Virus record (IMG/VR): IMGVR_UViG_3300032397_000006
Span: 40,086 to 104,085 of that record
Length of the DNA stretch: 64,000 nt
Source of the DNA: a virus
Direction: 5' to 3' (one strand)
How positions within the stretch are numbered: the stretch's first letter is position 1; the number at the start of each line of letters is the position of its first letter. Both the position numbers and the translations under genes were made by a program. Of the stretch, positions 1 to 64,000 are shown one piece after another. The notes beneath the pieces are model-generated. The model did not search any database, was not told the DNA's origin, and saw nothing but the letters and a program-made list of their open reading frames with translations.

Positions 1-1775
1 AGATGCGAGGGGGCGACAGAGAGCCGCGTCGAGGAACTGTGCGCGTGCTGGTTTGCGTCGAGCGCTTTGAACCAATCGTTTCCCTGACTGAGCTGAAACA
101 CCGCACCGCCGATGCCCGCCGATCCTGTCGCCGTGTGGCTGTCCTCGTCGGTGGGTAGCGTGCTTTTCGCCGCCAGCGCTTCGGTCACACCGATGATTTG
201 TCGCTCGCGCAAGATCTTGGCTACCGCGTCCTGCGTGACCTTGTAGCGCGACGCGGCTGCTCGCAAATTCTTACTCGTGCCCAGCGACTGCACGAGCTGC
301 CCCATAATGGCTTGAGCCATTGCTTGCTCGTTGTACATTTGCTGCGGCGATTCTTGCGACACCACGCCGTAGCTCGTCTCGATAAAGCTCACGAGATACG
401 GCATGAGAAACCGCTCCGGAATCGCGACGTCGGTACCGTCGTCTGCAAAGCCGTCGAGTCCCTTGCGCAGCACGTTGCGCTGCAACGCGTGGAAAAGTGA
501 TTTCCCAAGAGCACGCGCGCTTTTCTTGACCCTGAACGGATTCTGCTTTTCTTGCTCAGCTGCGTACTCGCGATCGAGGCGCTCTGCATACTCGCGCGCT
601 TCCGCTTGCGGTTCGTACGTGTCCAGGTGTTCCTTGGCTGCGGCCTCGTGCTTCTCCGCTTCAGAATGAAAGCCGTACTTCCTGTGATCCTCTGCGACGA
701 TCAAATGCGCTTCTGCTGCGCGTTTGTGTAGCACTTTCTTGTTTTTTGCGCGCTTATTCGACGCTTCCATATCCGCAATCTCTGCGTCTGCTTTCTTAGC
801 GCGCAGCAGACGGTGGATTTTCTCGTCGACCGCAACGGGCGCGGGAGGCGCAGAGCCCTCGATATACGCGTATTGCCAGCCTCCCTTACCGTCTGGCTTG
901 CGCGTAATGTACTTGTGCCCAGGTCGCTCCGAATTCCAGCTCGATCCCTCCGCCTTAAACATGGAGGATTTTCCGAACGGCTTCTTTCCGCCGAACGCGG
1001 GAGGCTTCTTTTTCGGCTTGGCCTGATCGCCACCGAACGGCTTAGCCTTTGGCTTCGCGCCGAACTGCTGCGCGGGCTTTCCTGTACCGCCGTCTGCATC
1101 CTGATCGTCAGGTACGCCGTCGTCGTCGGCATCCACGTCCTGATCGTCGGGCACGCCGTCCCCGTCCTGATCAGCATCCTGATCGTCAGGCACACCGTCC
1201 CCGTCCTGATCGGGCGCGTCCTGATCGGGCTGCTCGTCGCCGGGACCACCGCCGCCAGCCTCGAGCCCTTGCCCGCCCTGCACCGCACGCACGAGCTTGC
1301 GCACAAGCTTGTGGTACGTGTCGAGCAGCGCCATGGAGTTATGGTGCTGCGCGCCGTGAAATCCCTTCGCGGCGTAGTAGTCGCGCTCTGCATCGGCGAT
1401 TTGCTGCACGAGTGCCTGAGGGTCTTCGCTCGCGTCGCCACCTGCGTCCGCGCCGTCGTCGCCCTCCGGCAGATCCTCCCCATCGCCCTCGTCGTCGAAG
1501 CCCTCGTCGTCGCCTTCCTCGCCCGCGCCGTCGTCGAGCTCGTCACCGTCACCATCACCAGGCCCGGGCTCGCCCTCGTCGCCATCGGGCTCCTCGCCCT
1601 GATCGTCGCCCTGCCCGTCGTCGGGTGCCGTGTCAGACGCGTCCGGAGCTCCGCTGTTCGGATCCTGATCGTCGGGCACACCGTCCCCGTCCTGATCATT
1701 CTCCTCGTCAGCGCCCGCCTTTTTCTTGGCGAACGGCGGCACGGCTTTCAGCAAAAGATCGATCGCGTCTAGCAT
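1..1775 (-). CDS. Acidic modular virion-associated protein (3'-truncated by window edge) with DQDGDGVPDDQD repeats and one GHKY..R.PDGKGGW motif
   Basis: Absent from the ORF track because it has no stop in the window. Manual translation from ATG 1775 (RBS GAGGGGAG) gives MLDAIDLLLKAVPPFAKKKAGADEENDQDGDGVPDDQD...FGKSSMFKAEGSSWNSERPGHKYITRKPDGKGGWQYAY..., open to position 1. Confidence 0.85.
   Translation of the reverse strand, partial: MLDAIDLLLKAVPPFAKKKAGADEENDQDGDGVPDDQDPNSGAPDASDTAPDDGQGDDQGEEPDGDEGEPGPGDGDGDELDDGAGEEGDDEGFDDEGDGEDLPEGDDGADAGGDASEDPQALVQQIADAERDYYAAKGFHGAQHHNSMALLDTYHKLVRKLVRAVQGGQGLEAGGGGPGDEQPDQDAPDQDGDGVPDDQDADQDGDGVPDDQDVDADDDGVPDDQDADGGTGKPAQQFGAKPKAKPFGGDQAKPKKKPPAFGGKKPFGKSSMFKAEGSSWNSERPGHKYITRKPDGKGGWQYAYIEGSAPPAPVAVDEKIHRLLRAKKADAEIADMEASNKRAKNKKVLHKRAAEAHLIVAEDHRKYGFHSEAEKHEAAAKEHLDTYEPQAEAREYAERLDREYAAEQEKQNPFRVKKSARALGKSLFHALQRNVLRKGLDGFADDGTDVAIPERFLMPYLVSFIETSYGVVSQESPQQMYNEQAMAQAIMGQLVQSLGTSKNLRAAASRYKVTQDAVAKILRERQIIGVTEALAAKSTLPTDEDSHTATGSAGIGGAVFQLSQGNDWFKALDANQHAHSSSTRLSVAPSH
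1100..1700 (-). repeat. Asp-rich DQDGDGVPDDQD repeats (thrombospondin type-3-like Ca-binding motif)
   Basis: About 4 copies of cctgatcgtc(a/g)gg(c/t)ac.ccgtc, at ~1100-1210 and ~1665-1700. Confidence 0.7.
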
Positions 1776-1836
1776 AGGTCTCCCCTCGGATTCTCGCCGA
1801 GAGTACCCTAGCGCCTACGCGAGCGCGAGCGTTGAC

Positions 1837-2007
1837 CTACTTCGCCGCGGACTCGCGTGCAACGCACGCACGGAATCGGACAACATCCTCGCTATCCTCG
1901 AGACTTGAATCCGCCCTGTCGTCGCTGTCGTCGCGCACGTAGTTTTTCAAGCGTTCAAGCATATCCTCGCGACTGAACGAGGCCTTTCTTGGTTTCTGAT
2001 CCTCCAT
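1837..2007 (-). CDS. Small acidic protein downstream of zeta-like gene
   Basis: ATG at 2007 overlaps the upstream stop (TGATG); MEDQKPRKASFSREDMLERLKNYVRDD... Confidence 0.55.
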   Translation of the reverse strand: MEDQKPRKASFSREDMLERLKNYVRDDSDDRADSSLEDSEDVVRFRACVARESAAK

Positions 2008-3302
2008 CACACCCTCCGGAGCACGAGCTTTACAGCTCGCATAGACTTCATCCAACCACGGGCGCGCGCGATCAAATGTCGGCGTAATCCCGTCTGTTTG
2101 AATTTTCGCACATAGTTCGGATCAATAACAACGTCGGGCTGATTTTCTCCGCCCGCCCACACTAGGCGCGGTTTCGGGCCTGCGTTGTCAAATAGCGAGA
2201 ATTCATGAGCTCTACGCGCTATCTGCTCGAAATTCCCAGGAATGACGTGGTGCGCTTCCCGCACGAAATTGTCAGGCACGTAACGCCCGGTATTCCGCGC
2301 TCGGGAGCCCACGCGGGAGACAGCCTCAGCGAGCGGAATGTGTGGCATCACGAGGTGCACGTGGTAGCCCGCGGCTTTCAGTGCCTCGATTCGCCCAATG
2401 AATTTCTCCGTGTTTTTCCCCGTGCCGTCGAGAATCAAATTCTTGCGCTCTGCCACAGCGCGAGCTCGGACCTTTTCGCCGAGGTCGCTGGACTCCTCGT
2501 GTGCCATGGCCGCGGCATCTTTCGCCGTCACCGTCGATCCGTCCGCTGTGAGTCCGTACGCGAGAGCTCGCTGATACTCAGGTAGCTTTTCCTTACACGC
2601 GTCTGGATCGGACACGACGAAATCATTGTGGTCGCCCACTAGCGTGGCGAGGATCGAGCCCTTGCCGACGCCGGAGCCTCCCATGGTGACGATCGCCGTG
2701 GGCGTGCGATCGAGCGGCACGGGCTTCACGTGCTTGGTAAATGAATCCACGATCGCCGCGTGGAGCGCTTTACGCTCAGGCGTGTAATCCTTGAAGCGCA
2801 CCGGGCGAATACGACCGACCTCGATTGTGTGCGCGGTTTTCGTTTCCGCAGGAAGCCCGATCGAAGTCGCGGATTCGAGCCAAGCGCGATCGCGCTTGGT
2901 TGCGTGCGTTGCGCGCTCCGCGTCTGAAAATACGTGCACCACTTCGGCCGGGCTCACGATCGGGAAACTGCTGGGCGCCTCGCGACGCTGCACCGGCTTT
3001 GTGCCCGTGTGTCCGTAGTCGTAGTTCCAGCCGCCCTTACCATCTGGCGTGCGACGAATGTATTTATGCCCGGGCCGCTCCTCGCCCTTTTCCGACTTGA
3101 GCAAATCGAGCGGGATCACGTGCGCCTTTTGTGTCGGCTGCTGCTGCGCTTGCTGTCGAGGAAAGCGAGCTCGAAATCCGCGCTCCCTCGAGCGTCGGAT
3201 GTCCGAATATTTCTTAGGCTGCGCGAGCCCTTGTGCGAGGCCTCCGCGCAGCATATCGGCGAGGCGTGCCGTCTCGCGTGGATCCTTCGGCGGTAGGCTC
3301 AC
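2007..3302 (-). CDS. Zeta-toxin-like P-loop kinase with N-terminal GHKY..PDGKGGW motif
   Basis: MGGSGVGKG Walker A, DPD, NLILDGT, R..GRYVP typical of Zeta_toxin; GTG start at 3302 overlaps the upstream stop (GTGA). Confidence 0.8.
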   Translation of the reverse strand: MSLPPKDPRETARLADMLRGGLAQGLAQPKKYSDIRRSRERGFRARFPRQQAQQQPTQKAHVIPLDLLKSEKGEERPGHKYIRRTPDGKGGWNYDYGHTGTKPVQRREAPSSFPIVSPAEVVHVFSDAERATHATKRDRAWLESATSIGLPAETKTAHTIEVGRIRPVRFKDYTPERKALHAAIVDSFTKHVKPVPLDRTPTAIVTMGGSGVGKGSILATLVGDHNDFVVSDPDACKEKLPEYQRALAYGLTADGSTVTAKDAAAMAHEESSDLGEKVRARAVAERKNLILDGTGKNTEKFIGRIEALKAAGYHVHLVMPHIPLAEAVSRVGSRARNTGRYVPDNFVREAHHVIPGNFEQIARRAHEFSLFDNAGPKPRLVWAGGENQPDVVIDPNYVRKFKQTGLRRHLIARARGWMKSMRAVKLVLRRV

Positions 3303-6300
3303 GTGTCCCCCCAAATGCGCTTTCCTGCGGTCGCGCCCTGATAAATGTGCGAGGCGATTTTGCCTGCACGGTGCTGATCTTCAATGTAACTCATGGAGTC
3401 TCGATAAATCGAGTCTGCATTTATTGCGCGCGCACTGTCTGGCATGCTGTCGCCCAACGCTACGTTCGGTTTGCCCCCTGGAAATGTCACCTCAGCGAAT
3501 ACGAAATCCGCGTGATCCTTGTGCGCTTCGTGGAATTTCGAGAAGTTTTTCGCGCCCTCTGCGTAGCTGTCGGCGAATACGCGTGCGTCGACCATACGCC
3601 CCGCGCCCACCGCACGTGCGACAGCGCCTGGCCAAGCGCGCTTTGGATCCGAGTGCACAAACATGAACGTGGGCTTTATCCCACGTTTCGCGCACTCAGA
3701 AATCAACCACTCGTTCTCCGTTGCGTTCTGCTCGCCTGCCGCGTCCCAGGTAGCAGCTACTGACTTCGGCAGATCAGGACGCGCGGCAAGGCCTACGCCT
3801 TTGCCCGCCGCACAGCCGCCGCTCGTGACCAAGATCTTACGGTCTCCCGGTGCCATTTTCGCGATCTCGTCAAGGCGCGTGATAAAGGCACGCTTCGCGA
3901 TCGCGTTCGCAGTCTGATGCAGCGCAGTGTTGTACAAGCTCCGCGCCTTGGCACGCTCGAGATTCATCGGCTCGCCTGGCTTATCCGGAGGCAAGTCGTC
4001 GCGCTTCCAGTCGGCGAGCAATGCCTTCGCGCCATCTGTTTCGAACACGTAATTGTTCTTTTTCGCGATCTCGCCGAAAGCCTGAGCTGTACCGTTCGGG
4101 TCGCGCTCGAATGCGTCCGCGAAACGCGTCTCGATCGCACGCTCCTCGTGCGTGAGGTTAGGCAGCTTCGGCACACCAGGCGGGGGCAGCACAGCATCGC
4201 CCGGAATGCCGACGCGTGCGGCTTTCTCGTTCGGCTTCTGCGGCGTGGCGCTCCTCGAGAGCGGCTTACGCTTGACGGCTTGGCCTTGCGCAGATCGCGC
4301 CGTGCGTGGTGGCGCGTTCGTGTAGAAATACTGCCAGCCGCCCTTACCATCTGGCTTGCGCCGCATGTACTTGTGGCCGGCGCGTTCTTGCCCCGGTACA
4401 AATGCCTTTTTCATCGCACGACGGCGCACGCAAAACGTCGTCTGCGATTCCTTCGCACCGGCTTCTACACTGCGCAGTTTCTTGTAGTAGTCCGGACGCT
4501 CGCACAGGTGATCGAGGGCGATATCCGCGGCTTTCTCGAGATCCTTTGTGTGCTCGAGCTCGACCTGCATTCCTGCCTGTAGATCGGTCGCTGTCCAGCG
4601 CGCATGCTCCCACTCCACACCGAGGCGCTTCGCAGCGCTCATAGCTGCATCGTGCGAAACACGAAGTGCTTTCGACTTCCGCGTAGTGTCAGTGGCGCAG
4701 CTCGCGCAAGGCACAACGGGATCGCAGCCAGAGCAGCTCTTTTTCAGCCCCTTTTTCGCCTTCGCGCGAGCTCGGGCCTTACGCCCCTTTGCGCGGTGCG
4801 ACCACTCGAGCGCCTTACCTTCTGGCAGCTTGCCCTCAGCTTCTGCAGCGAAAGCCCAACGGCGCTGCTTTTCGCTAAACGGGTGCTGCATCTTGCCCTT
4901 CGCGAAAGCTTCAAGCTCGTCGAGCGGATCGAGTGATTTCTTTTTCTCAGCTGCCGCCAGCTGCTTTGCTACGCCGTGCGCATAGCTTTCAGCCAGCAGA
5001 GAAGCTCCGCCAAATTCGACATCCTTTGGTGCCACGTGCGACATCTCGCGCACAAAGTGCTCGGCCTCCGCTTTGCTCGTGAGTGCTCCGCCCGCGTTGA
5101 TGGAGTATCCGCTCGGAATATGCGTGACGTGGTAAATGCCGTACTGCCCGCGCGTGATTCCGTAATCGCCGATCGCCGGCATGGACGTGACCTCAGGATC
5201 GCGGATTTCCTTACCGTCTTTATCGCGGATCGCCAAGTGCACGTCGACCGTGCGCAGCTTCTCAGGCTTGATGCCCGCGACCTTTTCAGCTGCGCGCATA
5301 GCGTCGCGGTGCTTCGCGACCTTTTCGAATGCAGATTCCATCGCCTCGTTCAGACCAGGCGCCGCTTTGCGTGAAAACACGTAGGGGTGGCTGTTCTCCC
5401 AAGACTCGCGCCGCGCCTTTGAAGCGACGTCGAGATCCTTACGCGCTTCGGAGAGCTGCTGACTGTGGGAGGCAGCCTCGCGCGCGTGCTCGTGTGGCGT
5501 ATCGCCCGCGACGACGTGTGAATAGACGTAGTGCCAGCCCCCGCGACCATCGGGCTTGCGAGTCAGGTATTTGTGCCCTGCAACCTCGTCGCCCTTCGCG
5601 GCCTTGCTGAGCTCGCCGAGATTGTCTAGCGCATCGCCACTCTTGAGAGCCAGCATTCCCCATTTTTGCGACTCGGCGAGGCCTGCGCGCATGCCTGAGA
5701 ACGCACCCTCAGACATACCTGCCCGCTCGAGAGCAGCATCTAAACGCTCGCGTGTGACCTTCGCATGCGCCTTGGCCTCAGCGTGCCGCGTCGAACCCGG
5801 AGTGTGCGCGTATTGGCTGGCGACACGCTCTGCGCTCGCGCGCTCGTGCTCGCGCGACGCTGCCACCACAGCGCGCTGTGCAAGTGGCGCCTTACGCTTC
5901 GCATGCGCGTCTGCGTAGTCGTAGCGCCAGCCGCCGTGCCCGTTCGGCTCGCGCTTGAGATACTTGTGGCTGGTTGCCTCGTCGCCCTTGGAGGCCTTGA
6001 TCAAAGGCAAGAGTGCATCGATCGCGTCGGCTGATTTATACGCGAGCGAAGTCGTCTTGAGGGCAACCCTACGCACGGTGCTAGGACTCGCGCGCAAACG
6101 GGACACGGTTTGCTTGTTCCAGAAATGCTCGATCTTACGTTTCGCTTTGCGCTTGGCTTTACGCGCAGCGAGCGCGCCCTTGATCTTTGCGTAGACGTAA
6201 CTCCAACCGCCCTTACCGTCAGGCTTGCGCTCCGTGTACTGATGCCCTGCCTGCTCCCCGCCGCGTACAGCATCAGCCTTCGCTGCTTTAATAAACAGCA

Positions 6301-7501
6301 CAGGTGCCGATTTCTCGACTTTTGCCGGACGCCACGCATCGGGCTTCGTGTCAGGCTTTACGCCGTCTGCATTCTTGTCGTAGGAGCTGTCTTTTATGTA
6401 GCCACGCGGCACGACGTCGAACGTGCAGTAGATGCCCATAATACCGATCGTGCTCCCCCAATTTTCGGTTGTGATCGGCGACGCTTTGTAGACGCTGTGC
6501 CGCTCAGTAAGGATCTTTTTTCGCATCTCTTTCACAGCACCCCACAGAGCATCTTTCTCGCCCTTGTTCGCGTAGGTGCTGTGGAACTTGATCGTCGCCT
6601 TAGCAGTCGGGCGAAATGTCTTCGGGTGCGTTTCGCGTATCACGCTAACGGTCCCTTTTTCGCCGAACGTCTTCGGTCCTTTCTCGATATCAGAGAGCAG
6701 CTTGTCTATTTCCGGTGGCGGCAGCTCGCCCTCTTTTTTAGAGGCCGCATGCTCCGCGCTACCCTCTGCGGGATATTCATAATCCCAGCCGCCCTTACCG
6801 TCTGGCTTGCGCGTAAGGTATTTGTGCCCCGGGCGCTCCTCGCCCTTGGCTAGAGATTTCTCGTATTTGAATTCCGCGGTCTCCCGCTCGTATTTCGGCA
6901 CTTGATAAGGATCTACGTGTTTCCACCGCCCCTCGTGCCATACGGGCTCGAGATTCTTTTTCTTGCGCGCAGCTGGTAAAGGCGCCGTAAATAGCGGCGT
7001 AGCCGGCTTGTGCTCATCGATTCGCGCTTCGGAATAGCCGCCAGGCAAGCGCCGCGTGCGCACATACGAAGGGTAATTGCCGAGACTGCGCGGCATGTCG
7101 AAATCAACGTTGTCGGAAGTCGCGCCGTCTCCCTCCAATAGGTGCCCGAAAACCTTAATCTCTTTCGAGTGCCAGCTCCCGCCCGCCGTGGCCAGGTACA
7201 CCTTACCGTTATGCGGCAGCAGAAAAGGCGCGCTGTGCCCCTCGGTCGCGGCTTGCTCGATCGCTTGCTTGAGCACGCTCGGATCAAAGGCGCCCACTTG
7301 TTTCTTGTGATCGGCGGGAGGCTTGTAGCTGTATTTCCATCCGCCTTTACCATCTGGCGAGCGCAGCAGATATTTGTGCCCCTCGACCTCTACGCCCTTC
7401 GCCGCTTTCTCGAGTAGCGCTAGGGGATCGAGCTCAGGCTGAGCTCTCACAAGGCTCAAGCCGATTGCGTGCTTTCGAAGTGCTGAGATCGCATCAGTCA
7501 T
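3299..7501 (-). CDS. ~1400 aa modular polyprotein: six GHKY..PDGKGGW motifs, DUF5661-like domain, C-terminal zeta-like kinase
   Basis: Six motif copies; GMQVELEHT..A.DIALDHL.ERPDYY (DUF5661-like); VTSGGCAAGKG P-loop and AGRMV at the C-terminus; ATG 7501 overlaps the upstream stop (ATGA). Confidence 0.85.
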   Translation of the reverse strand: MTDAISALRKHAIGLSLVRAQPELDPLALLEKAAKGVEVEGHKYLLRSPDGKGGWKYSYKPPADHKKQVGAFDPSVLKQAIEQAATEGHSAPFLLPHNGKVYLATAGGSWHSKEIKVFGHLLEGDGATSDNVDFDMPRSLGNYPSYVRTRRLPGGYSEARIDEHKPATPLFTAPLPAARKKKNLEPVWHEGRWKHVDPYQVPKYERETAEFKYEKSLAKGEERPGHKYLTRKPDGKGGWDYEYPAEGSAEHAASKKEGELPPPEIDKLLSDIEKGPKTFGEKGTVSVIRETHPKTFRPTAKATIKFHSTYANKGEKDALWGAVKEMRKKILTERHSVYKASPITTENWGSTIGIMGIYCTFDVVPRGYIKDSSYDKNADGVKPDTKPDAWRPAKVEKSAPVLFIKAAKADAVRGGEQAGHQYTERKPDGKGGWSYVYAKIKGALAARKAKRKAKRKIEHFWNKQTVSRLRASPSTVRRVALKTTSLAYKSADAIDALLPLIKASKGDEATSHKYLKREPNGHGGWRYDYADAHAKRKAPLAQRAVVAASREHERASAERVASQYAHTPGSTRHAEAKAHAKVTRERLDAALERAGMSEGAFSGMRAGLAESQKWGMLALKSGDALDNLGELSKAAKGDEVAGHKYLTRKPDGRGGWHYVYSHVVAGDTPHEHAREAASHSQQLSEARKDLDVASKARRESWENSHPYVFSRKAAPGLNEAMESAFEKVAKHRDAMRAAEKVAGIKPEKLRTVDVHLAIRDKDGKEIRDPEVTSMPAIGDYGITRGQYGIYHVTHIPSGYSINAGGALTSKAEAEHFVREMSHVAPKDVEFGGASLLAESYAHGVAKQLAAAEKKKSLDPLDELEAFAKGKMQHPFSEKQRRWAFAAEAEGKLPEGKALEWSHRAKGRKARARAKAKKGLKKSCSGCDPVVPCASCATDTTRKSKALRVSHDAAMSAAKRLGVEWEHARWTATDLQAGMQVELEHTKDLEKAADIALDHLCERPDYYKKLRSVEAGAKESQTTFCVRRRAMKKAFVPGQERAGHKYMRRKPDGKGGWQYFYTNAPPRTARSAQGQAVKRKPLSRSATPQKPNEKAARVGIPGDAVLPPPGVPKLPNLTHEERAIETRFADAFERDPNGTAQAFGEIAKKNNYVFETDGAKALLADWKRDDLPPDKPGEPMNLERAKARSLYNTALHQTANAIAKRAFITRLDEIAKMAPGDRKILVTSGGCAAGKGVGLAARPDLPKSVAATWDAAGEQNATENEWLISECAKRGIKPTFMFVHSDPKRAWPGAVARAVGAGRMVDARVFADSYAEGAKNFSKFHEAHKDHADFVFAEVTFPGGKPNVALGDSMPDSARAINADSIYRDSMSYIEDQHRAGKIASHIYQGATAGKRIWGDT

Positions 7502-10500
7502 CGCTTCCCCGTTTCCACAGCGTCCCGGATCGTAGCCCATTCTCGCACGTTGAAGCGTATCGAAGGCTTCTGCGGCGCCGCCCCATGGAAAGCGTATTTA
7601 CCACTGTTCCGGCGTGCGAGGGCCTTCCTTCGGCGCCTGGAGGCCTTCACTTCCTTTTCGGTCTGCACGGTCCCGTAGATGCCCTCGAAATCGGGGGACT
7701 CCTGCGAAGGGCTGTAGCGCTGCACGACGTAGGATTTCACGAGAGCTCCGTGGTTGCTCGGGTCGGTCACGAACGCGGCGAAATCTTCGAACGCGACCGC
7801 GCGCACTTGCCCCAAGAATCGAGGATCGTCGTAGTGCGCTTGGTAAGCCTGCACCGCGGCACCGAGATTCGAAAACCCGAGCATGCACTTCTGTTCGTCT
7901 ACGTGCACGAAGTCGGGCGACTTGAGCTGATCGATCACGAACACGTAAGGCGCCATCTTGTCGGGCCCGACGTAGACGTCCACGTGATCGCCATCCGTGC
8001 CTTGCGTGCGCCGCACATAGCCGTAGTCGTGCACCATCTTTGTTTTGCCTGCGCGCTTCGCGTGTGCGTCGTACCAGTGCCGGTAAGATCCTGCCTGGTT
8101 TTCGACGCTCACCTTTAGCCCGCGGAAATCCCGACGCCTGTGCAGCTTGCGCGACTTCTCGAGCGGAGCTTTCAAGCTGTCGATCACTTCTGTAATCGCA
8201 TCGTCGCTGTCCTCAATATGCGCGCCGAAACGCGCGAAAGCCTGCCTGATCGCAGGTTCAATCATGCGCCGCCCCCCGGGCTCGCTCGCGAGCTCTGCGT
8301 ACTCCTCTCGATATTCAGCCAGCGCATTGATCGCGTGCGACACTGCTTGCTTTCTGCCCTCAGGCGAAGCAATAGGCTGCAGCTCGTAGGAGCGTTGATC
8401 CTCTTTTGATAGAGGCGCGTCGTAGGTCACGGTGCCGTGCCGAAAAGCAGGATGCTTTCCAATCGAGGAAAATCCTTTAGGCGCTGTGAACGTACCGATC
8501 GGCCTATTCTGCATACCGTACACGTAGTGCCAGCCTCCCTTACCATCAGGGTGACGCTCCGCGTAAAGGTGCCCCGCTTGCTCCTCGCCCTTTGCCGCTT
8601 TACGCAACACGAGCAGCGCCTTCAATACAGCATCCTGAAACGCGTGGCGCTTATCCCAATCGAAATCGAGCGCGAATTTCGACGGTCTGCCGGGTGTCTC
8701 GACGCGCGTATAGAAATCCTCAGCTGCGGGCTTATATTCGTAGCCCTTGCCTTTATGGTGCTCGCCCGCGTGTCCGCCCGTCGTGAAATGCATCTCATGC
8801 GCTCCGCGGTGCGAATGAATTACTGAGTCTTGATTAAACTGCTTTCCGAGCGCGCGCATAACACCAAACTCGCTAGGCGAATCGTGGTGCACCATGAAGG
8901 CATTACTTTTCTGCGGCTTCGCGCTCTCGTGATGCACGATAAAGCTCGCCTCACGCGAACCATAATGCCCCTCGACCTCGGTATAGCGGAGCTTGCGCTT
9001 TTTCAGCTCGCCTCGCAGGCGTTCGTGTCGCGCTTTGAATTCCGCGTGATCCTCAGACATGTCCTTTTCGCGCGCGTCGTTTCCGTTGCGACCTGCGCTG
9101 ATAATCGAATAGGTGCCGTGCTCGAGCAGATCGTCCAGCTGCGGACGCGTGAGACGCACCTCGCCCGCGGGTTTGCGTGGAGGTCTGTCGCTCGGGTGCC
9201 CGGGCAGATCATAGCCGTAGCGCCAGCCTCCCTTACCGTCTGGCGTGCGGCGCACGTACTTGTGCCCCGGACGCTCGCCTTCGCTGCCCTCGCGCGCTTT
9301 ACGGATCGCTTCGCCCCACGGAATGATATGCATACTTTTCTCCGTACCCTCTGCGCGGGCTTTGACGGCTGCGTAAGTGTCAGGGTGCACCGCAGGCGCA
9401 TCGCCATCGTCGCGCGTCGCGTTGCCCTTCATGTCCACGCCCAGCCACATTCGCCAGTGTCGATCAAGCTGCCCGATCGAGGAAATCACTCCGGGCTTAG
9501 CGAGCAGTTCCTTTGCCATCTTTTCGCGCTCGGCCTTCGGCAGCTTGCTCGCGTGATACTGCTCGACCTCGAGTTTCTGTTGCTGCTCTGCGGCAACCTT
9601 GTCCTGCGCTGCGCGCTTCGCTTGCGCCGCTTCGCGTTCGGCCTGCGCGGCTGCCTCGCGTGCTGGAGCGCCCGCTTCCCACTCCGCTTGCTTTTGCTTC
9701 TCTGCAGCCTTCGCGGATTTCTTTTCAGCCTCTCGCCGCGCTTCGCGTTCGGCCTCGACCTTCTCTGTCTCGTGCGGCAACGAAATACGATGGCGCTTGA
9801 AAGCATCCGGATCCGGATCGCCGAGCTCCCCTTGTGCTTCCTGAATCGCTGCTGCGGGGACCTGCAAATCATCGCGTGCCATCACGAGCGTTTCTTCTTC
9901 GCCCTCGTACGCACCTAGATCAGCCTCGTGCTCCGCGTGAAACAAGACGGCTTCAACAGGCACGTCGAGCGTGACCACGGCGCCGCGCGTTGCGTACTGC
10001 GTGCCGAAGTCGTGCGCGCTTTCGTGGTCGCTGGTCCAGCTCGACAAGCTGCGCACTGCAACGGGAACGGTGCCGCCCTGCGCTTGCTTCGCTTGCTCGA
10101 CAAGGGCCTTACCCTGGTCGTGCGCAATGCCGCGATGAATGCGCACTGTGCGCTCGCCCTTGGCAGCGAATAGCGCCTGCGTCGCTGCGTACTGCCTGAT
10201 CGCCATCGCTTCGCAGTCGTCGATTTCCTTTTTCGAGATACGGGACGCACGCGTAACCGCTTCTGCAAACGTACGCTTTTCGTCTGCGCTTGCGCGACCT
10301 CGAGCGATCTTGCCGATCAACGCGAGTTGTGGCGTGGTTTTCGTCATCCATTCATTTCGCCAAGCGTTACGCACGTGTGACTCGTCGGAATGATCGGCGA
10401 AAGCATCATCCGTGTGGGAAATGCCTTTCATGGACGCGGCGAGCGCTGCGATTTTCTTTTTATGCGCAGGCGACATGCCGAGATCAGGAGATACCGCGTA

Positions 10501-12750
10501 AGTGTTCTGCGCTGCCGGCGTGCGCACGCCCTTACTGTCCTCGTAGAAGTAGTTATGCCCGCCCTTACCATCGGGCTCACGGCGAATGTATTTGTGTCCC
10601 GGGCGCTCGCTGCCTTCGCTCTTTTTCAGTTTGAATCTGGCGAGCACTTCTGGCTTGCGCATTACGCGCTCGATCGGACGCCCAAAACGGTCAGTATCTT
10701 CTCCCTCCTCGGATGATTGCGAGCCCAGCAGGAGGGCGTACTTTCCTTGATAGGCTTTTGCGTGATCTAATGCCCGCGAGACGTCGCTACCGTCTCGGCT
10801 ACCTAGATCAATTGCGCTAGTCCCGTCGAGAACATCATCCGTAGGTTCACCATCCTCCCAGCGGCGGGACTCTGCTAAAATAGAACCGACCTCAGGTGGA
10901 TCTGCGTCGTCAACAATGCGCAAGCCGATCGTATGAAATTCAGGCGCATATTCTTTCAGTATCGACTTCACGGCGTCTATGTGCAACGGCGAGATGTCAG
11001 TTCTCTCGCGCTGCTTGAGTCTATCTTCGAATTGGAGGTCGGAGAATTGCCGCGTAGGCGCGAGCTCGCGCACTTTCGCAACATGCTCGCGCAGCTGATC
11101 GAGCGACATCGCGCCTTCATCGAAAGTCGCGAATAAATCGAGGCTCAAGTCGAGCGCGAGGTGCGGCTCAATCTGAAAATCAATTGCGCGTAGCCCTTTG
11201 ATCTTGGTGTTGAGCTCTGCTGCTGCACGCTTACCGATCGGCTGCACGTAGCCGATATCGATCATCTTCGGTTTATCGCCCTCGATCACGAATGAGTTTT
11301 CCTTGAATTCAGGCGCTGTGAATTCGTGCTCGCGCAGCACCTTCGCAATCGTCTGGTGCGCCTCCCACAAGCCTTTCGAACCCCACCCCCCGGGTCTGCC
11401 CTCGACCTCAGCGCGCACGAGCGTGTCAGTGTCCGCGTCGTATTTTTCGAACGAGGGCACGAGGTCTTTCGTGCGCGGATCCTTGCTCAGCACCTCGAGA
11501 GCGTGCGCTTCATTCTTGCGCGAGCTCACGCCGCGGCGACCGACCTTGTACGCGGAGGCTCCATCCGTGAACACGATGCCCTCAGCGCCCGCCCCTAGCA
11601 GGCTCAGGGTGCCCGCTCTCGCGCCAGCCTTCACGGCACGTGCCGCAGCCTGCGGGAGCTCCGCGTGGACGGCGGCAGGCGCGTCCTCGAGTAACTTTGC
11701 GACGTCGACCTGTTCCGGGCGCTCCAACTTTTTCAGCGCTTCGGCCAGATCCTGATCAATGACCAGCTTACCGAAGGCGTCGGCATCCTTGCGGAGCGCG
11801 TGCGACATATCGATCAACTCGAGTGCGAATTTGTCCCGTTGCGCGTCTTGCTTCGGCGGGAACTTCAACACGTGTCGTAGCTGCGCTTCCCACTCATATT
11901 CGAGATTCGCGCCGCGAGGCGTGTAACGCTGTCCATTGCGTGCGTACAGACTCTCAAGTCCGTCGAGATCACTCTGCTGCGGAGACAGATGCCGGTAGCC
12001 GTCGTAGGGCTCCGCCTTGCCCGCCTTGCCTACGTCGAACATGAAGGCCTTACCGTCGTCATCGACACCGATCTGCGGCGTGTCGCCGAGCACGTAGCCG
12101 GCTTTGTGCATCGCGAGCACCGTATCGTGGGCCGCGTCGAGCTGCTCTAGCGTGAGCTTGTCGGGAATGCCGAGATAGCGCTTGATCGTGTAGCCGCGCC
12201 CGTCGTGCTCCACGAAGCGCTCAGGCAGTAGCCCGGGCACTCCGGCATCGCGGAGAGCTTGCTGTGTCTCGTGCTGCTCGCGTGCGACCTCGACAGCTTT
12301 CTGCGCTGTCTTGTACCAGGGGTTTGACGGCTGATAGGGGACAACCGTGCTGACTTTGACAACGTTGTCCCCTGACTTGAAAACAAGACCGTCGTCGCCC
12401 TTACCAAGAAACTCGGCAGTACCTCCGGTCACGGCGTCGATATCCGGATCTCCGCTTTTCTTATCGCTGACTACGCGGCCTTCTAAATCATCCTTGTACA
12501 TAGCAAGCGCGTCGTGCGAAATCTTGTGCCCGTAGCCAGGCACCGTCGCGTGAAAGCCGACGCTCGCGTGCGTGTCGTCGGAATCAAATACTTTCCATTT
12601 GAGCGTGCCGCGCATTCCGAGCTTTTCGTGCGGCGTAATGTCGATCTCATGCCCCGCTAAATAGCGATAGAGCCAGCCGCCCTTACCATCAGGATGGCGC
12701 TCGAGATACTTGTGCCCCTCTACGGTTTCGCCCTTGGCTGCCTTCTGCAT
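7498..12750 (-). CDS. 1750 aa polyvalent polyprotein: four GHKY..PDGKGG motifs; two kinase-like, ART-like, DUF3293-like, DarA_C-like and InPase-like domains
   Basis: FLGKGDDGLVFK..VVKV..FDVG; LLGAGAEGIVF..AYKV..MIDIG; IHRG..LSSWT..EGEEE; IISAGRN..EGHYG.REASF..FNQDSVI; RPIGT..PKG..RHGTVTY..L..YELQP; VENQAGSYR..DYGY..GTDGDHVDV..DEQKCMLGF. Confidence 0.85.
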   Translation of the reverse strand: MQKAAKGETVEGHKYLERHPDGKGGWLYRYLAGHEIDITPHEKLGMRGTLKWKVFDSDDTHASVGFHATVPGYGHKISHDALAMYKDDLEGRVVSDKKSGDPDIDAVTGGTAEFLGKGDDGLVFKSGDNVVKVSTVVPYQPSNPWYKTAQKAVEVAREQHETQQALRDAGVPGLLPERFVEHDGRGYTIKRYLGIPDKLTLEQLDAAHDTVLAMHKAGYVLGDTPQIGVDDDGKAFMFDVGKAGKAEPYDGYRHLSPQQSDLDGLESLYARNGQRYTPRGANLEYEWEAQLRHVLKFPPKQDAQRDKFALELIDMSHALRKDADAFGKLVIDQDLAEALKKLERPEQVDVAKLLEDAPAAVHAELPQAAARAVKAGARAGTLSLLGAGAEGIVFTDGASAYKVGRRGVSSRKNEAHALEVLSKDPRTKDLVPSFEKYDADTDTLVRAEVEGRPGGWGSKGLWEAHQTIAKVLREHEFTAPEFKENSFVIEGDKPKMIDIGYVQPIGKRAAAELNTKIKGLRAIDFQIEPHLALDLSLDLFATFDEGAMSLDQLREHVAKVRELAPTRQFSDLQFEDRLKQRERTDISPLHIDAVKSILKEYAPEFHTIGLRIVDDADPPEVGSILAESRRWEDGEPTDDVLDGTSAIDLGSRDGSDVSRALDHAKAYQGKYALLLGSQSSEEGEDTDRFGRPIERVMRKPEVLARFKLKKSEGSERPGHKYIRREPDGKGGHNYFYEDSKGVRTPAAQNTYAVSPDLGMSPAHKKKIAALAASMKGISHTDDAFADHSDESHVRNAWRNEWMTKTTPQLALIGKIARGRASADEKRTFAEAVTRASRISKKEIDDCEAMAIRQYAATQALFAAKGERTVRIHRGIAHDQGKALVEQAKQAQGGTVPVAVRSLSSWTSDHESAHDFGTQYATRGAVVTLDVPVEAVLFHAEHEADLGAYEGEEETLVMARDDLQVPAAAIQEAQGELGDPDPDAFKRHRISLPHETEKVEAEREARREAEKKSAKAAEKQKQAEWEAGAPAREAAAQAEREAAQAKRAAQDKVAAEQQQKLEVEQYHASKLPKAEREKMAKELLAKPGVISSIGQLDRHWRMWLGVDMKGNATRDDGDAPAVHPDTYAAVKARAEGTEKSMHIIPWGEAIRKAREGSEGERPGHKYVRRTPDGKGGWRYGYDLPGHPSDRPPRKPAGEVRLTRPQLDDLLEHGTYSIISAGRNGNDAREKDMSEDHAEFKARHERLRGELKKRKLRYTEVEGHYGSREASFIVHHESAKPQKSNAFMVHHDSPSEFGVMRALGKQFNQDSVIHSHRGAHEMHFTTGGHAGEHHKGKGYEYKPAAEDFYTRVETPGRPSKFALDFDWDKRHAFQDAVLKALLVLRKAAKGEEQAGHLYAERHPDGKGGWHYVYGMQNRPIGTFTAPKGFSSIGKHPAFRHGTVTYDAPLSKEDQRSYELQPIASPEGRKQAVSHAINALAEYREEYAELASEPGGRRMIEPAIRQAFARFGAHIEDSDDAITEVIDSLKAPLEKSRKLHRRRDFRGLKVSVENQAGSYRHWYDAHAKRAGKTKMVHDYGYVRRTQGTDGDHVDVYVGPDKMAPYVFVIDQLKSPDFVHVDEQKCMLGFSNLGAAVQAYQAHYDDPRFLGQVRAVAFEDFAAFVTDPSNHGALVKSYVVQRYSPSQESPDFEGIYGTVQTEKEVKASRRRRKALARRNSGKYAFHGAAPQKPSIRFNVREWATIRDAVETGKR

Positions 12751-13214
12751 GGGCGAGAGCGTAGCAAAAGGCCTGACACGCGTGCGGTTTGAATGTCAGG
12801 CCCGGGGGAAGCTGTTATGTAACCTCAACTGCCCGGCAATTAAAACAGCACACCGAGAACACCTGAGGGGCGGGCGCAACCCGCGCGCATAAACCCGGAG
12901 TAGGTTTTGCCCTAATGGCACAGCGCTTATATTGCCTGGTGTGTATGGATGCGGCAAACCGCGTTTCAGCGCGCGGGCGCAAGTGGCAAGTGACGTGGCG
13001 CGGCTGTGGGCTGATCTCGCAGTGCTGCGGCGTAGCTCGGTCTATTTTCGAAGGTGGCGGCAAAGCTCCCGCGAAAACGAGAAAGCAAATCAGCAGTGCG
13101 AAGATCAGCGCCACGCGTTGATCCGTACACGAAGGGAGGCTGCGCTGTCTAGTCGATCAGTACGGGCCGATTATCCCCGTGCGGTCTGTGTTAATTGCAG
13201 AGGCGTTTTTGCGT

Positions 13215-13976
13215 TCAGAGCTCGTCGAGCGCGATATGAGCCGCTTCGTGATCGGGCAGCCCTTGCGAGACGAGGCGGTAAAAATCACTCAGCAGTTTCG
13301 GCGCCAGTATGCGCGACGAGTAAGAAATCATGTAATCAGCCCACGTATCGTAATCGCTAGGCACCGTCGCAAATCCTGTCCATTCCATATGGCAGCCGCG
13401 GCAGTGGAAGCGCCCTACCGCACACGCGCTCGAGAGCGAGATATGAAGGCAGCGCTCGTAAAGCTCCTCGTGCAGATGCCGGTACTCGACTTCGCGCCCT
13501 TCGCTCAGCGCAGCCTTTATGGCCATTTGCATACCAGGAGAAACACCTCGATCCCTGTAAACAACGTGTGCCGCAGAGGCCGCACGAGCCCAGGCAAAGC
13601 CCGCATTCATACCCTGTGCACGCTCGCCCGGATCGAGATCGTCGAGCGCCTCTGTGTACATCTGGTGCGACGCGAAAGGGGCCTCGCCACGCAGGATGCT
13701 GTCTCGAATACAGCGCTGCAGATATTCCCTATTCGCTGCGACGTCTACAGCTTTATTCTCTGTCGCACCGCTCGCGTAGGGACTCTCGATCACTACGAGC
13801 CTAGGCACGCGCGGCACAACGAGCGTTTCGCTCGGCAGCGGTTCACCCAGACAGTTAACAGCGTGCGTCTGCTCCATCCGAGACAAGCGATAGTCAGGAT
13901 CGACGATGGAGTAGTAAATAGAGTTGCGACATTTTTTGCAGATGAAGTGAGCCATTACGCCTCTTTTGATAACCAA
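13215..13976 (-). CDS. DUF4406/nucleoside 2-deoxyribosyltransferase-like phage protein
   Basis: LVVIESPYA...RGEAPFASH..Y...LDD..P.ER..G...W...VY.D.GVSPGM pattern; start may be a few codons downstream. Confidence 0.6.
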   Translation of the reverse strand: MVIKRGVMAHFICKKCRNSIYYSIVDPDYRLSRMEQTHAVNCLGEPLPSETLVVPRVPRLVVIESPYASGATENKAVDVAANREYLQRCIRDSILRGEAPFASHQMYTEALDDLDPGERAQGMNAGFAWARAASAAHVVYRDRGVSPGMQMAIKAALSEGREVEYRHLHEELYERCLHISLSSACAVGRFHCRGCHMEWTGFATVPSDYDTWADYMISYSSRILAPKLLSDFYRLVSQGLPDHEAAHIALDEL

Positions 13977-14389
13977 TATTTTCGCACCACGCGAGGCGAC
14001 ACACCGAGCTCACGCCCCGCAGCGCGTGCCGAACCTGAGTGCACTCGGATCCTGCGAATAAGCGACGAGGGCAGTTTCTTGCACGCGCGCTTGTCCTCTT
14101 TCGATCGTGTGTTCTGGAATGACGCGGGTACCTTACGCGGCTGATCTGTACGCCCGTGCTCGAGCAGCCACGATGCCAAAGGCATGCACGCGAAACCCTC
14201 GTTGATCACCCAGCGTGTCTCGAAATCATCCTCGCTGATTAGCGCGGCGACCGGACGCACGACTACTTCGACACTTCCGCGTGTACCTTGGTAATGCCAG
14301 CCGAAACCATTTCGCACCGCGCACCATTCCCAGTCCGGAGCTCGCTCGCGAAGGTAGGCCGCGTTCACGGTATCGACTCCGCGTCCCAT
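13955..14389 (-). CDS. Hypothetical protein with C-terminal HTH
   Basis: GSARAAGRELGVSPRVVRKYW; start uncertain. Confidence 0.5.
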   Translation of the reverse strand: MGRGVDTVNAAYLRERAPDWEWCAVRNGFGWHYQGTRGSVEVVVRPVAALISEDDFETRWVINEGFACMPLASWLLEHGRTDQPRKVPASFQNTRSKEDKRACKKLPSSLIRRIRVHSGSARAAGRELGVSPRVVRKYWLSKEA

Positions 14390-14640
14390 ATAGGTTCGAA
14401 CGAAGTAATTCCTACCCTGAAACGATAAAGCTCGCCGCTAGCAGCACGCACTGATATCGGCTGTCCTTGCCCTTGCCCTGTGGCGATCTCCCTTCCGTGG
14501 TCAGCGCAATACAACTCCTCGCGCAGGCCCTCAGTATCCTGTTTTGCGTACGCGATCGCCGCGTCGTAGGGCTCCTCAACAAAAAACTCTTTCGCGTCCG
14601 ACTCGTCCGCATTTAGCTCATCCCACACTCGATAAATCAT
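14365..14640 (-). CDS. Hypothetical protein
   Basis: MIYRVWDELNADESDA...; ATG overlaps the upstream stop. Confidence 0.55.
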   Translation of the reverse strand: MIYRVWDELNADESDAKEFFVEEPYDAAIAYAKQDTEGLREELYCADHGREIATGQGQGQPISVRAASGELYRFRVGITSFEPIWDAESIP

Positions 14641-14954
14641 ACGCTCTGATTCCCTTCGCTCGGCATAAATGACAGATCGATAGCGCAATCGCCGTGCCCC
14701 ACTGAAAGCGTCCACGCAACGCGCCCGTGATTCTTTTTCTCAGAAGCACCCACGACAATAATCGCGAACGTGCGCGTGATAGCGGCGACGACAAGAGACG
14801 GATCGGCAACACGCTCAGCCCAGGGGACACAAATCAGATCCATGTCGCGCCCGAGTGTCCCGTGTATCGCTAACGCGTAACCATAGGAACGCGCGATCAC
14901 AGCGAGCTCCGGATAAAGCGCGCAGTACACGGGCGCGTAGGTCGGATCTTTCAC
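14637..14954 (-). CDS. Minimal nucleotidyltransferase-like phage protein
   Basis: GYALAIHGTLGRDMDLICVPW (hG[ST]x..DxD-like). Confidence 0.5.
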   Translation of the reverse strand: MKDPTYAPVYCALYPELAVIARSYGYALAIHGTLGRDMDLICVPWAERVADPSLVVAAITRTFAIIVVGASEKKNHGRVAWTLSVGHGDCAIDLSFMPSEGNQSV

Positions 14955-15190
14955 GGCTCGTCTCCCTGCTCCTCCGCTAGCTCGGCCTCGACTTGCGCGA
15001 GAATCCGATCGAGCAAGAGTTTCGTTTCCAGCAGCGCATTACGCTGCATGCTCGAACCCCACACTCCCTCAAGCGACGTCTGCGAAATGTAGTGCTGCAT
15101 TAATTCTTTCACTGATCCGAACACGTCAACCTTTACGGTGCTCGGACTGTGAATAATCAGAGTCACGTGACCTTGCTTGATCATTCCCAC
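14951..15190 (-). CDS. Hypothetical protein
   Basis: Coupled ORF within the operon. Confidence 0.5.
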   Translation of the reverse strand: MGMIKQGHVTLIIHSPSTVKVDVFGSVKELMQHYISQTSLEGVWGSSMQRNALLETKLLLDRILAQVEAELAEEQGDEP

Positions 15191-15194
15191 GGTA

Positions 15195-15395
15195 TTACTC
15201 CCATCCGATCGGCGCGCAGACGCACACCTGTTCGTACTGAGTCACAACAAATTCCGGACGCAGGCCTAGCGGGCATTTCGTACGCGCGCATTCGCGATGC
15301 TTATACGTCAAGCCCGCCACAGCACCGATTATCGCGACGATTAGGACGATCCAGATCGCGACGAAATACTTTTTAGTCGCTTGTACGCTGTCCAT
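15195..15395 (-). CDS. Small membrane protein
   Basis: N-terminal TM helix, Cys-rich tail. Confidence 0.55.
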   Translation of the reverse strand: MDSVQATKKYFVAIWIVLIVAIIGAVAGLTYKHRECARTKCPLGLRPEFVVTQYEQVCVCAPIGWE

Positions 15396-15407
15396 ACGGC
15401 GGAGCTC

Positions 15408-16052
15408 CTACTCGTTATCTAGTATCGCGAGCGCTGACAGTAACTGCACAGGCGCGTACGCAAATGAAACGACGTCAGCGTGAGACATAATGCGCCCTCG
15501 CAACGCGTGCCCCACACCGAGATCGAGCACGTCTACTTTGGTGCCTGATGGAGCTCCGCAAAGCGCGGGATCGGAGGTCACGAAATACGTGCGGCATGCG
15601 ACGGGACGCACCGCGTACACGCTGCACGTATTGTCCGGCCGCAAGAACACGCAGGCTTCGTTTTCCTCCCACCACAACGTGCACAGTGCGTCGTTCTTTT
15701 TCGTGTAGTCGTCGAGGTCTTCGGTGCTCGCCAATTCCGTGTCAGGATTATCGCCGAACGTCTTCGCGTAATGCGGCTTGAGCTTTTCGACTTGAGCTAG
15801 CAGCTGCTTTCGCTTCGCGCGTAGCTTGTGCGGATAGGCCGCTGCGATGGCGAGAGCTTCCTCCGCGCTGATCAGAATCAGCATCTTGCAACAGTGCGCG
15901 CAGCCTTTTGTACACGAGGGCTCGGCCTGCGCGAGCACCGCATCCATCGCAAGATCGGCGCGTAAGTATTCGTGCGTCAGCTGCTGTCCGATTATCGCCA
16001 ACGAGCGCTTTCTTGATTCAGGGACACCAGGAGCTTTCATGTGTCCCCTCAT
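15408..16052 (-). CDS. YkgJ/FliB-like CxxCxxCC cysteine-cluster protein
   Basis: CTKGCAHCC ... CVFL..DNTCSVYAVRPVACR. Confidence 0.8.
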   Translation of the reverse strand: MRGHMKAPGVPESRKRSLAIIGQQLTHEYLRADLAMDAVLAQAEPSCTKGCAHCCKMLILISAEEALAIAAAYPHKLRAKRKQLLAQVEKLKPHYAKTFGDNPDTELASTEDLDDYTKKNDALCTLWWEENEACVFLRPDNTCSVYAVRPVACRTYFVTSDPALCGAPSGTKVDVLDLGVGHALRGRIMSHADVVSFAYAPVQLLSALAILDNE

Positions 16053-16720
16053 AGCGCGTCGAGCTGCTTACTCTTGAATTGGCCAGGGTTGCTCCGCGGT
16101 GAGTTGCGGTATTTCTTGATCGTACTCTCTGCAACGCCGAGCTCTTTCGCCGCGGCCTTCACGGTGCCTTCGTGTTGTTTGATTTGCGTGATTAGCTCCG
16201 CAGACAGCACCTTGCGCGTGGACGCAGGTAGCTTGTGCCCCGTGACGGCACCGTGGCTCACGCCACGCTTAATGCAACCTACGTGCGCGGGAGACAGATC
16301 GTATTTCTGCCCGATCTCCTGCAGCGTCCCCTTTGCAGCGTAGATCTCGAGCACCTGTTTCTTGGTCAGCTTTTCCGGCATCTTTTCCCCCAATGTGGCC
16401 GCGAACGTCTTGTGCTGCTCTCCTACTGTCACCATTTTACCGAAGCGCCCACCGAGAGCAGCAAAGCGCAGCGCTATATTGTTGCCCGGGCCTGCCTGAT
16501 TTACGAACCAACCGACGCACACTTGCTCGGCACCCGCCTCTGTTTCGTGGCACGCCATTAAGCGTAAGGCGCCGTCGCTGTTATAACCGCGATTCTCTGG
16601 CGTCGCGATCGTGCGCACGAGCGCAGCGTGTTTCGTTGCGCAATAGTTACCCGGGATATCGCGCTCGGGAACAGTGCTCGTTTTCCACGGGCACGCTTTA
16701 CACTGCACGCGCGTTTTCAT
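16049..16720 (-). CDS. DUF6283-like Cys protein fused to HTH domains
   Basis: CKACPW..MACHET..CVGW; C-terminal TLQEIGQKYDLS and TVKAAAKELGVAESTIKKY. Confidence 0.55.
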   Translation of the reverse strand: MKTRVQCKACPWKTSTVPERDIPGNYCATKHAALVRTIATPENRGYNSDGALRLMACHETEAGAEQVCVGWFVNQAGPGNNIALRFAALGGRFGKMVTVGEQHKTFAATLGEKMPEKLTKKQVLEIYAAKGTLQEIGQKYDLSPAHVGCIKRGVSHGAVTGHKLPASTRKVLSAELITQIKQHEGTVKAAAKELGVAESTIKKYRNSPRSNPGQFKSKQLDAL

Positions 16721-16732
16721 TCGATCACCTCA

Positions 16733-16996
16733 CTAGGGACTCAAAACGCTGCGTACCGCGCAGTCCTTCGACTCCAGCAGCTTGCGCAACGCTACCGTCG
16801 CCTCAGCGTTGGCAGGCATTGTATCCGCCATCTCGTACGCGAGCTCGCAGTAAGGCCTACTCACTTCCTGCAGGTTCTTCGGCAAGTGCTCGTACTTAAA
16901 GAAGCTCAAAAGCTTCCGTACGACGGGGTTATCGGACGCACAACCATTCACCTTGTACAAATCCTCAACGCTTTGCTTTACATCATCGTTACTCAT
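16733..16996 (-). CDS. Small helical-hairpin phage protein (possible Acb2/Tad1-hairpin-like)
   Basis: FFKYEHLPKNLQEVSRPYCELA...EATVALRKLLESKDCAVRS; adjacent to the Tad1-like gene. Confidence 0.6.
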   Translation of the reverse strand: MSNDDVKQSVEDLYKVNGCASDNPVVRKLLSFFKYEHLPKNLQEVSRPYCELAYEMADTMPANAEATVALRKLLESKDCAVRSVLSP

Positions 16997-17042
16997 TCTG
17001 TCACCTTTCTACACTGCACGTCCTCATCGCTAAGCGTGCGCG

Positions 17043-17414
17043 TCATATAACGTTCGTGCCTTCCACACCGCGTGCCACGCGCGCCCTCGTTCGTTCCTGC
17101 AGCCAGCGCATTGCATTAAGCAAGCACGCGAGCACTTCGCGGTTATCCTCGCAAGCAAACGCTCCGGACTGAAATCCATCCATGCGATCAATAAGGATCG
17201 CTAAAAGCGCTTCGTTCGTAACGCCGTTGACGCCGACTTCCTTGATCGGGCCTCGCTGGAACTCGATGTCGCAGCCCTGAGGGTCGCCGTGCTTAGGCTG
17301 AAACCGAACCTTGTAGACGTGGCTCGCGTTGCCGTACTGCTCATCGCGCGCGTCCGCAATGATCGTGATCGCCTCGTTGCAGGCGTTGCTTTTATGTGAC
17401 GTTACTTCGTGCAT
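17043..17414 (-). CDS. tad1: Tad1-like anti-Thoeris/CBASS nucleotide sponge
   Basis: GNASHVY...IEFQRGP..E.GVNGV..EALLAILIDRMDGFQSGAFACEDN...AMRWLQERTRARVARGVEGT matches the Tad1 signature over its full length. Confidence 0.8.
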   Translation of the reverse strand: MHEVTSHKSNACNEAITIIADARDEQYGNASHVYKVRFQPKHGDPQGCDIEFQRGPIKEVGVNGVTNEALLAILIDRMDGFQSGAFACEDNREVLACLLNAMRWLQERTRARVARGVEGTNVI

Positions 17415-17439
17415 TACTCGAGTACCCTTTCGCTATGGC

Positions 17440-17676
17440 TTACGGCATCACTCCCACAGACACGATCTCCGCGTAGCCCTGTGAGCGGATCGCGTGCTCT
17501 GCGAATTTCGCTCCGTGGAATACGCGCACGACATAGCAGCCGTCGCGACGCTCGGGCCCCTCAGGCGTCCCGCAACCCACGACGCGCGCCATACATACAG
17601 GCAGCATGGTTAGCGTCGCGTCGAGCGCATCAGGATTCGCCACGCGCACCAAGATCTCTACAATTTCATCCGCCAT
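17440..17676 (-). CDS. Hypothetical protein
   Basis: MADEIVEILVRV... downstream of a promoter and a GGGGTG RBS. Confidence 0.55.
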   Translation of the reverse strand: MADEIVEILVRVANPDALDATLTMLPVCMARVVGCGTPEGPERRDGCYVVRVFHGAKFAEHAIRSQGYAEIVSVGVMP

Positions 17677-17697
17677 ACGCACCCCGCAATTTCGGCG

Positions 17698-17726
17698 GTT
17701 ATCGCGCGCAAGGGTAAGCTTGTCAA
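17698..17726 (-). promoter_or_regulatory. Sigma70-like promoter TTGACA-N17-GATAAC (one half-site of the repeated operator)
   Basis: Minus strand TTGACAagcttacccttgcgcgcGATAAC upstream of the 17676 ATG. Confidence 0.6.
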
Positions 17727-17920
17727 GCTGCGTGATTGCGTAGCAGGGCAAGCGCCTACGCATTCGCTACGCAATCTTTACGGGCCGCGCCTGCGCTGCG
17801 TGTACGCCTCATAGAGGCGCAGCGCGACCTTGAACAGGGCAGCACTCGCCCGCGAGCCTAGGGCGCCTGCAAGGAACAGCGCGAGGGCAAGCAACGCGTA
17901 CAAAAGCCAGTCGTGCACTG

Positions 17921-18562
17921 TCAGAGATTCCACGCTCGTGCCTCCGCGCTATCGCGCCCTCCGGACATCTCCCACACAAAAGCGTTCGCGTGCAGCACGT
18001 CGCCGTCTGCGGCCAGCCCCGTGCACATTAATAGCACGTGCAAAGTCTCGTGCCGGATCGACGAAAGCACGTGCGTATTGTCTGGCGCGAGGTGCGCCGT
18101 GTAAACGACCGCTTGCCACGGTGCGTGGCTGAAAACCGAAGTTATGCAGCTCGTTGCACGCAGCGGATCGTCGTGCCTCAGCGCAGCAGCACACGTCTCT
18201 GCAAATGCCATGGAGTTGAGCTCACGCACAACGCGCAAATCGTCAATGCAGCTCGACCTTGGCATCGGGAGGCCTACGGCAAGCCACGCGTTACGCGCCG
18301 AAATGATCGCTGCTGTGTCCTGAATATCGCGCTCCGGTGTACAGCTCTCGAGCAGCACGATCACGCACACGAGAAACACGAACGCAGCGAAGGCCCACAC
18401 CAGGCGGCGCACACGTTGAATGCGTTCACGCTCGCGCTCACGAAGTTGAGGGTGTTCGAACAGCACGCGATTACGGGCAGCGTTTCGAGCTCGGCGCCGT
18501 TCGAATTCATTCGTCGACAGTCGAATCGCGCGCAGTGCTCGCTCTCGTTCCGGACGGCTCAT
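17921..18562 (-). CDS. Membrane-anchored protein with HExxH motif (putative zinc metallopeptidase)
   Basis: TM segment LVWAFAAFVFLVCVIVLL; IRHETLH..L...DGD..H. Confidence 0.5.
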   Translation of the reverse strand: MSRPERERALRAIRLSTNEFERRRARNAARNRVLFEHPQLRERERERIQRVRRLVWAFAAFVFLVCVIVLLESCTPERDIQDTAAIISARNAWLAVGLPMPRSSCIDDLRVVRELNSMAFAETCAAALRHDDPLRATSCITSVFSHAPWQAVVYTAHLAPDNTHVLSSIRHETLHVLLMCTGLAADGDVLHANAFVWEMSGGRDSAEARAWNL

Positions 18563-18571
18563 GATTCCCCC

Positions 18572-19069
18572 TCAGTCGTCATAGGCAGCACGCAGTAGTT
18601 TACGCGCAGTGTGGAGCCTCGAGTACACGGTGCCTACCGGGATATCGAGCTCTGCCGCGATATCCTCGCACGTGTAGCCCATGGCAAACGACAGCAGCGC
18701 GTCTCGGTAGTGTGCGGGTATCGCGTCGAGCTCCGCACGTAGGCGCGCTACGGCTTGCTCTTGTCCTAGCTGCGCGTCCTGTGATGGCGTGCTGGCGACA
18801 CGGTAGCGTGCGTAGCTCATTTCGCTGAATATCTTACGCTGTCTTGCTCGCCGCATATTCGCCGCGATTCGAATTGCGATAGCGCCAAGCCACGTGCGCG
18901 GTGCTGCAGCGCCTGGGCGATATCCGCCGTAGTGATTCGCCACAATAAACACGGACTGCACGCCGTCGTCGACCGCGGACGGGTGCACGCCTGAACGCAA
19001 CAGTAAGGCCGCAACGTAGTGCGAGTGCTGCCGGAATAACTGCCCCGCGTCTGCGGCTGCGTGTTCCAC
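18572..19069 (-). CDS. ECF (sigma-24-type) RNA polymerase sigma factor
   Basis: Region 2 DDGVQSVFIVA..RTWLGAIAIRIAAN; region 4 GYTCEDIAAELDIPVGTVYSRLHTARKLLR. Confidence 0.85.
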   Translation of the reverse strand: MEHAAADAGQLFRQHSHYVAALLLRSGVHPSAVDDGVQSVFIVANHYGGYRPGAAAPRTWLGAIAIRIAANMRRARQRKIFSEMSYARYRVASTPSQDAQLGQEQAVARLRAELDAIPAHYRDALLSFAMGYTCEDIAAELDIPVGTVYSRLHTARKLLRAAYDD

Positions 19070-19085
19070 AGCTGCAAGAGTAACA

Positions 19086-19334
19086 CTACGGCAACTTTCG
19101 GATCTCGCGCTGAATCTCTAGCAGGAAGTTCTGCACTTCCTTGGCTAAGCCTGAGAATTTCGGCTGCAACGAAACGAGACGCAAGTCTTGATCAAATTCG
19201 AGCATTTCCCCGCACGCTACACAGAACGTAGCGTCCCCCGCTTCAGGCGCACTCTCGCCGGCAACGCGCATTGCGCCTACTGCCGCAAGCGGTGCGCTGC
19301 ACGTCGGGCACAGGTCTCTGTCAGGCACTTTCAT
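19086..19334 (-). CDS. Small zinc-ribbon protein
   Basis: CPTC...CVACG. Confidence 0.55.
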   Translation of the reverse strand: MKVPDRDLCPTCSAPLAAVGAMRVAGESAPEAGDATFCVACGEMLEFDQDLRLVSLQPKFSGLAKEVQNFLLEIQREIRKLP

Positions 19335-19852
19335 TTCGTAGCTCTCATGCGATTCTCGAGTCCAGCGATGTCCCTATCGCGCAGGTGCACTTGCTCTGTG
19401 AGCGCGTCGACCGTGGCGTGCAGTCGGATAAATTCGCGGTCCCTCTGCGCGAGCACCGTTTGCAGCCTGACGATCTCTTTATCCTGTGCCTCGACCACCA
19501 AGCGCGTCACCTGCAGACGTAACGTGTCAGCGAGCGAAACAGGATCGGAAGGCTCCGCTGCAGTAATTCCGCGCATTACGTTACGTGCGAGCACAAGGTA
19601 GTGGAGCGCATCCTGTTTATGCAGCACCTCAACCATGCGTAGCCGATCGATCAGGATAGCGAGCAGTACGTCCTCAGTGATTCCATTGACGCTGCCGTTC
19701 GGCATTTCGCCTTCGTGAAACTCAAGTACGAAGCCGCAGCACTTGTTATCCGGGCCGCGCCACGTCACGGCATAGACGCGACTGGCGGTCACATCATCAC
19801 CGTTACCCGTGATTGCGATCGCTGAATTGCTCGCGTGTTTTACGTCGCGCAT
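19331..19852 (-). CDS. Degenerate Tad1-like domain fused to coiled coil
   Basis: ASRVY..LEFHEG...SVNGITEDVLLAILIDRL aligns with 17043..17414. Confidence 0.65.
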   Translation of the reverse strand: MRDVKHASNSAIAITGNGDDVTASRVYAVTWRGPDNKCCGFVLEFHEGEMPNGSVNGITEDVLLAILIDRLRMVEVLHKQDALHYLVLARNVMRGITAAEPSDPVSLADTLRLQVTRLVVEAQDKEIVRLQTVLAQRDREFIRLHATVDALTEQVHLRDRDIAGLENRMRATK

Positions 19853-19857
19853 TAGCG

Positions 19858-20046
19858 CTAGCCTTTCCGCTTGCCCGGAGCTCGGATCACGAGGCGTGAA
19901 CCATCCGTGAATTCGATTGTCGTTCCTACGCCCGGATTAAGCCTGCGGTAGGCCTGCACGAGCTGCGCGGCTGCAGTGACCATATTATCCGCGCGAATGT
20001 TGTACGCCCACGCGTGCTCTGGCGCTTCGTCCTCAGTCGACATCAC
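19858..20046 (-). CDS. Hypothetical protein
   Basis: Coupled small ORF. Confidence 0.45.
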   Translation of the reverse strand: MMSTEDEAPEHAWAYNIRADNMVTAAAQLVQAYRRLNPGVGTTIEFTDGSRLVIRAPGKRKG

Positions 20047-20468
20047 GTCACCCTCAGTGCGCGTAGTGCGCAGTCCCGGGCCTCGAGCAGTCTGCGCACT
20101 GCAACCACTGACTCAGCGTTCACGGTCAGGTATTGCGCGAGCATTTGCGCAAACTCGAAAAAGTCGCGAGTTACGTTCGGAGATTCAGGGCTGTACTCGA
20201 AAAAGCTCAAGATGGTTTGCACTGAGCTGTGCTCGCTTGCTGCACGTAGGCCGTGCTGCACGGCGCTGCGATCCAGGCGCTGCGAACGTAGCGCACAGTC
20301 CTGTGACTCAAGTAGCTTGCGCACCATCGTTGTTGCCTCTGCATTTGCCGGCAGCTGTGCGGCGATTACGCGTGCGAATACTCCAAACAGTGTTTCCTCG
20401 AAAAGCTGTAGCAAGCTCTGCACTGAGGGGTGCTGTGCCGCCGTTACCTTGTTATCGTCAGGTGTCAT
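20043..20468 (-). CDS. Tandem two-domain paralogue of 16733..16996
   Basis: PANAEATTMVRKLLESQDCALRS and VNAESVVAVRRLLEARDCALRA. Confidence 0.7.
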   Translation of the reverse strand: MTPDDNKVTAAQHPSVQSLLQLFEETLFGVFARVIAAQLPANAEATTMVRKLLESQDCALRSQRLDRSAVQHGLRAASEHSSVQTILSFFEYSPESPNVTRDFFEFAQMLAQYLTVNAESVVAVRRLLEARDCALRALRVT

Positions 20469-20734
20469 TCGCTCCCTTTACTCGCGGGTTGCGGCATCGC
20501 GTCTTTCAAGAGTTGCAACATGCGTTCTTGTACAGGCGCCACTTCTCCTACGTGCGACGCCACTTCCTTTTCTTTTCGTCCTACGACCAGAATGCGCGCC
20601 GTAATCGCTTCCGGCTGCACACTCACTCGCGGGAACTGCACGTGCAACAGGCTACCTGTGATCCTGACGATCTCGCCTGTATGCTGCTCACCTGCATATT
20701 CGAAGTCGACGATATCTCCCACTGAGAAACTCAC
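20465..20734 (-). CDS. Small KOW/SH3-like protein
   Basis: FSVGDIVDF...HTGEIVRI. Confidence 0.5.
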   Translation of the reverse strand: MSFSVGDIVDFEYAGEQHTGEIVRITGSLLHVQFPRVSVQPEAITARILVVGRKEKEVASHVGEVAPVQERMLQLLKDAMPQPASKGSE

Positions 20735-20958
20735 GGCTTATACCTTTCTAACGCGTCGACTAGGACATCGGTCAACGCGTCGGGCTCGTCCCTTACGTGT
20801 ATGTGATTCGTTAGAATGCCAGCAAGCTCGAGTAGCGTTTTACGCATAGCGGCATTCTCTTTTCGTAGCCGCTCCACCGTACCAGGCTCCTCGACATCCG
20901 CCAACTTTCCGAATGCTGCGTGTAGGGCTCTTACTATTCCGCGCTCGGTTTCGTCCAT
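20731..20958 (-). CDS. Hypothetical protein
   Basis: RBS GAGG; coupled to the downstream ORF. Confidence 0.5.
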   Translation of the reverse strand: MDETERGIVRALHAAFGKLADVEEPGTVERLRKENAAMRKTLLELAGILTNHIHVRDEPDALTDVLVDALERYKP

Positions 20959-21172
20959 TTTATACCTCTACGCTGGCGCCTTATCGCACGGTATTATAAG
21001 TGTGCATTGATCGACTGCGCGGGATTTCCGAGTCTTGGTTTATGCGCTCCACTCGAGAGCCTTATCGCAGCGAGGACAAGCAATCATCGCCCGTTATCGA
21101 AATGCGCCCACGTCCACACCAACCAGCACAGCAGCAGCGCTAACGAAAAAACAATTAGCGCATCGTAGCGTG

Positions 21173-21556
21173 TCATTTGTAGCGATCACTCAGCGTGCGG
21201 GCTGCGTCTAACCACTCGTCGAGATCGCGTGCGAGACGCGCTGCGCTTTCATCCTGCAACGTGTACGTACCTATTCCGAACGCGAGCGAAGTCGAGTATC
21301 CGATCAGCCGGCCTTCGCCATCATGTAGTGGGAAATGATGCTGTCCGGATACGTGCTGAATCGCATCTTGCTCGTAGAGCTCGCACGCTCGCTTATGCGC
21401 CTCCATTTGTTCCGGTGCGCAGCTCTCTGGATCAGGGAAAAAGTCGCGCGGATCTCCGCCTGGAAAAAAGCCGTAGCTTACTATGCCGCTCTCCTCGCGG
21501 ATCTTGTCTGCGATAGCGCGGAGCATGGTGATTTCGTCCTCGGGCAGTTCGTACAC
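21173..21556 (-). CDS. Hypothetical protein
   Basis: GFFPGGDPRDFFPDPE; plausible coding. Confidence 0.55.
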   Translation of the reverse strand: MYELPEDEITMLRAIADKIREESGIVSYGFFPGGDPRDFFPDPESCAPEQMEAHKRACELYEQDAIQHVSGQHHFPLHDGEGRLIGYSTSLAFGIGTYTLQDESAARLARDLDEWLDAARTLSDRYK

Positions 21557-21566
21557 CGCGCGCCTT

Positions 21567-21863
21567 TCAGTGCGTTGCCGAATCCACGCGCTCCGAGATA
21601 GCCGCGAGCGCGATCTTTGCCGTGTCTGCTACGAACGTCTTTTCGTCGGCTAATTTAGCGCTCGCTCCCGTTAGCAGGAACAGCACGGCATTATGTCTAC
21701 GGTGCCAGCGCTCGTGATCGAGCTTCGCCGTGCACTCGCTATCGTTGTCCGCATTCAGCACGCCCTCGTGTGCGTCCTGCCACTCCGTATCGAGCAGCAT
21801 TAACGCCACTGCTAGCGTCACGACTCCGGTAAATAGACCCGTTGCATCCTCGTCAGTTTCCAT
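21567..21863 (-). CDS. Hypothetical protein
   Basis: METDEDATG...; start estimated. Confidence 0.45.
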   Translation of the reverse strand: METDEDATGLFTGVVTLAVALMLLDTEWQDAHEGVLNADNDSECTAKLDHERWHRRHNAVLFLLTGASAKLADEKTFVADTAKIALAAISERVDSATH

Positions 21864-21864
21864 T

Positions 21865-22428
21865 TTAGCTAGTCTCCATTCCCCACGCGTCCCAGCCGCT
21901 GACACGCGCACGCGCAAACAATTCAATTCGCGGCCTGTCGCCGTACAGACTCACGATCTTGTCGCGAATCACCGGAGGCTTCTCCGAGTGCCTTCCGCGA
22001 CCGTGCAGCACGACCTGCCCCATTGCACAGTCCAGCAACGGAAAAGGTCGCCCGCGAGGCCTCAGCGTCGCCAGCAGGCATAATTCAGTCGTGGGCTTGG
22101 TGCACGTCGGAGGCACGCCTTGCCCGTTGATTATCGCGCCTGATTTATTCGTTTTCACCCACACGAACGCGACACCTCGATAGTGCAAGCCCCACGATGC
22201 GATCGCGCGAAATGCGAGGTCCGCACGAGGACACGTGCACCACAGAAACAACGCACCTTCGCGCCCTCGAAACAGCGCGCGGATCGGCATGTCGCAAATC
22301 TCGTCGATCGACATCAGATCGTAGTGCTTACCCGCAGCTCCATCCTTTGTCGCCGAGCCGTACATAGGCCAGGGCGGATCGGCGTAGATCAGATCGTAGC
22401 CGGCTGCGTGCTCACTGAGCGCGATCAT
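21865..22428 (-). CDS. MT-A70 family adenine methyltransferase
   Basis: YDLIYADPPW, LFLWCT, FVWVK, TELCLLA, HSEKP, RIELFAR, GWDAWG; start at MIALSEH. Confidence 0.9.
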   Translation of the reverse strand: MIALSEHAAGYDLIYADPPWPMYGSATKDGAAGKHYDLMSIDEICDMPIRALFRGREGALFLWCTCPRADLAFRAIASWGLHYRGVAFVWVKTNKSGAIINGQGVPPTCTKPTTELCLLATLRPRGRPFPLLDCAMGQVVLHGRGRHSEKPPVIRDKIVSLYGDRPRIELFARARVSGWDAWGMETS

Positions 22429-22718
22429 TTGCGACACCGCGGCATCCTGCGCGCTAGCGGCACGGTGCGAAGTGCTGCCGTGTGCTCGCGTAGAAAATCG
22501 AGCACGTACCGCGTGGCCTCGGCCTTCGCGTCCTCGATTCCCTTGTGCTCTAACGGCACGCGCGAGATCCCTAGTCGGGGGCAGCTCAACAGCCACTGCG
22601 TAGCGGCAAAATCAATATGCCGGTGCACGCACAGCTCGCACTGCCCGAATTTCACGCGATGCGCGTACGCGATCGTCGTGCCTGCCCTCGTGTCCTCGAT
22701 CCAATCGCCCACGCTCAC
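22425..22718 (-). CDS. Hypothetical protein
   Basis: Stop overlaps the MT-A70 start; preceded by TTGACG-GTTATCG element (22730-22758). Confidence 0.5.
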   Translation of the reverse strand: MSVGDWIEDTRAGTTIAYAHRVKFGQCELCVHRHIDFAATQWLLSCPRLGISRVPLEHKGIEDAKAEATRYVLDFLREHTAALRTVPLARRMPRCRK

Positions 22719-22766
22719 CCCTGCGCGCGGCTTTACTACGGCGTACGATAACCGTCAAGCTGCAGA

Positions 22767-23348
22767 TCAACGCTCGATAAACGCGAGCAAACGATCTATT
22801 GCTTCGACCTCCGGATCGGGCGCTTGCGCGGGCACTAGGCGGAGCACCGCGGCTTGCCTAGGCGCGTGCAGCAGTCGCACCGGAGGTGCTGCTACAGGCG
22901 CTTCGAACGAGGCCAAGGTGCGCGCCTTATCGTCGCGCTCAAGCTCCCAATCAAACGAGACCGAACCGTAAAAGTTCACGTCGAAATAGTCGGTCATCCT
23001 GTCCGATCGGTCATAGTTGTAAGCGTCTCGAATGCCCTCTAGCGCGTCCAGCAAAGCCCGCGCTGCGTCGGTGTAGCGGCCTCCCGGGTGCGAGGTCGAG
23101 TGCGGGTAATCCCGTTCGTACAGCACGCGTTCAGGGCTGCAAATCACGAAACCCTCAGGCGCCGCAGTGACCTCCACGTCGAGACTGCGCCCTCCGCTAT
23201 ATTTTCGTACGCGCACCGAGATTTTGCAGTCCGGCATCGCGCCCGACTTGATCGAGGCCTTGATCTCCGCGCGCACACGCTTTGCGATGGCCACGATCGA
23301 CAAGTCGCGATCGTATTTCGAACCTGAGCTATTGCAGTTTTCCATCAC
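22767..23348 (-). CDS. LPD29-like (large polyvalent protein domain) protein
   Basis: IAKRVRAEIK..KISVR..YSGG.S.DV...YNYDRSDRMTDYFDVNFY. Confidence 0.75.
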   Translation of the reverse strand: MMENCNSSGSKYDRDLSIVAIAKRVRAEIKASIKSGAMPDCKISVRVRKYSGGRSLDVEVTAAPEGFVICSPERVLYERDYPHSTSHPGGRYTDAARALLDALEGIRDAYNYDRSDRMTDYFDVNFYGSVSFDWELERDDKARTLASFEAPVAAPPVRLLHAPRQAAVLRLVPAQAPDPEVEAIDRLLAFIER

Positions 23349-23367
23349 GGTACCCTTCCCTTTTTAT

Positions 23368-23625
23368 TCACACGCGCTTGTACGAACTGCTCAGTGCGTA
23401 CTCAGCGGCAACGCGCCGGCACGCGGATTTCAGAAAGCTTTTCGAGTACCCGCGCAGCACCTTCAACTCGTGCGCCCAGCATCCAAGAATACTCCCGCCA
23501 AGCACCTTCACTTCGACGCGAACATCGTCCGCCCAAACCACTTCGCCCTCGAGACCAGCCCAGCTCGGACACTGCACACCGACGTACCGAACGATCGCGC
23601 CTTTTTTGACTTCCTTGTTTCCCAC
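23368..23625 (-). CDS. Small SH3-like hypothetical protein (cassette gene)
   Basis: GTG start directly after the repeat RBS GAAGGGAAGGT. Confidence 0.55.
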   Translation of the reverse strand: MGNKEVKKGAIVRYVGVQCPSWAGLEGEVVWADDVRVEVKVLGGSILGCWAHELKVLRGYSKSFLKSACRRVAAEYALSSSYKRV

Positions 23626-23630
23626 AAAGC

Positions 23631-23676
23631 ACCTTCCCTTCAATCTAGTTATCTCACGACGCGATAACTCGCGCAA
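23631..23676 (-). promoter_or_regulatory. Repeated promoter/operator/RBS element, copy 1
   Basis: TTGCGC-N17-GATAAC; palindrome GTTATCgc-N5-gaGATAAC; then TAGATTGAAGGGAAGGT. Confidence 0.8.
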
Positions 23677-23692
23677 GCGGAAACGCCCGCGG

Positions 23693-24115
23693 TCAGGAGA
23701 CCGAGCGCGCCAGATCTTCGACCGCTCGCCGCAAGTCAAACCGATTCAAGTCTTCGTCCAGACTTTCGCGCCCGAGTACGCGCTCAGCGAGAGCTCGCAC
23801 TTTCAAGATGTCGTCACTGAATTCCTCGTTCACACACTCGAGTTTTTCCACCTGATCTTCGAGCTCGCTGATCTCGCCGCGCAAGCGCTCGATCACGTTG
23901 CGTTCACTCACGAGCTCGTCAACCAAGCACTGCGCCAGCTTCGCAAACTGCAGCGCGATAGGCCCCACGTCCCGCGCCACGCCGTTATCGACAACACACA
24001 CGCCTTCACTTTGGAGCACTGAGACGAACGCCCGAAAATCCTCGATCTTCCGGTCAGCCGCTTCCTCGAGTGACAGCGCCTTCGGTCGCGCCTTCGCTTT
24101 TACGTTCCTTGCCAC
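23693..24115 (-). CDS. Coiled-coil hypothetical protein (cassette gene)
   Basis: GTG start after repeat RBS. Confidence 0.65.
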   Translation of the reverse strand: MARNVKAKARPKALSLEEAADRKIEDFRAFVSVLQSEGVCVVDNGVARDVGPIALQFAKLAQCLVDELVSERNVIERLRGEISELEDQVEKLECVNEEFSDDILKVRALAERVLGRESLDEDLNRFDLRRAVEDLARSVS

Positions 24116-24120
24116 GACTC

Positions 24121-24166
24121 ACCTTCCCTTCGATTTAGTTATCGCATGTTCCGATAAGCTATGCAA
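24121..24166 (-). promoter_or_regulatory. Repeated promoter/operator/RBS element, copy 2
   Basis: TTGCATagcttatcggaacatgcGATAACtaaatcgaagggaaggt. Confidence 0.8.
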
Positions 24167-24175
24167 GATCAAAAG

Positions 24176-24499
24176 CTAGTCGCTTGCGGCATCATCGTAC
24201 GCTGCGATTCCGTGCCGATTCAGCACCTCAGCGAACACGCGCGCTCGTCCGAGAGCTCGGCCGTCCGCATTGTCGTAGCCCATGTAAATCGCGTTCTTGC
24301 CCACGCCGTAGCCTTGCGCGTTGAAGATCAGGCCAGACTGCTCACACACCTTTTTGACCGCTTTGATCAGAGCGCGGTCACCCGACACGCATACGTAAGC
24401 ACGACCGCAGCCGGACGCGCGAGCAGCAATGTAGGGCGCGTCATTTGCCTCGCGGATTGCTACGGCCACCTTGCTCTCGAGCTCTGAATTCTTTCCCAT
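24176..24499 (-). CDS. Hypothetical protein (cassette gene)
   Basis: MGKNSELE...GCGRAYV...AFAEVL-like C-terminus (RVFAEVLNRHGI). Confidence 0.65.
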   Translation of the reverse strand: MGKNSELESKVAVAIREANDAPYIAARASGCGRAYVCVSGDRALIKAVKKVCEQSGLIFNAQGYGVGKNAIYMGYDNADGRALGRARVFAEVLNRHGIAAYDDAASD

Positions 24500-24504
24500 G
24501 AAAC

Positions 24505-24550
24505 ACCTACCCTTCAATCTAGTTATCGCACGAGACGATAACAGCGGCAA
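24505..24550 (-). promoter_or_regulatory. Repeated promoter/operator/RBS element, copy 3
   Basis: TTGCCGctgttatcgtctcgtgcGATAACtagattgaagggtaggt. Confidence 0.8.
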
Positions 24551-24582
24551 CGCTTTTCGACCGCTAACGTAGGAGCGCTCGC

Positions 24583-25992
24583 TTAACTCTCGACGCTGTG
24601 TCTGTGAGCGGCGTGCCTCTCGGCTGCCTGCCGGCTGCCGGTCTCTGCGATCACGCTGCCTGCGCGGCGCACTTGCCAGAGCCCGTCCGATCCACGCTGT
24701 ACCGTGTGCTGCCCGTGCGTCGCCACGACGGGCCCTGTAGCGCTCGCTGGATCGCGCACGGGCAAAGGGGGTGGCGTACCGCCAGCCTTGCCCGGAAGGG
24801 GCGGAGGCTTGGCGGCGTCGGCCTGTTTCGGCAACGGCGGAGGCACGCCCGCGGCACGCGTCGGAGGTGTCTCGCGCTTGCGCTGATCCACAGCCGCGAG
24901 CGCTGCCGCTTGCGCCGCAGCACGCTTTGCCTTCGCACCTCGAGGCTTCGCGCCCTTCGCGCCCTGCAACGAGGCCAACAGCTTCGCGTGCTGCGCGAGC
25001 TGCGCGCCTTGCTGCGCGAGCTGCGCCTGTAGCTTGCCCTCCCTGCGCGTCGATTTCGCATGCTCCGCGGTCAGTGCTGCGTGTCCATTCGCTTGCGCTG
25101 CTGCGTGCTCTCGCAATTGCGAGCGTGCCGCTTTCGCTGCTCTCTGATCGCCTGAGCGTTTCGCCTGCACGAGTGCACTGCGCGCGATCTTGTGCTCGCG
25201 CACGAGCGCTTGCGTCGAGGCCTGATGCTGCGCGTGCTGTTGCGCGAGCTGACCGTGCAACGCCTTAAGCTGAACCTGAGTCTGTTTATGGGCTGCGATC
25301 AAATGCTGTTGCGCGATCGCGTGCGCCTGCATTTGTTTCGCATTACGTTTCTTCGACTCTGCGAGCCGTCCCGACGCGGTGCGCTTATGTGCCTGCAGTT
25401 TTTTCGCGAACGCTTTCTGATGCGAAAGCAACGCGCCCGCAGAGATTCGCTTCTGCTGCTCGAGTCTCTTACTGTGTGCGCGAACCGTAAGCTTGAGCTT
25501 TTTCTTGAAGGCCTTCTGATGCGCGAGGAGCTTCTCTGTGTGCTGCTTTTTCTGCTGCTCAAGTTTCTGCTTAGGCGTGAGCTTTTTCGCCTTACTGCGC
25601 GCAGGCACGTGCAACGGCATGCGGGCAAGCTTGCTCCACTTACCGCCAGCTTTACGACCTACCCATTTCTTACCGTCGAAACGAAACTCGTGCCGCTGGC
25701 CGCGCGACTTGACGTGAAAGGTGCTCGCCTTTCCGGAGTGCTCGATCTTGTGCACCATGCCCGCGGCACCCGTCCGCATCGCAACGGCGGTACCTACGCC
25801 TAGTCGTCGAGGAGCGCCCTGCGGCGCTGCGTAGACGTAATTCCAACCACCCTTACCGTCTGCTTTACGCGTAAGGTATTTATGACCAGGCATTTCCTGC
25901 CCGGGCACAGCAGCTTTACGCAAGGGCTCCGCAAAAGACAGCACGTCGAAGTGCGTCACGTCTTGTGCAGTCAACGGAATTACCAGGAGCAT
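24583..25992 (-). CDS. Basic K/H/Q-rich coiled-coil protein with N-terminal GHKY..DGKGGW motif
   Basis: LRKAAVPGQEMPGHKYLTRKADGKGGWNYVY; long AHQK-rich coil; three PPPLP repeats. Confidence 0.8.
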   Translation of the reverse strand: MLLVIPLTAQDVTHFDVLSFAEPLRKAAVPGQEMPGHKYLTRKADGKGGWNYVYAAPQGAPRRLGVGTAVAMRTGAAGMVHKIEHSGKASTFHVKSRGQRHEFRFDGKKWVGRKAGGKWSKLARMPLHVPARSKAKKLTPKQKLEQQKKQHTEKLLAHQKAFKKKLKLTVRAHSKRLEQQKRISAGALLSHQKAFAKKLQAHKRTASGRLAESKKRNAKQMQAHAIAQQHLIAAHKQTQVQLKALHGQLAQQHAQHQASTQALVREHKIARSALVQAKRSGDQRAAKAARSQLREHAAAQANGHAALTAEHAKSTRREGKLQAQLAQQGAQLAQHAKLLASLQGAKGAKPRGAKAKRAAAQAAALAAVDQRKRETPPTRAAGVPPPLPKQADAAKPPPLPGKAGGTPPPLPVRDPASATGPVVATHGQHTVQRGSDGLWQVRRAGSVIAETGSRQAAERHAAHRHSVES

Positions 25993-26513
25993 TATCCGGC
26001 GTCTCGCTTGCGCGTTACCATGATCACCAGGCGCTTCTGTGCAGGCGCGTAGAACTGCTCTGCCTTGATCACCGTACGTAGCGCAGGCGCGCGCTTTACG
26101 TCAGTGCTCTGATTTTTCCGCCAGAACGCGAGAGCTCTGCGCGTGATTTCGCCGCGCACGTCAGGATCAGGCACCATCACGCGCAGCGATTCGATCAAAT
26201 GTCCTCGCCCGAGCGCGAGCCTTTGCTGACCTGCACGTGGCGCGTACTGCACGTTACTGCCTGCGACCAAGCGCTGCACTCGATCGCTCACGGTCGCGTC
26301 AAGGCCGAGCCCGCGCGTGATGTCCGCAACCGTGACAACGTGCCGCGGTTGCGGTGACGAGAAATCTTCGATCTCAGTCTCGAAAAGACGCGAAGGTCCG
26401 ATCTCCGACTGCATCTCACCGAGGCCCATTCCAGCGCGAGCTCGCATCTTGTGCGAGCTCAGAGCGCTACCGAAACCGGGCTCGCTTAGACTGCGTAGCG
26501 GCTCTTTAATCAC
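25992..26513 (-). CDS. Hypothetical (possibly virion) protein
   Basis: Coupled to 24583..25992; C-terminal VIKA motif. Confidence 0.6.
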   Translation of the reverse strand: MIKEPLRSLSEPGFGSALSSHKMRARAGMGLGEMQSEIGPSRLFETEIEDFSSPQPRHVVTVADITRGLGLDATVSDRVQRLVAGSNVQYAPRAGQQRLALGRGHLIESLRVMVPDPDVRGEITRRALAFWRKNQSTDVKRAPALRTVIKAEQFYAPAQKRLVIMVTRKRDAG

Positions 26514-26635
26514 GCAACCTCCAGAAAGTGCCGCCCAGCCCCCACCCTACCGGGTAGCGTGCCACGCTGCTAAGCGCGGCGCCCTATGCTGCGCGATTGG
26601 GGGACGCCGATCGCGCAGCATCACGCCAACAGCGC

Positions 26636-27037
26636 TTACTTCGATCCGTTCACGTCACGGAAGCCATACGCGATCACCTGCACCACTTCGGTGTTCGCTG
26701 CAACGGCGACGGCAAGCGTGACACGGCGTGGCTTTCCAGCTGCGTCGTTCGCGATGCTCAATCCCGTGGCTGCCGCGCCCGTGGCATCCACTTGCACCGC
26801 GGTACCCACGAACAGCTGCCGCTTGCGCGGAGTGCCTGCCGGGTTGACGATTTCGACGTAGCCGGGATCGAAGGGCAGATCCAGCGTACCTCCGACGCCG
26901 CCCGCACCCGTGATGGTCCCTGCGAAGATTTCGCAGGCGTGCTGCATGTAGCCCTGCGCGACCTTGTAATGATCGGTCGTCGGCACATCCGCTTTCGCGG
27001 TGGGAATGAGACTCTGCGCAAACGTAGTTCGTGGCAT
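26636..27037 (-). CDS. Hypothetical (possibly virion) protein
   Basis: RBS AAGGGGAG; beta-rich, Gly/Ala/Thr-rich. Confidence 0.65.
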   Translation of the reverse strand: MPRTTFAQSLIPTAKADVPTTDHYKVAQGYMQHACEIFAGTITGAGGVGGTLDLPFDPGYVEIVNPAGTPRKRQLFVGTAVQVDATGAAATGLSIANDAAGKPRRVTLAVAVAANTEVVQVIAYGFRDVNGSK

Positions 27038-27142
27038 CTGATTTTTCTCCCCTTGGTTTCAGTGAGCCGCGCACTCAGCGCGAGATCCCCAACGCGGGAA
27101 AAGGTATCGCGATCCTGCATAGCGGTCAACGCTGACAAATAG

Positions 27143-28735
27143 TCAGAATAATGGAGCGTCCTCAACAACCTCGCTATCGCCTAGCAGCACAGACTCCCAA
27201 TTTTCGCCCAACACCTCGTCATCATCGTCCGCGTCCGCATCATCGAACGCAAAACCGAACCCACCCAGACGGGACGCCTCGGTCGCGATCCACCACGCCA
27301 TAACGGTGTCATCATGCGATCCAACGCCCTGCAATTTACCGTCGATATAACCGAATTGTCGCGACTCCTGAATCCATATATCGGTCTGCACGATGCTGTA
27401 CTCGTCGCCCCTAGGGATCACGAGCTTACGATTCTCGAGCAGTAGCCGCTGACCAGGCACGCCTCGATCAAGCGGGTATTTGTTCGTCGCAAGCGTCACG
27501 AATTCCTTGATCGGTAAATCCGTTTCACGACGCAGCTCCGAACTGTAGAGCTGCTGCATAGCGTTCGACTCGATCAAAATCAGCGCCGGATCGTAAAGCT
27601 GCGCAGCGAGCTCGATCTCATGCAACTGCGCGCGGAACGGAAGCCCTTTGCTACGCCGAATATCGAGCACGTATTGATTACCCTTACGATCGCGCCCGAT
27701 CACGAAGATCACAAAGTAGTCGGCGCCTACGCTCGCACTGCGTGCGATATCCACGCCGAAATAAACAGTAAGGCCGTGCGCCTGAATCTCCGCCTTCGAC
27801 ATGCGCAAGCGCAAAGTATCGTCAAAGCACGGCGGAAACAGATGCTCAGGAAAGATCGAGACGTCATCAGAGATCGGTTCGCACATAATCTCGCGAGCAA
27901 AGGAAACGCTCCCGATTTCAGCACGCCTTGCTTTCAGCTGCGGGAGCGTCCAGCGATAAGGGAACAGCGCGCGCTCAGTACCATCAGAAGATCGAACGAT
28001 GCCTGGAAATTTCGCGAACACGTAAGAGCGATTCTTACGCAGGTACCCGTAAAGATCATTCGAGCTAAACGGCGTACCTACCACGACCAGCTGCCCGTCA
28101 GGCGGCACCATGTTAGTTATGGCGCTCTTAAAATATTCGATATTCTTTCGCCGTACCGTCTCGCTCCACATATCCTCGTCGTTAATCGGATCGTCGAGCA
28201 CGACGTACTTAGGATGCCGTCCGCGCATGGCTTTACCGTAGCCGGCCACTCGGATACGCGAGCCGTTGGTAAATCGAGCGTCGCTCCTATTCAGACGCAA
28301 ACGGGGATCACTGCGGTGAAAGCCGACGCGCTCAGGTACCATTTTCGCAACGAGCGGAATATCGACCATTCCTTTCAGGTTGTTGCGCCCGTAAAGAATA
28401 ATGTCTAGGAATTCCTGCGCCTGCTCGAGCGTGTTCGAAAAGACGTAGACCTCGCAGCCTGGCTCACGCCATGCACGCCAGATTGGATACGCGTACGAAA
28501 AGAACGCGGATTTTCCGTGGTCCCGAGCTGCGTTCAGTCCGATCCTGTTCTGCGCTGAAACGAGGTCGGACCACGCCACAATATGCGGGCCGATCTCGAG
28601 ATTAAGCACCTCTTTTGAAAACAGGGCTAAATCCGTACGCAGCAAAGCTTCGAATAACTGAGCTCGATCCTTCTCGTCCAGCGACTCGTACAGCTCTGTG
28701 AAATAAGCCTCATCCCGAGCACTCACGGCGAGCAA
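27143..28735 (-). CDS. terL: Terminase large subunit
   Basis: AARDHGKS Walker A, RGRHP..VVLDDP, VVGTP, nuclease GVDIA..D..V, IESN, HDDTVMA; start may be GTG 28726. Confidence 0.92.
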   Translation of the reverse strand: MLAVSARDEAYFTELYESLDEKDRAQLFEALLRTDLALFSKEVLNLEIGPHIVAWSDLVSAQNRIGLNAARDHGKSAFFSYAYPIWRAWREPGCEVYVFSNTLEQAQEFLDIILYGRNNLKGMVDIPLVAKMVPERVGFHRSDPRLRLNRSDARFTNGSRIRVAGYGKAMRGRHPKYVVLDDPINDEDMWSETVRRKNIEYFKSAITNMVPPDGQLVVVGTPFSSNDLYGYLRKNRSYVFAKFPGIVRSSDGTERALFPYRWTLPQLKARRAEIGSVSFAREIMCEPISDDVSIFPEHLFPPCFDDTLRLRMSKAEIQAHGLTVYFGVDIARSASVGADYFVIFVIGRDRKGNQYVLDIRRSKGLPFRAQLHEIELAAQLYDPALILIESNAMQQLYSSELRRETDLPIKEFVTLATNKYPLDRGVPGQRLLLENRKLVIPRGDEYSIVQTDIWIQESRQFGYIDGKLQGVGSHDDTVMAWWIATEASRLGGFGFAFDDADADDDDEVLGENWESVLLGDSEVVEDAPLF

Positions 28736-28959
28736 TCCCCTCTGCGAAATCTAACCGCGCAAATGTCAGAGCAAACTTCAAAGTGCCCAATCCACCCGGG
28801 TAGCGAGAACGCACGCCACGGCAATCGCAGCGGCACGTCGACCTCAAGGCAGATAGAAGCACCGCAGCAGTCGCAACGATACAAGATCAGCTTGCCTATT
28901 TCACGGTGCACCACACCGCGAACGTAACACGTAAGGGCTCCTCGCAAGTTCGAGGACAT
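28723..28959 (-). CDS. Small Cys-rich protein
   Basis: YRCDCCG...VCSDIC. Confidence 0.4.
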   Translation of the reverse strand: MSSNLRGALTCYVRGVVHREIGKLILYRCDCCGASICLEVDVPLRLPWRAFSLPGWIGHFEVCSDICAVRFRRGDCSP

Positions 28960-29072
28960 GCGAGGAGCGCGGACACGGCAGCAAGCAATAAAGCTTACCA
29001 GCGGCGGGACCGCTGATTTACCGCTATGTCTACGCTGGGCAGTCTAGCCCGGGACTACGCCAGTACAGAAAC

Positions 29073-29252
29073 TCATTTCCAGAACGCGACAGCCTGGCAG
29101 CTCGTGCAGAAGTAGGGACCTCGACCGTCCCGACTCTTAGGCGGGATCACCTTGCTCCGGCAGCACGGGGATATGTTCCGAGCGATCGCTATGCGTCTCT
29201 GCTTCTCAGCTGCCTGCGCGGCAACATCGTCTTGCTGCTCCACACTTTGCAT
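29073..29252 (-). CDS. Small zinc-ribbon protein (below ORF-track cut-off)
   Basis: Manual translation MQSVEQQ...SPCCRSK...GPYFCTSCQAVAFWK. Confidence 0.45.
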   Translation of the reverse strand: MQSVEQQDDVAAQAAEKQRRIAIARNISPCCRSKVIPPKSRDGRGPYFCTSCQAVAFWK

Positions 29253-29282
29253 GCGCCTTATTACCCTTATCGCTGCGTGCAG

Positions 29283-29489
29283 TCAAACAACACGATCTGC
29301 GCACGCGGGAGTGTCGACGCGCAGGCTCCAAACAATTTCGCTCGTCCAGTAGCAGCGCACCTCGAGCGACTCTGCATTGGCAGCAAACGATCGCAAGCAT
29401 GCTTTCGCCGCAGAAAGCGTCGCGAAAGGTGCCGCTGCTACGTAGCCGTCTACCTCGGCTATATAGCGATATTCGATCAGCTGGCCCAT
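29283..29489 (-). CDS. Hypothetical protein
   Basis: Short ORF in a minus-strand run. Confidence 0.4.
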   Translation of the reverse strand: MGQLIEYRYIAEVDGYVAAAPFATLSAAKACLRSFAANAESLEVRCYWTSEIVWSLRVDTPACADRVV

Positions 29490-29519
29490 GGGGGATAAAC
29501 ATAGCAGGCCAACCGGGCT

Positions 29520-29708
29520 TTATCCAACGCAACGCCAACGGCGCGACACCCTATCGAACGAAACACGCCCTGATTTTTTCAGCCGGCGAAGCGCGAGATC
29601 GATTTCGTTGTCCGCAAATGGGCCCACCTCCAATCGAACACGACTTAGCGTCGTGCCCAATTTTCCAGCTTCCTTGATCACCCGTGCGACCCGTTCCTCG
29701 TCTAGCAT
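29520..29708 (-). CDS. Small winged-helix-like protein
   Basis: EIDLALRRLKKSGRVSFD...RRW; RBS GGAGTG. Confidence 0.55.
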   Translation of the reverse strand: MLDEERVARVIKEAGKLGTTLSRVRLEVGPFADNEIDLALRRLKKSGRVSFDRVSRRWRCVG

Positions 29709-29802
29709 TTATCACTCCGTAACGTAACTGCGCGCGGCACCGAGCACACACGGCCAAACGCGCGGTGTGTACCAGGCGCCGCGTACGGCGCGCAAGCATT
29801 CC

Positions 29803-30171
29803 TCAGCCTAGCCGCTTCCCGCCGTGCCGATACGATCGCGTCGCATTAAACGCGATCTTCTCAGCGAGCACAGGAGCAAGGATCAAACCTCGCGAAACGG
29901 CTGTGCTTGCTACGCGTAGCAGGACGTCCGCCAATTCAGAGCGCACCCCCTCAGGACCGCGATCAGACGACAACCGATCTGCAAATCCGAGCTCGCGATA
30001 CGCCTCGAGCGCTTCGCTACACTCGGAATGCAACAGCGCCACCTGATCTCCGAACGTAAGCGGCTGATCGTACCATCCGCGCGCACGAGCTTCCTCGTAG
30101 ACAAGGATCGCAAATCGATCGAACGCTTCTCCGAATTCAAGTGCCGCTGCTAGCGTGGCCTCCGAAATCAC
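29803..30171 (-). CDS. MazG-like NTP pyrophosphohydrolase
   Basis: ALLHSECSEALEAYR...SELADVLLR...EKIAFNATRSYRHGGK. Confidence 0.85.
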   Translation of the reverse strand: MISEATLAAALEFGEAFDRFAILVYEEARARGWYDQPLTFGDQVALLHSECSEALEAYRELGFADRLSSDRGPEGVRSELADVLLRVASTAVSRGLILAPVLAEKIAFNATRSYRHGGKRLG

Positions 30172-30803
30172 GCAGACGGGCTGCCGTGGAAGTCGACGAA
30201 GCCCCCCTCAAATTTCAGACGAAGCCCACCACCTTCGATCAACTCGACAGCGGCACCTTCGGCACGCAGCCTGTGCCCGCCAAGGGCCATCATGAATCCG
30301 GGGACCGCGATCGACGTCGCAATCGACGCCTTCGCGGGCTTTTCGACACGCACCTTAGGTGCGGCAGCCTTAGCCGGGGACGCGGGAGACGCCTCGATTT
30401 TCGCGGGAGCCTCGGCTGTTCGCAACTTCGGCGGACGTCCGCGACGCTTCGGTGCGGCAGCCGCAAGCTCGGAATGATGCCCGTTGCCGTTGCTGTGCCC
30501 GTTGCCGTTAGAAGCTGCGGCAGCCTTCGGCGGACGTCCGCGACGCTTCGGCGCGACAGCCGCAGGCGCAGCGGACGCTGCAGACGCAGCCGCCTTCGGA
30601 GGCCTGCCCCGACGCTTCGGCGCCGCGGCCCCATCGTCCGAAACAGCGGGTAGCTTTTGCTGCGCCGCAAGGCCCAGCGCAAACATACGCACCTGCACTG
30701 CGGTCGGCGTGCGACCAAGAGTGCTTGCGATCTGCTCATAAGACTGTCCGGCCGCGAGCCCTTCGCGCACCGCAGCATCATCCGTTGAATTCCACTCAGC
30801 CAT
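30168..30803 (-). CDS. HTH plus three AT-hook DNA-binding protein
   Basis: WNSTDD..GQSYEQIASTLGRTPTAV; PKRRGRPPK x3. Confidence 0.8.
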   Translation of the reverse strand: MAEWNSTDDAAVREGLAAGQSYEQIASTLGRTPTAVQVRMFALGLAAQQKLPAVSDDGAAAPKRRGRPPKAAASAASAAPAAVAPKRRGRPPKAAAASNGNGHSNGNGHHSELAAAAPKRRGRPPKLRTAEAPAKIEASPASPAKAAAPKVRVEKPAKASIATSIAVPGFMMALGGHRLRAEGAAVELIEGGGLRLKFEGGFVDFHGSPSA

Positions 30804-30950
30804 TTTTTCGTCCCCTTATCCGCAACTCAGGGACGATCCCCCGTCCGGAAGGTTGCGCTAGCGCGAAGCTCGATAATTCAGCGCGCCGTGTATTCCTATC
30901 ACGTTAACTGCGGCCCTAATGAAAATCAAGCTACGCGTGTCTTTTGCGCG

Positions 30951-31328
30951 CTAGTGCAACTGCGAATTCGTAGGTAGCGCAAACAAAGCCTCCCGCAGCC
31001 CAGGGGGGAGATCTGAAAGTAACGCGGGCTGTGAGTCGAGCATGCGAACGACCTCCGCCAACGTATCGGCCTCGTCGACATCCGCGCAGTTTTCGACCAG
31101 TCGCGCAAACGCTACCGCTCTAACAAGGCCAACGACGACAGCCAGATAAGGCGCACGCGCTCCAATTGCCACGTGCACGTGTCCGTGCGCGCACACCGAA
31201 AGATCAACAGTGAGGGTCTCAAGTTCCACACTCACGTAAATCGGCACTCTCGACATGCAGGGCGCAAGCTGCTGCAGCAACGCAGGCACACCCAGCGAAT
31301 CCCAGAAAATAGATCTGCCCTTACTCAC
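30951..31328 (-). CDS. Hypothetical protein
   Basis: Overlaps the MTase stop. Confidence 0.5.
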   Translation of the reverse strand: MSKGRSIFWDSLGVPALLQQLAPCMSRVPIYVSVELETLTVDLSVCAHGHVHVAIGARAPYLAVVVGLVRAVAFARLVENCADVDEADTLAEVVRMLDSQPALLSDLPPGLREALFALPTNSQLH

Positions 31329-32106
31329 GCAGGCACCCGGAGCGCGGCTTGGTCACGAATGGTGTTTTCGAGGCGCGAGGCAACACGCTGTGCGGACGCG
31401 CGTGGTCAATCGTCAATTGCGCAAGTGCTGCCACCTCAGGATCAATCTCGTAACCAAGGCCTGCACGTCCGAGCTCTGCCGCAGCTAATAACGTCGAACC
31501 GCCTCCCGCAAAGGGATCAAGGATCAGTTCCCCGGGTTGCGTGAAGTCAGCGATCAGCTGGCGCATCAGAGACGCGGGCTTCTGCGTGGAGTGCCGCCGA
31601 TAGCGACGCTCGGCCGCGTCTCGGTAGACGCCAGCCATGCCGCGGCAGTTCCAGATACTGCGCTCTTGCCCTGCCCATACGGCGACGATCGCCTCTGCTG
31701 CTGCCGCGGGCCCGTCCCCTGAAAATTTAGGCGCTACGTTCGGCTTTACCCAAACCATCGTAGTTCGGCGCCGAGCTCCCGCAGCCAGTAGCAACTTTTG
31801 CCAGGCGGCAACTCCCTCGAGAGCGCTAAACACGAGGATCCACCCACGGCTCAGTCGCACAAACTCATGCGCGCACGCAAACCGCTCAGCCTCCGTAATT
31901 GCCGCAAACGGCATAGCCGGCTTAACGATTACGCCTCCATTGTAAGATCGCCTGTTCCCCGGAGCGTGCACGAACTCCTCGTAAGGCGGATCAGTGATCA
32001 CGTGATTCACGCTCTTGTCCGCAAGCTGCGTGAGCCCGCGGGCAGGATCGAAACACGACAGCGGGTGCACGATGCTATTCACAACCCGAGCACCTGATAC
32101 TGCCAC
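31321..32106 (-). CDS. N4/N6 DNA methyltransferase (beta class)
   Basis: VITDPPY, HSTQKP, ILDPFAGGGST, GYEID. Confidence 0.9.
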   Translation of the reverse strand: MAVSGARVVNSIVHPLSCFDPARGLTQLADKSVNHVITDPPYEEFVHAPGNRRSYNGGVIVKPAMPFAAITEAERFACAHEFVRLSRGWILVFSALEGVAAWQKLLLAAGARRRTTMVWVKPNVAPKFSGDGPAAAAEAIVAVWAGQERSIWNCRGMAGVYRDAAERRYRRHSTQKPASLMRQLIADFTQPGELILDPFAGGGSTLLAAAELGRAGLGYEIDPEVAALAQLTIDHARPHSVLPRASKTPFVTKPRSGCLRE

Positions 32107-32363
32107 TCCTCGACCGCGCAGACCTCAGCCTCTGAAACTTGATCCGGGTAGCGAAACGCTTTCAGCTCCACCACATCCATCTCAATGCCCTGATCTTGCG
32201 GCTTGCTCACGACCGAAATCAAACCAGGCTCACGCGCGCACACGCGGGCAATCTGTTTGCCGTCCACCTCGACGATCACCGTGATCGATTTCGCTGCGTC
32301 TAAGCCAGCACCTTCAATCACGTAACGGCGTCGCTGAAAATACGCACGTGTCCACTCAGTCAT
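32079..32363 (-). CDS. Hypothetical protein
   Basis: Coupled ORF. Confidence 0.5.
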   Translation of the reverse strand: MTEWTRAYFQRRRYVIEGAGLDAAKSITVIVEVDGKQIARVCAREPGLISVVSKPQDQGIEMDVVELKAFRYPDQVSEAEVCAVEEWQYQVLGL

Positions 32364-32869
32364 CAGTGCCCCTTCACCTGCCAGAACTCATTCATAGCCT
32401 GCCCGCACGGGATTTGCGTCCAGCCTGCACGCACAGCGCGCTCGTGATCCCCGCGGGAGTCTCCCCAATGGTCAGGATCGCATGCCGCGCGCACGCGCCC
32501 GTCGACGATCTCTGTCGCATGCGCAAGCATGGATAGCCACTTACCGCGGTGCTTTTCCCAATCCACAGTATTGGGCCACGACGACGGCTTATTACCCTGT
32601 GCGTCCAGCTCCTCAAGCCACGCACGATTCGCGGCAATCTTGCTGTAACGCTCAAGCATTTGTTCGTAGTAGGTGTGGCTTTCCATATCGGCTCGCTTTT
32701 GCACCACGGCATGAATCGCTGCACAGTCGTCTGTGATTTTCCAGCCCGCTTCTTTTACGCAAGTGCGAGCTAGCAATAGTGCCGCCTGCAATCTCGACGC
32801 GGGCGGTAAAGCTCGAGCGGGAGACACACTGGCAAGTAGCACAAGACAGATCAATAGTGTTTTCGGCAT
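32363..32869 (-). CDS. Secreted SleB/Hydrolase_2-like cell wall hydrolase (putative)
   Basis: Signal peptide; LLARTCVKEAG...AIHAVVQKR...DHWG...NEFW. Confidence 0.5.
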   Translation of the reverse strand: MPKTLLICLVLLASVSPARALPPASRLQAALLLARTCVKEAGWKITDDCAAIHAVVQKRADMESHTYYEQMLERYSKIAANRAWLEELDAQGNKPSSWPNTVDWEKHRGKWLSMLAHATEIVDGRVRAACDPDHWGDSRGDHERAVRAGWTQIPCGQAMNEFWQVKGH

Positions 32870-33097
32870 TCAGTCCTCATCTTCGAAGAACCGAGGATAA
32901 CTGCGCGAGTCAGCTGCCCCCGGCTCCTCCGGTTGTTGTGCTCGCCGCTGTTCTAAAACAACAGCGAAGCCCTCCGTTGTCGCTGAAAAATGGATCGGCG
33001 CGTAGCCTTCCATAGCAGCCTTGTTTAGCCCAGAGATAAGTGCACGGAAACCATCGCTCGATAAATTATGCCAAGCTCCCGCATATCTCGGTTTCAC
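32870..33097 (-). CDS. Hypothetical protein
   Basis: Coupled ORF. Confidence 0.45.
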   Translation of the reverse strand: MKPRYAGAWHNLSSDGFRALISGLNKAAMEGYAPIHFSATTEGFAVVLEQRRAQQPEEPGAADSRSYPRFFEDED

Positions 33098-33861
33098 TCG
33101 TCATCTCCCGATCGGCGCTCCGCATTAATCACGATCTCCGGTTGATCGTTTAGTTCGGGCTGCCGACGGCGCACGAGAACACGCGCCATAGCGCGCAGAT
33201 CCTCTGAGCTCATTGCGCTAACGCCACCGCTCTCGTGCGCGTCTACGTCAGGAAGGCGTTCATTCGCGCCAGCAGAGCGCTCGATCGCCTCTCCTCGCTT
33301 CAACATGATTTGCTTATCTAGCGCGATAAAAGCGGCAACAAACCGATCCAGCGACGGCATGCGCAAACCGTACATAGGAAGCCCTGCCAAAGGATTAGGC
33401 TCGTTATCCTCGAGAAACTCCGGATGCAGCTTGATCGCGCCGCCTCGCGAGGTCAGCGGGAATAGGTAGCGCGCCATATTATCGCGGGCGCTTTCCATCG
33501 CCTCAATCTCAGAAACACGTTGATTCGCGATTTGCTCGGCACGCTTCGCCAGAATCCGAGCCTCGATCTGGCTCCACCACTGCGCGCGCCGATCCTGCCA
33601 CTTACCGTCATTCGCCCAATTGTAAAACGTGGTCGTTGACACGTGCTTACGCCACGGGCGATCCAGCCTGGAGTAATGCTCCAACACGCTGCGTTGCTCT
33701 GGATCCGTGACGAAATCAATCGTCGCCATTTCGCGAAGGCGTGGGCCTGTAATCGGAGCATCAGGCCGCACCTCTAACTGCAGCGGTACACCCGACTCGA
33801 TCACAGTCGCTTCAGCGACACGCATAGCCCGCGCACGCTTTAACGGCTTCGGCTTAGTCAC
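33094..33861 (-). CDS. HTH protein, candidate terminase small subunit
   Basis: VSTTTFYNWANDGKW HTH-like, coiled coil, C-terminal MSSEDLRA; GTG start 33861. Confidence 0.4.
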   Translation of the reverse strand: MTKPKPLKRARAMRVAEATVIESGVPLQLEVRPDAPITGPRLREMATIDFVTDPEQRSVLEHYSRLDRPWRKHVSTTTFYNWANDGKWQDRRAQWWSQIEARILAKRAEQIANQRVSEIEAMESARDNMARYLFPLTSRGGAIKLHPEFLEDNEPNPLAGLPMYGLRMPSLDRFVAAFIALDKQIMLKRGEAIERSAGANERLPDVDAHESGGVSAMSSEDLRAMARVLVRRRQPELNDQPEIVINAERRSGDDE

Positions 33862-34414
33862 GACGACACGTCTGTAGCAAAGTGCGGAGTACGTCTGAGT
33901 CCCGTGCCGCAAGCACGCTCGCAGCGGCGTCGTAGCAATGCTCGCGCTTCCCCCGAGGTACCCGCGCGACCTCCACATCAATGCCGGACATGCGAGCAGC
34001 TACACCGCGGGCGACGTCTTCTTTCGAGGCACTCTTATTCGAGGCCACTGCGAGCTTGATAGCCTGCGGAGAAATCGAAACGATCGGCAACGAAAAGCGC
34101 TCGGCTTGTGCGGCAATTACTCCCCACGACATCGCCATTTTCGCAGCCACGCTCGAGCTCCGCGGAAAGCTCATAGCCTCGAGACACAAAGCAAGCGGCG
34201 TAAAGGCCTCGATCAATTCGCGGAGCAACGCTGCTATTTCTCGCGCCCTTCGCACGTTGTCATGCGCTGCGTACGTGTTCTGTTTTTTGTCGGCTTTCTC
34301 TGTGCTGATCAGACCAGCCAACACCGCGCGAGGCTGCACGTCAAATAGGTCCACGACAGCCCACCCGAAATTGGCAAACCCCGGATCGATGCCTATGACA
34401 CGCAGCGCTTTCAT
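33854..34414 (-). CDS. ruvC: RuvC-like Holliday junction resolvase
   Basis: VIGIDPG...GWAVV, LEA, PQAIKLAV...ASKEDV, HCYDAAA. Confidence 0.9.
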   Translation of the reverse strand: MKALRVIGIDPGFANFGWAVVDLFDVQPRAVLAGLISTEKADKKQNTYAAHDNVRRAREIAALLRELIEAFTPLALCLEAMSFPRSSSVAAKMAMSWGVIAAQAERFSLPIVSISPQAIKLAVASNKSASKEDVARGVAARMSGIDVEVARVPRGKREHCYDAAASVLAARDSDVLRTLLQTCRRD

Positions 34415-37332
34415 ACCCTCACCAGCACCGAACCTTGCGGCGTCGAGCGCATTTCGATCACGTGATCAAATTCACCCTGAACGCTCAGATCGTGATCCAC
34501 CACAATCACGGTATCACGCTGCAGCGTGCGCAGCAGATTCACAGCTAGCGCTTTCTGCTGCGCGCCCAAATGCGTAGTGAGCTCATCGATCAAAAGCAAC
34601 TTCAGGCGCGAGCCTAGCCGCGAGAAAATAAGGGCTGCGATTCCGAATGGCGAAAACGAGAGCTCCGCGCAGCGACGCTCGCCGCCTGACAATTGCTCGT
34701 AACGTCGTTCTCTGATCTGTCGCGTGAACGGATCAAACTGCCGGAACAGCACGCGCAGATCGTCGTCACCCATCTCGAGCGCTACGTAAATCGAGCCCTG
34801 TGTCAGCTCACCGAGAAAGCGATTTACGTGCATTTCAAGATCCGAGATCGCCGAGCGCAGCACGAGGACGGGCAGTCCCTTTGCGCTGAACGCGCGCACC
34901 CAGAAAGAAAGCGCGCTCTCCTCAAGCTCTAGCGCCTGCCTTTCGTCTGTTAGCCGTTGAAGCTCAAGCGTTAACGCGCGCTCGCGTTCTTTCTGCTCGC
35001 TTTGCTTCACCAACCACGGATTAATCGCGCCCTTCATTTGCGCGAAACTGGCCGTAATTCGCGCGGTCTGCTGCTCAGCATTCGCCAAATTTGAACGCAG
35101 CTGTGCGAACGTGGTCAACGCTTGCGCGATCTGCGCGAGCGCGCGCTGTACGTCGTCGAGCTGCGCACGCACGCCCTGCCTTTGCGCGTCGTGCTCCGCC
35201 GTGAGCGCGCCCAGGGCTACAACGGCGTCGCTCATGCGTATATCGTAAGATCGGAGCTGATCACTCAGACCGTTGATCTCTCTTTCGAGCAGCTCTAAGT
35301 GCTCCTCCGCTGCCGGCGCGTCGAACAAGCGTTTGCACGTAGGGCACGCAACGCCTTGCCCCGCCTGCCGCGATTCCATCGCCTTCTGCAAATGTCGGCG
35401 TTTTTCGAGGCCTGCATTCTCGAGCGCCGTCTTTTCGGCGCGGTGCCCTGCCAGCTGCTGCTGCAGCTGCGCGATGCGCTCCGCTGCGGGAAACCGCACG
35501 AGCTGATCAGACAGTAAGGTCCGGTGCGCCTCGTGCTGACCCCGCGAGAGCTGCCAGCTCTCCTCGCCCTCGAGCCCCTGTTTACACTGCGTAATCACAT
35601 TCTGATGATGCGCGTACTCTACAACGAGAGCATCCCATTGCGACGCTTGCTCACTATCCCAGCGCTGCGCGGCTGCGGTGTAGTCCTGCGTCTGAATTTC
35701 GCTAAGGCTCCCATTACAGGTAGAAACCTGATGCTTCGTTGTGTCGAGCCGCGTCAAAACACGTGCGAGACGTTCCCTTGTCAATTTCGCCGCGGGCTCA
35801 CACGCGTCAAGCCCGTACGCAGTCGACAGAATTTCTTTTCTCCGCTTGTCTGCTGCGATCAAGAAATTCCCGACTGCACCCTGACCGAGCGACACGCACG
35901 CGCGCCATAGCGTGAAATCGAGCCCTATTACTCGGTCAATCCGTTCCTGCTGATCACGCACACCGTCCGCGTCGGCCGCTCCCTCGATCGTTACCTTCGC
36001 GCCCTTACCTCGCTTTTTCACGCGCTCCACTGAAAAGGGCTGATCGTCTACGAGCAGAAAAACATGCACGCTCGTACTCGAGGCGTCATCGTGGATCACG
36101 TCGTCGCCAGATAATGACGGCGCATCAGCCCCTACTTTACGCGGGGTTGTTGCGCCGTAGAAACACCACGTGATCGCGTCGAGCAGCGCTGTTTTTCCAA
36201 CGCCTTGATCTCCGCGCAATAGCAGTAGCCCTTGCTCCGCAAGGTCAATGGAAACCTCCCCGCGCAACGCACAGAAGTCACGCGCGGTAGCTCTCACAAA
36301 TTGAACCGTCTGCCCGATCGGTGCGAGATTCCGGACCTGAGAAACATCGTGCAGTAGTGCGTGCCCGAGCTCGACAAGTTGTTCTGCCGGCATCGCGGGC
36401 AACGGATCAGCAAGCGACACGTAGACAGGCAGCGCCGCTTCAAGCGCCATCGCCGTAGCGGAGCTCGATTGGCTTTCCGCGCGCACAGGACGAGGGCGCA
36501 CGTCGCGCGCGGGCAGAAGTGCTAGCGACGACTCGAGTACGCCCTGAGGCGTCTCTGCTGGCCACAGCACCTCGACAACATCCTGTGCACGCACGCTTGC
36601 CGCACGCACGGGGATCTCGTGCAGATCCATCCGTACGTGTTTCGGCATGTCGTCGAAATCCACGAAATACGGCTTGATATCGTGCGACGTGACGATCGCA
36701 ACACCGTGAGGCGTGTCCCGCTCGCCAAAATTCATTTCAAACGGCGAACCTACGTACCAGGTGCAAGCGCCTAGCTGCTGGCGCTTATGATAATGCCCCA
36801 CGTAGCAAGCGCGAGCGCAGGCCTCGATATCAACGAGCGTCACTCTGCCGGCCGCGACGTGAGCCTGATTCGTAACCGCGCCCTGCACCTCAGCATGCGC
36901 AAAGATCGTCCACTTCTCATCTCCCGCAAGCGCCCAGAACAATTCAGCCTGCGCCTGCGGACTCTCACGCCACGGCAAGAACACCGTGCGTTCTTCGAAA
37001 CGCACCATCGGCTCGGTGGCGACTTGGATATTAGGAAACGCTGAAAACACGTCGACACCGTGCACGGTGCCGTCGACAGTCACCTGATCGTGGTTGCCCG
37101 GAATCAGGATCAGGTCGAGGTTATCCTTTTGCCACTGCTCGAATTCGCGCTGCACCGCGTGCAGCTGGCGCACCTGCAGAGTACCGCGCCGTTCCCAGAA
37201 ATCACCCAGGCACACAACCTTAGATCTCGTTTTCAACGCGAGTCGGCGAACACGCTGCAGCACTTCAAGGCAACGATCTAGCGTGCGCGCCTCGACGTGC
37301 AGATCTGTAAACACCACGTAGCTGAAATTCAC
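34411..37332 (-). CDS. SbcD(Mre11)-SbcC(Rad50) single-chain fusion nuclease/ATPase
   Basis: TDLH, LGDFW, GNHD, GHYH, then GDQGVGKT, Q-loop, CPTC hook, LSGGE, LLLIDE, VDH in one ORF. Confidence 0.88.
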   Translation of the reverse strand: MNFSYVVFTDLHVEARTLDRCLEVLQRVRRLALKTRSKVVCLGDFWERRGTLQVRQLHAVQREFEQWQKDNLDLILIPGNHDQVTVDGTVHGVDVFSAFPNIQVATEPMVRFEERTVFLPWRESPQAQAELFWALAGDEKWTIFAHAEVQGAVTNQAHVAAGRVTLVDIEACARACYVGHYHKRQQLGACTWYVGSPFEMNFGERDTPHGVAIVTSHDIKPYFVDFDDMPKHVRMDLHEIPVRAASVRAQDVVEVLWPAETPQGVLESSLALLPARDVRPRPVRAESQSSSATAMALEAALPVYVSLADPLPAMPAEQLVELGHALLHDVSQVRNLAPIGQTVQFVRATARDFCALRGEVSIDLAEQGLLLLRGDQGVGKTALLDAITWCFYGATTPRKVGADAPSLSGDDVIHDDASSTSVHVFLLVDDQPFSVERVKKRGKGAKVTIEGAADADGVRDQQERIDRVIGLDFTLWRACVSLGQGAVGNFLIAADKRRKEILSTAYGLDACEPAAKLTRERLARVLTRLDTTKHQVSTCNGSLSEIQTQDYTAAAQRWDSEQASQWDALVVEYAHHQNVITQCKQGLEGEESWQLSRGQHEAHRTLLSDQLVRFPAAERIAQLQQQLAGHRAEKTALENAGLEKRRHLQKAMESRQAGQGVACPTCKRLFDAPAAEEHLELLEREINGLSDQLRSYDIRMSDAVVALGALTAEHDAQRQGVRAQLDDVQRALAQIAQALTTFAQLRSNLANAEQQTARITASFAQMKGAINPWLVKQSEQKERERALTLELQRLTDERQALELEESALSFWVRAFSAKGLPVLVLRSAISDLEMHVNRFLGELTQGSIYVALEMGDDDLRVLFRQFDPFTRQIRERRYEQLSGGERRCAELSFSPFGIAALIFSRLGSRLKLLLIDELTTHLGAQQKALAVNLLRTLQRDTVIVVDHDLSVQGEFDHVIEMRSTPQGSVLVRV

Positions 37333-38945
37333 GACTGCTCACTTTCCTGCAAGAACAGCGTAGCAAGCAACTCGTAAAGCTTCGGTTGCTCGCGCAGTAA
37401 TGCGCTGAATCCTAAATAGGTGCCTTGCCACTGCTGCACCTCGCCTGTATCCGGCATCGTCAGATAACACCAGGATCCGCGCTGCTCGATCCAGCGGTGT
37501 TTCTCCCCGACGCCATTTACCTTGCCCCATTCAAACAGCGTCCACGCGTTGTCGAAGCCACTACCGAAGATCAGCCCGAGCTCGATCGGAGGCTTCGGGC
37601 TGCCAAGGCGCGTCTTTCGCATCTTGACGTTGACGATCTGGCCTACGTCCGTTGTGCCCGACTTGAGATAATTCCCTTTTGTCATCCACAGGCGTAGTGA
37701 CGTAAAATAGCGAACGCCTGATCCTCCGGAAGTAGCGAGGCCTCCCATACCTCCTATTTTCTCGTAGAATTGATTCGCGAACACGAGGCAGCCGCGGAGC
37801 TCGTTAAGTCGCATACACAAGCGCCTGAAATTCTGCTTAATCATGATCGCTTGCGTTGCGACGTGCCGATCATCCGCTGCACCTTCGAGCTCTGCCTTCG
37901 TGGGAGTGCCGCCGAGCGAATCCCAAAACAACATGAAGGGTCGCGCCCGTGCTTCACCCTCGAGCATGATCGCTTCCTGCACCGCAAGCATACTGTCAGC
38001 CGCCTCGAAACCCTGTTCCAGTGTGTCGATCGAAGCGATAATCAATTCGTCGAGATTTACACCGAGGCGCCTCGTGTATTCGCGGTCGCGCGCTTTCTCG
38101 CTATCGATCAACGCCACGATCGCGCCAGACTGCTGCGCCATAGCAATGGACTGATCAATAAGGGTCGAATTGTGAGTAACGATAAAGTCTTCGATTACGA
38201 ACAAGCCGTCAGCCGCTTCGACACGAATACACTGACACTCGGCCTCCCCTGCAGGTTCAATCGAAGTTAGTACACGGGAAGGAAAAAGAGAATCTGTCCA
38301 CTTCAGCTCGTTTGTCGAAGATGCCGCGGACTGCATAATAGGAATCGAAACCTTAGTGTGCTGCAATTCACGTAGCGGTCTCGTGCTAACGGTACCGTCG
38401 TAATAATTACGCACTGTCCACAGATGATCGGCGGTGCTGTGTGTCTGCGCCCCGTCTGAAAACGTAAGCCTGTAAATAGGCTGCAGCCCTTGCGGATACA
38501 CGCCTAGCACCTTCGTCGGGAGCCCATTCTGCCCCAGCACAGAACTGCCCTCTTTAACATCCCGCATGGGAACAAAACCAGCCGGCGTGAGCACAGGCGT
38601 ATCCAGGCTGAGCGCTTTGCCGATATTCTCCCACGCGGCGAGCTCTACAATTCGACCTACCGGGTACCCTCCGCCGATGAATTTGTCGAGCTCTAGTAAT
38701 CCGGTACTTACGCGCTCTTTTACGGGCTGCAAACCCGCGTCCTCGTCGGCCGCGAGTACGAATGCGATATCGCTGTCAGCAGACCTCGATCTACTTTTCA
38801 GAGACATTAGCCGCGCTAAATAAGAGTCTACCGCGTAGCTTCCCCCTACTACCTTCGACGCTTTCTTTCTGCGCTTAGGTGCAGGATCGGCTAACTCAGC
38901 CTCGGCTGCCACAGCGGCAGCTTTCGGCTTCTTTCGTCCCTTCAC
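37329..38945 (-). CDS. recA: RecA-like recombinase with intein
   Basis: STG..ELD..IGGGYPVGRIVE, GK|ST, IDSE, WDS, FANQ, SGG.GVRYFTSLR. Confidence 0.9.
   Translation of the reverse strand: MKGRKKPKAAAVAAEAELADPAPKRRKKASKVVGGSYAVDSYLARLMSLKSRSRSADSDIAFVLAADEDAGLQPVKERVSTGLLELDKFIGGGYPVGRIVELAAWENIGKALSLDTPVLTPAGFVPMRDVKEGSSVLGQNGLPTKVLGVYPQGLQPIYRLTFSDGAQTHSTADHLWTVRNYYDGTVSTRPLRELQHTKVSIPIMQSAASSTNELKWTDSLFPSRVLTSIEPAGEAECQCIRVEAADGLFVIEDFIVTHNSTLIDQSIAMAQQSGAIVALIDSEKARDREYTRRLGVNLDELIIASIDTLEQGFEAADSMLAVQEAIMLEGEARARPFMLFWDSLGGTPTKAELEGAADDRHVATQAIMIKQNFRRLCMRLNELRGCLVFANQFYEKIGGMGGLATSGGSGVRYFTSLRLWMTKGNYLKSGTTDVGQIVNVKMRKTRLGSPKPPIELGLIFGSGFDNAWTLFEWGKVNGVGEKHRWIEQRGSWCYLTMPDTGEVQQWQGTYLGFSALLREQPKLYELLATLFLQESEQS
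38169..38615 (-). mobile_element. 149-aa mini-intein (Ala1, class 3-type) in RecA Walker A
   Basis: GK|ALSLDTPVLTP...TADHLW...ECQCIRV...FIVTHN|ST; no homing endonuclease. Confidence 0.9.
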
Positions 38946-38954
38946 GTTAACACC

Positions 38955-40499
38955 TCAGAACGGAATGGAATCTCTACCCACAAGCTGCTCAAGCTGATCA
39001 GGTGTCATCGGGCCGTTAGGCTGAGGCACAGCTCCTAGGCCAGGAGGTAAGCCCGGGGCTACTTGCTGCGGAAATGCCGGAGCTCCGGGCGGCCCTACAG
39101 GGGGCAAATTGGGAGCGGTACGCGGCGGCTGCCACGCCTGAGGTGGTTGCTGCGGTGGCGCCTGCGGCGGCTGCCACGCCTGAGGTGGTTGCTGCGGTGG
39201 CGCCTGCGGCGGCTGCCACGCCTGAGGTGGTTGCTGCGGTGGCGCCTGCGGCGGCTGCCCGTAGGAGGGAGGCTGCCCGTGCTGCGCGGGCTGCGGTGTG
39301 TACGCGGCAGCGTGCGGGGCAACCTGTCCGTAAGCTACAGGCGGAGGGGGCGCGGCCTGACCGTAAGGCGCCGCCGCACCCTGCATCGGTCGCGTCTGCT
39401 GGTAGCGCGGATTGTACTCAGTCCCCGGGCCCGGGTTGTTTTGCATCCAGTCGCCAGCCCCGCGGGACTGCACAAGCACCGCGCGCAGAACGTCCGCTAG
39501 CGCGTGCATTTCCTCCGCAGGCTTGAAATGGATCAACTGATCATAGAGCGGGAACAGGTGGTAAAGCGCACTCTCGTAAGTGCTGCCGCGAAGCGGCAAA
39601 ACATCCTCAATATAAGCTGCGTACTCGACCTCGAGGTCGCCCGCTCCCATTTTCGTACGCACTAGCTTGACGACGTAACCGCGATCCACGTGCGTAGGAT
39701 CGACGTTATGCGCACGTGGATCGTCCATCAGCTGAGCGACCTTACGGTACGCGGTATTGTTCATGCTGATCACGCCAGGCTGAATTTTCAGAACGGGCTG
39801 TCCGTTGGCGTCGTATTGCGGGCGTCCGTCCGGCTGCAGAACAGGCACGTAATGTCGAGCAGGATTCCCTAGATCGAGCACGAGGGCGTAGATCTTTTTC
39901 GTAGCACCGCAGACGCTACGGTAGCGCTTCAAGGCCTCGCCATCCTCGCCGAGCGATTTACGAATCGCGCAAATCGGACAATCCCCGGGACCGCCCACCG
40001 AATCGTAGCAGTCTACGAACAGCATCTGTCTTTTCGGATTCTGCGCTTGCAGTGCAGGGACGTGCTTAAGCATGATCTTGTGCTTCGCGCCGAGCACGAA
40101 GTGATCCCGTTTATCGAGGACGGGCAGAAAACGCAGATAAAGCACGTTCTGCGATCCGACATGGCGATCGAGCTTCCCCATGTCTACCCAGATCACATCT
40201 TCTCTGCTGTCCGACTGAAAGAAATTGTGCCTCATTTTCGGAGGCTCCTCGAAAGCGGGTAACGCTTTCGGCGGCTCTTGTCGCGGCTGCTGCGCGGGGG
40301 CATAGGCAGGCGCGGGAGGCTGAGCTCCGTAAGCGGGAGGCTGGTACGACGCAGGTGCAGGCGGTGCGCCGTACGGGGCCTGATACGGCGCGGGCGCGGG
40401 AGGGCGAGCCAATTCTTGAGCCTGCGCCTCAGAGATCCATTGATTCGTCTGTGTATCGAACAGGTAGCCCGGGTATTGTGGGTGTTGCTGAAATCTCAC
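38955..40499 (-). CDS. gp32-like ssDNA-binding protein with Pro/Gln-rich termini
   Basis: LRFLP...H...C....DCPIC...IYALVLD; C-terminal DSIPF tail; position in the recombination operon. Confidence 0.65.
   Translation of the reverse strand: MRFQQHPQYPGYLFDTQTNQWISEAQAQELARPPAPAPYQAPYGAPPAPASYQPPAYGAQPPAPAYAPAQQPRQEPPKALPAFEEPPKMRHNFFQSDSREDVIWVDMGKLDRHVGSQNVLYLRFLPVLDKRDHFVLGAKHKIMLKHVPALQAQNPKRQMLFVDCYDSVGGPGDCPICAIRKSLGEDGEALKRYRSVCGATKKIYALVLDLGNPARHYVPVLQPDGRPQYDANGQPVLKIQPGVISMNNTAYRKVAQLMDDPRAHNVDPTHVDRGYVVKLVRTKMGAGDLEVEYAAYIEDVLPLRGSTYESALYHLFPLYDQLIHFKPAEEMHALADVLRAVLVQSRGAGDWMQNNPGPGTEYNPRYQQTRPMQGAAAPYGQAAPPPPVAYGQVAPHAAAYTPQPAQHGQPPSYGQPPQAPPQQPPQAWQPPQAPPQQPPQAWQPPQAPPQQPPQAWQPPRTAPNLPPVGPPGAPAFPQQVAPGLPPGLGAVPQPNGPMTPDQLEQLVGRDSIPF
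39123..39259. repeat. 42-bp tandem repeat x3 (QPPQAPPQQPPQAW)
   Basis: cggcggctgccacgcctgaggtggttgctgcggtggcgcctg repeated exactly. Confidence 0.95.
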
Positions 40500-40504
40500 G
40501 TTCG

Positions 40505-41089
40505 TTATCCCTTCGGCATGTACGGTTTAGGGGGCTGCGAAACCACGGGAGGCGCACCGCGTGGCATCTGGAATGTTTCCGGTACGCGATCTTCGACCGC
40601 GAAGTTAGCCTGCGAACGCGCGAGCGCTTGGTACTGATCGCGGATCACGTTGGCCTTAATGGCGAACGCCTTTTGTACGTCCTCCATCACGCCAGCGATA
40701 GCACGCAACCGAGCACCTTCCGTAGACATCGCCTGATAATCAGGCAGTCCGCGATAATGATCCTCGACCTCGGCGACTGTGAATTTCGTGCCCTTACTGC
40801 CCGCACGCAATTGCGCGCTCTGTCCACTTTTCCATTTCGCGTAGGCGAAGTCTGCGCGCTCGGCAGCGAGCTCAGCGCCGCGGCGAGCTCGTGAAAACGT
40901 CGCATACTGAGCTGCAACGAGCTGCGCCTCCTGATGCAAGTGCGGCGTATCCACGACAAGCGACGCTAATACGTCGTCGCGATCAAGCTGAAAAGGTTCG
41001 CCTGTAATCGGGTCAGGCAACGTGACTTGAATCGGCATCGTTGCGCGCAAGACGCGCACGAGCTCTGCCGCCGAGTAGTAAGGCCCCAT
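40505..41089 (-). CDS. UvsY-like recombination mediator (putative)
   Basis: Helical protein between PolA and SSB/RecA; K.TVAEVE...Y pattern. Confidence 0.5.
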   Translation of the reverse strand: MGPYYSAAELVRVLRATMPIQVTLPDPITGEPFQLDRDDVLASLVVDTPHLHQEAQLVAAQYATFSRARRGAELAAERADFAYAKWKSGQSAQLRAGSKGTKFTVAEVEDHYRGLPDYQAMSTEGARLRAIAGVMEDVQKAFAIKANVIRDQYQALARSQANFAVEDRVPETFQMPRGAPPVVSQPPKPYMPKG

Positions 41090-41133
41090 CTCTTTATCGC
41101 TCCCCTCGAAAACGAGAGAGCGACACTAGCGAC

Positions 41134-43317
41134 TCACTCACCCAATTGCAAGCCTCCATCAGGCGTGATTTTCAATTCGCGCAAATGCTCCCAATCTACG
41201 GTCGCGAGTTTGCAAGCTACGCGGATCGGAACACCGCGATCCGAAAACATAGGCCAATCCTCCATCGTCCGCTTAATGTCGACCGCGAGGCTTGCCCAGC
41301 CGGCTGTGGCACGCAGATCGAACACAAGCTCGTCGTGAATAGACTGCACCATTTTCGACTCCGGCGACCGCGCACGCAGCAACGCATCGCAGCGCAGCAT
41401 GCACTCTTTCAGCAGATCAGCGGCTGTGCCTGAGATAATCGACGACATCATCCTGCGCTCGGCTCGCTCACGCTTCCACTGTTCAAATGCTCCGATTTCT
41501 GGCAAACGGCGCGGACGTCCGAACGGATTCACGAACATATTGCCGTGTGCACGCATGTCACGCGCGAATTCCAAACGAAAGCGTGGGACGCCTGCGTAGA
41601 CAATGAAGTAGCGGCGCAAGATCTGCCGTGCAAGCACGCGCGTGCCCTCAGGATCAGCGTAATAACCGCTAATTCTTTTCGCGAGCCCCACCTCAGTCAT
41701 GCCGTAGTTGTTTCCGAAATTGACCTGTTTCGCGATCTCCCGATCATCGTTCGTCACCTCGGCCGCGGTAATCGCGTGCACGTCGAGATCATTCGCGTAG
41801 CACTCGAGTAGCCGCGGATCGCGTGAAAACCAAGCGAGCACCCTCAGTTCGATCTGCGAGAAATCGAATAGCAGCCGCACAAATCCCTTCGGCACCGTAA
41901 AATAGCGACGAACCGAGATCGTGTCCGCGGGACCGATCAAAAGCTTTTCAGCCTCGTCGAGGTCCTTCGCCTGCTTACCTAGCTTTTCGGCGACACAAGC
42001 TGCGCAAGAACAACGGCGCAAGTGCACCGGCTTTTTCGCGCAGTTCTGAATGTTCGGATCACCTGAGGAAAGGCGGCCTGTTACAGGTACGCCTCCCTCG
42101 TCGCGGCGCTCGACCTGATTATAACTAGGGTGGATGCGCTCGGTCGTTTCAGACCAGTGACGCAAGAACGCATCGGTGTACGTCGACACGAGCTTTTCGA
42201 CACGGGCCGCTCGATCGACTGCCTTAATCAGTGGTGCAAATTCCGGGTACCTGTGCGCGAGCAATTGCCGGGCTTCCCGATCTGTACTGTCTGCGCCTGT
42301 TTTGGTTTGCTTTGGCGGCTCAAGCCCGAAGCGCTGGTAAAATAGCTCTTTTAGGAACTCAGGCGACAGCTCGATCGTCTCGATCGGAGCCTGCGGCGGG
42401 ACCGTTTCATCGAGCATGATATTAGCGAGACGTGTGGACTCGCCTACCCAATACGCTAAATCCTCGACACACGCGGCGTGCGCTCGCAAGATCTCCTGTC
42501 GGTCTGCGGGTAATCCCGTCCACTCCATTTCATGCAGTATGTGCATGACGCCGTGCTCGCGTTCGACGACGGCGGGATATTCATACTCGACCTTTGCGTA
42601 TTTGTCTGTGTACAGGTGCAGCGTGTAAAACACGTCCTTTGCGCCGTAGAAACCGCACAATGTAATGGGGGTGCGCGCGTAACCAAAACGCTCGAGATAG
42701 GTAGGCTCGTCGGGCTTATTTTTCGAGCGCTTCTTGTAGGAGAACTTCAAAATGCGCGCGTCTTTTTTCATCCACGCGTCGAGCTGCTTTTCCTCAGCCT
42801 CAGCATCTACGCAGCTGTATTTCGAAGCTAGTCGTTTCAGTCCGAAGCCTGTCTCATTCTCATTGTCGGCCGTCGCGAGAATCACAGTGTCTCGGATTTT
42901 CCGGCGTATGAAAATCCCGTCTGCCCGCGCCATAGCGAGATCGAATTTCGCATGATGCAGCACTGCCCTGTCCGTAGGCGAAATGCCGTCAAGCACTTCC
43001 TGCACCACAGGCACGACCACTTCGATCGGCAATTGCGGCAAACTCTCGTCATTCGTGTGCCGCACTGGAATGTAATAAGCGGTGATCACGTCCGGAGCGG
43101 TTAGCGCGGCCAAGCAATAGCCTATCGCTCGAGCTCCCAACGAGACCTTAAGCCCGCTTGTCTCCGTATCGAACGCAACCAGCGGCGCGTGCTTCAAGCG
43201 ACGAACGCCCTCGAGCTGCTCTGCCGTCGTGACGATCGTATACGAGAAAGTCAACAGCTTGCCGGTAACGGTCGGAATTACACAAGCGCCCTCAGTCGGT
43301 AGTTTCGCTGCCTCCAC
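41134..43317 (-). CDS. polA: DNA polymerase family A with 3'-5' exonuclease
   Basis: FDTETSG, HHAKFD, TGRLSS.DPNIQN, DFSQIELR, AKQVNFG..YG, IHDEL. Confidence 0.95.
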   Translation of the reverse strand: MEAAKLPTEGACVIPTVTGKLLTFSYTIVTTAEQLEGVRRLKHAPLVAFDTETSGLKVSLGARAIGYCLAALTAPDVITAYYIPVRHTNDESLPQLPIEVVVPVVQEVLDGISPTDRAVLHHAKFDLAMARADGIFIRRKIRDTVILATADNENETGFGLKRLASKYSCVDAEAEEKQLDAWMKKDARILKFSYKKRSKNKPDEPTYLERFGYARTPITLCGFYGAKDVFYTLHLYTDKYAKVEYEYPAVVEREHGVMHILHEMEWTGLPADRQEILRAHAACVEDLAYWVGESTRLANIMLDETVPPQAPIETIELSPEFLKELFYQRFGLEPPKQTKTGADSTDREARQLLAHRYPEFAPLIKAVDRAARVEKLVSTYTDAFLRHWSETTERIHPSYNQVERRDEGGVPVTGRLSSGDPNIQNCAKKPVHLRRCSCAACVAEKLGKQAKDLDEAEKLLIGPADTISVRRYFTVPKGFVRLLFDFSQIELRVLAWFSRDPRLLECYANDLDVHAITAAEVTNDDREIAKQVNFGNNYGMTEVGLAKRISGYYADPEGTRVLARQILRRYFIVYAGVPRFRLEFARDMRAHGNMFVNPFGRPRRLPEIGAFEQWKRERAERRMMSSIISGTAADLLKECMLRCDALLRARSPESKMVQSIHDELVFDLRATAGWASLAVDIKRTMEDWPMFSDRGVPIRVACKLATVDWEHLRELKITPDGGLQLGE

Positions 43318-43987
43318 GTAAGATCACCTCTCCTAGTTCGTTTCGTACCTCCGTTCGCTTGTGCGAAAGGTGGAAAAACTCATTACCAGACACGCTGCGT
43401 TTTTCTAGCGCAATCGCTGCAGTGCTCAGCGAGGGATATTTCGTACCTTCAACCTCGAAACCGTCCTCGCGTAGTACCACAATACTTTCGCTGCCATTCA
43501 ATTTGCGGCGCACAAGCTGCATTCCGATACGCAGCGGAATCGACTGGCCTATGCGGACGCCGCGATCTTTATAGCCGTGGGGGCCCTGCAGCTGGGCGAG
43601 CATATACTCAGGCGCGATCGTGCCAGCCTGCGCTTTCCACTCGCGGCGCACTCGCTTTTTCGCCTTCGGCTCAATAGGCGTCGTGTGCCGCAACGCGAGC
43701 GGGATCGGAGCATCGCCCAGAGCATGCCTGCGCAGCATTCGATTAATCCCCGTGCTGTAATTGATCAGGCCTCGCGAAAGCGCGAGCACTTCCTGATCGA
43801 CCTCTAGCCCGTGAGAAGGGCCTAGGCCCTTTTCGATCGAAGCGGGTAAACACGAGAACTTATCGCGGCAATTAGGACACGCGGTGCTCCGTGCAGAATA
43901 GCCCTCAGGCGCTTCGCCTAACGCGTGGCATTCTGGAAGCCATTGCGGATCTACCGCAGGCACTCCTGGTAATAATCCCATCGTCAC
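43292..43987 (-). CDS. Cys-motif protein with C-terminal DUF2924-like domain
   Basis: CPNCRDKFSC; LVR..NG....V....GFEVEG.KY.SLS.AA......SGNEFF. Confidence 0.55.
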   Translation of the reverse strand: MTMGLLPGVPAVDPQWLPECHALGEAPEGYSARSTACPNCRDKFSCLPASIEKGLGPSHGLEVDQEVLALSRGLINYSTGINRMLRRHALGDAPIPLALRHTTPIEPKAKKRVRREWKAQAGTIAPEYMLAQLQGPHGYKDRGVRIGQSIPLRIGMQLVRRKLNGSESIVVLREDGFEVEGTKYPSLSTAAIALEKRSVSGNEFFHLSHKRTEVRNELGEVILRGGSETTD

Positions 43988-44048
43988 CCCTTGATCGAAC
44001 GGTTATCACTCCGAGCTATAGGGCAACGCGCGCGATTGCGCAAGAGAT

Positions 44049-45080
44049 CTACAGACCGACTCCAAGCAAGCGCGCGCGAGCAGCGTCGTAGCGTACAGCG
44101 CGCTCGATCACGTAGTTGTTCTGTTCGAACGTCAAAGCGCCTGGATCGTAGCCTTCCGGAGGCGTCGCGATGAATGTTGGCGCATACGTGCTCAGCTCCC
44201 CCGCAAGCTTCATTGCTGCTTTTGCTTCGGCTTCGCCGCGATCTAGATAGACCGTATAGCGAGCTGCGCGCATGCGTCTCAGCAAATTGATCTTGCCGTC
44301 GCTCGCCGATTTGCCGAGCAGCGCTACCGCGTGCGGCCCCACCTGCATAGCGTCGAACGGGCCCTCATTAATCACGACGTGTTGCGACTGGCAGGCGCGA
44401 TCGTAATTAAACAGCACGTCGGCAGCCGTCGCATTCTCGCCGACACTGACCGGATTCAGCGTCTTTCGAAAGTGATTTTCCTTAATCCATTCTTTCCGCT
44501 GCGCCGGATACAGCTGGGCAGGCGGATCCCATGTCGCGCGCGCCTGCCAATACACGAGGCGCCCGTCCTGATAACACGGAAAAACGAGGTACTTTTCCAG
44601 CCTCCCGAACCGCCCGATTCCCACGCGATACGAGAGCGCAGTAGCGGCAGACACGCCGCGCTTGGCAAGGTACCGCCACGCGAAGCGGTGCGCGTCCACG
44701 TCCGCGAGCACGTCTACGCCAGTAGGCCAGGGCATCGCAGGCAGATCGCCGATCGAGCGCACCGGACGTGCGACGACAAGCGGCGTGAGCTCTAGCGACG
44801 CGTCCCCGCCCACGTAGAGTTTCTCGACGTAGCGCATCGCCTCGAGCAGATCGAGTTTCTCTAGCGCCTGCACGAGATCGAGCGTCGATCCAGTGCGACG
44901 GCAGCCCCAACAGATCCAGAGCTGTTTCGTCGGATGATTCCAGCGCAAACGATCCGACGAGCAGTAAGGACACGGCAGTAGGTACTCACTCGACGACGGC
45001 GACGGACTCTCTTTATAGCCGCCGTGCCGCGCAACAAAAGCCCGCGCGTCAAAGGCGCGCAGTGCTCGATCGATATTCAC
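44049..45080 (-). CDS. DNA primase (Zn finger plus TOPRIM)
   Basis: CPYC...CWGC; YLAKRG; NEGPFDA; YLDRG; YDPG. Confidence 0.85.
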   Translation of the reverse strand: MNIDRALRAFDARAFVARHGGYKESPSPSSSEYLLPCPYCSSDRLRWNHPTKQLWICWGCRRTGSTLDLVQALEKLDLLEAMRYVEKLYVGGDASLELTPLVVARPVRSIGDLPAMPWPTGVDVLADVDAHRFAWRYLAKRGVSAATALSYRVGIGRFGRLEKYLVFPCYQDGRLVYWQARATWDPPAQLYPAQRKEWIKENHFRKTLNPVSVGENATAADVLFNYDRACQSQHVVINEGPFDAMQVGPHAVALLGKSASDGKINLLRRMRAARYTVYLDRGEAEAKAAMKLAGELSTYAPTFIATPPEGYDPGALTFEQNNYVIERAVRYDAARARLLGVGL

Positions 45081-46408
45081 GACTCCGCCCGCGGCGCCAT
45101 TTCTTCGGCCCAGTCCAGCATGCGCATGGTTGATAGATCATTGCGACACCCGTAAAGTTTATTGACGGCTGCGTCGCGGTGATTTTCCCAAAATACCCGC
45201 ATTTCCCCTCGTTCCCATTCTGAATCTGTTGCGTTGATCGATCCGTAAGAATCCACGATCCGAACTTTCGCAAATGCGTCTGCGACGCTTGCTGATGTCA
45301 GCACGTGCTCTTTCAGATTATCACCAGGCCGCCCGCGCTGTGCTTGCCAGGCTGTCCATCCTTGAATTTCCTCCTCGTTCACGAAGCGCTTCAAATCTCG
45401 GCTCGCTTCGACTTGGTGCTGTGTCTCCCCCTCGACACGGGTATCTCTACTTCGCAGCAAATCGACATAATCCACGATCAACCTACGAGGCTTGAATCCG
45501 CGGGCCTTCAATTCGCGATATTCAGCGAGCACGTGATCCATCGTCACGCGCCAGTCATTCAAGGTCCGGATCACGAGCAGCGATCGCAGTCTCATGAATT
45601 CGGCCACCATGTCATTGTACGTGTCTGGCCTTATTTCCCCTAACTTGACCAAGTTGTATTGCTCGCGTGAAAACCACGAATCATATTTCGCCGCGATCTG
45701 CTTACCGTGTCCCTCGAGCTGTATGTGCAGCGTAGGCTGTCGCTCAAGTCGGCACGAGCGCCCGCCCTGATTCACGAGAAACGTCGTCTTTCCGCGCTTC
45801 GCGTACGCCAGCACAGCCCAGAGCTCGCCCTCTTGCACGCCGCCATTTGTCGCGCGGTCAAGCTGCTCTATTCCCGTCGACCACGGCATTCTCGTTAGAT
45901 CGTTGCGCTCCTGAAAACGAGCAAGCTGCCGCTCGGCTAGCTCCTCGAAATACCATTGTCGCTTAGGCCGCTCGAATGTGATGTCGCGGATCTTATCAAG
46001 AGCCGTCGACATCACGTCGTAACTCTGCATGTACTGCCCTCGCGTAAAGAGCTCAGCACTCGAGCGGTGCGCCTGCGCAAACAGATTCACGCGCGCGAAT
46101 TCCGTTAGCCGTTCTTTCACGTAGTCGGCCTCAGGAACACCGCCCGGGTACAGGAGCCATTCGACCTCGACCTCGTAAAGCACCCGCTTTTCCGCGGCCA
46201 AGCGACGTAGCTCCTCACGCAGTACCATGCCTGGAGGCGCGGCGAGGTGCGCCTTCCAATAGCCAGCGAAGCACTTAAAACTCCAACCTAGCGCCTCGAC
46301 TGAGAAGAAACTCTCATCTATGTAGCGCAAAGTCTGTTGCGCGAAGATCTCATCGGACAGCATGAGTCGCAGCACTGAGCGCTGAAATCCTACTCCAAAG
46401 TCGTGCAC
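45077..46408 (-). CDS. DnaB-like replicative helicase
   Basis: STGIEQLD...GG...GEL...KRGKTT, QLE, IVDYVD, WTAWQAQR. Confidence 0.9.
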   Translation of the reverse strand: MHDFGVGFQRSVLRLMLSDEIFAQQTLRYIDESFFSVEALGWSFKCFAGYWKAHLAAPPGMVLREELRRLAAEKRVLYEVEVEWLLYPGGVPEADYVKERLTEFARVNLFAQAHRSSAELFTRGQYMQSYDVMSTALDKIRDITFERPKRQWYFEELAERQLARFQERNDLTRMPWSTGIEQLDRATNGGVQEGELWAVLAYAKRGKTTFLVNQGGRSCRLERQPTLHIQLEGHGKQIAAKYDSWFSREQYNLVKLGEIRPDTYNDMVAEFMRLRSLLVIRTLNDWRVTMDHVLAEYRELKARGFKPRRLIVDYVDLLRSRDTRVEGETQHQVEASRDLKRFVNEEEIQGWTAWQAQRGRPGDNLKEHVLTSASVADAFAKVRIVDSYGSINATDSEWERGEMRVFWENHRDAAVNKLYGCRNDLSTMRMLDWAEEMAPRAES

Positions 46409-46417
46409 GGACAGACC

Positions 46418-47047
46418 TTACTTTTTGACCACGGCCAGCACCTCAGCGGGCAGCCTCGAAAAAAGCCCAACACGCAGCGCGCCTACGTCGAATCCATGCC
46501 GACGATTTGTGCCGAGCAGGCACCCGTATTTATTGGGGCAGGCGGGACATAAGCGCGAGCGCGGATCATATCCTCCGGTGGTCGGATCGAGCATGCACAA
46601 CGAATAGCGGTGAGAACCTGCGTAATCTGCGCGGGCGGCTTCCTGTGCTTTCGTTGGCTTTGCGCGAAGCCTCGTAACATCGCGCTCTAGCTTAGATCGT
46701 ACGACACGGACCTGTTTACGAAACGTCTCCTGCTCGAGAGCACGACCCTCGTATTTCTCGCGCCAAGCAGGTAACAACTTTTTCGCGCGCATTCCCGCGA
46801 GTCCTGGTGCGGCGCCTGAGCGAGCGTGCGCAAATATCTCGAAAACATAGCGCATAAACAAACGAGGATCTACGTGCTCCGCCTCCGCCCACGCTAAATA
46901 GCGAGCGCCGTATTCTAATGCCCGTTTTTTTGCACGTGCAGGCCGTGCTATTCGAGCGTACTCAAGCCTGAAATCGTAATAATCCGTGACAATAGCCCAC
47001 GCCGCGGGCTCTACCACTTGCGCTGTGTCCCCCATCATCTCCCCCAC
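46418..47047 (-). CDS. Hypothetical protein with C-terminal Cys motif (possible helicase loader)
   Basis: GYDPRSRLCPACP; lies between the two helicases. Confidence 0.55.
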   Translation of the reverse strand: MGEMMGDTAQVVEPAAWAIVTDYYDFRLEYARIARPARAKKRALEYGARYLAWAEAEHVDPRLFMRYVFEIFAHARSGAAPGLAGMRAKKLLPAWREKYEGRALEQETFRKQVRVVRSKLERDVTRLRAKPTKAQEAARADYAGSHRYSLCMLDPTTGGYDPRSRLCPACPNKYGCLLGTNRRHGFDVGALRVGLFSRLPAEVLAVVKK

Positions 47048-47050
47048 TAA

Positions 47051-48436
47051 TCACGTTGCGTAAACATACCTCGCACCCAATTGCTCTCTTGCAAAGCGCA
47101 GACGATCCTCACTCTGCCCACGCAGCATTTCCGCATGGGAATCCCAGAGATCGTAAATCCGCCCAATAGGCTTACCACTGTGCCCCGTCAGTGGTCGAAA
47201 ATAAGACTGCATCATCTGCACGCCACCGTTGCCGCCCGCGGCATAGACAAGCGCACTCGCCCTTGGAAGGTCCACACCTTCGCCTATTACTGTCGTGCCG
47301 ATCAAGACAGAGTAACGTCCGGCTAGAAAATCACGGATCGCGTTCGCTGTCTGAGGGCCCTCACCGCCCTTCACGACGATTGAATCCGCGATCTCACGCC
47401 CTAGTAGATCCGCGTGCGCGCGACGCCTCGTTAGCACGATCGTAGGCTCGCCATGGTCACGCAGCGCGCTCGCGATATTCACGACGGCCGCATTGCGTGG
47501 CTCGTACTCAGCAATACCCGCTTTATAAATCGCTGGGAAGTTGTTGCCGGATGGCAGCTTGATCTTACCTTTGCTGTGCCTCATCCAGATCACACGAGGC
47601 ACGGCAAGAAAACCCCCGCTAATCAATTCGACGAGCGGAATATCCGCGATCACCTCGCCGAGCACGGCGTGCATAGCAAGCGCGTCCTCGCCCGATCGGT
47701 AATGCGTGCCTGTATAGCCGTAGCGATGGTAAATATGCTCAGCTCTCTGATTTATCGAGTGCCAAGTATCGGCCGCGGAATGGTGCACCTCGTCGAAAAT
47801 CAGCACCTGCCTCGTGTGCCACCACTCGAGCGGCAGCGCGAGCGCGCTCGGGATCGTCGCGACGACGATCGGGCGCGACGGATCACGCTCACTATCTGCA
47901 GCGTCCCCGTCGAGCCGCGACACTAGATCGGCGCCCCAGATCTCAGCGAAGCGTCGATAGGTCTGCGCCACGATAGCGACCGTGGGGGCAAGCACGATTG
48001 CGGGTAGTGCAAGCACGTCGAGCAAGCGCGCTTGCAGTAGCGTTTTGCCGGCGCGCGGTGGGGCCACGATCACACCCGATCCGTGCTCGACCGCGGCAGC
48101 GTGCGCGCGCTCCTGGTACGGCCTCCAGGCGACGCCGGAGAGCGAGTGCCACGGATAGCCCTGCGGCGGGCGAGCTCGTGTGTCCCGCAGGTCGCACGCG
48201 AGCCCGTAGTGACGCGCAATCGCCTGCGCGCGAGCCGCCAGACCAGCCGGCAAGCGGTCAGCCCAGACCATGGAGCCCCACCATTGATCCGCATGCAAAA
48301 ACGTCCGCGAAAACCGCACGCCCTGCGCGACAGTCGGGTTGATCGGCACAGCCAAGTGCCGAGCCAGGCACTGCAGAAGCCATTCCGGCGCGTCGCGGAC
48401 ATGAGCCCACGCGTTCCCCCTATCGATCGACACCAT
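47051..48436 (-). CDS. SF2 (UvsW-like) DEAD/H helicase
   Basis: RPYQ, APPRAGKT, DEVHH, YTGT, GEGVDLP; start MVSIDRG at 48436. Confidence 0.9.
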   Translation of the reverse strand: MVSIDRGNAWAHVRDAPEWLLQCLARHLAVPINPTVAQGVRFSRTFLHADQWWGSMVWADRLPAGLAARAQAIARHYGLACDLRDTRARPPQGYPWHSLSGVAWRPYQERAHAAAVEHGSGVIVAPPRAGKTLLQARLLDVLALPAIVLAPTVAIVAQTYRRFAEIWGADLVSRLDGDAADSERDPSRPIVVATIPSALALPLEWWHTRQVLIFDEVHHSAADTWHSINQRAEHIYHRYGYTGTHYRSGEDALAMHAVLGEVIADIPLVELISGGFLAVPRVIWMRHSKGKIKLPSGNNFPAIYKAGIAEYEPRNAAVVNIASALRDHGEPTIVLTRRRAHADLLGREIADSIVVKGGEGPQTANAIRDFLAGRYSVLIGTTVIGEGVDLPRASALVYAAGGNGGVQMMQSYFRPLTGHSGKPIGRIYDLWDSHAEMLRGQSEDRLRFAREQLGARYVYAT

Positions 48437-48978
48437 CCCAATTAAGGGAAACCCCGATCCAGCGAACAGCACTGGATCGGGGCAGGGGGGTGCGCGACTC
48501 CGCAGGGAAGCAAGTGTCGAACGAGGCAAACGTGCACTTATCGCAGACTGGAGTCAAGCGACTTTGTTTGCACTCGCGAAATCGCGAGGGTAGGCTCCGG
48601 CCGCCTGAATCGGTGATCTCCGAGGACACCGAGGACCACTGGGCACGATCTGGATACTGATCCTATGAATTCCACGAAAATGGAACTAGGCACGCGGGCG
48701 AGGGGTGGCTCCCCCCCGTGGATCACTACGTCGTGCACAGCCGTTACTCGTGCGCCAACGAGAGCTATCGCAGCCCCTAGCAAGGCCTCCTAAATTGTGA
48801 CCCGACACAAGTACCACCGTACCGCACCACGTGAAACGCTGACATTGGCGCAATTACGCGCCCAGCGGGGACGTGAGAGTGCGTGCGAATGGCGGGGTTA
48901 CAGGAGTGCACCGATTTCGGCGGTGCACGTCGCGCGTTCGCGCGTCGAAAAATGCGAGCTCTTTAAGCACACCACAAA

Positions 48979-49303
48979 CCCGCTAGCGCATTTCTCTTTT
49001 CTGCTTTCTCCTGATCCGGAAACCGAAGGTTTCTCCGTGGTTTTTTTTGAGCGCGAGCGCAAGCGAGCTCTCTGCTCAAAAAAAACTTCTTTAAGCGGGG
49101 ATTTATTCCCGCTTAAAGACTGAGCCAGATCGAGTCTGATCAAGATCCTAAGGTCCTTAGTTCCGGTTTCCCTAGAAGCTCACGAAGTGAACTTCAAACG
49201 AGTCCCGAACTGAACCTTAGGAAAAAAAAGCAAAACGAGAAATGCACTAGCCGGGTGCCCGCGCTTTTCGCTATTGAACTTGGTTCAATAAGGAACGAAA
49301 AGC
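48979..49303. other. Multi-hairpin non-coding element (candidate replication origin or structured RNA)
   Basis: Nested inverted repeats, including perfect 13-bp (49040-52/49074-86) and 12-bp (49088-99/49108-19) stems and an outer stem 48979-96/49237-55; AT-richer than its surroundings. Confidence 0.65.
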
Positions 49304-49400
49304 CCAACGATATCAGCAGCTTAGGCTACTGAACGCAGTTCCCACGAACCTTACTCTGTTTGACCAGACTTATTACAGCCTCGCCCGGTGAGTTACCGTG

Positions 49401-49844
49401 TCACTGCGACAAAGCGTAAGCTCCGGCTGCTACGGCTAATGCGCTTAGGGCAGCACCGACGCCGAACCATAGGGCGGGCGACCTGTGCCAGGCGTCGCGC
49501 TGTTTCTCGACCTCGAGTCTCGCGAACACTGCGCGGTCAAGCGCGTCCGACGCGCGCATTTCGCCCTGTTCGGCGAGCGCGAGTAATCGCTGAGACGCCG
49601 CAATCTCCTCGTCTAGTAATTCGATCTTACGCTCGTACAGCGTCTGCAGATCGATCGTGAGTTTTGCCGTTTGCAGATCGCGCAGCACTCGTTGCGCGAC
49701 GTCGGCACGAAACCATATCCCGTCGATACCCTCTCGGCGCATAGGCACTTGCGTAGCGCCTACAGGCGGATCTTCGCCGTGCTCAACATCAGCTCGAGCT
49801 GTGGCGCACGCGAGACTCAGCAAAACGATCAGAATTTTTGACAT
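49401..49844 (-). CDS. Signal peptide, coiled coil and C-terminal TM protein (spanin-like?)
   Basis: MSKILIVLLSLACATARA...coil...WFGVGAALSALAVAAGAYA. Confidence 0.65.
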   Translation of the reverse strand: MSKILIVLLSLACATARADVEHGEDPPVGATQVPMRREGIDGIWFRADVAQRVLRDLQTAKLTIDLQTLYERKIELLDEEIAASQRLLALAEQGEMRASDALDRAVFARLEVEKQRDAWHRSPALWFGVGAALSALAVAAGAYALSQ

Positions 49845-49866
49845 AGCGCCCGTGTACCATGGGGGC

Positions 49867-50199
49867 ATGCTTTGGCTGTCGATACGCAAGCGCGCTCGGG
49901 CGTTGATCTGGGCAGTCCTCGGCCTGCTCGGCGTGGGCGCTCTGCTGTCGCTGCGGCGACGCAGGCAAGCGCTACTGCTCGCGAGCGCAGACAGTACCGT
50001 GATCGAGGCGCGGGCGAAGGTGCGCGAGCTTCGTGCGACACGAGCTGCACTTGCTGAGGACAGCACCGCACGCCTCGACGAGATCGCGCAGATCGATCAG
50101 TCGATCGAATCTCATAAATCGAGGATTGCAGCGGTGCAGAAACAGCACGGCCTCACGGCGGAGGAAATCTCCGCGGAGTTTTCGAAACTCGGCTACTGA
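49867..50199 (+). CDS. N-terminal TM plus coiled-coil protein (spanin-like?)
   Basis: MLWLSIRKRARALIWAVLGLLGVGALL...LTAEEISAEFSKLGY. Confidence 0.6.
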   Translation: MLWLSIRKRARALIWAVLGLLGVGALLSLRRRRQALLLASADSTVIEARAKVRELRATRAALAEDSTARLDEIAQIDQSIESHKSRIAAVQKQHGLTAEEISAEFSKLGY

Positions 50200-50999
50200 C
50201 CTGCGTCCGCATACTCGCGGGCGATCAGCCTGGCCTCGTAACGAGCTCGCTCGCTCGACATGCGCTGCCACGCTCCGGTGGACGGGGCCCAGCGAAAGCC
50301 CGCGCGCTTCAAGCGCTCCCTGATTGCATCCGGGGGTTTGCCCGGAAACACGAGCTGAGTCCTATTGTCCTCGTCACGCAGGGTGACCTCGCCGATCTCC
50401 TCGTCTGCGATCTCGCCGCGCTTCTCTGCCGCCTCGAGTACGACCAAGCGCTTTCGCAGTCTCCGGATTTCGGCCCCGTCGTTAGTCAGCTGGTACGGGG
50501 CAAACCCGATCCGCCCTGCGAAATCCGGCGCTATGATTTGCGCGGCGAGCACTGGCGAAAATCCGAGCGCTTGCAGGCTAGTGCGTGCCTTACTGTTGTC
50601 GCCCTTGGCTGCGCGGATTGCTTTGTTCGCCGCCTTCATGCGCGCGACATCGTTCTCGAGTTTCGCGATTTTCTCGCGGATCCGATCTGCTGCACTCGGA
50701 TCGTCCGAGCTGATCATGTTGTTTCGCTCCGCGCTCGCTGCGCGGCTCACGAGAGCCTTGGCTTTATCGAGCGCTTCGAAGCCCGCGCGATAGCACGAAT
50801 CGATTCGTGCGAGGTCCTTGCGGTGCCTGCGCTCACTGTGATGCCCGATCAGGATCGGTTGCCCCATGGGAATCATCGCCCCGATCCTGCGTGCCGCGTT
50901 GATCCGGCTGTGCGCTGCGCCCTCGACCTCTGCCGCCCGTGAGCGCAAACGATCGATCCGCACGGCCTTACGCTCTGCGTAGTCTGCTCGACCAGTCAC
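50193..50999 (-). CDS. DUF3560-domain protein
   Basis: IPMGQPILIGHHSERRHR, ISSDDPSA, FPGKP...LKRAGFRWAPS.GAWQR. Confidence 0.85.
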   Translation of the reverse strand: MTGRADYAERKAVRIDRLRSRAAEVEGAAHSRINAARRIGAMIPMGQPILIGHHSERRHRKDLARIDSCYRAGFEALDKAKALVSRAASAERNNMISSDDPSAADRIREKIAKLENDVARMKAANKAIRAAKGDNSKARTSLQALGFSPVLAAQIIAPDFAGRIGFAPYQLTNDGAEIRRLRKRLVVLEAAEKRGEIADEEIGEVTLRDEDNRTQLVFPGKPPDAIRERLKRAGFRWAPSTGAWQRMSSERARYEARLIAREYADAGQ

Positions 51000-51235
51000 G
51001 ACACCACCGCAATTCGGCAGAGCTCAACCAGCTGTGCTTCGGCCGCGAGCTCCGCCACCACAGCAGCGTGATCTTCACAGCGCACCCAGCAGTCCTTATC
51101 TGCAACCCAGACCAACCTGCTAGCGCTGAACTCAACCCCCACGCAACCGACCAGCACGCGGTCAGCTCGCAATTCAGAGACAGTCCAGTAACCGCCGCAA
51201 CGCACCGCGTCTCCCACCGCTATTTTCTTTTCCAT
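50996..51235 (-). CDS. Small hypothetical protein (cassette gene)
   Basis: MEKKIAVGDAV; follows repeat RBS. Confidence 0.6.
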   Translation of the reverse strand: MEKKIAVGDAVRCGGYWTVSELRADRVLVGCVGVEFSASRLVWVADKDCWVRCEDHAAVVAELAAEAQLVELCRIAVVS

Positions 51236-51240
51236 CGCAC

Positions 51241-51285
51241 ACCTTCCCTTCATTTCCAGATTATCATACGCCGCGATAACTGCAA
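51241..51285 (-). promoter_or_regulatory. Repeated promoter/operator/RBS element, copy 4
   Basis: TTGCAGttatcgcggcgtatgaTAATCTggaaatgaagggaaggt. Confidence 0.75.
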
Positions 51286-51286
51286 G

Positions 51287-51610
51287 CTAGCCGTGCGCCG
51301 CCCCGTGATTTTTCCCGCCGCACGCGCACTCGCACACGTGACCAGTGGCGCCCATGCAGCGCCCGTCGCATTTTTTGTCTGCCACCACTTTGCCGAACAC
51401 GGGCTTGAGCCTCGCCGATCCACCGCAGCCGCACGGATATTCGAGCTCGAATACGTTGGTGCCCATCGGCGGAGAATAGAAAAGGGAGCTGCCGCTCACG
51501 AACTTCCCGCACCACGCACCGCGGTAAAAAACAGTGTTTTTCTCGCGCTCAGCCAGCACACTGAATCGCTTTTTGCAGCGGAGGCACTTCCCGTTGTAAC
51601 GCTTTTCCAT
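51287..51610 (-). CDS. Cys-rich Zn-binding protein (cassette gene)
   Basis: CLRC...KCDGRCMGATGHVCECACGGKNHG. Confidence 0.7.
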   Translation of the reverse strand: MEKRYNGKCLRCKKRFSVLAEREKNTVFYRGAWCGKFVSGSSLFYSPPMGTNVFELEYPCGCGGSARLKPVFGKVVADKKCDGRCMGATGHVCECACGGKNHGAAHG

Positions 51611-51615
51611 CACAC

Positions 51616-51662
51616 ACCTGCCCTTCACTCAGAAGCTTATCGCGTTACGCGATAACACGCAA
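51616..51662 (-). promoter_or_regulatory. Repeated promoter/operator/RBS element, copy 5
   Basis: TTGCGTgttatcgcgtaacgcgaTAAGCTtctgagtgaagggcaggt. Confidence 0.8.
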
Positions 51663-51674
51663 GCACAAAGCCTC

Positions 51675-52175
51675 GTGATACCGTCACACGTGGCCTACGA
51701 CTCCGAACGTCCGACCATTCCGATCGCCGTGAGGCGTGAGGTGCGCCTCGCCCGGGCAAAGGACGCGCTAGCGGTACTCGGCACCTCTGGCGCGCTGATC
51801 GGGTCTGCGTGGGGCCTCGCGTGGTCCGCGATTGACCATTTCGCGACGGACGCTGAGGTCGCGACGGCGACCTCGACACACGACACGAGCGCGCAGGCCC
51901 ATTTACGCCTGCGCAATCGCATCGATGACCTCGAGTCCACGACGCGAGCTCAGCACGCGGCCTTGCTCGCTGCGCAAGATCAGCTGCTCGCACTCTGGCG
52001 ATGGCAAGTCGGATACGCAGCGGCTGACCGCGAGGACGATCACCGACTGCGCGCAGCTGCAGCATCTTACTATCGCGAGATTTTCGATCGGCTCGTCCGC
52101 GAAGGGGTGCCTCCGGAGCAAGCGTTTCGCGATAGCCTGACAGAGCGCTGGTCAGATCGGCCGCGCCTACGATAG
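51675..52175 (+). CDS. Membrane protein with coiled coil
   Basis: TM ALAVLGTSGALIGSAWGLAWSAI; coupled to the next + strand ORF. Confidence 0.6.
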   Translation: MIPSHVAYDSERPTIPIAVRREVRLARAKDALAVLGTSGALIGSAWGLAWSAIDHFATDAEVATATSTHDTSAQAHLRLRNRIDDLESTTRAQHAALLAAQDQLLALWRWQVGYAAADREDDHRLRAAAASYYREIFDRLVREGVPPEQAFRDSLTERWSDRPRLR

Positions 52176-52185
52176 GAGCTCCCCT

Positions 52186-52860
52186 GTGCTAGTTCTCGCT
52201 CCATTACGCGACACTGAGGGCAAGCGCGACGTAACCGGCGCATTCCTGCCTGAGGCTCGAGCGCTCGCCGATCGCCATGGCGGGACTCTGCGGCAGATCG
52301 AAAACACGGTGCCCTTCACCGCACGTCGTGCGCTGTCGCTGCGTGAGATCAATCGGTACGTACAAGAGCGCGGTGCGCTCGACGCATTTGCCATGTGCTG
52401 TCACGGATGGCCGCAGGGCGTGCAGCTCGGATTCAGGATCGAGGACGCGGGACTACTCGCGCGAGCTCTCGCGCAAAAGCGCAGCCTGCGCACCGAGCCG
52501 TTCGCGGTGGGGCTGCTCTGCTGCGATACGGCGCGCGACGCGGACGCGGATCGAGCTGACGATCTCGCGGATGGGCCCGGGGGCATCGGCGGGTTTGCGG
52601 ACACGTTGTGCGAGGCGATCGGGAATCTCGGATTCCACGCACGCGTGACAGCGCACGCAACGCTCGGCCACACGACCTCGAATCCACACGTGCGCGTATT
52701 CGACTCGGCCGATCGGACACCGGGAGGCGTCTGGATCGTGCCTCCGCGCTCGCCGCGGTGGGTGCGCTGGACTCGCGCGCTACGCGATACGGATTTGCGT
52801 CTGCGTGTGCCCTTCATGCAGCAGGACGCGATCGAGCGCGAGCTAGACGCCATCGCCTAG
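52186..52860 (+). CDS. DUF4347/caspase-hemoglobinase-like protein (putative Cys peptidase)
   Basis: RBS AGGAG; CHGWPQGVQLG...LLCCDTA...GFADTL...VTAH. Confidence 0.55.
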   Translation: MLVLAPLRDTEGKRDVTGAFLPEARALADRHGGTLRQIENTVPFTARRALSLREINRYVQERGALDAFAMCCHGWPQGVQLGFRIEDAGLLARALAQKRSLRTEPFAVGLLCCDTARDADADRADDLADGPGGIGGFADTLCEAIGNLGFHARVTAHATLGHTTSNPHVRVFDSADRTPGGVWIVPPRSPRWVRWTRALRDTDLRLRVPFMQQDAIERELDAIA

Positions 52861-53250
52861 GTAGTCGTAAATCTCAAGCGGCACTTTCGAGCGCTCTCGA
52901 AACGCCTGCAGCGACGCTCGGAATTCCTTGGTCCACTCCGGGCTGAACGAGCTGTGCCGAGTGATGCTGCTGCCGTCGCCGTTGGCCTCTAGCGCGCCCG
53001 CGATAAAGTCAGGGTGCCCCCACCCAGCGATCACCACTACGCTGTGCCCAGGCTCGTAACTTGAGGCCACGAAGCCCTCACGCGAGCGCTTGCGTGGCCT
53101 CCGGTAGCTCACGTGCAGGGCCTCTTTATATTGCGCGTAAGGGCCTTTCTCGACCGAGACATCGTTTGCCTCGACCGAGGTCCAGCCGAACATGCTGGAT
53201 CTGTAAACGGTCGCCTTCGCCAACTCGAGCACTTTGATTTTTTCTCCCAT
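52843..53250 (-). CDS. Hypothetical protein (cassette gene)
   Basis: RBS GGGGAG; YAQYK.AL...RPRKR, GWGHP. Confidence 0.65.
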   Translation of the reverse strand: MGEKIKVLELAKATVYRSSMFGWTSVEANDVSVEKGPYAQYKEALHVSYRRPRKRSREGFVASSYEPGHSVVVIAGWGHPDFIAGALEANGDGSSITRHSSFSPEWTKEFRASLQAFRERSKVPLEIYDYLGDGV

Positions 53251-53281
53251 GGCACTCCCCTAATCTGCTCGCCGCGCGAGC

Positions 53282-53473
53282 TCAACCCATTGCGGTGATC
53301 ACCAGAAAAGTTGCGAGGTCTGCGGGCTTGGTTTTCCCGATCTCGCTCGCGGCCAACTTCCGCACGATCGGAGCGTTGTGCTCCGAGGCTGCCCACGCGC
53401 GGATCGAGTTGCTCTCGATTGCCGCAAGAACCGCCGCTACGTACGCATCTAGTTTTTTCTCCGAGACCTTCAT
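53282..53473 (-). CDS. Small hypothetical protein (cassette gene)
   Basis: MKVSEKKLDAY after GGAGGT. Confidence 0.6.
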   Translation of the reverse strand: MKVSEKKLDAYVAAVLAAIESNSIRAWAASEHNAPIVRKLAASEIGKTKPADLATFLVITAMG

Positions 53474-53480
53474 GACTTCA

Positions 53481-53521
53481 ACCTCCGATCTAGTTATCGC
53501 ACGTCGCGATAACTCATGCAA
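53481..53521 (-). promoter_or_regulatory. Repeated promoter/operator/RBS element, copy 6
   Basis: TTGCATgagttatcgcgacgtgcGATAACtagatcggaggt; perfect GTTATCGC-N5-GCGATAAC. Confidence 0.85.
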
Positions 53522-53528
53522 CACGAAA

Positions 53529-53768
53529 TCAGCAGCCCTCGAAAAAGATGCTCAGGTCCAGTTCGGGCAGCGCAGGCTCCTCGAATACCGGGCCTGCGAA
53601 CGGCTCGACCACGGGCACCTCGGTGTAGCTGCCGTACGCGCCCTCCACGAAGCTGGTTACGACGCAGAAGCCCAGCGGTCTCTCTGCCGAGCGGGAGCGC
53701 GCTCCCGCGCACACGGTCACACGCACGGTCCCTTTTACGTCCTCGTAGCTCAGGATATCTTCGTACAC
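53529..53768 (-). CDS. Small acidic protein (cassette gene)
   Basis: GTG start after repeat RBS. Confidence 0.55.
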   Translation of the reverse strand: MYEDILSYEDVKGTVRVTVCAGARSRSAERPLGFCVVTSFVEGAYGSYTEVPVVEPFAGPVFEEPALPELDLSIFFEGC

Positions 53769-53773
53769 AAAAC

Positions 53774-53817
53774 ACCTTCCCTTCGATCTAGTTATCGCAC
53801 TTCGCGATAACTTGCAA
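53774..53817 (-). promoter_or_regulatory. Repeated promoter/operator/RBS element, copy 7
   Basis: TTGCAAgttatcgcgaagtgcgataactagatcgaagggaaggt. Confidence 0.85.
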
Positions 53818-53821
53818 TCCC

Positions 53822-54088
53822 TCATTCGCCTGGATGGCGGTAGTCGATCGCCATCACGAAGGGAGCAGCCTCCCCGCGAGCAGCGGCCTCGCTTTTGTGC
53901 GCCTTCACGAAAGCTTGCGCGTCTTTTTTGGCACGGAACAGCACTTGCTCGCCTGCGGCGTACACAAACCGCTTTTCCGGTACATCGCAGATTTTCGAAG
54001 TCACTCCGTTACAAACCGAAACAAGCTCAGTCGCAGGGATCACCTGTTCAAACGAGCGCACACAAACCACGATTGCCTTTGCCATCAC
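53822..54088 (-). CDS. Small hypothetical protein (cassette gene)
   Basis: Follows repeat RBS. Confidence 0.6.
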   Translation of the reverse strand: MMAKAIVVCVRSFEQVIPATELVSVCNGVTSKICDVPEKRFVYAAGEQVLFRAKKDAQAFVKAHKSEAAARGEAAPFVMAIDYRHPGE

Positions 54089-54091
54089 AAC

Positions 54092-54137
54092 ACCTTCCCT
54101 TCGATCTAGTTATCGCATATCTCGATAAGCCGCGCAC
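54092..54137 (-). promoter_or_regulatory. Repeated promoter/operator/RBS element, copy 8
   Basis: GTGCGCggcttatcgagatatgcGATAACtagatcgaagggaaggt. Confidence 0.8.
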
Positions 54138-54143
54138 CTGAAA

Positions 54144-54611
54144 TCAACCGAGTGAGGCGATTACCTCGAGTTGCCGCGGCGAGGGCGCTTTGCCTGACCT
54201 GATCTGCCCCGCTACCGATTCCGCGAACATGCCAGGAAATCCTGGGCGCGCTGACATGCCGTCAAGCCTCTCGAGCAGCGATGCGAACCGCTCGCGCATC
54301 GCTGCCGCCTTGGCTGCCTTCCGGGCCTTCCTGAGCTCGCGTTCGTGTTTCTTCTGCCAGTCCTCGACTCGCTTCTGCATGCCTGCACCGCCCGCGCTCA
54401 GGGCGCAGTCGCACCCCACCTTGAAGCGAGCTCCACACGCACCCTGCAGCTGCGCGGCATACATGATCGAGGCGCCGCAGTAGTCGCACGATCCACCAGG
54501 CTTGATCGGCTCACCAGGCGCCGCCTGAAACTTGTGCTCGCTCACACCGAGAAATCTGTACGGGGCCTTGCCTAGCCCCGCCTTTTCGAACTTGTGCACC
54601 ATTTCGTCCAT
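54144..54611 (-). CDS. Zn-binding hypothetical protein (cassette gene)
   Basis: GLGKAPY...CDYCG...FKVGCDC. Confidence 0.7.
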   Translation of the reverse strand: MDEMVHKFEKAGLGKAPYRFLGVSEHKFQAAPGEPIKPGGSCDYCGASIMYAAQLQGACGARFKVGCDCALSAGGAGMQKRVEDWQKKHERELRKARKAAKAAAMRERFASLLERLDGMSARPGFPGMFAESVAGQIRSGKAPSPRQLEVIASLG

Positions 54612-54618
54612 CTCGCTA

Positions 54619-54664
54619 CCCGTCCCTTCGATCTAGTTATCGCATGTCGCGATAAGGCTTGCAC
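54619..54664 (-). promoter_or_regulatory. Repeated promoter/operator/RBS element, copy 9
   Basis: GTGCAAgccttatcgcgacatgcGATAACtagatcgaagggacggg. Confidence 0.8.
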
Positions 54665-54670
54665 GCGAAA

Positions 54671-54940
54671 TCAGCCCACGACGACGATTTCGATGGCGCG
54701 TGTCGGGTTTCCGTCCAGCAAACGAAGGACGTTGGCCTGCAGTCTGTTAGGGTGCCGCGCCCACAACGTCTTACGCTTGCCCGCTTTGTAGCCGTTCGTG
54801 AATTCGAGCGTAACGGCCACGTTGTGGCAGTAGTCCGCGCCTAGCTCTTTAATCTCGGTCACTTTGGCCGAGGCGTTTTTAGCGATGTCCAGGGCTTTGC
54901 AGCCCCTGGAAATTTTGACTTTTGCTCCGACTGTAATCAT
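54671..54940 (-). CDS. Small SH3-like hypothetical protein
   Basis: MITVGAKVKI...; ATG overlaps the upstream stop. Confidence 0.6.
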   Translation of the reverse strand: MITVGAKVKISRGCKALDIAKNASAKVTEIKELGADYCHNVAVTLEFTNGYKAGKRKTLWARHPNRLQANVLRLLDGNPTRAIEIVVVG

Positions 54941-55260
54941 ACGCCCCCCGCCTCTTTCTCGAGCTTCGCCGCGCAGCGTCCCGCCCACTCGCCCGCGGCA
55001 TGCTGATCGTCCTCGTCGAGAGCTGCATCCCAGCACGCTACGGCGATCTCCCACTCTTGCTCTGCGGAGTAGGGCGAGAACACCTCGAGCACGCGGTACG
55101 CGCTCAGCACGCGGATCCAAGGGCGCACCACGCGCCCGACTTCTGCCTCACTCAGGCGACACTGCACCTCGCTCTCGGTACCCTCGAGCAGACCCGAGAC
55201 GTACAACGCTTTGACTCGCACGAACGGGTCAACCCCCGCAGCTGGCTTTTTCGCTTCCAT
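54937..55260 (-). CDS. Hypothetical protein
   Basis: Coupled ORF. Confidence 0.55.
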   Translation of the reverse strand: MEAKKPAAGVDPFVRVKALYVSGLLEGTESEVQCRLSEAEVGRVVRPWIRVLSAYRVLEVFSPYSAEQEWEIAVACWDAALDEDDQHAAGEWAGRCAAKLEKEAGGV

Positions 55261-55263
55261 GAC

Positions 55264-55503
55264 CTACACCGCCTTTTCGAACTTGGGCGCAGTGCCCGAC
55301 GCAGCGCTTGCTTGAGCGTTTTTGATCGCGTCGTGACGTGCTGCCTTCGGAGTCGGGCCCCAACCGATCGCCACCGAGGTCCCGTGGTTGCTCACTTCTG
55401 CTACCCAGGCATACGCGGGATTGCGCCCGTGAAATTCTGCCGCTTTGCTGGCGCGCACGCCCACGCGCCCGGTTACGTTGTTTGAGAATCCCTTCGCCAT
55501 CAC
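55264..55503 (-). CDS. Small hypothetical protein (cassette gene)
   Basis: Follows repeat RBS. Confidence 0.6.
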   Translation of the reverse strand: MMAKGFSNNVTGRVGVRASKAAEFHGRNPAYAWVAEVSNHGTSVAIGWGPTPKAARHDAIKNAQASAASGTAPKFEKAV

Positions 55504-55506
55504 AAC

Positions 55507-55553
55507 ACCTTCCCTTCACTCAAGAGGTTATCGGAGAACGCGATAACTGTCAA
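55507..55553 (-). promoter_or_regulatory. Repeated promoter/operator/RBS element, copy 10
   Basis: TTGACAgttatcgcgttctccgaTAACCTcttgagtgaagggaaggt: consensus -35, 17-bp spacer, TAnnnT -10. Confidence 0.85.
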
Positions 55554-55636
55554 CGCTAAATCAGTGCCCGCTACGTGTGCCTCGCACGCCGCAACGGGAC
55601 TGAAAGGGCGCTCTGTCTGGATCGCCGGCTGCGACA

Positions 55637-56074
55637 CTAGCGCGCAGGGGGGCCCGGAGGCAACACGGGACGCTCCGAATCTCCGGGCAGCGTGAGCAGC
55701 ACGCCCTTGTGCTTCGCCCAGGCCTTGACCGCGATCCAGGCAAACAGCGAGGTCGCACCGCAGAACGTCCAGTAGACCGCGCTCACGATCCAGGCCCAGC
55801 CCTGGCCCTCAGGATCACGCCAGAGCAGCGCGAGCACGAGGCCAGCCGCGATCGGATGCGCGGGTAGCGTCTCGCGGCCCCACCAGAAAAATCCGTGCAG
55901 CCACGCACCGCGCCCTTTGCCGCGAAACAGATAGGCCTGCTCGCGTGTGAATACACGCGTGCTCGCGACCTGTCCGAGCACCGTAAGGATCAGACCCACG
56001 GCGAAAAACGGCCAGTGCTCCGGACTGAGCGCGCCCGCGAGCAATCCCCACAGCGCCTCGCTTAGCTGATCCAC
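55637..56074 (-). CDS. Multi-TM membrane protein (holin-like)
   Basis: About three hydrophobic segments; lies at the end of the tail operon; RBS GGGAGG. Confidence 0.55.
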   Translation of the reverse strand: MDQLSEALWGLLAGALSPEHWPFFAVGLILTVLGQVASTRVFTREQAYLFRGKGRGAWLHGFFWWGRETLPAHPIAAGLVLALLWRDPEGQGWAWIVSAVYWTFCGATSLFAWIAVKAWAKHKGVLLTLPGDSERPVLPPGPPAR

Positions 56075-56084
56075 TGAACCTCCC

Positions 56085-58841
56085 TTACGCCCACGCGGCG
56101 ACTAGATTCATTTGCGGCGTCGTGTTCCACCCGACGACGAAACCCGGCATTCCTGAGTCGTGAATGATGCGCCCGTCATTGCTCAGATCGTTGCCCATGA
56201 ATACCACGCGCGCGGGATCGCCGAGCTCGACAACCGTCCACGTTGCACCGGGAGGATTCAGCACCGTGTTGTCTCTAAACCGCACGACACTGCCCGTCTC
56301 GATCTTCGTATTAGCCTTGAATAGGCGCGCCGTATTGCTCGCAAAGGCGTCGAAAGTATTCCCGTCGAACGTGATCACCGAACGGGTCGGATTGATAAAC
56401 AGTAAGCCGTACGTGCAGGTTTCGAAATGGCAATTCAGCACTGAGAACCGTGACGCGTAGGTCGAGGTGTCGGTACCCGACTGCGCGATAGCCGCGGCCA
56501 GCACAGTGCCCGGGAAATACTGGAATGTGCACTTGCTAATGTGCACGTCAAAGCAGCGCGACGTGATCACGCCGAACATTTCGCTTGTGCCGTTCGACCA
56601 TACTGTCTTGTTGCTATTGCCTGCCAGCGTGGAGCAAGCGAATACGCATTTGTCGACCTTCACATCGTGCACGCGCGTTAGGTTCACGTGCCGAACGTCA
56701 GGCACGTAGGCTGCAGCGTCTGAGCTCGTGACGCGGCCAAATTGGCAATTGCTGATCGAAATATTCGACGTGGTGTAGCCCGTGTAATGCGCGTCGTGCA
56801 CAAACGACAGATAATAGAGCCGCCGAATGGGCGCAAATCCGGTATCGACGGGAAACGTCACGGATTCGAAAGTGCAGTTTTCAACCGAGCAGCTTACGGC
56901 GCCGTTCTTTAGCTTTACGCCACCCGAGTCGATCTGCGGGCAGCCATCCCATACGCAATTCTTGAATGAGATACTGCGCATGAAACAGGAAGTAAGGCCT
57001 GAGGTGATCGTAGTTGTGCTCAGCTTCGTTTCGCCGAACACGCACCACCCGGTGCCCTCTGCGCCGTTGTAGCCCGCGAGCACGTTGTGTCTGCTCGCGG
57101 ACGCGAAAGATCCAGACACCCGAAATACGCAGTTATTGAAGCCTATTTGCTCAGATCCGTTCGTCTGATCCACGCCGCTGTTACCGAGCAGGATCAAATT
57201 GGAATCGGCCCACGCTACGTAATTGCAATTTTCGAAGGTGACAGCGGCTGCGCCTCGCATGTCTACGCAGGCTTCTCTATTGACGCTTGCTGCCGTGGTG
57301 TTTCCGCCGTAGAAAAATTCGCAGTTCTTGAATAGCGCCTTATTGCTGAATGTCGTAGCGTTCGCGATTAGCGTGGTCGTACCGCGCCAAAAACGCATGT
57401 AGCCGTCGACATGAAAAGGCGTGGCGTTGATCGTCACGTCGAGCGTGCCGAACCTGCAGTTTTCAACAACGAGCCCGTCTATCTCGGAGTAGACCGGATC
57501 CGCAGAGATTCGGATTTCTCCGTAGATCTCCGAATTACGCCATTTAGACTGCGTGTGGTTCGCGCTGATCGTCACGCTTTGCGAAGACAGTAAGACGTTA
57601 TCGAGGTGGATGCGCCCGCTGTCTCCGCCGATGAATACAGACGCAGCCGGAACGTTCGCTGTGTGTATGTTGCAGAGTGTGAGAGCTCCCGCGGGCGTTG
57701 CTGTGAAATTGAAGGACGTCGCTGTTTCGGAGAACTTCACAGGTACGCGCTCGTTTGCACCCGCGCCGCTTAGGTCTCCGATAATCTCGATATGCTTCGA
57801 TGTCGTGAGCGTTAGCCCTGTCGTGATCGCCCAGATCTCCGTGTTAGAAATCGCGGTGCGCATCGACTTGAGCCTGATGCGAATTCGCTGCGGTAGTACC
57901 GCCTGCGCAGCTTGAATATGCGTAAGGCACAGCTGCAGCCCAGTCGATCCGCTGAAATCGCCCCACGTAGTAGTACCGTCGCCGATCGTATACTCAAGCG
58001 TGTCGAGCGTTGCGATCGACTTCGTTACGCCGGAGCCCAGCAGATTCGAGGGATCCATGGGCCTGAGCACACGGGAGTGAAAATCCCACTGTCCTGCCGC
58101 GTTCGGTCCTTTCAGATCTTGGATCTGCCGTCCGACCTTACGTAGTGCACTGTAGACGGCATCATTTGTGACGTCTGCTCGAGCAGCGCCGCGGTCGAAA
58201 TCCGGCATGCCGCCCGTGCCGGACTGCGTGGTCTGAAAGTTCGGGAATATGCCTTCGAACAGTAGATCGCGCTTATCCGTGATGGCGCCCGACGTGATGT
58301 TGGCCCCTGTCCACACGACGCTCGCAAGCGTGGTCCACTCGCCGCCCGCAGCGGAGGCCCTGCGTACGATGCTGAGCGTCGGAAGGCGCCTCGTAGGTAC
58401 CGAAGATATGTACTCGAGATTAGTCGAGTCGTTCCAAAACGCGCGATTATCGGACTCGCCATCGGAATACAGGAAAGTCGCCTCGACTACGTACGTACCG
58501 GGAGCGTCTGCCGAAAAGTCGATCGTGTAGGAAGCGTTGCCCTCGAGTGCCGCTTGAGCTCCGCGATCTCCCGCGAGTTGCCCCCTGGTAATGATGCTGC
58601 CGTCGTTCTCTGCAAGGACCGCAGCCCCCGGTTGCGTGCCCGGGTTGAGCCGCACACGCACCGTGAAATCAGGCACTGCTTGCGGCTCGACCTTGAAGCC
58701 TCGAATAATCCCTGTGGTCGTTTCGCTAGTCAGCAGTGCCGCGCGCACCAGTCGTCGAAACTCCCCTACTAAGAAATCATTCTGCGCTTCCATGTCGTTC
58801 TGATCGACGCGCTCTTGATCCTGCCACTTAACGGATTTCAT
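56085..58841 (-). CDS. Tail fibre/spike with right-handed beta-helix
   Basis: Repeated (I/F)xNCxF motifs; N-terminal attachment-like region; start MKSVKWQ. Confidence 0.75.
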   Translation of the reverse strand: MKSVKWQDQERVDQNDMEAQNDFLVGEFRRLVRAALLTSETTTGIIRGFKVEPQAVPDFTVRVRLNPGTQPGAAVLAENDGSIITRGQLAGDRGAQAALEGNASYTIDFSADAPGTYVVEATFLYSDGESDNRAFWNDSTNLEYISSVPTRRLPTLSIVRRASAAGGEWTTLASVVWTGANITSGAITDKRDLLFEGIFPNFQTTQSGTGGMPDFDRGAARADVTNDAVYSALRKVGRQIQDLKGPNAAGQWDFHSRVLRPMDPSNLLGSGVTKSIATLDTLEYTIGDGTTTWGDFSGSTGLQLCLTHIQAAQAVLPQRIRIRLKSMRTAISNTEIWAITTGLTLTTSKHIEIIGDLSGAGANERVPVKFSETATSFNFTATPAGALTLCNIHTANVPAASVFIGGDSGRIHLDNVLLSSQSVTISANHTQSKWRNSEIYGEIRISADPVYSEIDGLVVENCRFGTLDVTINATPFHVDGYMRFWRGTTTLIANATTFSNKALFKNCEFFYGGNTTAASVNREACVDMRGAAAVTFENCNYVAWADSNLILLGNSGVDQTNGSEQIGFNNCVFRVSGSFASASRHNVLAGYNGAEGTGWCVFGETKLSTTTITSGLTSCFMRSISFKNCVWDGCPQIDSGGVKLKNGAVSCSVENCTFESVTFPVDTGFAPIRRLYYLSFVHDAHYTGYTTSNISISNCQFGRVTSSDAAAYVPDVRHVNLTRVHDVKVDKCVFACSTLAGNSNKTVWSNGTSEMFGVITSRCFDVHISKCTFQYFPGTVLAAAIAQSGTDTSTYASRFSVLNCHFETCTYGLLFINPTRSVITFDGNTFDAFASNTARLFKANTKIETGSVVRFRDNTVLNPPGATWTVVELGDPARVVFMGNDLSNDGRIIHDSGMPGFVVGWNTTPQMNLVAAWA

Positions 58842-58854
58842 CTTTTGTGCTCCC

Positions 58855-59862
58855 TCAGGGCAATCCGGCAACTCGAGTTAGTATCGTCACGCGCGTGCCT
58901 GCCGCGCGCACCTGATCGAGCAAGCATTGTAATATCGAGGTACTGTCGGAAAAATAGGCGTACCGATCGCCCGCGTTCACCGTACCTGTGTCCGGAGCGA
59001 GGTAGTGGAACGAATTGCTGGCTGGGCGCCAGTCGATCAGCACCTCAGTTCCGATTGCTCCAGGCGAAGCATTTAGCGTGATCGTGCTGCCTACAAACGA
59101 GCTGAAATAATTGGTGACGCCGAACCTGTGCCCGCGCCTCGTGTTCGTAGTCGCGAGCACCACGCGCAGCACGTGCCCAATCGGGTAAGGCGTCGTGACT
59201 GTGGTGAGTCCGGTTGTAAGGCGGGACAAGCCCCCATTCAGAAAAAACCGCCCCTGCACCGACGTGGCTAAGTCGACATCGACATCGACAAATATCTCGT
59301 ACGTCTTACGCGGGAGCTCGTAAATCTCCCACGACGTGGTGTTGTTGAAATAGGCCGTGAGTACGCGCTCGAATGCCGCGAGCGGCTGTTTCGGTAAATA
59401 GGCGACTGCCTTGATCACACGCCGCCATGTCTCTTGTGGCAAGCCCGCGCATTTATGCAGCCCTAAGTTTCTGCCGATCACGTCTAGGTCGGTGTCCTGC
59501 GCCGTGTCTACAAACAGGCCACGGCTCACCAGATCTCGAGCAGAGCTGTTTCCTGCTACGTCGTAAACAAGGGCCCCTGCAGGGTGCGCCTTTGCTTCGG
59601 TGCCTCGGGCACCTCGTGTCAGCGAAAGGAATTGGAAGTTGCCTGGCACCTGCGTGCGGGAAACCGCTTCTACGACCTCCCCTTCGATCAGCAGTAGCGC
59701 TTGCAGTGTGCCGTCAACGAGCAAACCGAATCCGATCGTGCTCTGCACGATTGCGACACTCGAGGTTGCGGTCAGCGGCGCAACGAGGCGCGTCACTGAC
59801 TGGCCCGCAATACGATCGTCCTCGCCGTGGATCGCCTCCACCACGCTTTGAATCAGCCCCAC
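58855..59862 (-). CDS. Baseplate/tail protein
   Basis: DTAQDTDLDVIGRNLG, LDQVRAAG (baseplate wedge-like motifs). Confidence 0.65.
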   Translation of the reverse strand: MGLIQSVVEAIHGEDDRIAGQSVTRLVAPLTATSSVAIVQSTIGFGLLVDGTLQALLLIEGEVVEAVSRTQVPGNFQFLSLTRGARGTEAKAHPAGALVYDVAGNSSARDLVSRGLFVDTAQDTDLDVIGRNLGLHKCAGLPQETWRRVIKAVAYLPKQPLAAFERVLTAYFNNTTSWEIYELPRKTYEIFVDVDVDLATSVQGRFFLNGGLSRLTTGLTTVTTPYPIGHVLRVVLATTNTRRGHRFGVTNYFSSFVGSTITLNASPGAIGTEVLIDWRPASNSFHYLAPDTGTVNAGDRYAYFSDSTSILQCLLDQVRAAGTRVTILTRVAGLP

Positions 59863-59864
59863 GG

Positions 59865-60353
59865 TTACCCTCCTACGCTCAGCTGCCGCACGCCGAGATT
59901 CCACGCGCGGCCCCATTTGCGCCGCACGTCTTCGGTCTTGAGCTCGTACGCAAAAGGCCGCGCTTCGATCGCGTTGTCGAGCGTGTAAAGCCCGCCGTTC
60001 GTGGTCACCCTCAGGGAGTAGAAGCCCGTCTCAAGCACCGGCATTCCGACATAAAGCTTGCTTGGAGTGAGATCAAATTGCAGGTCTGAGATCGAGGCCT
60101 GCCCCACGACCTGCGTGCCCTGCAAGAGCTCGACAAGGGCGCTCGCGTTGAAGTTGCTGCCCGTGATCAGCACGACCGTCCCGCCGAGCTCGTCTACGAC
60201 ATTGGGCAACGCGCTGTTGATCTGCGGAGGCGCAGCCTGACTCGCGCCCCAAGGTCCTGTGCCCCACTCGCCCGTGCCCCACCCACCGCTCGACACACCC
60301 AGAACAGGCGAAGGCGGAGTCGAGTAGATGATCGTGAAGCTAAAAATGCTCAC
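59865..60353 (-). CDS. IPT/TIG-domain virion protein
   Basis: PQINSALPN...GGTVVLITGSNF; GWGTGEWGTGPWG. Confidence 0.65.
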   Translation of the reverse strand: MSIFSFTIIYSTPPSPVLGVSSGGWGTGEWGTGPWGASQAAPPQINSALPNVVDELGGTVVLITGSNFNASALVELLQGTQVVGQASISDLQFDLTPSKLYVGMPVLETGFYSLRVTTNGGLYTLDNAIEARPFAYELKTEDVRRKWGRAWNLGVRQLSVGG

Positions 60354-60544
60354 GTGAAGGCCTTCGCGTGGACGGCAGCGCGATCGGCAGCCTCGCCGGT
60401 ATGCGTTGCTGCAAACTCAGTAAGGTACGCGGCTGCCGTTTTTGGATCGAGTAGCGCCCCTGGTTTCGTGCGCATGTCATACGCAAAACAAACGCCGGAC
60501 GTGTAAATCACGATCTCTAAAAAATCGAATTGCTCTGTGATCAA
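60350..60544 (-). CDS. Small hypothetical protein
   Basis: Coupled ORF. Confidence 0.45.
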   Translation of the reverse strand: MITEQFDFLEIVIYTSGVCFAYDMRTKPGALLDPKTAAAYLTEFAATHTGEAADRAAVHAKAFT

Positions 60545-60554
60545 CGCGCCCCCC

Positions 60555-61400
60555 TTACTGCAGCCGCACTGCGGCCCCGAAACTGCGCCCCGCTTCGTAA
60601 TTCGAGATCGTACCTGTCAGGCTTTTTGTCCGGAGCTCGAATACGGTGGACACCGCAACGGTCACCAGGGCGCACGCGACACCTTGCAGGCTGTCCGTTG
60701 TGAACCCTGCGGAGCCTGCAAGGGCAGCCTCAGCGCCGACTGCAGCGGCGCCCGTGGCATTGAACCAGCCGAGCTTTGAAAGGCCCGACGACGCGCTGTA
60801 GTTCGCTCGGCAAGCACCGATCAGCAGGTAGGTCCCTGCGGCGAGTGTGAATTGTCCGCGCGTAGCACCCGCTGTTGTGACCACCGCTATTTTCGAGCCC
60901 ACCACGGTAGCGGTGTCGAATTCCACCTGATCTGCGGCAAGCAAGTTCGTGGTCTGGTTTGCCGCAAGCGTTGCAAGTGCGACGTCGGTAAGTAGCTGCG
61001 TTCGCACCGCCGCGAGGATGGCGTTTACCTCAGGCTTCCATCCTTTGCTGGCATCGAATTGGAGGGTCTCCCCTGCACCGGGTAAACGCCACGTGAACGA
61101 TCCGGAGTAGCGAACACCCGCGGCTTGATCGTCCCCGTCGTCGAGCACCGTGCGCGCAGCATCCGTGTAAGTGCTCAGCCGGATCATGTACGTTCCGGGC
61201 AGATCAGGCGTGATCGTCGAAGTCGCCGTGAGGGTCGCGCTCAGCGTGGCAGCGGAGCCCGCGGGCTTATCCACAAGCTCCCACTTCCAGCCCAGGACGC
61301 CGGTATTGTCGAAGTTGCTCAGCGTGATCAGCGTCGCCGCTGCGACCTCGATAGATCCCGTAACAGGCGATCCGGAATTCATGACGATTTGTGCGGCCAT
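60555..61400 (-). CDS. Virion protein with PKD/Ig-like N-domain and C1q-like C-domain
   Basis: WKWELVDKPAGSAATL...TPDLPGTYMIRL; GQFTLAAGTYLL. Confidence 0.6.
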   Translation of the reverse strand: MAAQIVMNSGSPVTGSIEVAAATLITLSNFDNTGVLGWKWELVDKPAGSAATLSATLTATSTITPDLPGTYMIRLSTYTDAARTVLDDGDDQAAGVRYSGSFTWRLPGAGETLQFDASKGWKPEVNAILAAVRTQLLTDVALATLAANQTTNLLAADQVEFDTATVVGSKIAVVTTAGATRGQFTLAAGTYLLIGACRANYSASSGLSKLGWFNATGAAAVGAEAALAGSAGFTTDSLQGVACALVTVAVSTVFELRTKSLTGTISNYEAGRSFGAAVRLQ

Positions 61401-61412
61401 TTTCGCGCGTCC

Positions 61413-62801
61413 TTACAGTATGGAAATTGAAGCGCTCGCGATGCGCGCGACCTGTGCAGGAAGTATTACCTGATCTGCTGCGGGCGAAGATCCGCTCAGA
61501 TTCGAAAGCGTGAAATTCACAACGCCCGTTACGCTCATCACCACTTTGATTATGCTGGCGACGAACACTGCGGCCCCGATATCAAGGCCATTGATGTAGC
61601 CCTGGATTGCGGAAACAACTTCTGCGGTTACCACAGCCAAATCATAACCGTCGTCTACCGAGAGCTGCCCGTCTACGGACTGCAATACTCGAGTAGGAGG
61701 CAGCACGTAAACGCGCGTCGCGCCTGCGCGCACGCCCGGGTAGTTCTGCCGATCGGCAGCGTCCCCGTCGATAACCTTTTGTGCCTCTTGCACGAGTCCC
61801 GTGTAAAAGCGGTAATTCGCTTTCAGGCTTTGCCCTCCAGTAAGCGGAGTAAACAGTTCGACATCTCCGCCCGCAGTATTGACCGCGTAGTCTGTATTGC
61901 GCACGAGCAGTGATCCGTTACGGCGCAATTCGAAGGATCCGTCATCTCGAATCGGGCGCTGATTTGTGCGAAATCGAAACTCGCCGCCCGTTGCAGCTGC
62001 GATCAGGGTGTCATCGCTCGTGACGAAATCAGAGCTGTACACGTCCACTGCTCCGGTGCCGTCGTCGATGTAACAGCTTAGCGATCCGTTGGGCACAACG
62101 GGCTCCACGACGCTTGTAAAGAGCACGCGCTGCCCGTTGTCGAGCTGCACGGCGCGAGCGTAACTCGTGATGGCGAAAACGGTGCCTCGACTCATGCGCT
62201 GCACGTGCTGCTTAATGCGCGCACGAAAGTCAGGATCCGATTCCTGATCACGTCCAGGCGTCGCTGCTGCCGGATTCGTGACCGCTGTGACGCCAGCGAT
62301 CCGCGTTTCCATGCGCGAGATCGCGCCCGCTGCCACGCTGCCGCGTGTGCCTGCGATATCTGCGATCACAGGAATCAGCGCGCTCGTCGTGTTGCCCGGC
62401 GTGATGCTGCCCGAGGCCGTAGTCTTGAAACGGATCGTGCCCGTCGTATCACTCGCTGCGACGAACGATCCTGAGGCGATCGACACCGTGCCCACAGTGC
62501 CAGGCCGACTGAATTGCACGGTGACCACGGCCTTCTGTGCCGCGATCCTCAGTAAGGTGTCGTCAGTCGCGATTTCAGCCGCCCGCGCGTCGAGGTCCGA
62601 TCCCGTAGCGTCGTCGATTGAAAACACGTCACGCAGGCGTGCGAGCTGAAAATATTGCTCCGCGTCCTCGTCTGCGGCAGACGACAGCACGTGGTAGACG
62701 CCTGAATTCTTGCGCAAGCCCGAGAGCCCCGCCCGTGCAATTACGCGCGCTACCATGTCGCGCATGATTTCAACGCGTGTTCGTGGTCTGAAAACAGGCA
62801 C
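61413..62801 (-). CDS. Baseplate J/gp47-like protein
   Basis: ATGSDLD, AG..G.V.AG.I, VTNP....GRDQESD..FRAR, GT..AI, YINGLDIG. Confidence 0.9.
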   Translation of the reverse strand: MPVFRPRTRVEIMRDMVARVIARAGLSGLRKNSGVYHVLSSAADEDAEQYFQLARLRDVFSIDDATGSDLDARAAEIATDDTLLRIAAQKAVVTVQFSRPGTVGTVSIASGSFVAASDTTGTIRFKTTASGSITPGNTTSALIPVIADIAGTRGSVAAGAISRMETRIAGVTAVTNPAAATPGRDQESDPDFRARIKQHVQRMSRGTVFAITSYARAVQLDNGQRVLFTSVVEPVVPNGSLSCYIDDGTGAVDVYSSDFVTSDDTLIAAATGGEFRFRTNQRPIRDDGSFELRRNGSLLVRNTDYAVNTAGGDVELFTPLTGGQSLKANYRFYTGLVQEAQKVIDGDAADRQNYPGVRAGATRVYVLPPTRVLQSVDGQLSVDDGYDLAVVTAEVVSAIQGYINGLDIGAAVFVASIIKVVMSVTGVVNFTLSNLSGSSPAADQVILPAQVARIASASISIL

Positions 62802-62804
62802 GCT

Positions 62805-64000
62805 TTAGCCCCCTGATGCTCGGCCTAACGGTAGCACTACCGTTAGACCTTCCCCGCCACCGCGAATCAATGGCGTGATTTCCTGCGTAAGCGTGTCGCC
62901 GTCGAGCACGAGACGCGACGACAAGATGCGCTCTATTCGATCGTCCGACAAGATCGAGCTACGCATGGACGTAGCAGCGAGCAGCACGTTTTGCAGAGTG
63001 CCTTTGCTCCCCACTGGTAAATTCAAACCCACGGACGGGACGTGCTGCGTTTCGCCTTGCTCTGTGTGCAGAATAATTTCGAGCCCGTTGGTAATGTTTG
63101 GGATCCCCGTTGCGTACTCGGCATCATCGTTGCCGTGCGACGCGTCGATCTTGAAATCTAATTTGCCTAGCGCGAGCTCTGTCTGATCTAGCGCAAAATC
63201 CATCCCATAAAGCGTCTGCTCGACGTCACGATAACTTGCTGTCGCTGTATCAGACACCGGAACACCGGAGGTCTGCGCAACGGGAATCAATATGTAGTCG
63301 CCTGGTTTCAGGGTGCCTAACCCGCCGCCCGGCGTGAAGTAGGGAGGCCTCAAATTATTGACGACAACGATCAATTCGCGGGACACGTTATAAAGTGAGG
63401 AAAGCGTGGAAAGCGTGGATGTCGCTGTGACCTGCACTCGTCGCAGCGCTTGGTATTCACCGAAGCTCGTACCCGCTTCGCTCTCTGCCCCCTTCGCTAC
63501 GCGCGCGGAGCTGTTCGCGGTAGCCCCCGCGCTATTCGTAAGCAGATCGTTTTCGGTCAACGCCCGCTCGCCTAGGTAGCTGCGCTCCGTCCGCTGCAGC
63601 ACTTCCTGTGAGGACTCCCGAAATTTCTGCACTCGCGAAATGATCCGGTCAAGGCAGCGCTCTAATGCTGCCAGCCAACGAGCGGCATTTGTATCGATCG
63701 CCTTGTAGCCGGTTGGCGTTGTGAATGTCGCTTGTGTCGTGTCTGCTAGCTGCAGCCCTGCGGTGCGTACCGCATCCGCGCTCGAGAGCGCGAGCTTGCG
63801 CGGGTAGTCGATCACCAGGTCCCGGCTGCTCGCGATGGAAACACCCACCTGCGTAAGAAAGCCCGAAACTCCGATCATTACCGCGTCGATATTCGCGACC
63901 TTACTGCGAATCTGCGCGATCACGGTATTGATGTCGTTCACGATCGACGTGGCTTCTGCCAAGGCCTGATTAATCACCTTGAAAACATCGTCCAGCGTAA
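62805..64000 (-). CDS. Baseplate protein with LysM-like and gp25/gp46-like domains (5'-truncated)
   Basis: TLSTLS..Y......VNNL..P...LKPGDYILIP; L.TEQGE..H.P.VG; DDRIERI. Confidence 0.7.
   Translation of the reverse strand, partial: TLDDVFKVINQALAEATSIVNDINTVIAQIRSKVANIDAVMIGVSGFLTQVGVSIASSRDLVIDYPRKLALSSADAVRTAGLQLADTTQATFTTPTGYKAIDTNAARWLAALERCLDRIISRVQKFRESSQEVLQRTERSYLGERALTENDLLTNSAGATANSSARVAKGAESEAGTSFGEYQALRRVQVTATSTLSTLSSLYNVSRELIVVVNNLRPPYFTPGGGLGTLKPGDYILIPVAQTSGVPVSDTATASYRDVEQTLYGMDFALDQTELALGKLDFKIDASHGNDDAEYATGIPNITNGLEIILHTEQGETQHVPSVGLNLPVGSKGTLQNVLLAATSMRSSILSDDRIERILSSRLVLDGDTLTQEITPLIRGGGEGLTVVLPLGRASGG

Follow-up and report, generated by a model that had tools for sequence, protein, structure and literature searches.

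A recurrent junction-and-hairpin cassette precedes unrelated effector-like domains in five head-module proteins of an uncultivated phage

How tailed phages select proteins for injection and load them has, to our knowledge, been worked out in only a few models (T4, P1 and the phiKZ/SPN3US type), and the answer differs in each. In T4, the internal proteins IPI-III and Alt carry a capsid-targeting sequence of about 10 residues, which lies upstream of the gp21 cut (L/I-x-E↓; arrows mark real or predicted cuts throughout) and is removed. HK97 cleavage occurs at K↓S. Encapsulin cargo-loading peptides are C-terminal and extended, and have no link to proteolysis.

Iyer et al. (2017, PMC5512222) predicted that the domains of polyvalent proteins are injected together with the phage DNA and that these proteins undergo proteolytic processing. 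In P1, DarB has an N-terminal capsid localisation signal, DarA-Hdf lie on the inner capsid surface, the capsid protein is cleaved at E120↓S121, and loading follows a hierarchy of helper proteins rather than a repeated peptide (PMC9024508, PMC12810830). In giant phages of the phiKZ/SPN3US type, loading of ejection proteins is directed by propeptides and is accompanied by their cleavage (PMC7411985, PMC10052503).

The window that we analysed is a stretch of 64,000 nucleotides of a 104,085-bp viral genome (positions 40,086 to 104,085 of IMG/VR record IMGVR_UViG_3300032397_000006). A sequence-only reading had drawn attention to a motif, GHKYxxRxPDGKGGWxYxY, heading unrelated domains in five proteins. 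All 13 copies are confirmed, in five minus-strand ORFs: those at 3-1775, 2007-3314 and 24583-25992 carry one each, that at 3299-7540 carries six and that at 7498-12750 four. The five tagged proteins and two neighbouring genes are:

1..1775, minus strand: tagged protein 1, 657 aa, crossing the left edge of the window (full gene at genome 39887-41860)
2007..3314, minus strand: tagged protein 2, 435 aa, with a 73-aa basic leader, DLLK73↓S plus tag, and a zeta-toxin/AAA_33 kinase-fold domain
3299..7540, minus strand: tagged polyprotein 3, 1413 aa, six cassettes
7498..12750, minus strand: tagged polyprotein 4, 1750 aa, four cassettes
24583..25992, minus strand: tagged protein 5, 469 aa, two genes after the large terminase
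25992..26513, minus strand: 173-aa gene between the large terminase (TerL) and tagged protein 5
27143..28735, minus strand: large terminase (phrog_38, E 4.2e-59), which opens the head-morphogenesis block with the tagged genes

This block runs from TerL through the 173-aa gene (p173), one tagged gene, small genes and four tagged genes to the portal gene, which immediately follows the gene for tagged protein 1; further on come the MuF-like/zincin, protease, scaffold and capsid genes. This order, with four tagged genes directly upstream of the portal gene and one two genes after TerL, recurs in 27/34 related loci, and in four loci (L005, L010, L012 and L015) a tagged protein has the homologue of the 173-aa gene product as an N-terminal fusion. 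The protease matches phrog_1028, with a weak Peptidase_S78 match, and belongs to no T4-type family. p580 was assigned to MuF solely by its Cys motifs and its location; Pfam gives no match for it. The MuF-like protein of the module has a HEIGH zincin motif, making it an alternative candidate processing enzyme, and a protein with this motif co-occurs in 15 loci. Among the PHROG labels matched by the tagged proteins are 'internal virion protein', 'minor head protein' and 'released from the phage upon host infection'; the first two speak, indirectly, for packaging in the virion.

The tag copies, all on the minus strand, lie as follows.

855..962: copy 1, residues 272-307 of tagged protein 1, MFK↓AEGSSWNSERPGHKYITRKPDGKGGWQYAY
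3006..3113: copy 2, tagged protein 2
7316..7423: copy 3, tagged polyprotein 3
6764..6871: copy 4, tagged polyprotein 3
6182..6289: copy 5, tagged polyprotein 3
5906..6013: copy 6, tagged polyprotein 3, variant SHKYLKREPNGHGGWRYDY, with DAIDALLPLIK↓A upstream
5513..5620: copy 7, tagged polyprotein 3
4313..4420: copy 8, tagged polyprotein 3
12652..12750: copy 9, extreme N-terminus of tagged polyprotein 4, MQK↓AAKGETVEGHKY...
10534..10641: copy 10, tagged polyprotein 4, GGH replacing GGW
9202..9309: copy 11, tagged polyprotein 4
8509..8616: copy 12, tagged polyprotein 4, DarA_C-like segment directly after
25822..25929: copy 13, tagged protein 5

A tag HMM, made from the 13 copies, scores each at 52-69 bits (per-copy E-values 1e-15 to 1e-20) and finds no 14th copy in six frames of the window or of the whole genome. 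Eight columns are invariant (H, Y, R, G, GG, Y, Y), and the tag has a net charge of about +3 and four aromatic residues. AF2 folds the core of copy 6 as a β-hairpin (pLDDT 82-84; 47-residue modelled peptide, mean pLDDT 68), in keeping with its earlier description as aromatic and beta-hairpin-like, and the tag is thus predicted to be a basic and aromatic β-hairpin of ~20 residues. Nucleotide identity among the copies (0.71) matches amino-acid identity (0.72), and the same codon is used at identical residues with a frequency of 0.55, against 0.46 expected from codon usage; the copies are conserved as protein and are not recent DNA duplicates. Tags are slightly more alike within one protein (0.62) than between proteins (0.53), with subtypes mixed, so that co-evolution with a partner specific to each genome is not clearly indicated.

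Pfam, NCBIfam, PHROGs, PDB sequences, 50,697 GenBank phages and the literature searched do not contain the tag, and it matches neither the 40 LPD domains of the Iyer survey nor any other Pfam model; the motif is, as first supposed, not a named family. One small domain comes near it. DUF3892 (PF13031), which has a context link to defence operons and is itself uncharacterised (10.1101/2022.04.27.489752), faintly matches two of the 13 copies, including the GGH variant (copy 10), and one relative over the last 20 positions of its 71-position model (E 0.007-0.02; 8.7e-4 for the relative). That the tag is a fragment of this domain and shares its role is nevertheless highly improbable: the score of 17.2 bits falls below the curated gathering cut-off of 22.3, the match covers 20/71 positions, confined to the C-terminal hairpin, and 11/13 copies give none.

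Compared pairwise by blastp, the segments downstream of the 13 tags have no similarity at E<=0.01, which bears out the claim that the cargos are mutually unrelated. Their Pfam content comprises Zeta_toxin, DUF5661, a DRAT-like ART, S-AdoMet_lyase, DarA_C and InPase, with weak zeta-like and DUF3293 matches. Of the labels first given to the cargos, zeta, ART and DarA_C/InPase are upheld by Pfam and DUF3293-like corresponds to a weak match, while kinase-like is a language-model lead alone.

Tagged protein 1 has MLDAIDLLLK↓A at its N-terminus, followed by an acidic region rich in D, E and G, a basic linker, K274↓A with the tag, and a 350-aa C-terminal part similar to phrog_11550, 'internal virion protein' (E 1.9e-4). 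Tagged protein 2 matches phrog_16619, 'minor head protein', and Zeta_toxin at residues 195-369 (E 1.7e-24). Cuts in polyprotein 3 are predicted after K45, K228, K421, K515, K646 and K1045 and would give fragments of 94-399 aa, every one with a pI of 9.2-10.6; DUF5661 falls at residues 969-1026, and the last fragment is weakly zeta-like. For polyprotein 4 the predicted cuts follow K3, K710, K1151 and K1384, and the cargo order is a kinase-like 700-aa segment (an OspG/NleH/APH-type lead from the language model only), a DRAT-like ART (E 7.5e-5), a SAM lyase (S-AdoMet_lyase, E 6.4e-7), and DarA_C (E 1.1e-5) with InPase (E 4.9e-32). Tagged protein 5, for which neither Pfam nor PHROG gives a family, has a 26-aa leader, PLRK26↓A with the tag, a small beta-rich segment, a long and very basic coiled coil (fragment pI 11.7) and a Pro-rich tail.

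The likeness to polyvalent proteins is close. Unrelated effector domains share one polypeptide, the 1750-aa protein alone holding ART, S-AdoMet_lyase, DarA_C and InPase where at least two disparate activities define the class, and the genes are phage-encoded and lie beside the portal, MuF-like and head-morphogenesis genes. What sets the present proteins apart is the motif, since the survey describes no repeated address or junction motif (PMC5512222).

The sequence-only reading overlooked an upstream site: each of the 13 copies in this phage is preceded, 10-15 residues upstream, by hydrophobic-x-K↓[A/S], with a hydrophobic or basic P3/P4 residue at every site; the junction often reads DAIDAL..L.K↓A and is probably helical. 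Among 183 copies from 140 unrelated database proteins, K-[A/S] lies 3-21 residues upstream in 85%, against a background of 27%, and P3 is Leu in 54% of the sites; when K-G is counted too, 96% have an upstream site, the exceptions being mostly at the extreme N-terminus. The spacing from site to tag (range 3-21 residues) falls into two main classes, 4-5 and 10-11 residues. The same signature occurs near the N-terminus of the capsid protein, where (L/I)-x-K-A is invariant at the aligned position in 13/13 capsid homologues from tag-bearing contigs; the position reads ELRK27↓A in this phage and ALNK↓A in SPO1 Gp6.1 (PDB 9vel). In the tagged proteins [LIMVF]xK[AS] occurs 29 times, against 14.3 +/- 3.7 in shuffles, with the enrichment reported as 3.4-fold, and it is densest in the prohead protease, which has 7 such sites over 246 aa, as a maturation protease that digests itself should. 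From this conservation and the HK97 precedent we infer that K↓[A/S] is likely the cutting site of the prohead serine protease; the searchable literature yielded no N-terminal sequencing for this lineage. The tight coupling of the tag to an upstream capsid-type site makes the unit a putative cleavage-plus-tag cassette.

A coupling found in 96% of copies, with a tag of its own at each polyprotein junction, would also be naturally explained if the hairpin were a P'-side recognition element (exosite) of the prohead serine protease or of the MuF-linked zincin, that is, a pure cleavage-junction module with no docking. The HEIGH protein of the same module and its co-occurrence in 15 loci fit such a role, as does the zincin processing proposed for polyvalent proteins (Iyer et al. 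2017, PMC5512222), although the junctions of this phage copy the maturation site of its capsid protein. We consider an exosite unlikely, because the same signature stands without a tag in the capsid protein, the protease, the scaffold and the N-terminus of tagged protein 1, because the spacing is variable, and because some relatives carry the tag at residue 3-12 with nothing upstream to cut. The tag-less sites in capsid protein and protease, together with the two spacing classes, argue that the hairpin is more than a piece of the site that the protease recognises.

When 1.84 billion proteins were searched with a profile of the tag, 227 relatives emerged. Among 188 copies, 68 lie within 40 aa of the N-terminus and only 3 within 40 aa of the C-terminus. 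The cargo domains in 61 relatives are Zeta_toxin, InPase, ART-PolyVal, ddrB-ParB, RelA_SpoT, DarA_C, Kinase-PolyVal, LPD1 and NUDIX, and homologues of portal, capsid, protease, TerL or p580 stand beside the tagged genes in 27/34 tag-bearing IMG/VR loci, so that the check proposed earlier, for varied cargos that accompany one capsid/protease type, had a positive outcome. In one locus (L033) the junction and tag precede a NUDIX-type cargo; in another (L021) a prohead protease homologue carries K↓A and the tag in its own C-terminal extension, which is where HK97-type proteases have their capsid-targeting segment. These two cases indicate that the cassette moves between genes. Such movement would suit a motif that is mainly an evolutionary joint, a DNA or peptide linker promoting the recombination of cargos with no biochemical role, a reading to which we give very little credence: the likeness of the copies as DNA is no higher than protein conservation demands (0.71; 0.55 vs 0.46), and eight residues invariant in 13 diverged copies and conserved across 227 database proteins point to selection on the peptide. 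The cassette is real, recurrent in related viral contigs and undescribed.

Among head-loading systems, T4 had been offered as an analogy, and as a functional likeness it holds: a short N-terminal signal, linked to a prohead-protease site, sits on unrelated cargos that are injected later in T4 and would be in this phage. It fails in kind, because the hairpin of this phage lies downstream (C-terminal) of x-K↓A/S and would stay on the cargo rather than be removed, is repeated inside polyproteins, and accompanies a protease of the HK97/SPO1 kind, not gp21-like; the tag is not a T4-type capsid-targeting sequence. With P1 the phage would share large antirestriction or effector proteins that are head-loaded through an N-terminal signal, touch capsid and DNA and leave on ejection, and it has a DarA_C-like segment in the 1750-aa protein. 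This stretch (26.3 bits against a Pfam cut-off of 27; 20 bits against 350 for NCBIfam anti_RE_DarA) is not accompanied by DarA-N as in full-length DarA, and P1 DarA gives no match to the tag HMM. As in phiKZ/SPN3US-type phages, the prohead protease would cut many head-internal proteins at a short consensus, and these would be ejected into the host, but the protease type differs, the consensus there is S/A/G-x-E rather than hydrophobic-x-K↓A/S, and no common conserved hairpin is reported on the mature products. Encapsulin peptides likewise are short, conserved, borne by unrelated cargos and docked inside an HK97-fold shell; they have no sequence similarity to the tag, and the likeness is by function only.

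Our best explanation, for which we judge the case evenly balanced, is that effector polyproteins packaged in the head are cut at each cassette and that the resulting hairpin-headed fragments are docked or retained there by the hairpin. The five proteins would be head-packaged polyvalent proteins and polyproteins of a virulent myovirus with an SPO1-like capsid. Each cassette comprises a short junction ending in hydrophobic-x-K↓[A/S], with the signature of the conserved N-terminal maturation position of the capsid protein, and, 0-8 residues further on, the predicted ~20-residue basic/aromatic hairpin HKYxxRxPDGKGGWxYxY. Precursors would enter the prohead while it assembles, and the protease would then cut every cassette, yielding about 13 fragments of 94-707 aa, mostly basic, each with the hairpin at its new N-terminus. 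In the most conjectural step, the hairpin would act as a common handle that brings fragments into the head or keeps them there, with the core or scaffold, the inner capsid surface or the packed DNA as its docking partner; the fragments would leave with the DNA at infection. Since one tag would suffice to load an uncleaved polyprotein, 13 tags make sense only if it matters that the cleaved fragments are retained or that they are ejected individually. Of the earlier interpretation, the recurrent unnamed module, the unrelated effector-like cargos, the location in the head module and the polyvalent domain repertoire stand, while its docking role stays conditional.

The hairpin may instead be a nucleic-acid-binding or ejection-leader element, which ties fragments to the packed DNA or engages the portal or tail channel. 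Its charge and four aromatics would suit this, as would its position, nearly always at a real or predicted N-terminus, and the pI above 8.5 of 11/13 predicted mature fragments, a property shared with the T4 internal proteins, which are likewise basic. In P1, DarA-Hdf touch both capsid and DNA and exit with the DNA (PMC12810830). The tag has, however, no similarity to known nucleic-acid-binding motifs in Pfam or PDB sequences, and we give this reading a low probability; it is compatible with docking or retention by the hairpin and does not exclude it.

A broader and more tentative proposal, to which we lean less than halfway, is that the unit is a portable 'cut-and-dock' cassette, such that the prohead of this SPO1-like capsid lineage would take up whatever protein follows it, the maturation protease would free that protein as a molecule of its own, and the hairpin would hold it inside until delivery to the host. 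If true, injected effectors would have a natural plug-in system, which one genome employs 13 times and which even a prohead protease carries. If the hairpin is a loading or retention handle, new effector modules could be added by simple fusion, the mature effector set could be predicted from sequence alone, and a compact tag would be available for putting foreign proteins into phage heads. The polyvalent-protein concept had so far included no signal, for packaging or for processing, with a tie to the capsid protease. The cassette would fill this gap with an explicit sequence rule for where such proteins are cut and what each product carries, and the entire injected arsenal of one phage lineage appears to be organised by this one short element.

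The tag, a hairpin motif of ~20 residues (GHKYxxRxPDGKGGWxYxY), occurs in 13 copies in the five minus-strand ORFs where the sequence-only reading had placed it, as translation of these ORFs confirms. All 13 copies were recovered with a regular expression and then with an HMM built from them, at 52-69 bits each; the same searches find no further tag in any of the six reading frames, either in the window or across the entire 104,085-bp contig, of which the window spans positions 40086-104085. Eight of the 36 columns in the alignment of the copies are invariant. The sequence after each tag had been described as unrelated, and pairwise blastp among the 13 downstream segments indeed detects no similarity. 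Nucleotide identity between copies (0.71) is at the level predicted by their amino-acid identity (0.72), and where residues are identical, codons coincide not much more often than by chance (0.55 vs. 0.46 expected), which argues that the copies are old and kept by selection on the peptide. Since codon identity barely exceeds expectation, a role of the tags as DNA-level recombination joints was ruled out. When coevolution with a genome-specific partner was looked for, tag identity was only slightly higher within proteins (0.62) than between them (0.53), and turn subtypes were found to mix.

The segments that follow the tags carry diverse cargo. Pfam identifies Zeta_toxin, DUF5661, a DRAT-like ADP-ribosyltransferase, an S-AdoMet lyase, and DarA_C with InPase, and gives weak signals for DUF3293, overlapping the S-AdoMet lyase, and for a second zeta-like segment. 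Of the cargo types proposed earlier, the ART-like, DarA_C/InPase-like and zeta-like ones are among these matches and the DUF3293-like one is weak; the kinase-like one is a language-model lead only, from the first cargo (671 aa) of the 1750-aa polyprotein to OspG/NleH/APH-type kinases. The third cargo of this polyprotein (window 8623-9210, minus strand) matches the S-adenosylmethionine lyase family at 35.3 bits, above the Pfam cut-off of 28, and is likely to be a virion-delivered anti-restriction enzyme. Tagged protein 1 begins with an extremely acidic stretch of 270 residues (pI 4.1; window 1080-1700, minus strand), in which about five DQDGDGVPDDQD repeats are similar to Dx[DN]xDGxxDxxD calcium-binding (thrombospondin type 3-like) motifs; a basic Lys/Pro/Gly-rich linker separates these repeats from the tag. 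In protein 5 the tag is followed (window 24583-25830, minus strand) by a predicted coiled coil of ~240 residues, rich in Gln, Lys and Ala (pI 11.7), and then by a PPPLP-repeat tail. Protein 5 might condense DNA in the head or belong to its core.

The contig is that of a phage. Besides the tagged proteins, the window encodes a large terminase, DNA polymerase, primase, helicases, an SbcCD-like nuclease and a baseplate wedge protein, and no similar relatives were found at the DNA level among GenBank phages. The portal gene lies directly downstream of tagged protein 1. Beyond it are p580 (a MuF-like/zincin protein), the prohead protease (phrog_1028, weak Peptidase_S78), a scaffold-like acidic protein and an SPO1-like major capsid protein, which is ~35% identical to homologues in Bacillus SPO1-group phages and has SPO1 Gp6.1 as its best PDB match. 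Some 25 small ORFs on both strands split the head-gene block between the 1750-aa polyprotein and protein 5 (window 12815-24550).

Head-module genes in the part of the genome outside the window (L002); the vertical bar marks a putative cut
L002:9147-10889 (genome 29147-30889), minus strand: p580, 580 aa, with MuF-like CDHC...HPWCAC motifs, an NLRK|A site and a C-terminal HEIGH zincin motif
L002:7227-7967 (genome 27227-27967), minus strand: prohead protease, with VLAK|S and then SLSAGSAVTDPGVAPGEGFPLRRQSLE
Genome 26328-27221: scaffold-like acidic protein
L002:4862-6262 (genome 24862-26262), minus strand: capsid protein, predicted mature N-terminus ALYAGNAVTDPGVAPGEGFPLRPQSLE

Matches of p580 to Pfam zincin families are all sub-threshold. 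Its homologues adjoin tagged proteins, or are fused with them, in 15 related loci.

Upstream of the tag is a second conserved element, the junction, which together with the tag forms a cassette. In this phage K-[A/S] precedes the HKY tyrosine by 10-15 residues in all 13 tags, and a hydrophobic residue stands at the second or third position before it. Among 183 tag copies in 140 database proteins, K-[A/S] lies 3-21 residues upstream in 85%, compared with 27% for positions drawn at random from these proteins; Leu occupies P3 in 54%, and in most copies the residue there is hydrophobic. When K-G is counted too, 175 of the 183 copies have a site, and five of the eight exceptions start no more than 25 residues from the protein's own start. 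The spacing between junction and tag is of two kinds, K|A-(G)HKY and K|AxKGxExxGHKY. Many relatives have a longer junction, DAIDAL..L.K|A; in this phage the longer form stands ahead of tag 6 and at the N-terminal end of protein 1.

The junction is shared with the capsid protein. (L/I)-x-K-A is invariant at an aligned N-terminal position in the capsid proteins of 13 of 13 tag-bearing contigs that include the gene, and is also present in the capsid proteins of this phage (ELRK27|A) and SPO1 (Gp6.1). Relative to the remaining proteome, the tagged proteins are enriched 3.4-fold in the pattern [LIMVF]xK[AS] (29 sites vs. 14.3 +/- 3.7 in shuffles), and the prohead protease has the highest density of all. 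HK97-type proteases cleave their capsid protein after Lys, at K103|S104. Because of these features, K|[A/S] is read here as a putative cut of the maturation protease. The predicted cuts follow K274 in tagged protein 1, K73 in tagged protein 2, K45, K228, K421, K515, K646 and K1045 in the six-tag protein, K3, K710, K1151 and K1384 in the 1750-aa polyprotein, and K26 in protein 5. The HK97 site, together with the capsid chain in PDB 9row, which is 24 residues shorter, is only suggestive of K|A/S cleavage in SPO1-like capsids, for which a literature search found no proof. A phiKZ/T4-type cut (S/A/G-x-E|) at the G-x-E before the tag was rejected, as ~40% of relatives lack this segment (K|A-GHKY spacing of 4-5) and the protease here is not T4-type.

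For the junction and tag 6, given a 51-row alignment, AlphaFold2 predicts the tag to be a beta-hairpin (YLKREP / WRYDY; pLDDT 82-84), in line with the aromatic hairpin anticipated from the sequence, and the junction to be a helix, at low confidence. The hairpin is basic and aromatic, and its Gly-rich turn varies among relatives (PDGKGGW, PKAGGGY, RNASGGY). It is so small that it would hardly be stable as a separate domain and more likely folds against a partner. A role purely as a protease exosite is less likely: the capsid protein, protease and scaffold have the site without the hairpin, the spacing from junction to tag varies, and some tags are at the protein's own N-terminus with nothing upstream to cut. 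The best reading is a cut-and-dock cassette on head-packaged effector polyproteins. Packaging of the tagged proteins in the head and their processing are probable; that the hairpin docks or retains the cargo is a more tentative proposal, which we place somewhat short of even. Most of the predicted fragments (11 of 13) are basic, as would suit a DNA-binding or ejection-leader element, a role that is compatible with docking and may coexist with it.

The cassette is also found on a protease. In a related IMG/VR locus, L021, the prohead protease homologue ends with ...IQK|ALSHKYIRKEPDGKGGWNYIY and 75 more residues:

L021:9200-10291, plus strand: tag-bearing prohead protease homologue, with K|A junction and tag in a C-terminal extension; 42% identical to the protease of L033, another related locus

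Its junction sequence resembles that before the tag in a different L033 protein. In the phage studied here, SLSAGSAVTDPGVAPGEGFPLRRQSLE after VLAK|S of the protease is almost the same as ALYAGNAVTDPGVAPGEGFPLRPQSLE of the capsid protein. It is possible that the protease gains entry to the prohead through mimicry of the capsid N-arm.

Searched against 1.84 billion cluster representatives, a profile of the tag alignment retrieves 227 proteins at E<=1e-3, of which 42 reach E<=1e-10; many of the proteins carry several copies. Tags favor the N-terminus, with 68 copies within 40 residues of the protein start vs. 3 within 40 of the end. The polyvalent-protein domain repertoire is present in 61 relatives, and of 34 IMG/VR loci with the tag, 27 have tagged ORFs adjoining homologues of this phage's portal, capsid protein, protease, terminase or p580, in conserved order. 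These results bear out the co-occurrence with a capsid/protease type and varied cargos for which an HMM search had been proposed. In 50,697 GenBank phage records, tblastn with the six-tag protein and a single tag as queries finds no tag, even at E<=10. Among 185,579 prokaryote species genomes the tag occurs at one locus, at a contig end of an Acidimicrobiia MAG:

L038:2778-14975, plus strand: four consecutive ORFs with two tags each (CAWAEN010000015.1, positions 1-14976)

A fifth, weaker tagged ORF is on the opposite strand. A portal homologue (E 8e-169) comes after the tagged ORFs, at the extreme end of this 469-kb bacterial contig. The locus is a prophage or else an assembly join, and may give a hint as to the host.

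The tag has no model in Pfam, PHROGs or NCBIfam, consistent with the earlier failure to recognize a named family. The sole family signal, to the last 20 positions of DUF3892, is sub-threshold and was set aside. No PDB chain matches the tag, its motif strings were found in no relevant paper in the literature searched, and the polyvalent-protein survey names no such repeated element. The C-terminal domain of P1 DarA resembles the segment after tag 12, but P1 DarA lacks the tag; none is hidden upstream of its DarA_C. The cassette is a genuine and tightly defined sequence element that has not been described before, and its genomic logic is clear. Capsid-targeted, protease-processed and injected phage proteins are a known theme, of which it is a new variant.

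What the first reader, a model, noticed from the sequence alone, without database searches (positions are those of the whole stretch)
23631..55553. Ten-copy promoter-operator-RBS cassette in front of small genes in two clusters
Seen: a ~45-bp element, (T/G)TGnnn-[GTTATCGC-N5-GCGATAAC]-TAGATCGAAGGGAAGGTG-start, at 23631, 24121, 24505, 51241, 51616, 53481, 53774, 54092, 54619 and 55507, all on the minus strand. Weaker copies lie at 17698, 20980 and 22730. The 8-5-8 palindrome fills the -35/-10 spacer and overlaps the -10 (copy 10 is TTGACA-17-TAACCT). Established: T4-type phages have repeated early promoter stem-loop cassettes that promote gene shuffling. Inference: an early regulon under one repressor, where [element + gene] units are exchanged by recombination between repeats.
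Basis: partly seen in the sequence, partly recalled or inferred. Interest (0 to 1): 0.8.

Follow-up and report, generated by a model that had tools for sequence, protein, structure and literature searches.

The report
Repeated early promoter-operator-RBS gene cassettes
An uncultured 104-kb phage puts the same ~55-base promoter, palindrome and ribosome-site module in front of at least 13 small unknown genes, and a close natural variant shows genes gained, lost and re-headed exactly at these modules, much like the known shuffling cassettes of T4-type phages.

Summary
All ten listed copies and the three weak ones are present. The whole 104,085-bp phage genome has 13 strong and about 6 degenerate copies, all on the gene strand, in three clusters rather than two.

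Each copy reads: TTGnnn, the 19-bp dyad TTATCGC-N5-GCGATAA, a linker, GAAGGGAAGGTG, 4-5 nt, then the start codon. The dyad behaves as a DNA site rather than an RNA hairpin: arm changes are one-sided and folding is no better than shuffles. Its right arm coincides with the predicted -10.

All strong copies lie in three hypervariable regions full of genes with no Pfam match. These regions also hold a phage sigma factor and a DNA methylase.

One metagenomic variant (92-96% identical) lacks one unit, carries a new one, and has chimeric cassettes, with breakpoints at cassette edges.

Best reading: host-type early promoters sharing one operator, which also serve as portable homology for gene shuffling. 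Early timing and the repressor are inferred; three weak candidate DNA-binding proteins are named.

The closest known system is the PeSL cassettes of T4-type phages. This is a new variant of that kind. This scan has noted similar palindrome-promoter cassettes in other uncultured phages.

The parts
23623..23676 (-). Cassette I (spacing class 2): TTGCGC, 3 nt, dyad TTATCGCGTCGTGAGATAA, linker ctagatt, GAAGGGAAGGTG, 4 nt, GTG. Heads an 85-aa gene with no Pfam match.
   Evidence: no Pfam family
24113..24166 (-). Cassette J (class 2), heading a 140-aa gene with no convincing Pfam match.
   Evidence: only one sub-threshold Pfam hit
24497..24550 (-). Cassette K (class 2), heading a 107-aa gene with no Pfam match.
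51233..51285 (-). Cassette L (class 1): TTGCAG directly followed by the dyad, 9-nt linker. Heads a 79-aa gene with no Pfam match, followed by a DUF3560 gene.
51608..51662 (-). Cassette M (class 1, perfect dyad TTATCGCGTAACGCGATAA), heading a 107-aa Cys-rich gene with no Pfam match.
53471..53521 (-). Cassette N (class 2, perfect dyad). The leader is replaced by an ordinary GGAGGT Shine-Dalgarno. Heads a 63-aa gene with no Pfam match.
53766..53817 (-). Cassette O (hybrid: class-1 spacing to the -35, class-2 linker), heading a 79-aa gene with no Pfam match. In variant L058 the same gene carries a class-1 linker.
54083..54137 (-). Cassette P (class 2), heading an 87-aa gene with no Pfam match. In L058 the orthologous gene (95.7% nt identity) has a different, chimeric cassette.
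54609..54664 (-). Cassette Q (class 2), heading a 155-aa Cys-rich gene with no Pfam match. The cassette, its gene and the preceding gene R3 are absent from L058.
55498..55553 (-). Cassette R (class 1): TTGACA-17-TAACCT, heading genes R1-R2-R3. Homology with L058 starts exactly at its -35.
17674..17726 (-). Degenerate copy F: TTGACA, right arm GCGATAA intact, left arm decayed (TTACCCT), its own Shine-Dalgarno.
20956..21006 (-). Degenerate copy G: right arm intact, left arm TTATAAT. A further decayed remnant lies near window 21068.
22710..22760 (-). Degenerate copy H: TTGACG, 1 nt, TTATCGT-N5-GTAGTAA, in class-1 geometry.
18572..19069 (-). Phage ECF-type sigma factor gene, inside the cassette-driven region. 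It is the likely driver of the later gene classes.
   Evidence: Pfam Sigma70_r2 4.4e-07 and Sigma70_r4_2 1.2e-09; phrog_1740 2.3e-15
30168..30803 (-). Candidate DNA-binding protein P0001: N-terminal GcrA/Myb-like HTH (a lead only) followed by three PKRRGRPPK AT-hook-like repeats.
16049..16720 (-). Candidate DNA-binding protein P0002: DUF6283 followed by two weak HTH motifs.
49088..49119 (-). Strong intrinsic terminator (12-bp stem followed by a T run) that closes the third cassette region.

Best explanation
The element is a composite, portable expression cassette of about 55 bp (60-66 bp where the homology extends back to the upstream gene's stop codon). In order it holds a host-type promoter (-35 TTGnnn), a 19-bp dyad TTATCGC-N5-GCGATAA that fills the promoter spacer and overlaps the -10, a roughly 20-nt leader with a fixed strong Shine-Dalgarno block GAAGGGAAGGTG, and the start codon with an A-rich second and third codon.

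Thirteen strong and about six decayed copies head small unknown genes in three hyperplastic regions of a lytic-looking phage whose major capsid protein resembles that of SPO1. Those genes are most likely early host-takeover or anti-defence genes.

The -10 is read at a constant 17 bp from the -35. In one spacing class it is TAAnnT. In the other it is TGnGATAAC, an extended -10.

The dyad acts at the DNA level as the binding site of a dimeric regulator. That regulator is most likely a phage repressor that occludes the -10 and shuts the whole set off together after the early period, when the phage's own sigma factor takes over.

Independently of this, the near-identical cassettes provide short homology for the phage's RecA-like and SbcCD-like recombination proteins. 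As a result [cassette + gene] units are deleted, inserted and re-headed at the cassettes.

Shown here: the repeat family, its geometry, its DNA-level conservation pattern, its restriction to variable regions, and one natural variant with breakpoints at cassette edges. Inferred: promoter activity, early timing, and the identity and sign of the regulator.
For: The repeat is far above chance: 9 hits against 0.00 expected and 7 against 0.02.

Every strong copy sits in a short gap directly upstream of a co-oriented ORF, with the start codon 20-27 nt from the dyad. The leader never occurs in an intergenic position without the dyad.

There are two spacing classes: gap 0-1 with a 9-10-nt linker, and gap 3 with a 7-nt linker. 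The -35-to-SD distance stays at 28-30 nt (27 in hybrid copy O), and a -10-like hexamer falls at 17 bp in both classes. In the class with the poorer hexamer, the base before GCGATAAC is T in 7 of 7 copies, giving TGn.

Arm changes are one-sided (8) and never compensated (0) at the variable pairs. RNA folds are no better than shuffles, z -1.6 to +1.9. There is no Rfam family and no T-run terminator.

Decayed copies D, F and G keep a perfect right arm and lose the left arm, so the right arm has its own function, probably as the -10.

All 13 strong copies lie in 24% of the genome, where 1 of 57 ORFs is conserved in four relatives, against 52 of 74 elsewhere. In relatives G002 and G004 the genes flanking the third array are about 1 kb apart, against about 6 kb here.

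No cassette-headed gene has a Pfam hit above threshold. These regions hold a sigma factor and an MT-A70 methylase. RecA-like and SbcCD-like genes are present.

Variant L058 lacks 821 bp (the end of R2, R3, cassette Q and gene Q), has a new cassette and gene upstream of cassette R, and carries chimeric cassettes on orthologous genes. Breakpoints fall at the -35 of R and at the edge of palindrome P. A footprint of cassette Q's SD and start lies inside the 3' end of R1.

Precedents for both functions are PeSLs (PMC2839356, PMC4122927) and SPBRE/MrpR (PMC10516654).
Against: A generic sigma-70 consensus scan does not call any of the cassettes. The -35 is only TTGnnn in most copies, and GTG in two.

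The host is unknown, so promoter rules are assumed. There are no transcription data.

No regulator was identified. The three candidates rest on sub-threshold HTH hits and a low-confidence model with pLDDT 51.

The shuffling evidence rests on one 1.4-kb variant contig. The left breakpoint of the 821-bp difference lies at a gene end rather than inside a cassette of this genome.

The four ~100-kb relatives have neither this dyad nor any comparably over-represented palindrome. Conservation of the regulatory logic therefore cannot be tested.
Confidence: 0.55

Rival explanations
1. The cassettes are not host-read early promoters. Instead they are read by the phage's own ECF-type sigma factor as a middle class, and the conserved TTGCAnG and GCGATAAC are that sigma's -35 and -10 elements.
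For: A phage sigma with regions 2 and 4 is encoded at window 18572-19069. The cassette hexamers are too poor for the generic sigma-70 scan. GCGATAAC is strongly conserved.
Against: The sigma gene itself lies inside a cassette-driven region, so something host-read must come first. The cassettes are absent from the replication and structural modules where a phage sigma would be expected to act. Three copies have a perfect TTGACA. The typical ECF -35 (AAC) and -10 (CGT) signatures are missing; that point rests on my own knowledge.
Confidence: 0.15
2. The dyad binds an activator or a host factor rather than a phage repressor. One option is a MerR-like protein acting on the promoter spacer. Another is a host global regulator that the phage uses to sense cell state.
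For: The dyad lies inside the spacer, as in MerR-type promoters (own knowledge). Under one reading of the -10, half of the copies have a 19-bp spacer. Candidate protein Z gives local fold matches to MerR-like winged-helix domains (RacA, BldC, MtaN), but at E about 0.1 and on a poor model. The relatives lack the dyad, so a lineage-specific partner is needed either way.
Against: The spacer is not uniformly 19-20 bp, and the dyad is off-centre toward the -10. A 17-bp reading exists for both classes, so no distortion is needed. No host is known, so a host regulon could not be searched.
Confidence: 0.12
3. The palindrome works as a hairpin. It could act in RNA as an attenuator, processing site or stabiliser of read-through transcripts, like the stem-loop of PeSLs. 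It could also act as a DNA cruciform.
For: It is a 7-8-bp inverted repeat with a 5-nt loop between tandem genes, and read-through from the upstream cassettes would transcribe it. In PeSLs the stem-loop is a terminator (PMC2839356).
Against: There are no compensatory changes: 8 one-sided against 0 two-sided at the variable pairs. In copy P the hairpin is not in the minimum-energy fold, and z-scores against shuffles are -1.6 to +1.9. No U tract follows, and the terminator scan does not call it. It lies downstream of the -35, not upstream of the promoter.
Confidence: 0.08
4. The conserved part that matters most is the leader. GAAGGGAAGGTG plus the first codons would be a translational operator or enhancer, like T4 RegA targets or the start-associated sequences of Cluster K mycobacteriophages, and the dyad would be secondary.
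For: Twelve bases are conserved where 5-6 would be enough for a Shine-Dalgarno. Conservation runs into codons 2-3, which read M-(E/A/G)-K. The SAS/ESAS precedent has the same layout of an inverted repeat followed by a start-linked motif (PMC3203893).
Against: Copy N keeps a perfect dyad with a different, ordinary SD. The uniformity can equally be explained by gene conversion among cassettes, which is seen directly in L058. This reading is compatible with the main explanation rather than exclusive of it.
Confidence: 0.1

Closest known systems
PeSL (promoter-early stem-loop) cassettes of T4-type phages (Arbiol et al. 2010, PMC2839356; Comeau et al. 2014, PMC4122927)
   Same: Both are short repeated regulatory cassettes with a host-type early promoter and a Shine-Dalgarno. 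Both are concentrated in hyperplastic regions next to genes of unknown function. Closely related phages differ by indels and replacements whose junctions lie in the cassettes and leave chimeric cassettes. No dedicated recombinase is involved, only the phage's general recombination genes.
   Different: Here the inverted repeat lies inside the promoter (spacer and -10), not upstream of it. It has no terminator features and behaves as a protein-binding dyad. There is no AT-rich UP region. The phage is not T4-like: its capsid protein is SPO1-like, it has its own sigma factor, and its GC content is 59%. Mini-circles were not tested.
SPBRE repeated element and its master repressor MrpR in Bacillus phage SPbeta (PMC10516654)
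   Same: One conserved motif is repeated in about ten phage promoter regions, mostly in front of genes of unknown function. It was predicted in silico as an operator long before its binding protein was found.
   Different: SPbeta is temperate and its repressor maintains lysogeny. Here no integrase was found and all genes lie on one strand. The SPBRE is a 15-bp motif unrelated in sequence to this dyad. No binding protein has been identified here.
Start-associated sequences (SAS) and extended SAS of Cluster K mycobacteriophages (Pope et al. 2011, PMC3203893)
   Same: A conserved motif containing the Shine-Dalgarno lies a few bases upstream of the start codon of 11-19 non-structural genes, all in one orientation, and is preceded by inverted repeats. 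The function is unknown.
   Different: The sequences are unrelated. ESAS repeats have 17-bp arms, a variable spacer and occur in only half of the sites. Here the arms are 7-8 bp with a fixed 5-nt spacer, and the dyad is embedded in a promoter-like context.
Host-takeover module of phage SPO1 (Stewart et al. 1998, from my own knowledge; the module is mentioned in PMC6873191)
   Same: In a phage with a related capsid and its own sigma factors, many small early genes are packed behind repeated strong host-type promoters and strong ribosome sites.
   Different: The SPO1 early promoters carry no shared dyad operator. The SPO1 module lies in the terminal redundancy, whereas here the cassettes lie in three internal regions of the record.
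Integron gene cassettes (attC sites; from my own knowledge)
   Same: Both are arrays of small co-oriented unknown genes separated by imperfect palindromes, with gain and loss of whole units.
   Different: No integrase was found. The dyad is 19-21 bp rather than 57-141 bp and does not fit the attC core sites. Each unit here carries its own promoter, whereas integron cassettes are promoterless.

Membership tests
PeSL cassettes (T4-type phages) | Sigma-70-like early promoter in each cassette | tested here: inconclusive
   TTGnnn lies 17 bp from TAAnnT or TGnGATAAC in all 13 copies. The generic consensus scan calls none of them. There are no transcription data and the host is unknown.
PeSL cassettes (T4-type phages) | Stable stem-loop upstream of the promoter that terminates upstream transcription | tested here: not met
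   The inverted repeat lies between the -35 and the leader. It has no T run, is not called as a terminator, and its folding is no better than shuffles.
PeSL cassettes (T4-type phages) | [quoted passage not shown] | tested here: not met
   The -35 is preceded within 0-12 nt by the stop codon of the previous gene. The only shared upstream sequence is TGATTTCGnG.
PeSL cassettes (T4-type phages) | Concentration in hyperplastic regions next to genes of unknown function | tested here: met
   All 13 strong copies lie in three regions covering 24% of the genome, where 1 of 57 ORFs is conserved in relatives. No cassette-headed gene has a Pfam hit above threshold.
PeSL cassettes (T4-type phages) | Indels and replacements between close relatives with junctions in the cassettes and chimeric cassettes | tested here: met
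   L058 compared with this genome shows an 821-bp block absent, a new unit present, a break at the -35 of cassette R and at the edge of palindrome P, and chimeric O/R-type cassettes. This is one variant only.
PeSL cassettes (T4-type phages) | Formation of cassette mini-circles during infection | not testable with these tools
   This needs inverse PCR on infected cells.
Single-repressor operator regulon (SPBRE/MrpR type) | One conserved motif repeated in many phage promoter regions | tested here: met
   The 19-bp dyad occurs in 13 strong and about 6 weak promoter-like sites.
Single-repressor operator regulon (SPBRE/MrpR type) | A cognate DNA-binding protein encoded by the phage | tested here: inconclusive
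   There are three weak candidates, P0001, P0002 and P0003. None reaches a curated threshold, and DNA binding cannot be computed here.
Single-repressor operator regulon (SPBRE/MrpR type) | Temperate life style, with the repressor maintaining lysogeny | tested here: not met
   No integrase or CI-like repressor appeared among 99 ORFs scanned with Pfam. Minus-strand ORFs cover 94% of the genome, so there is no divergent control region.
SAS/ESAS of Cluster K mycobacteriophages | 13-bp motif GGGATAGGAGCCC lying 3-8 bp before the start, with 17-bp inverted repeats in half of the sites | tested here: not met
   The layout is analogous, with a 12-mer 4-5 nt before the start and a dyad upstream. The sequence, arm length and spacing are different.
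Integron gene cassettes | Tyrosine integrase and attC sites of 57-141 bp with GTTRRRY core sites | tested here: not met
   No integrase was found in the Pfam scans listed above. The dyad is 19-21 bp, and GTTATCG does not fit GTTRRRY.
Intrinsic terminators | GC-rich hairpin followed by a U tract | tested here: not met
   None of the cassettes is called by the terminator scan. True terminators are found at window 49119-49088 and 29017-28997.

The most novel reading that the evidence does not exclude
The right half of the operator is itself the -10 element (GCGATAAC), and the left half is its mirror image. A single phage protein would then recognise the same 8 bp as the host sigma factor and compete with it at about 14 promoters at once. 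In addition, the roughly 55-bp promoter-operator-RBS module would work as an integrase-free gene-cassette system, through which a lytic phage lineage trades ready-to-express anti-host genes.
Probability: 0.2. Interest if true: 0.65.

Novelty: new variant of a known kind. Interest (0 to 1): 0.45.

Why it matters
If the reading holds, one short DNA module explains two things in this phage lineage: how about 14 transcription units of unknown early genes are switched together, and how such genes are gained, lost and re-headed.

It extends the PeSL idea, so far described for T4-type phages, to an unrelated high-GC phage whose capsid protein resembles that of SPO1. Here the repeat is an operator inside the promoter rather than a terminator upstream of it.

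In practice the cassette is a marker for picking out early host-takeover and anti-defence candidates among the unknown genes. The dyad is a ready probe for fishing out the regulator.

This scan has reported comparable palindrome-promoter cassettes in several other uncultured phages, so the design may be widespread.

Tried and rejected
**Searches for related DNA**
- A megablast of the array against GenBank phages found nothing.
- Scans of IMG/VR with the cassette pattern found nothing.
- An exact-dyad scan of IMG/VR gave 11 single sites in unrelated contigs of other GC content. I judged these to be chance.
- The GTDB genome scan gave three single low-GC hits, also chance.
- In the metagenome scan only L058 and L060 were real. 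L054 is a bacterial sugar-metabolism contig, and L055-57, L059 and L061-63 are low-GC chance matches.
- L060 is the same phage at 99.3% identity and tells nothing about shuffling.

**Relatives**
- The four ~100-kb relatives (TerL 58-65% identical) lack the dyad and the leader, and have no comparably over-represented palindrome. They could not be used to test conservation.

**Tools**
The contigs carrying the 67-79% identical homologues of protein Z could therefore not be fetched.
- IMG/VR holds no Z relative.

**Candidate regulator Z**
- The structure model of Z was poor, with pLDDT 51.
- Foldseek gave only non-significant local hits to MerR-like domains.
- PDB sequence and profile searches gave only E 0.4-0.5 to PefI.
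- A homodimer prediction for Z returned no answer.

**Other ideas dropped**
- The Caulobacter-type promoter consensus: the right arm matches GCtANAWC at 7 of 8 positions (PMC8144410), but the full -35/-10 pattern fits only 2 copies. An alphaproteobacterial host stays a guess.
- The k-mer GGTAAGGGCGG is a coding repeat (PDGKGGW) and is not regulatory.
- Integron, terminator and Rfam readings were rejected; see the membership tests.


Full report
**Observation**

The palindrome GTTATCGC-N5-GCGATAAC with up to 2 mismatches occurs 9 times in the window, against 0.00 in 100 dinucleotide-preserving shuffles. The 18-mer leader occurs 7 times against 0.02 expected, always on the minus strand.

The window is bases 40086-104085 of a 104,085-bp virus record. 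A scan of the whole record found all ten listed copies. It also found the three weak ones (window 17699, 20981, 22731), three further strong copies upstream of the window (genome 33066, 34280, 34972) and degenerate copies at genome 28861, 35417 and 37324.

There are therefore 13 strong and about 6 weak copies, in three clusters rather than two. In the 13 strong copies TTATC and GATAA are invariant. The leader GAAGGGNAGGTG never occurs in an intergenic position without the palindrome.

**Anatomy**

Read on the minus strand, each strong copy has the following parts in order:
- the stop codon of the previous gene, 0-12 nt upstream;
- TTGnnn, which is TTGACA in three copies and GTG in two;
- a gap of 0-1 or 3 nt;
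- the 19-bp dyad;
- a linker of 9-10 or 7 nt;
- GAAGGGAAGGTG;
- 4-5 nt;
- ATG or GTG, usually followed by codons for (E/A/G)-K.

There are two spacing classes:
- Class 1 (copies A, B, C, L, M, R): gap 0-1 and a linker of the type ctctggagt.
- Class 2 (copies I, J, K, N, P, Q): gap 3 and the linker ctagatc.
- Copy O is a hybrid of the two.

The distance from the -35 to the SD block stays at 28-30 nt in both classes (27 in hybrid copy O). A -10-like hexamer falls exactly 17 bp from the -35 in both. It is TAAnnT in class 1 and GATAAC in class 2.

In class 2 the hexamer is always preceded by TGn, which fits an extended -10; T is present in 7 of 7 copies, counting hybrid copy O, which reads GATAAC. 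This internal consistency is the main argument that these are promoters.

The argument is not proof. The generic sigma-70 scan calls none of the copies, because the -10 hexamers match fewer than 4 of 6 positions.

The right arm GCGATAAC matches the Caulobacter RpoD -10 consensus GCtANAWC at 7 of 8 positions (PMC8144410). The full Caulobacter pattern fits only two copies, so the host remains unknown.

**DNA site or RNA hairpin**

Several results point to a DNA-level site:
- At the two variable arm pairs there are 8 one-sided changes and none compensated.
- Folded as RNA, six cassettes are no more stable than shuffles (z -1.6 to +1.9). In copy P the hairpin is not part of the best fold.
- No U tract follows the repeat, and the terminator scan ignores these sites while finding true terminators at 49119-49088 and 29017-28997.
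- No Rfam family matches.
- The decayed copies D, F and G keep a perfect right arm and have lost the left one.

So the right arm has a function of its own, best explained as the -10. The left arm adds the dyad symmetry that a dimeric DNA-binding protein would need.

**Genomic context**

This is a phage:
- It encodes family A DNA polymerase, terminase, RecA-like and SbcCD-like proteins and baseplate J, plus primase and a DnaB-like helicase.
- Its major capsid protein is 33-35% identical to those of SPO1-like Bacillus phages.
- Minus-strand ORFs cover 94% of the genome.
- No integrase or CI-type repressor appeared among 99 ORFs scanned with Pfam, so it looks lytic.

Four ~100-kb relatives from IMG/VR (TerL 58-65% identical) share the structural and replication genes. 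They share almost nothing in three regions: genome 31828-37381, 54040-66077 and 88623-95722. In those regions 1 of 57 ORFs has a hit, against 52 of 74 elsewhere.

All 13 strong cassettes lie in these three regions, which make up 24% of the genome. In relatives G002 and G004 the two conserved genes that flank the third array are about 1 kb apart. Here they are about 6 kb apart, and the space between them holds 7 cassettes and some 17 small genes.

No cassette-headed gene has a Pfam hit above threshold. The regions also hold:
- an ECF-type sigma factor;
- an MT-A70 DNA methylase;
- a MazZ-like diphosphohydrolase next to an HD-domain protein;

This gene content fits an early host-takeover class. 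It parallels phage SPO1, where host-read early promoters express the phage sigma (from my own knowledge).

**Comparative evidence for shuffling**

The relatives lack the dyad, the leader and any comparably over-represented palindrome. The cassette pattern is absent from IMG/VR and from GTDB genomes apart from chance single sites.

The metagenome scan gave two real relatives. L060 is 99.3% identical to genome 63127-67238 and is uninformative. L058 is a 1,435-bp contig with four cassettes.

L058 matches genome 93825-94213 at 95.7% identity and genome 95035-95643 at 92.5%. The 821 bp between these blocks are missing in L058: the end of gene R2, gene R3, cassette Q, gene Q and the 5' part of cassette P. 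Upstream of cassette R, L058 carries a cassette and a Cys-rich gene that this genome lacks.

Homology starts exactly at the -35 of cassette R and at the 5' edge of palindrome P. The orthologous genes O and P carry different cassettes in the two phages. In L058 both have an O-type -35 and dyad joined to an R-type linker. That is what crossovers within cassettes would produce.

A footprint of cassette Q's SD and the first codons of gene Q lies inside the 3' end of gene R1. These features match the behaviour described for PeSLs, namely chimeric cassettes and crossovers between the SD and the -10 (PMC2839356). The evidence rests on a single short variant.

**Candidate regulators**

None is established. 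There are three candidates:

- P0003 (genome 28317-28838, 173 aa). It forms its own small transcription unit inside the head module. Its promoter has class-1 cassette geometry and a dyad with two mismatches, which would fit autoregulation. Its secondary structure has a winged-helix-like order. Its recognition region is invariant in three environmental homologues that are 67-79% identical. Sequence and fold matches are below significance: PefI at E 0.4-0.5, and local matches to MerR-like domains at E about 0.1 on a model with pLDDT 51.
- P0001 (window 30168-30803). It has a GcrA/Myb-like N-terminus, which is a lead only, and three AT-hook-like repeats.
- P0002 (window 16049-16720). It has DUF6283 and two weak HTH motifs.

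**Comparison with known systems**

Functionally the closest system is the PeSL cassettes of T4-type phages. The element is not a member of that family. The stem-loop-as-terminator feature and the AT-rich upstream region were tested and not met, and the phage is unrelated to T4.

As a repeated operator it resembles SPBRE/MrpR of SPbeta (PMC10516654). The layout of a dyad followed by a start-linked motif resembles the ESAS and SAS of Cluster K mycobacteriophages (PMC3203893). The packing of small early genes behind repeated strong promoters resembles the SPO1 host-takeover module. The integron analogy fails on the integrase and on attC.

This scan has already noted similar palindrome-promoter cassettes in other uncultured phages.

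**Verdict**

The shuffling inference is supported by one natural variant. The assignment as promoters is well supported by geometry but not proven. Early timing and a single repressor remain inference. I class this as a new variant of a known kind, of moderate interest.

Noticed in passing
window 18572-19069 (-): A phage-encoded ECF-type sigma factor (regions 2 and 4). A zinc-ribbon ORF lies just upstream at 19086-19334 and an unknown 213-aa ORF just downstream. Its target promoters were not found.
   Followed up: partly
window 30168-30803 (-): A 211-aa protein with a GcrA/Myb-like N-terminal HTH (Atlas lead only) and three PKRRGRPPK AT-hook-like repeats. Together with two N6_N4 DNA methylases (window 31321-32106 and genome 30886-31812), this hints at an alphaproteobacterial-style GcrA and methylase pairing.
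   Followed up: partly
window 21865-22596 (-): An MT-A70 family DNA methyltransferase inside the second cassette region. The phage therefore carries three DNA methylases in all.
   Followed up: no
L064:11743-12869 (genome 31828-32954, -): A MazZ-like dATP/dGTP diphosphohydrolase (PF18909, 2.3e-29) lies next to an HD-domain protein, directly downstream of cassette A. This pair resembles part of the 2-aminoadenine (Z-genome) gene set, but no PurZ was seen among the ORFs scanned.
   Followed up: no
L064:4619-4776 (genome 24704-24861): An imperfect inverted repeat of about 22 bp, with arms about 30 nt apart, lies upstream of the major capsid gene. Its arms contain the cassette half-sites TTATCGC and GCGATAA.
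   Followed up: no
window 49088-49400: A strong terminator (12-bp stem followed by a T run) is followed by a 257-bp gene-free stretch at the end of the third array. It could be a module boundary, an origin or a genome end.
   Followed up: no
L030-L035 (G001); L042-L053 (G002, G004): The relatives have their own repeated upstream motifs. G001 has AATCGTGTAAG about 10 times in front of genes. G002 and G004 have AAGGATAATG(A/G) several times. These may be lineage-specific promoter or start signals.
   Followed up: partly
window 55262-55310 and L058:725-800: The 3' end of gene R1 is homologous to the SD, start and first codons of gene Q. The match is longer in L058 than here. This looks like a recombination scar that carried cassette sequence into a coding region.
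   Followed up: yes
window ~21040-21075 (-): A decayed cassette remnant (right arm GCGATAA followed by a ggctctcgagtgg linker) lies in the 214-bp gap upstream of copy G.
   Followed up: no
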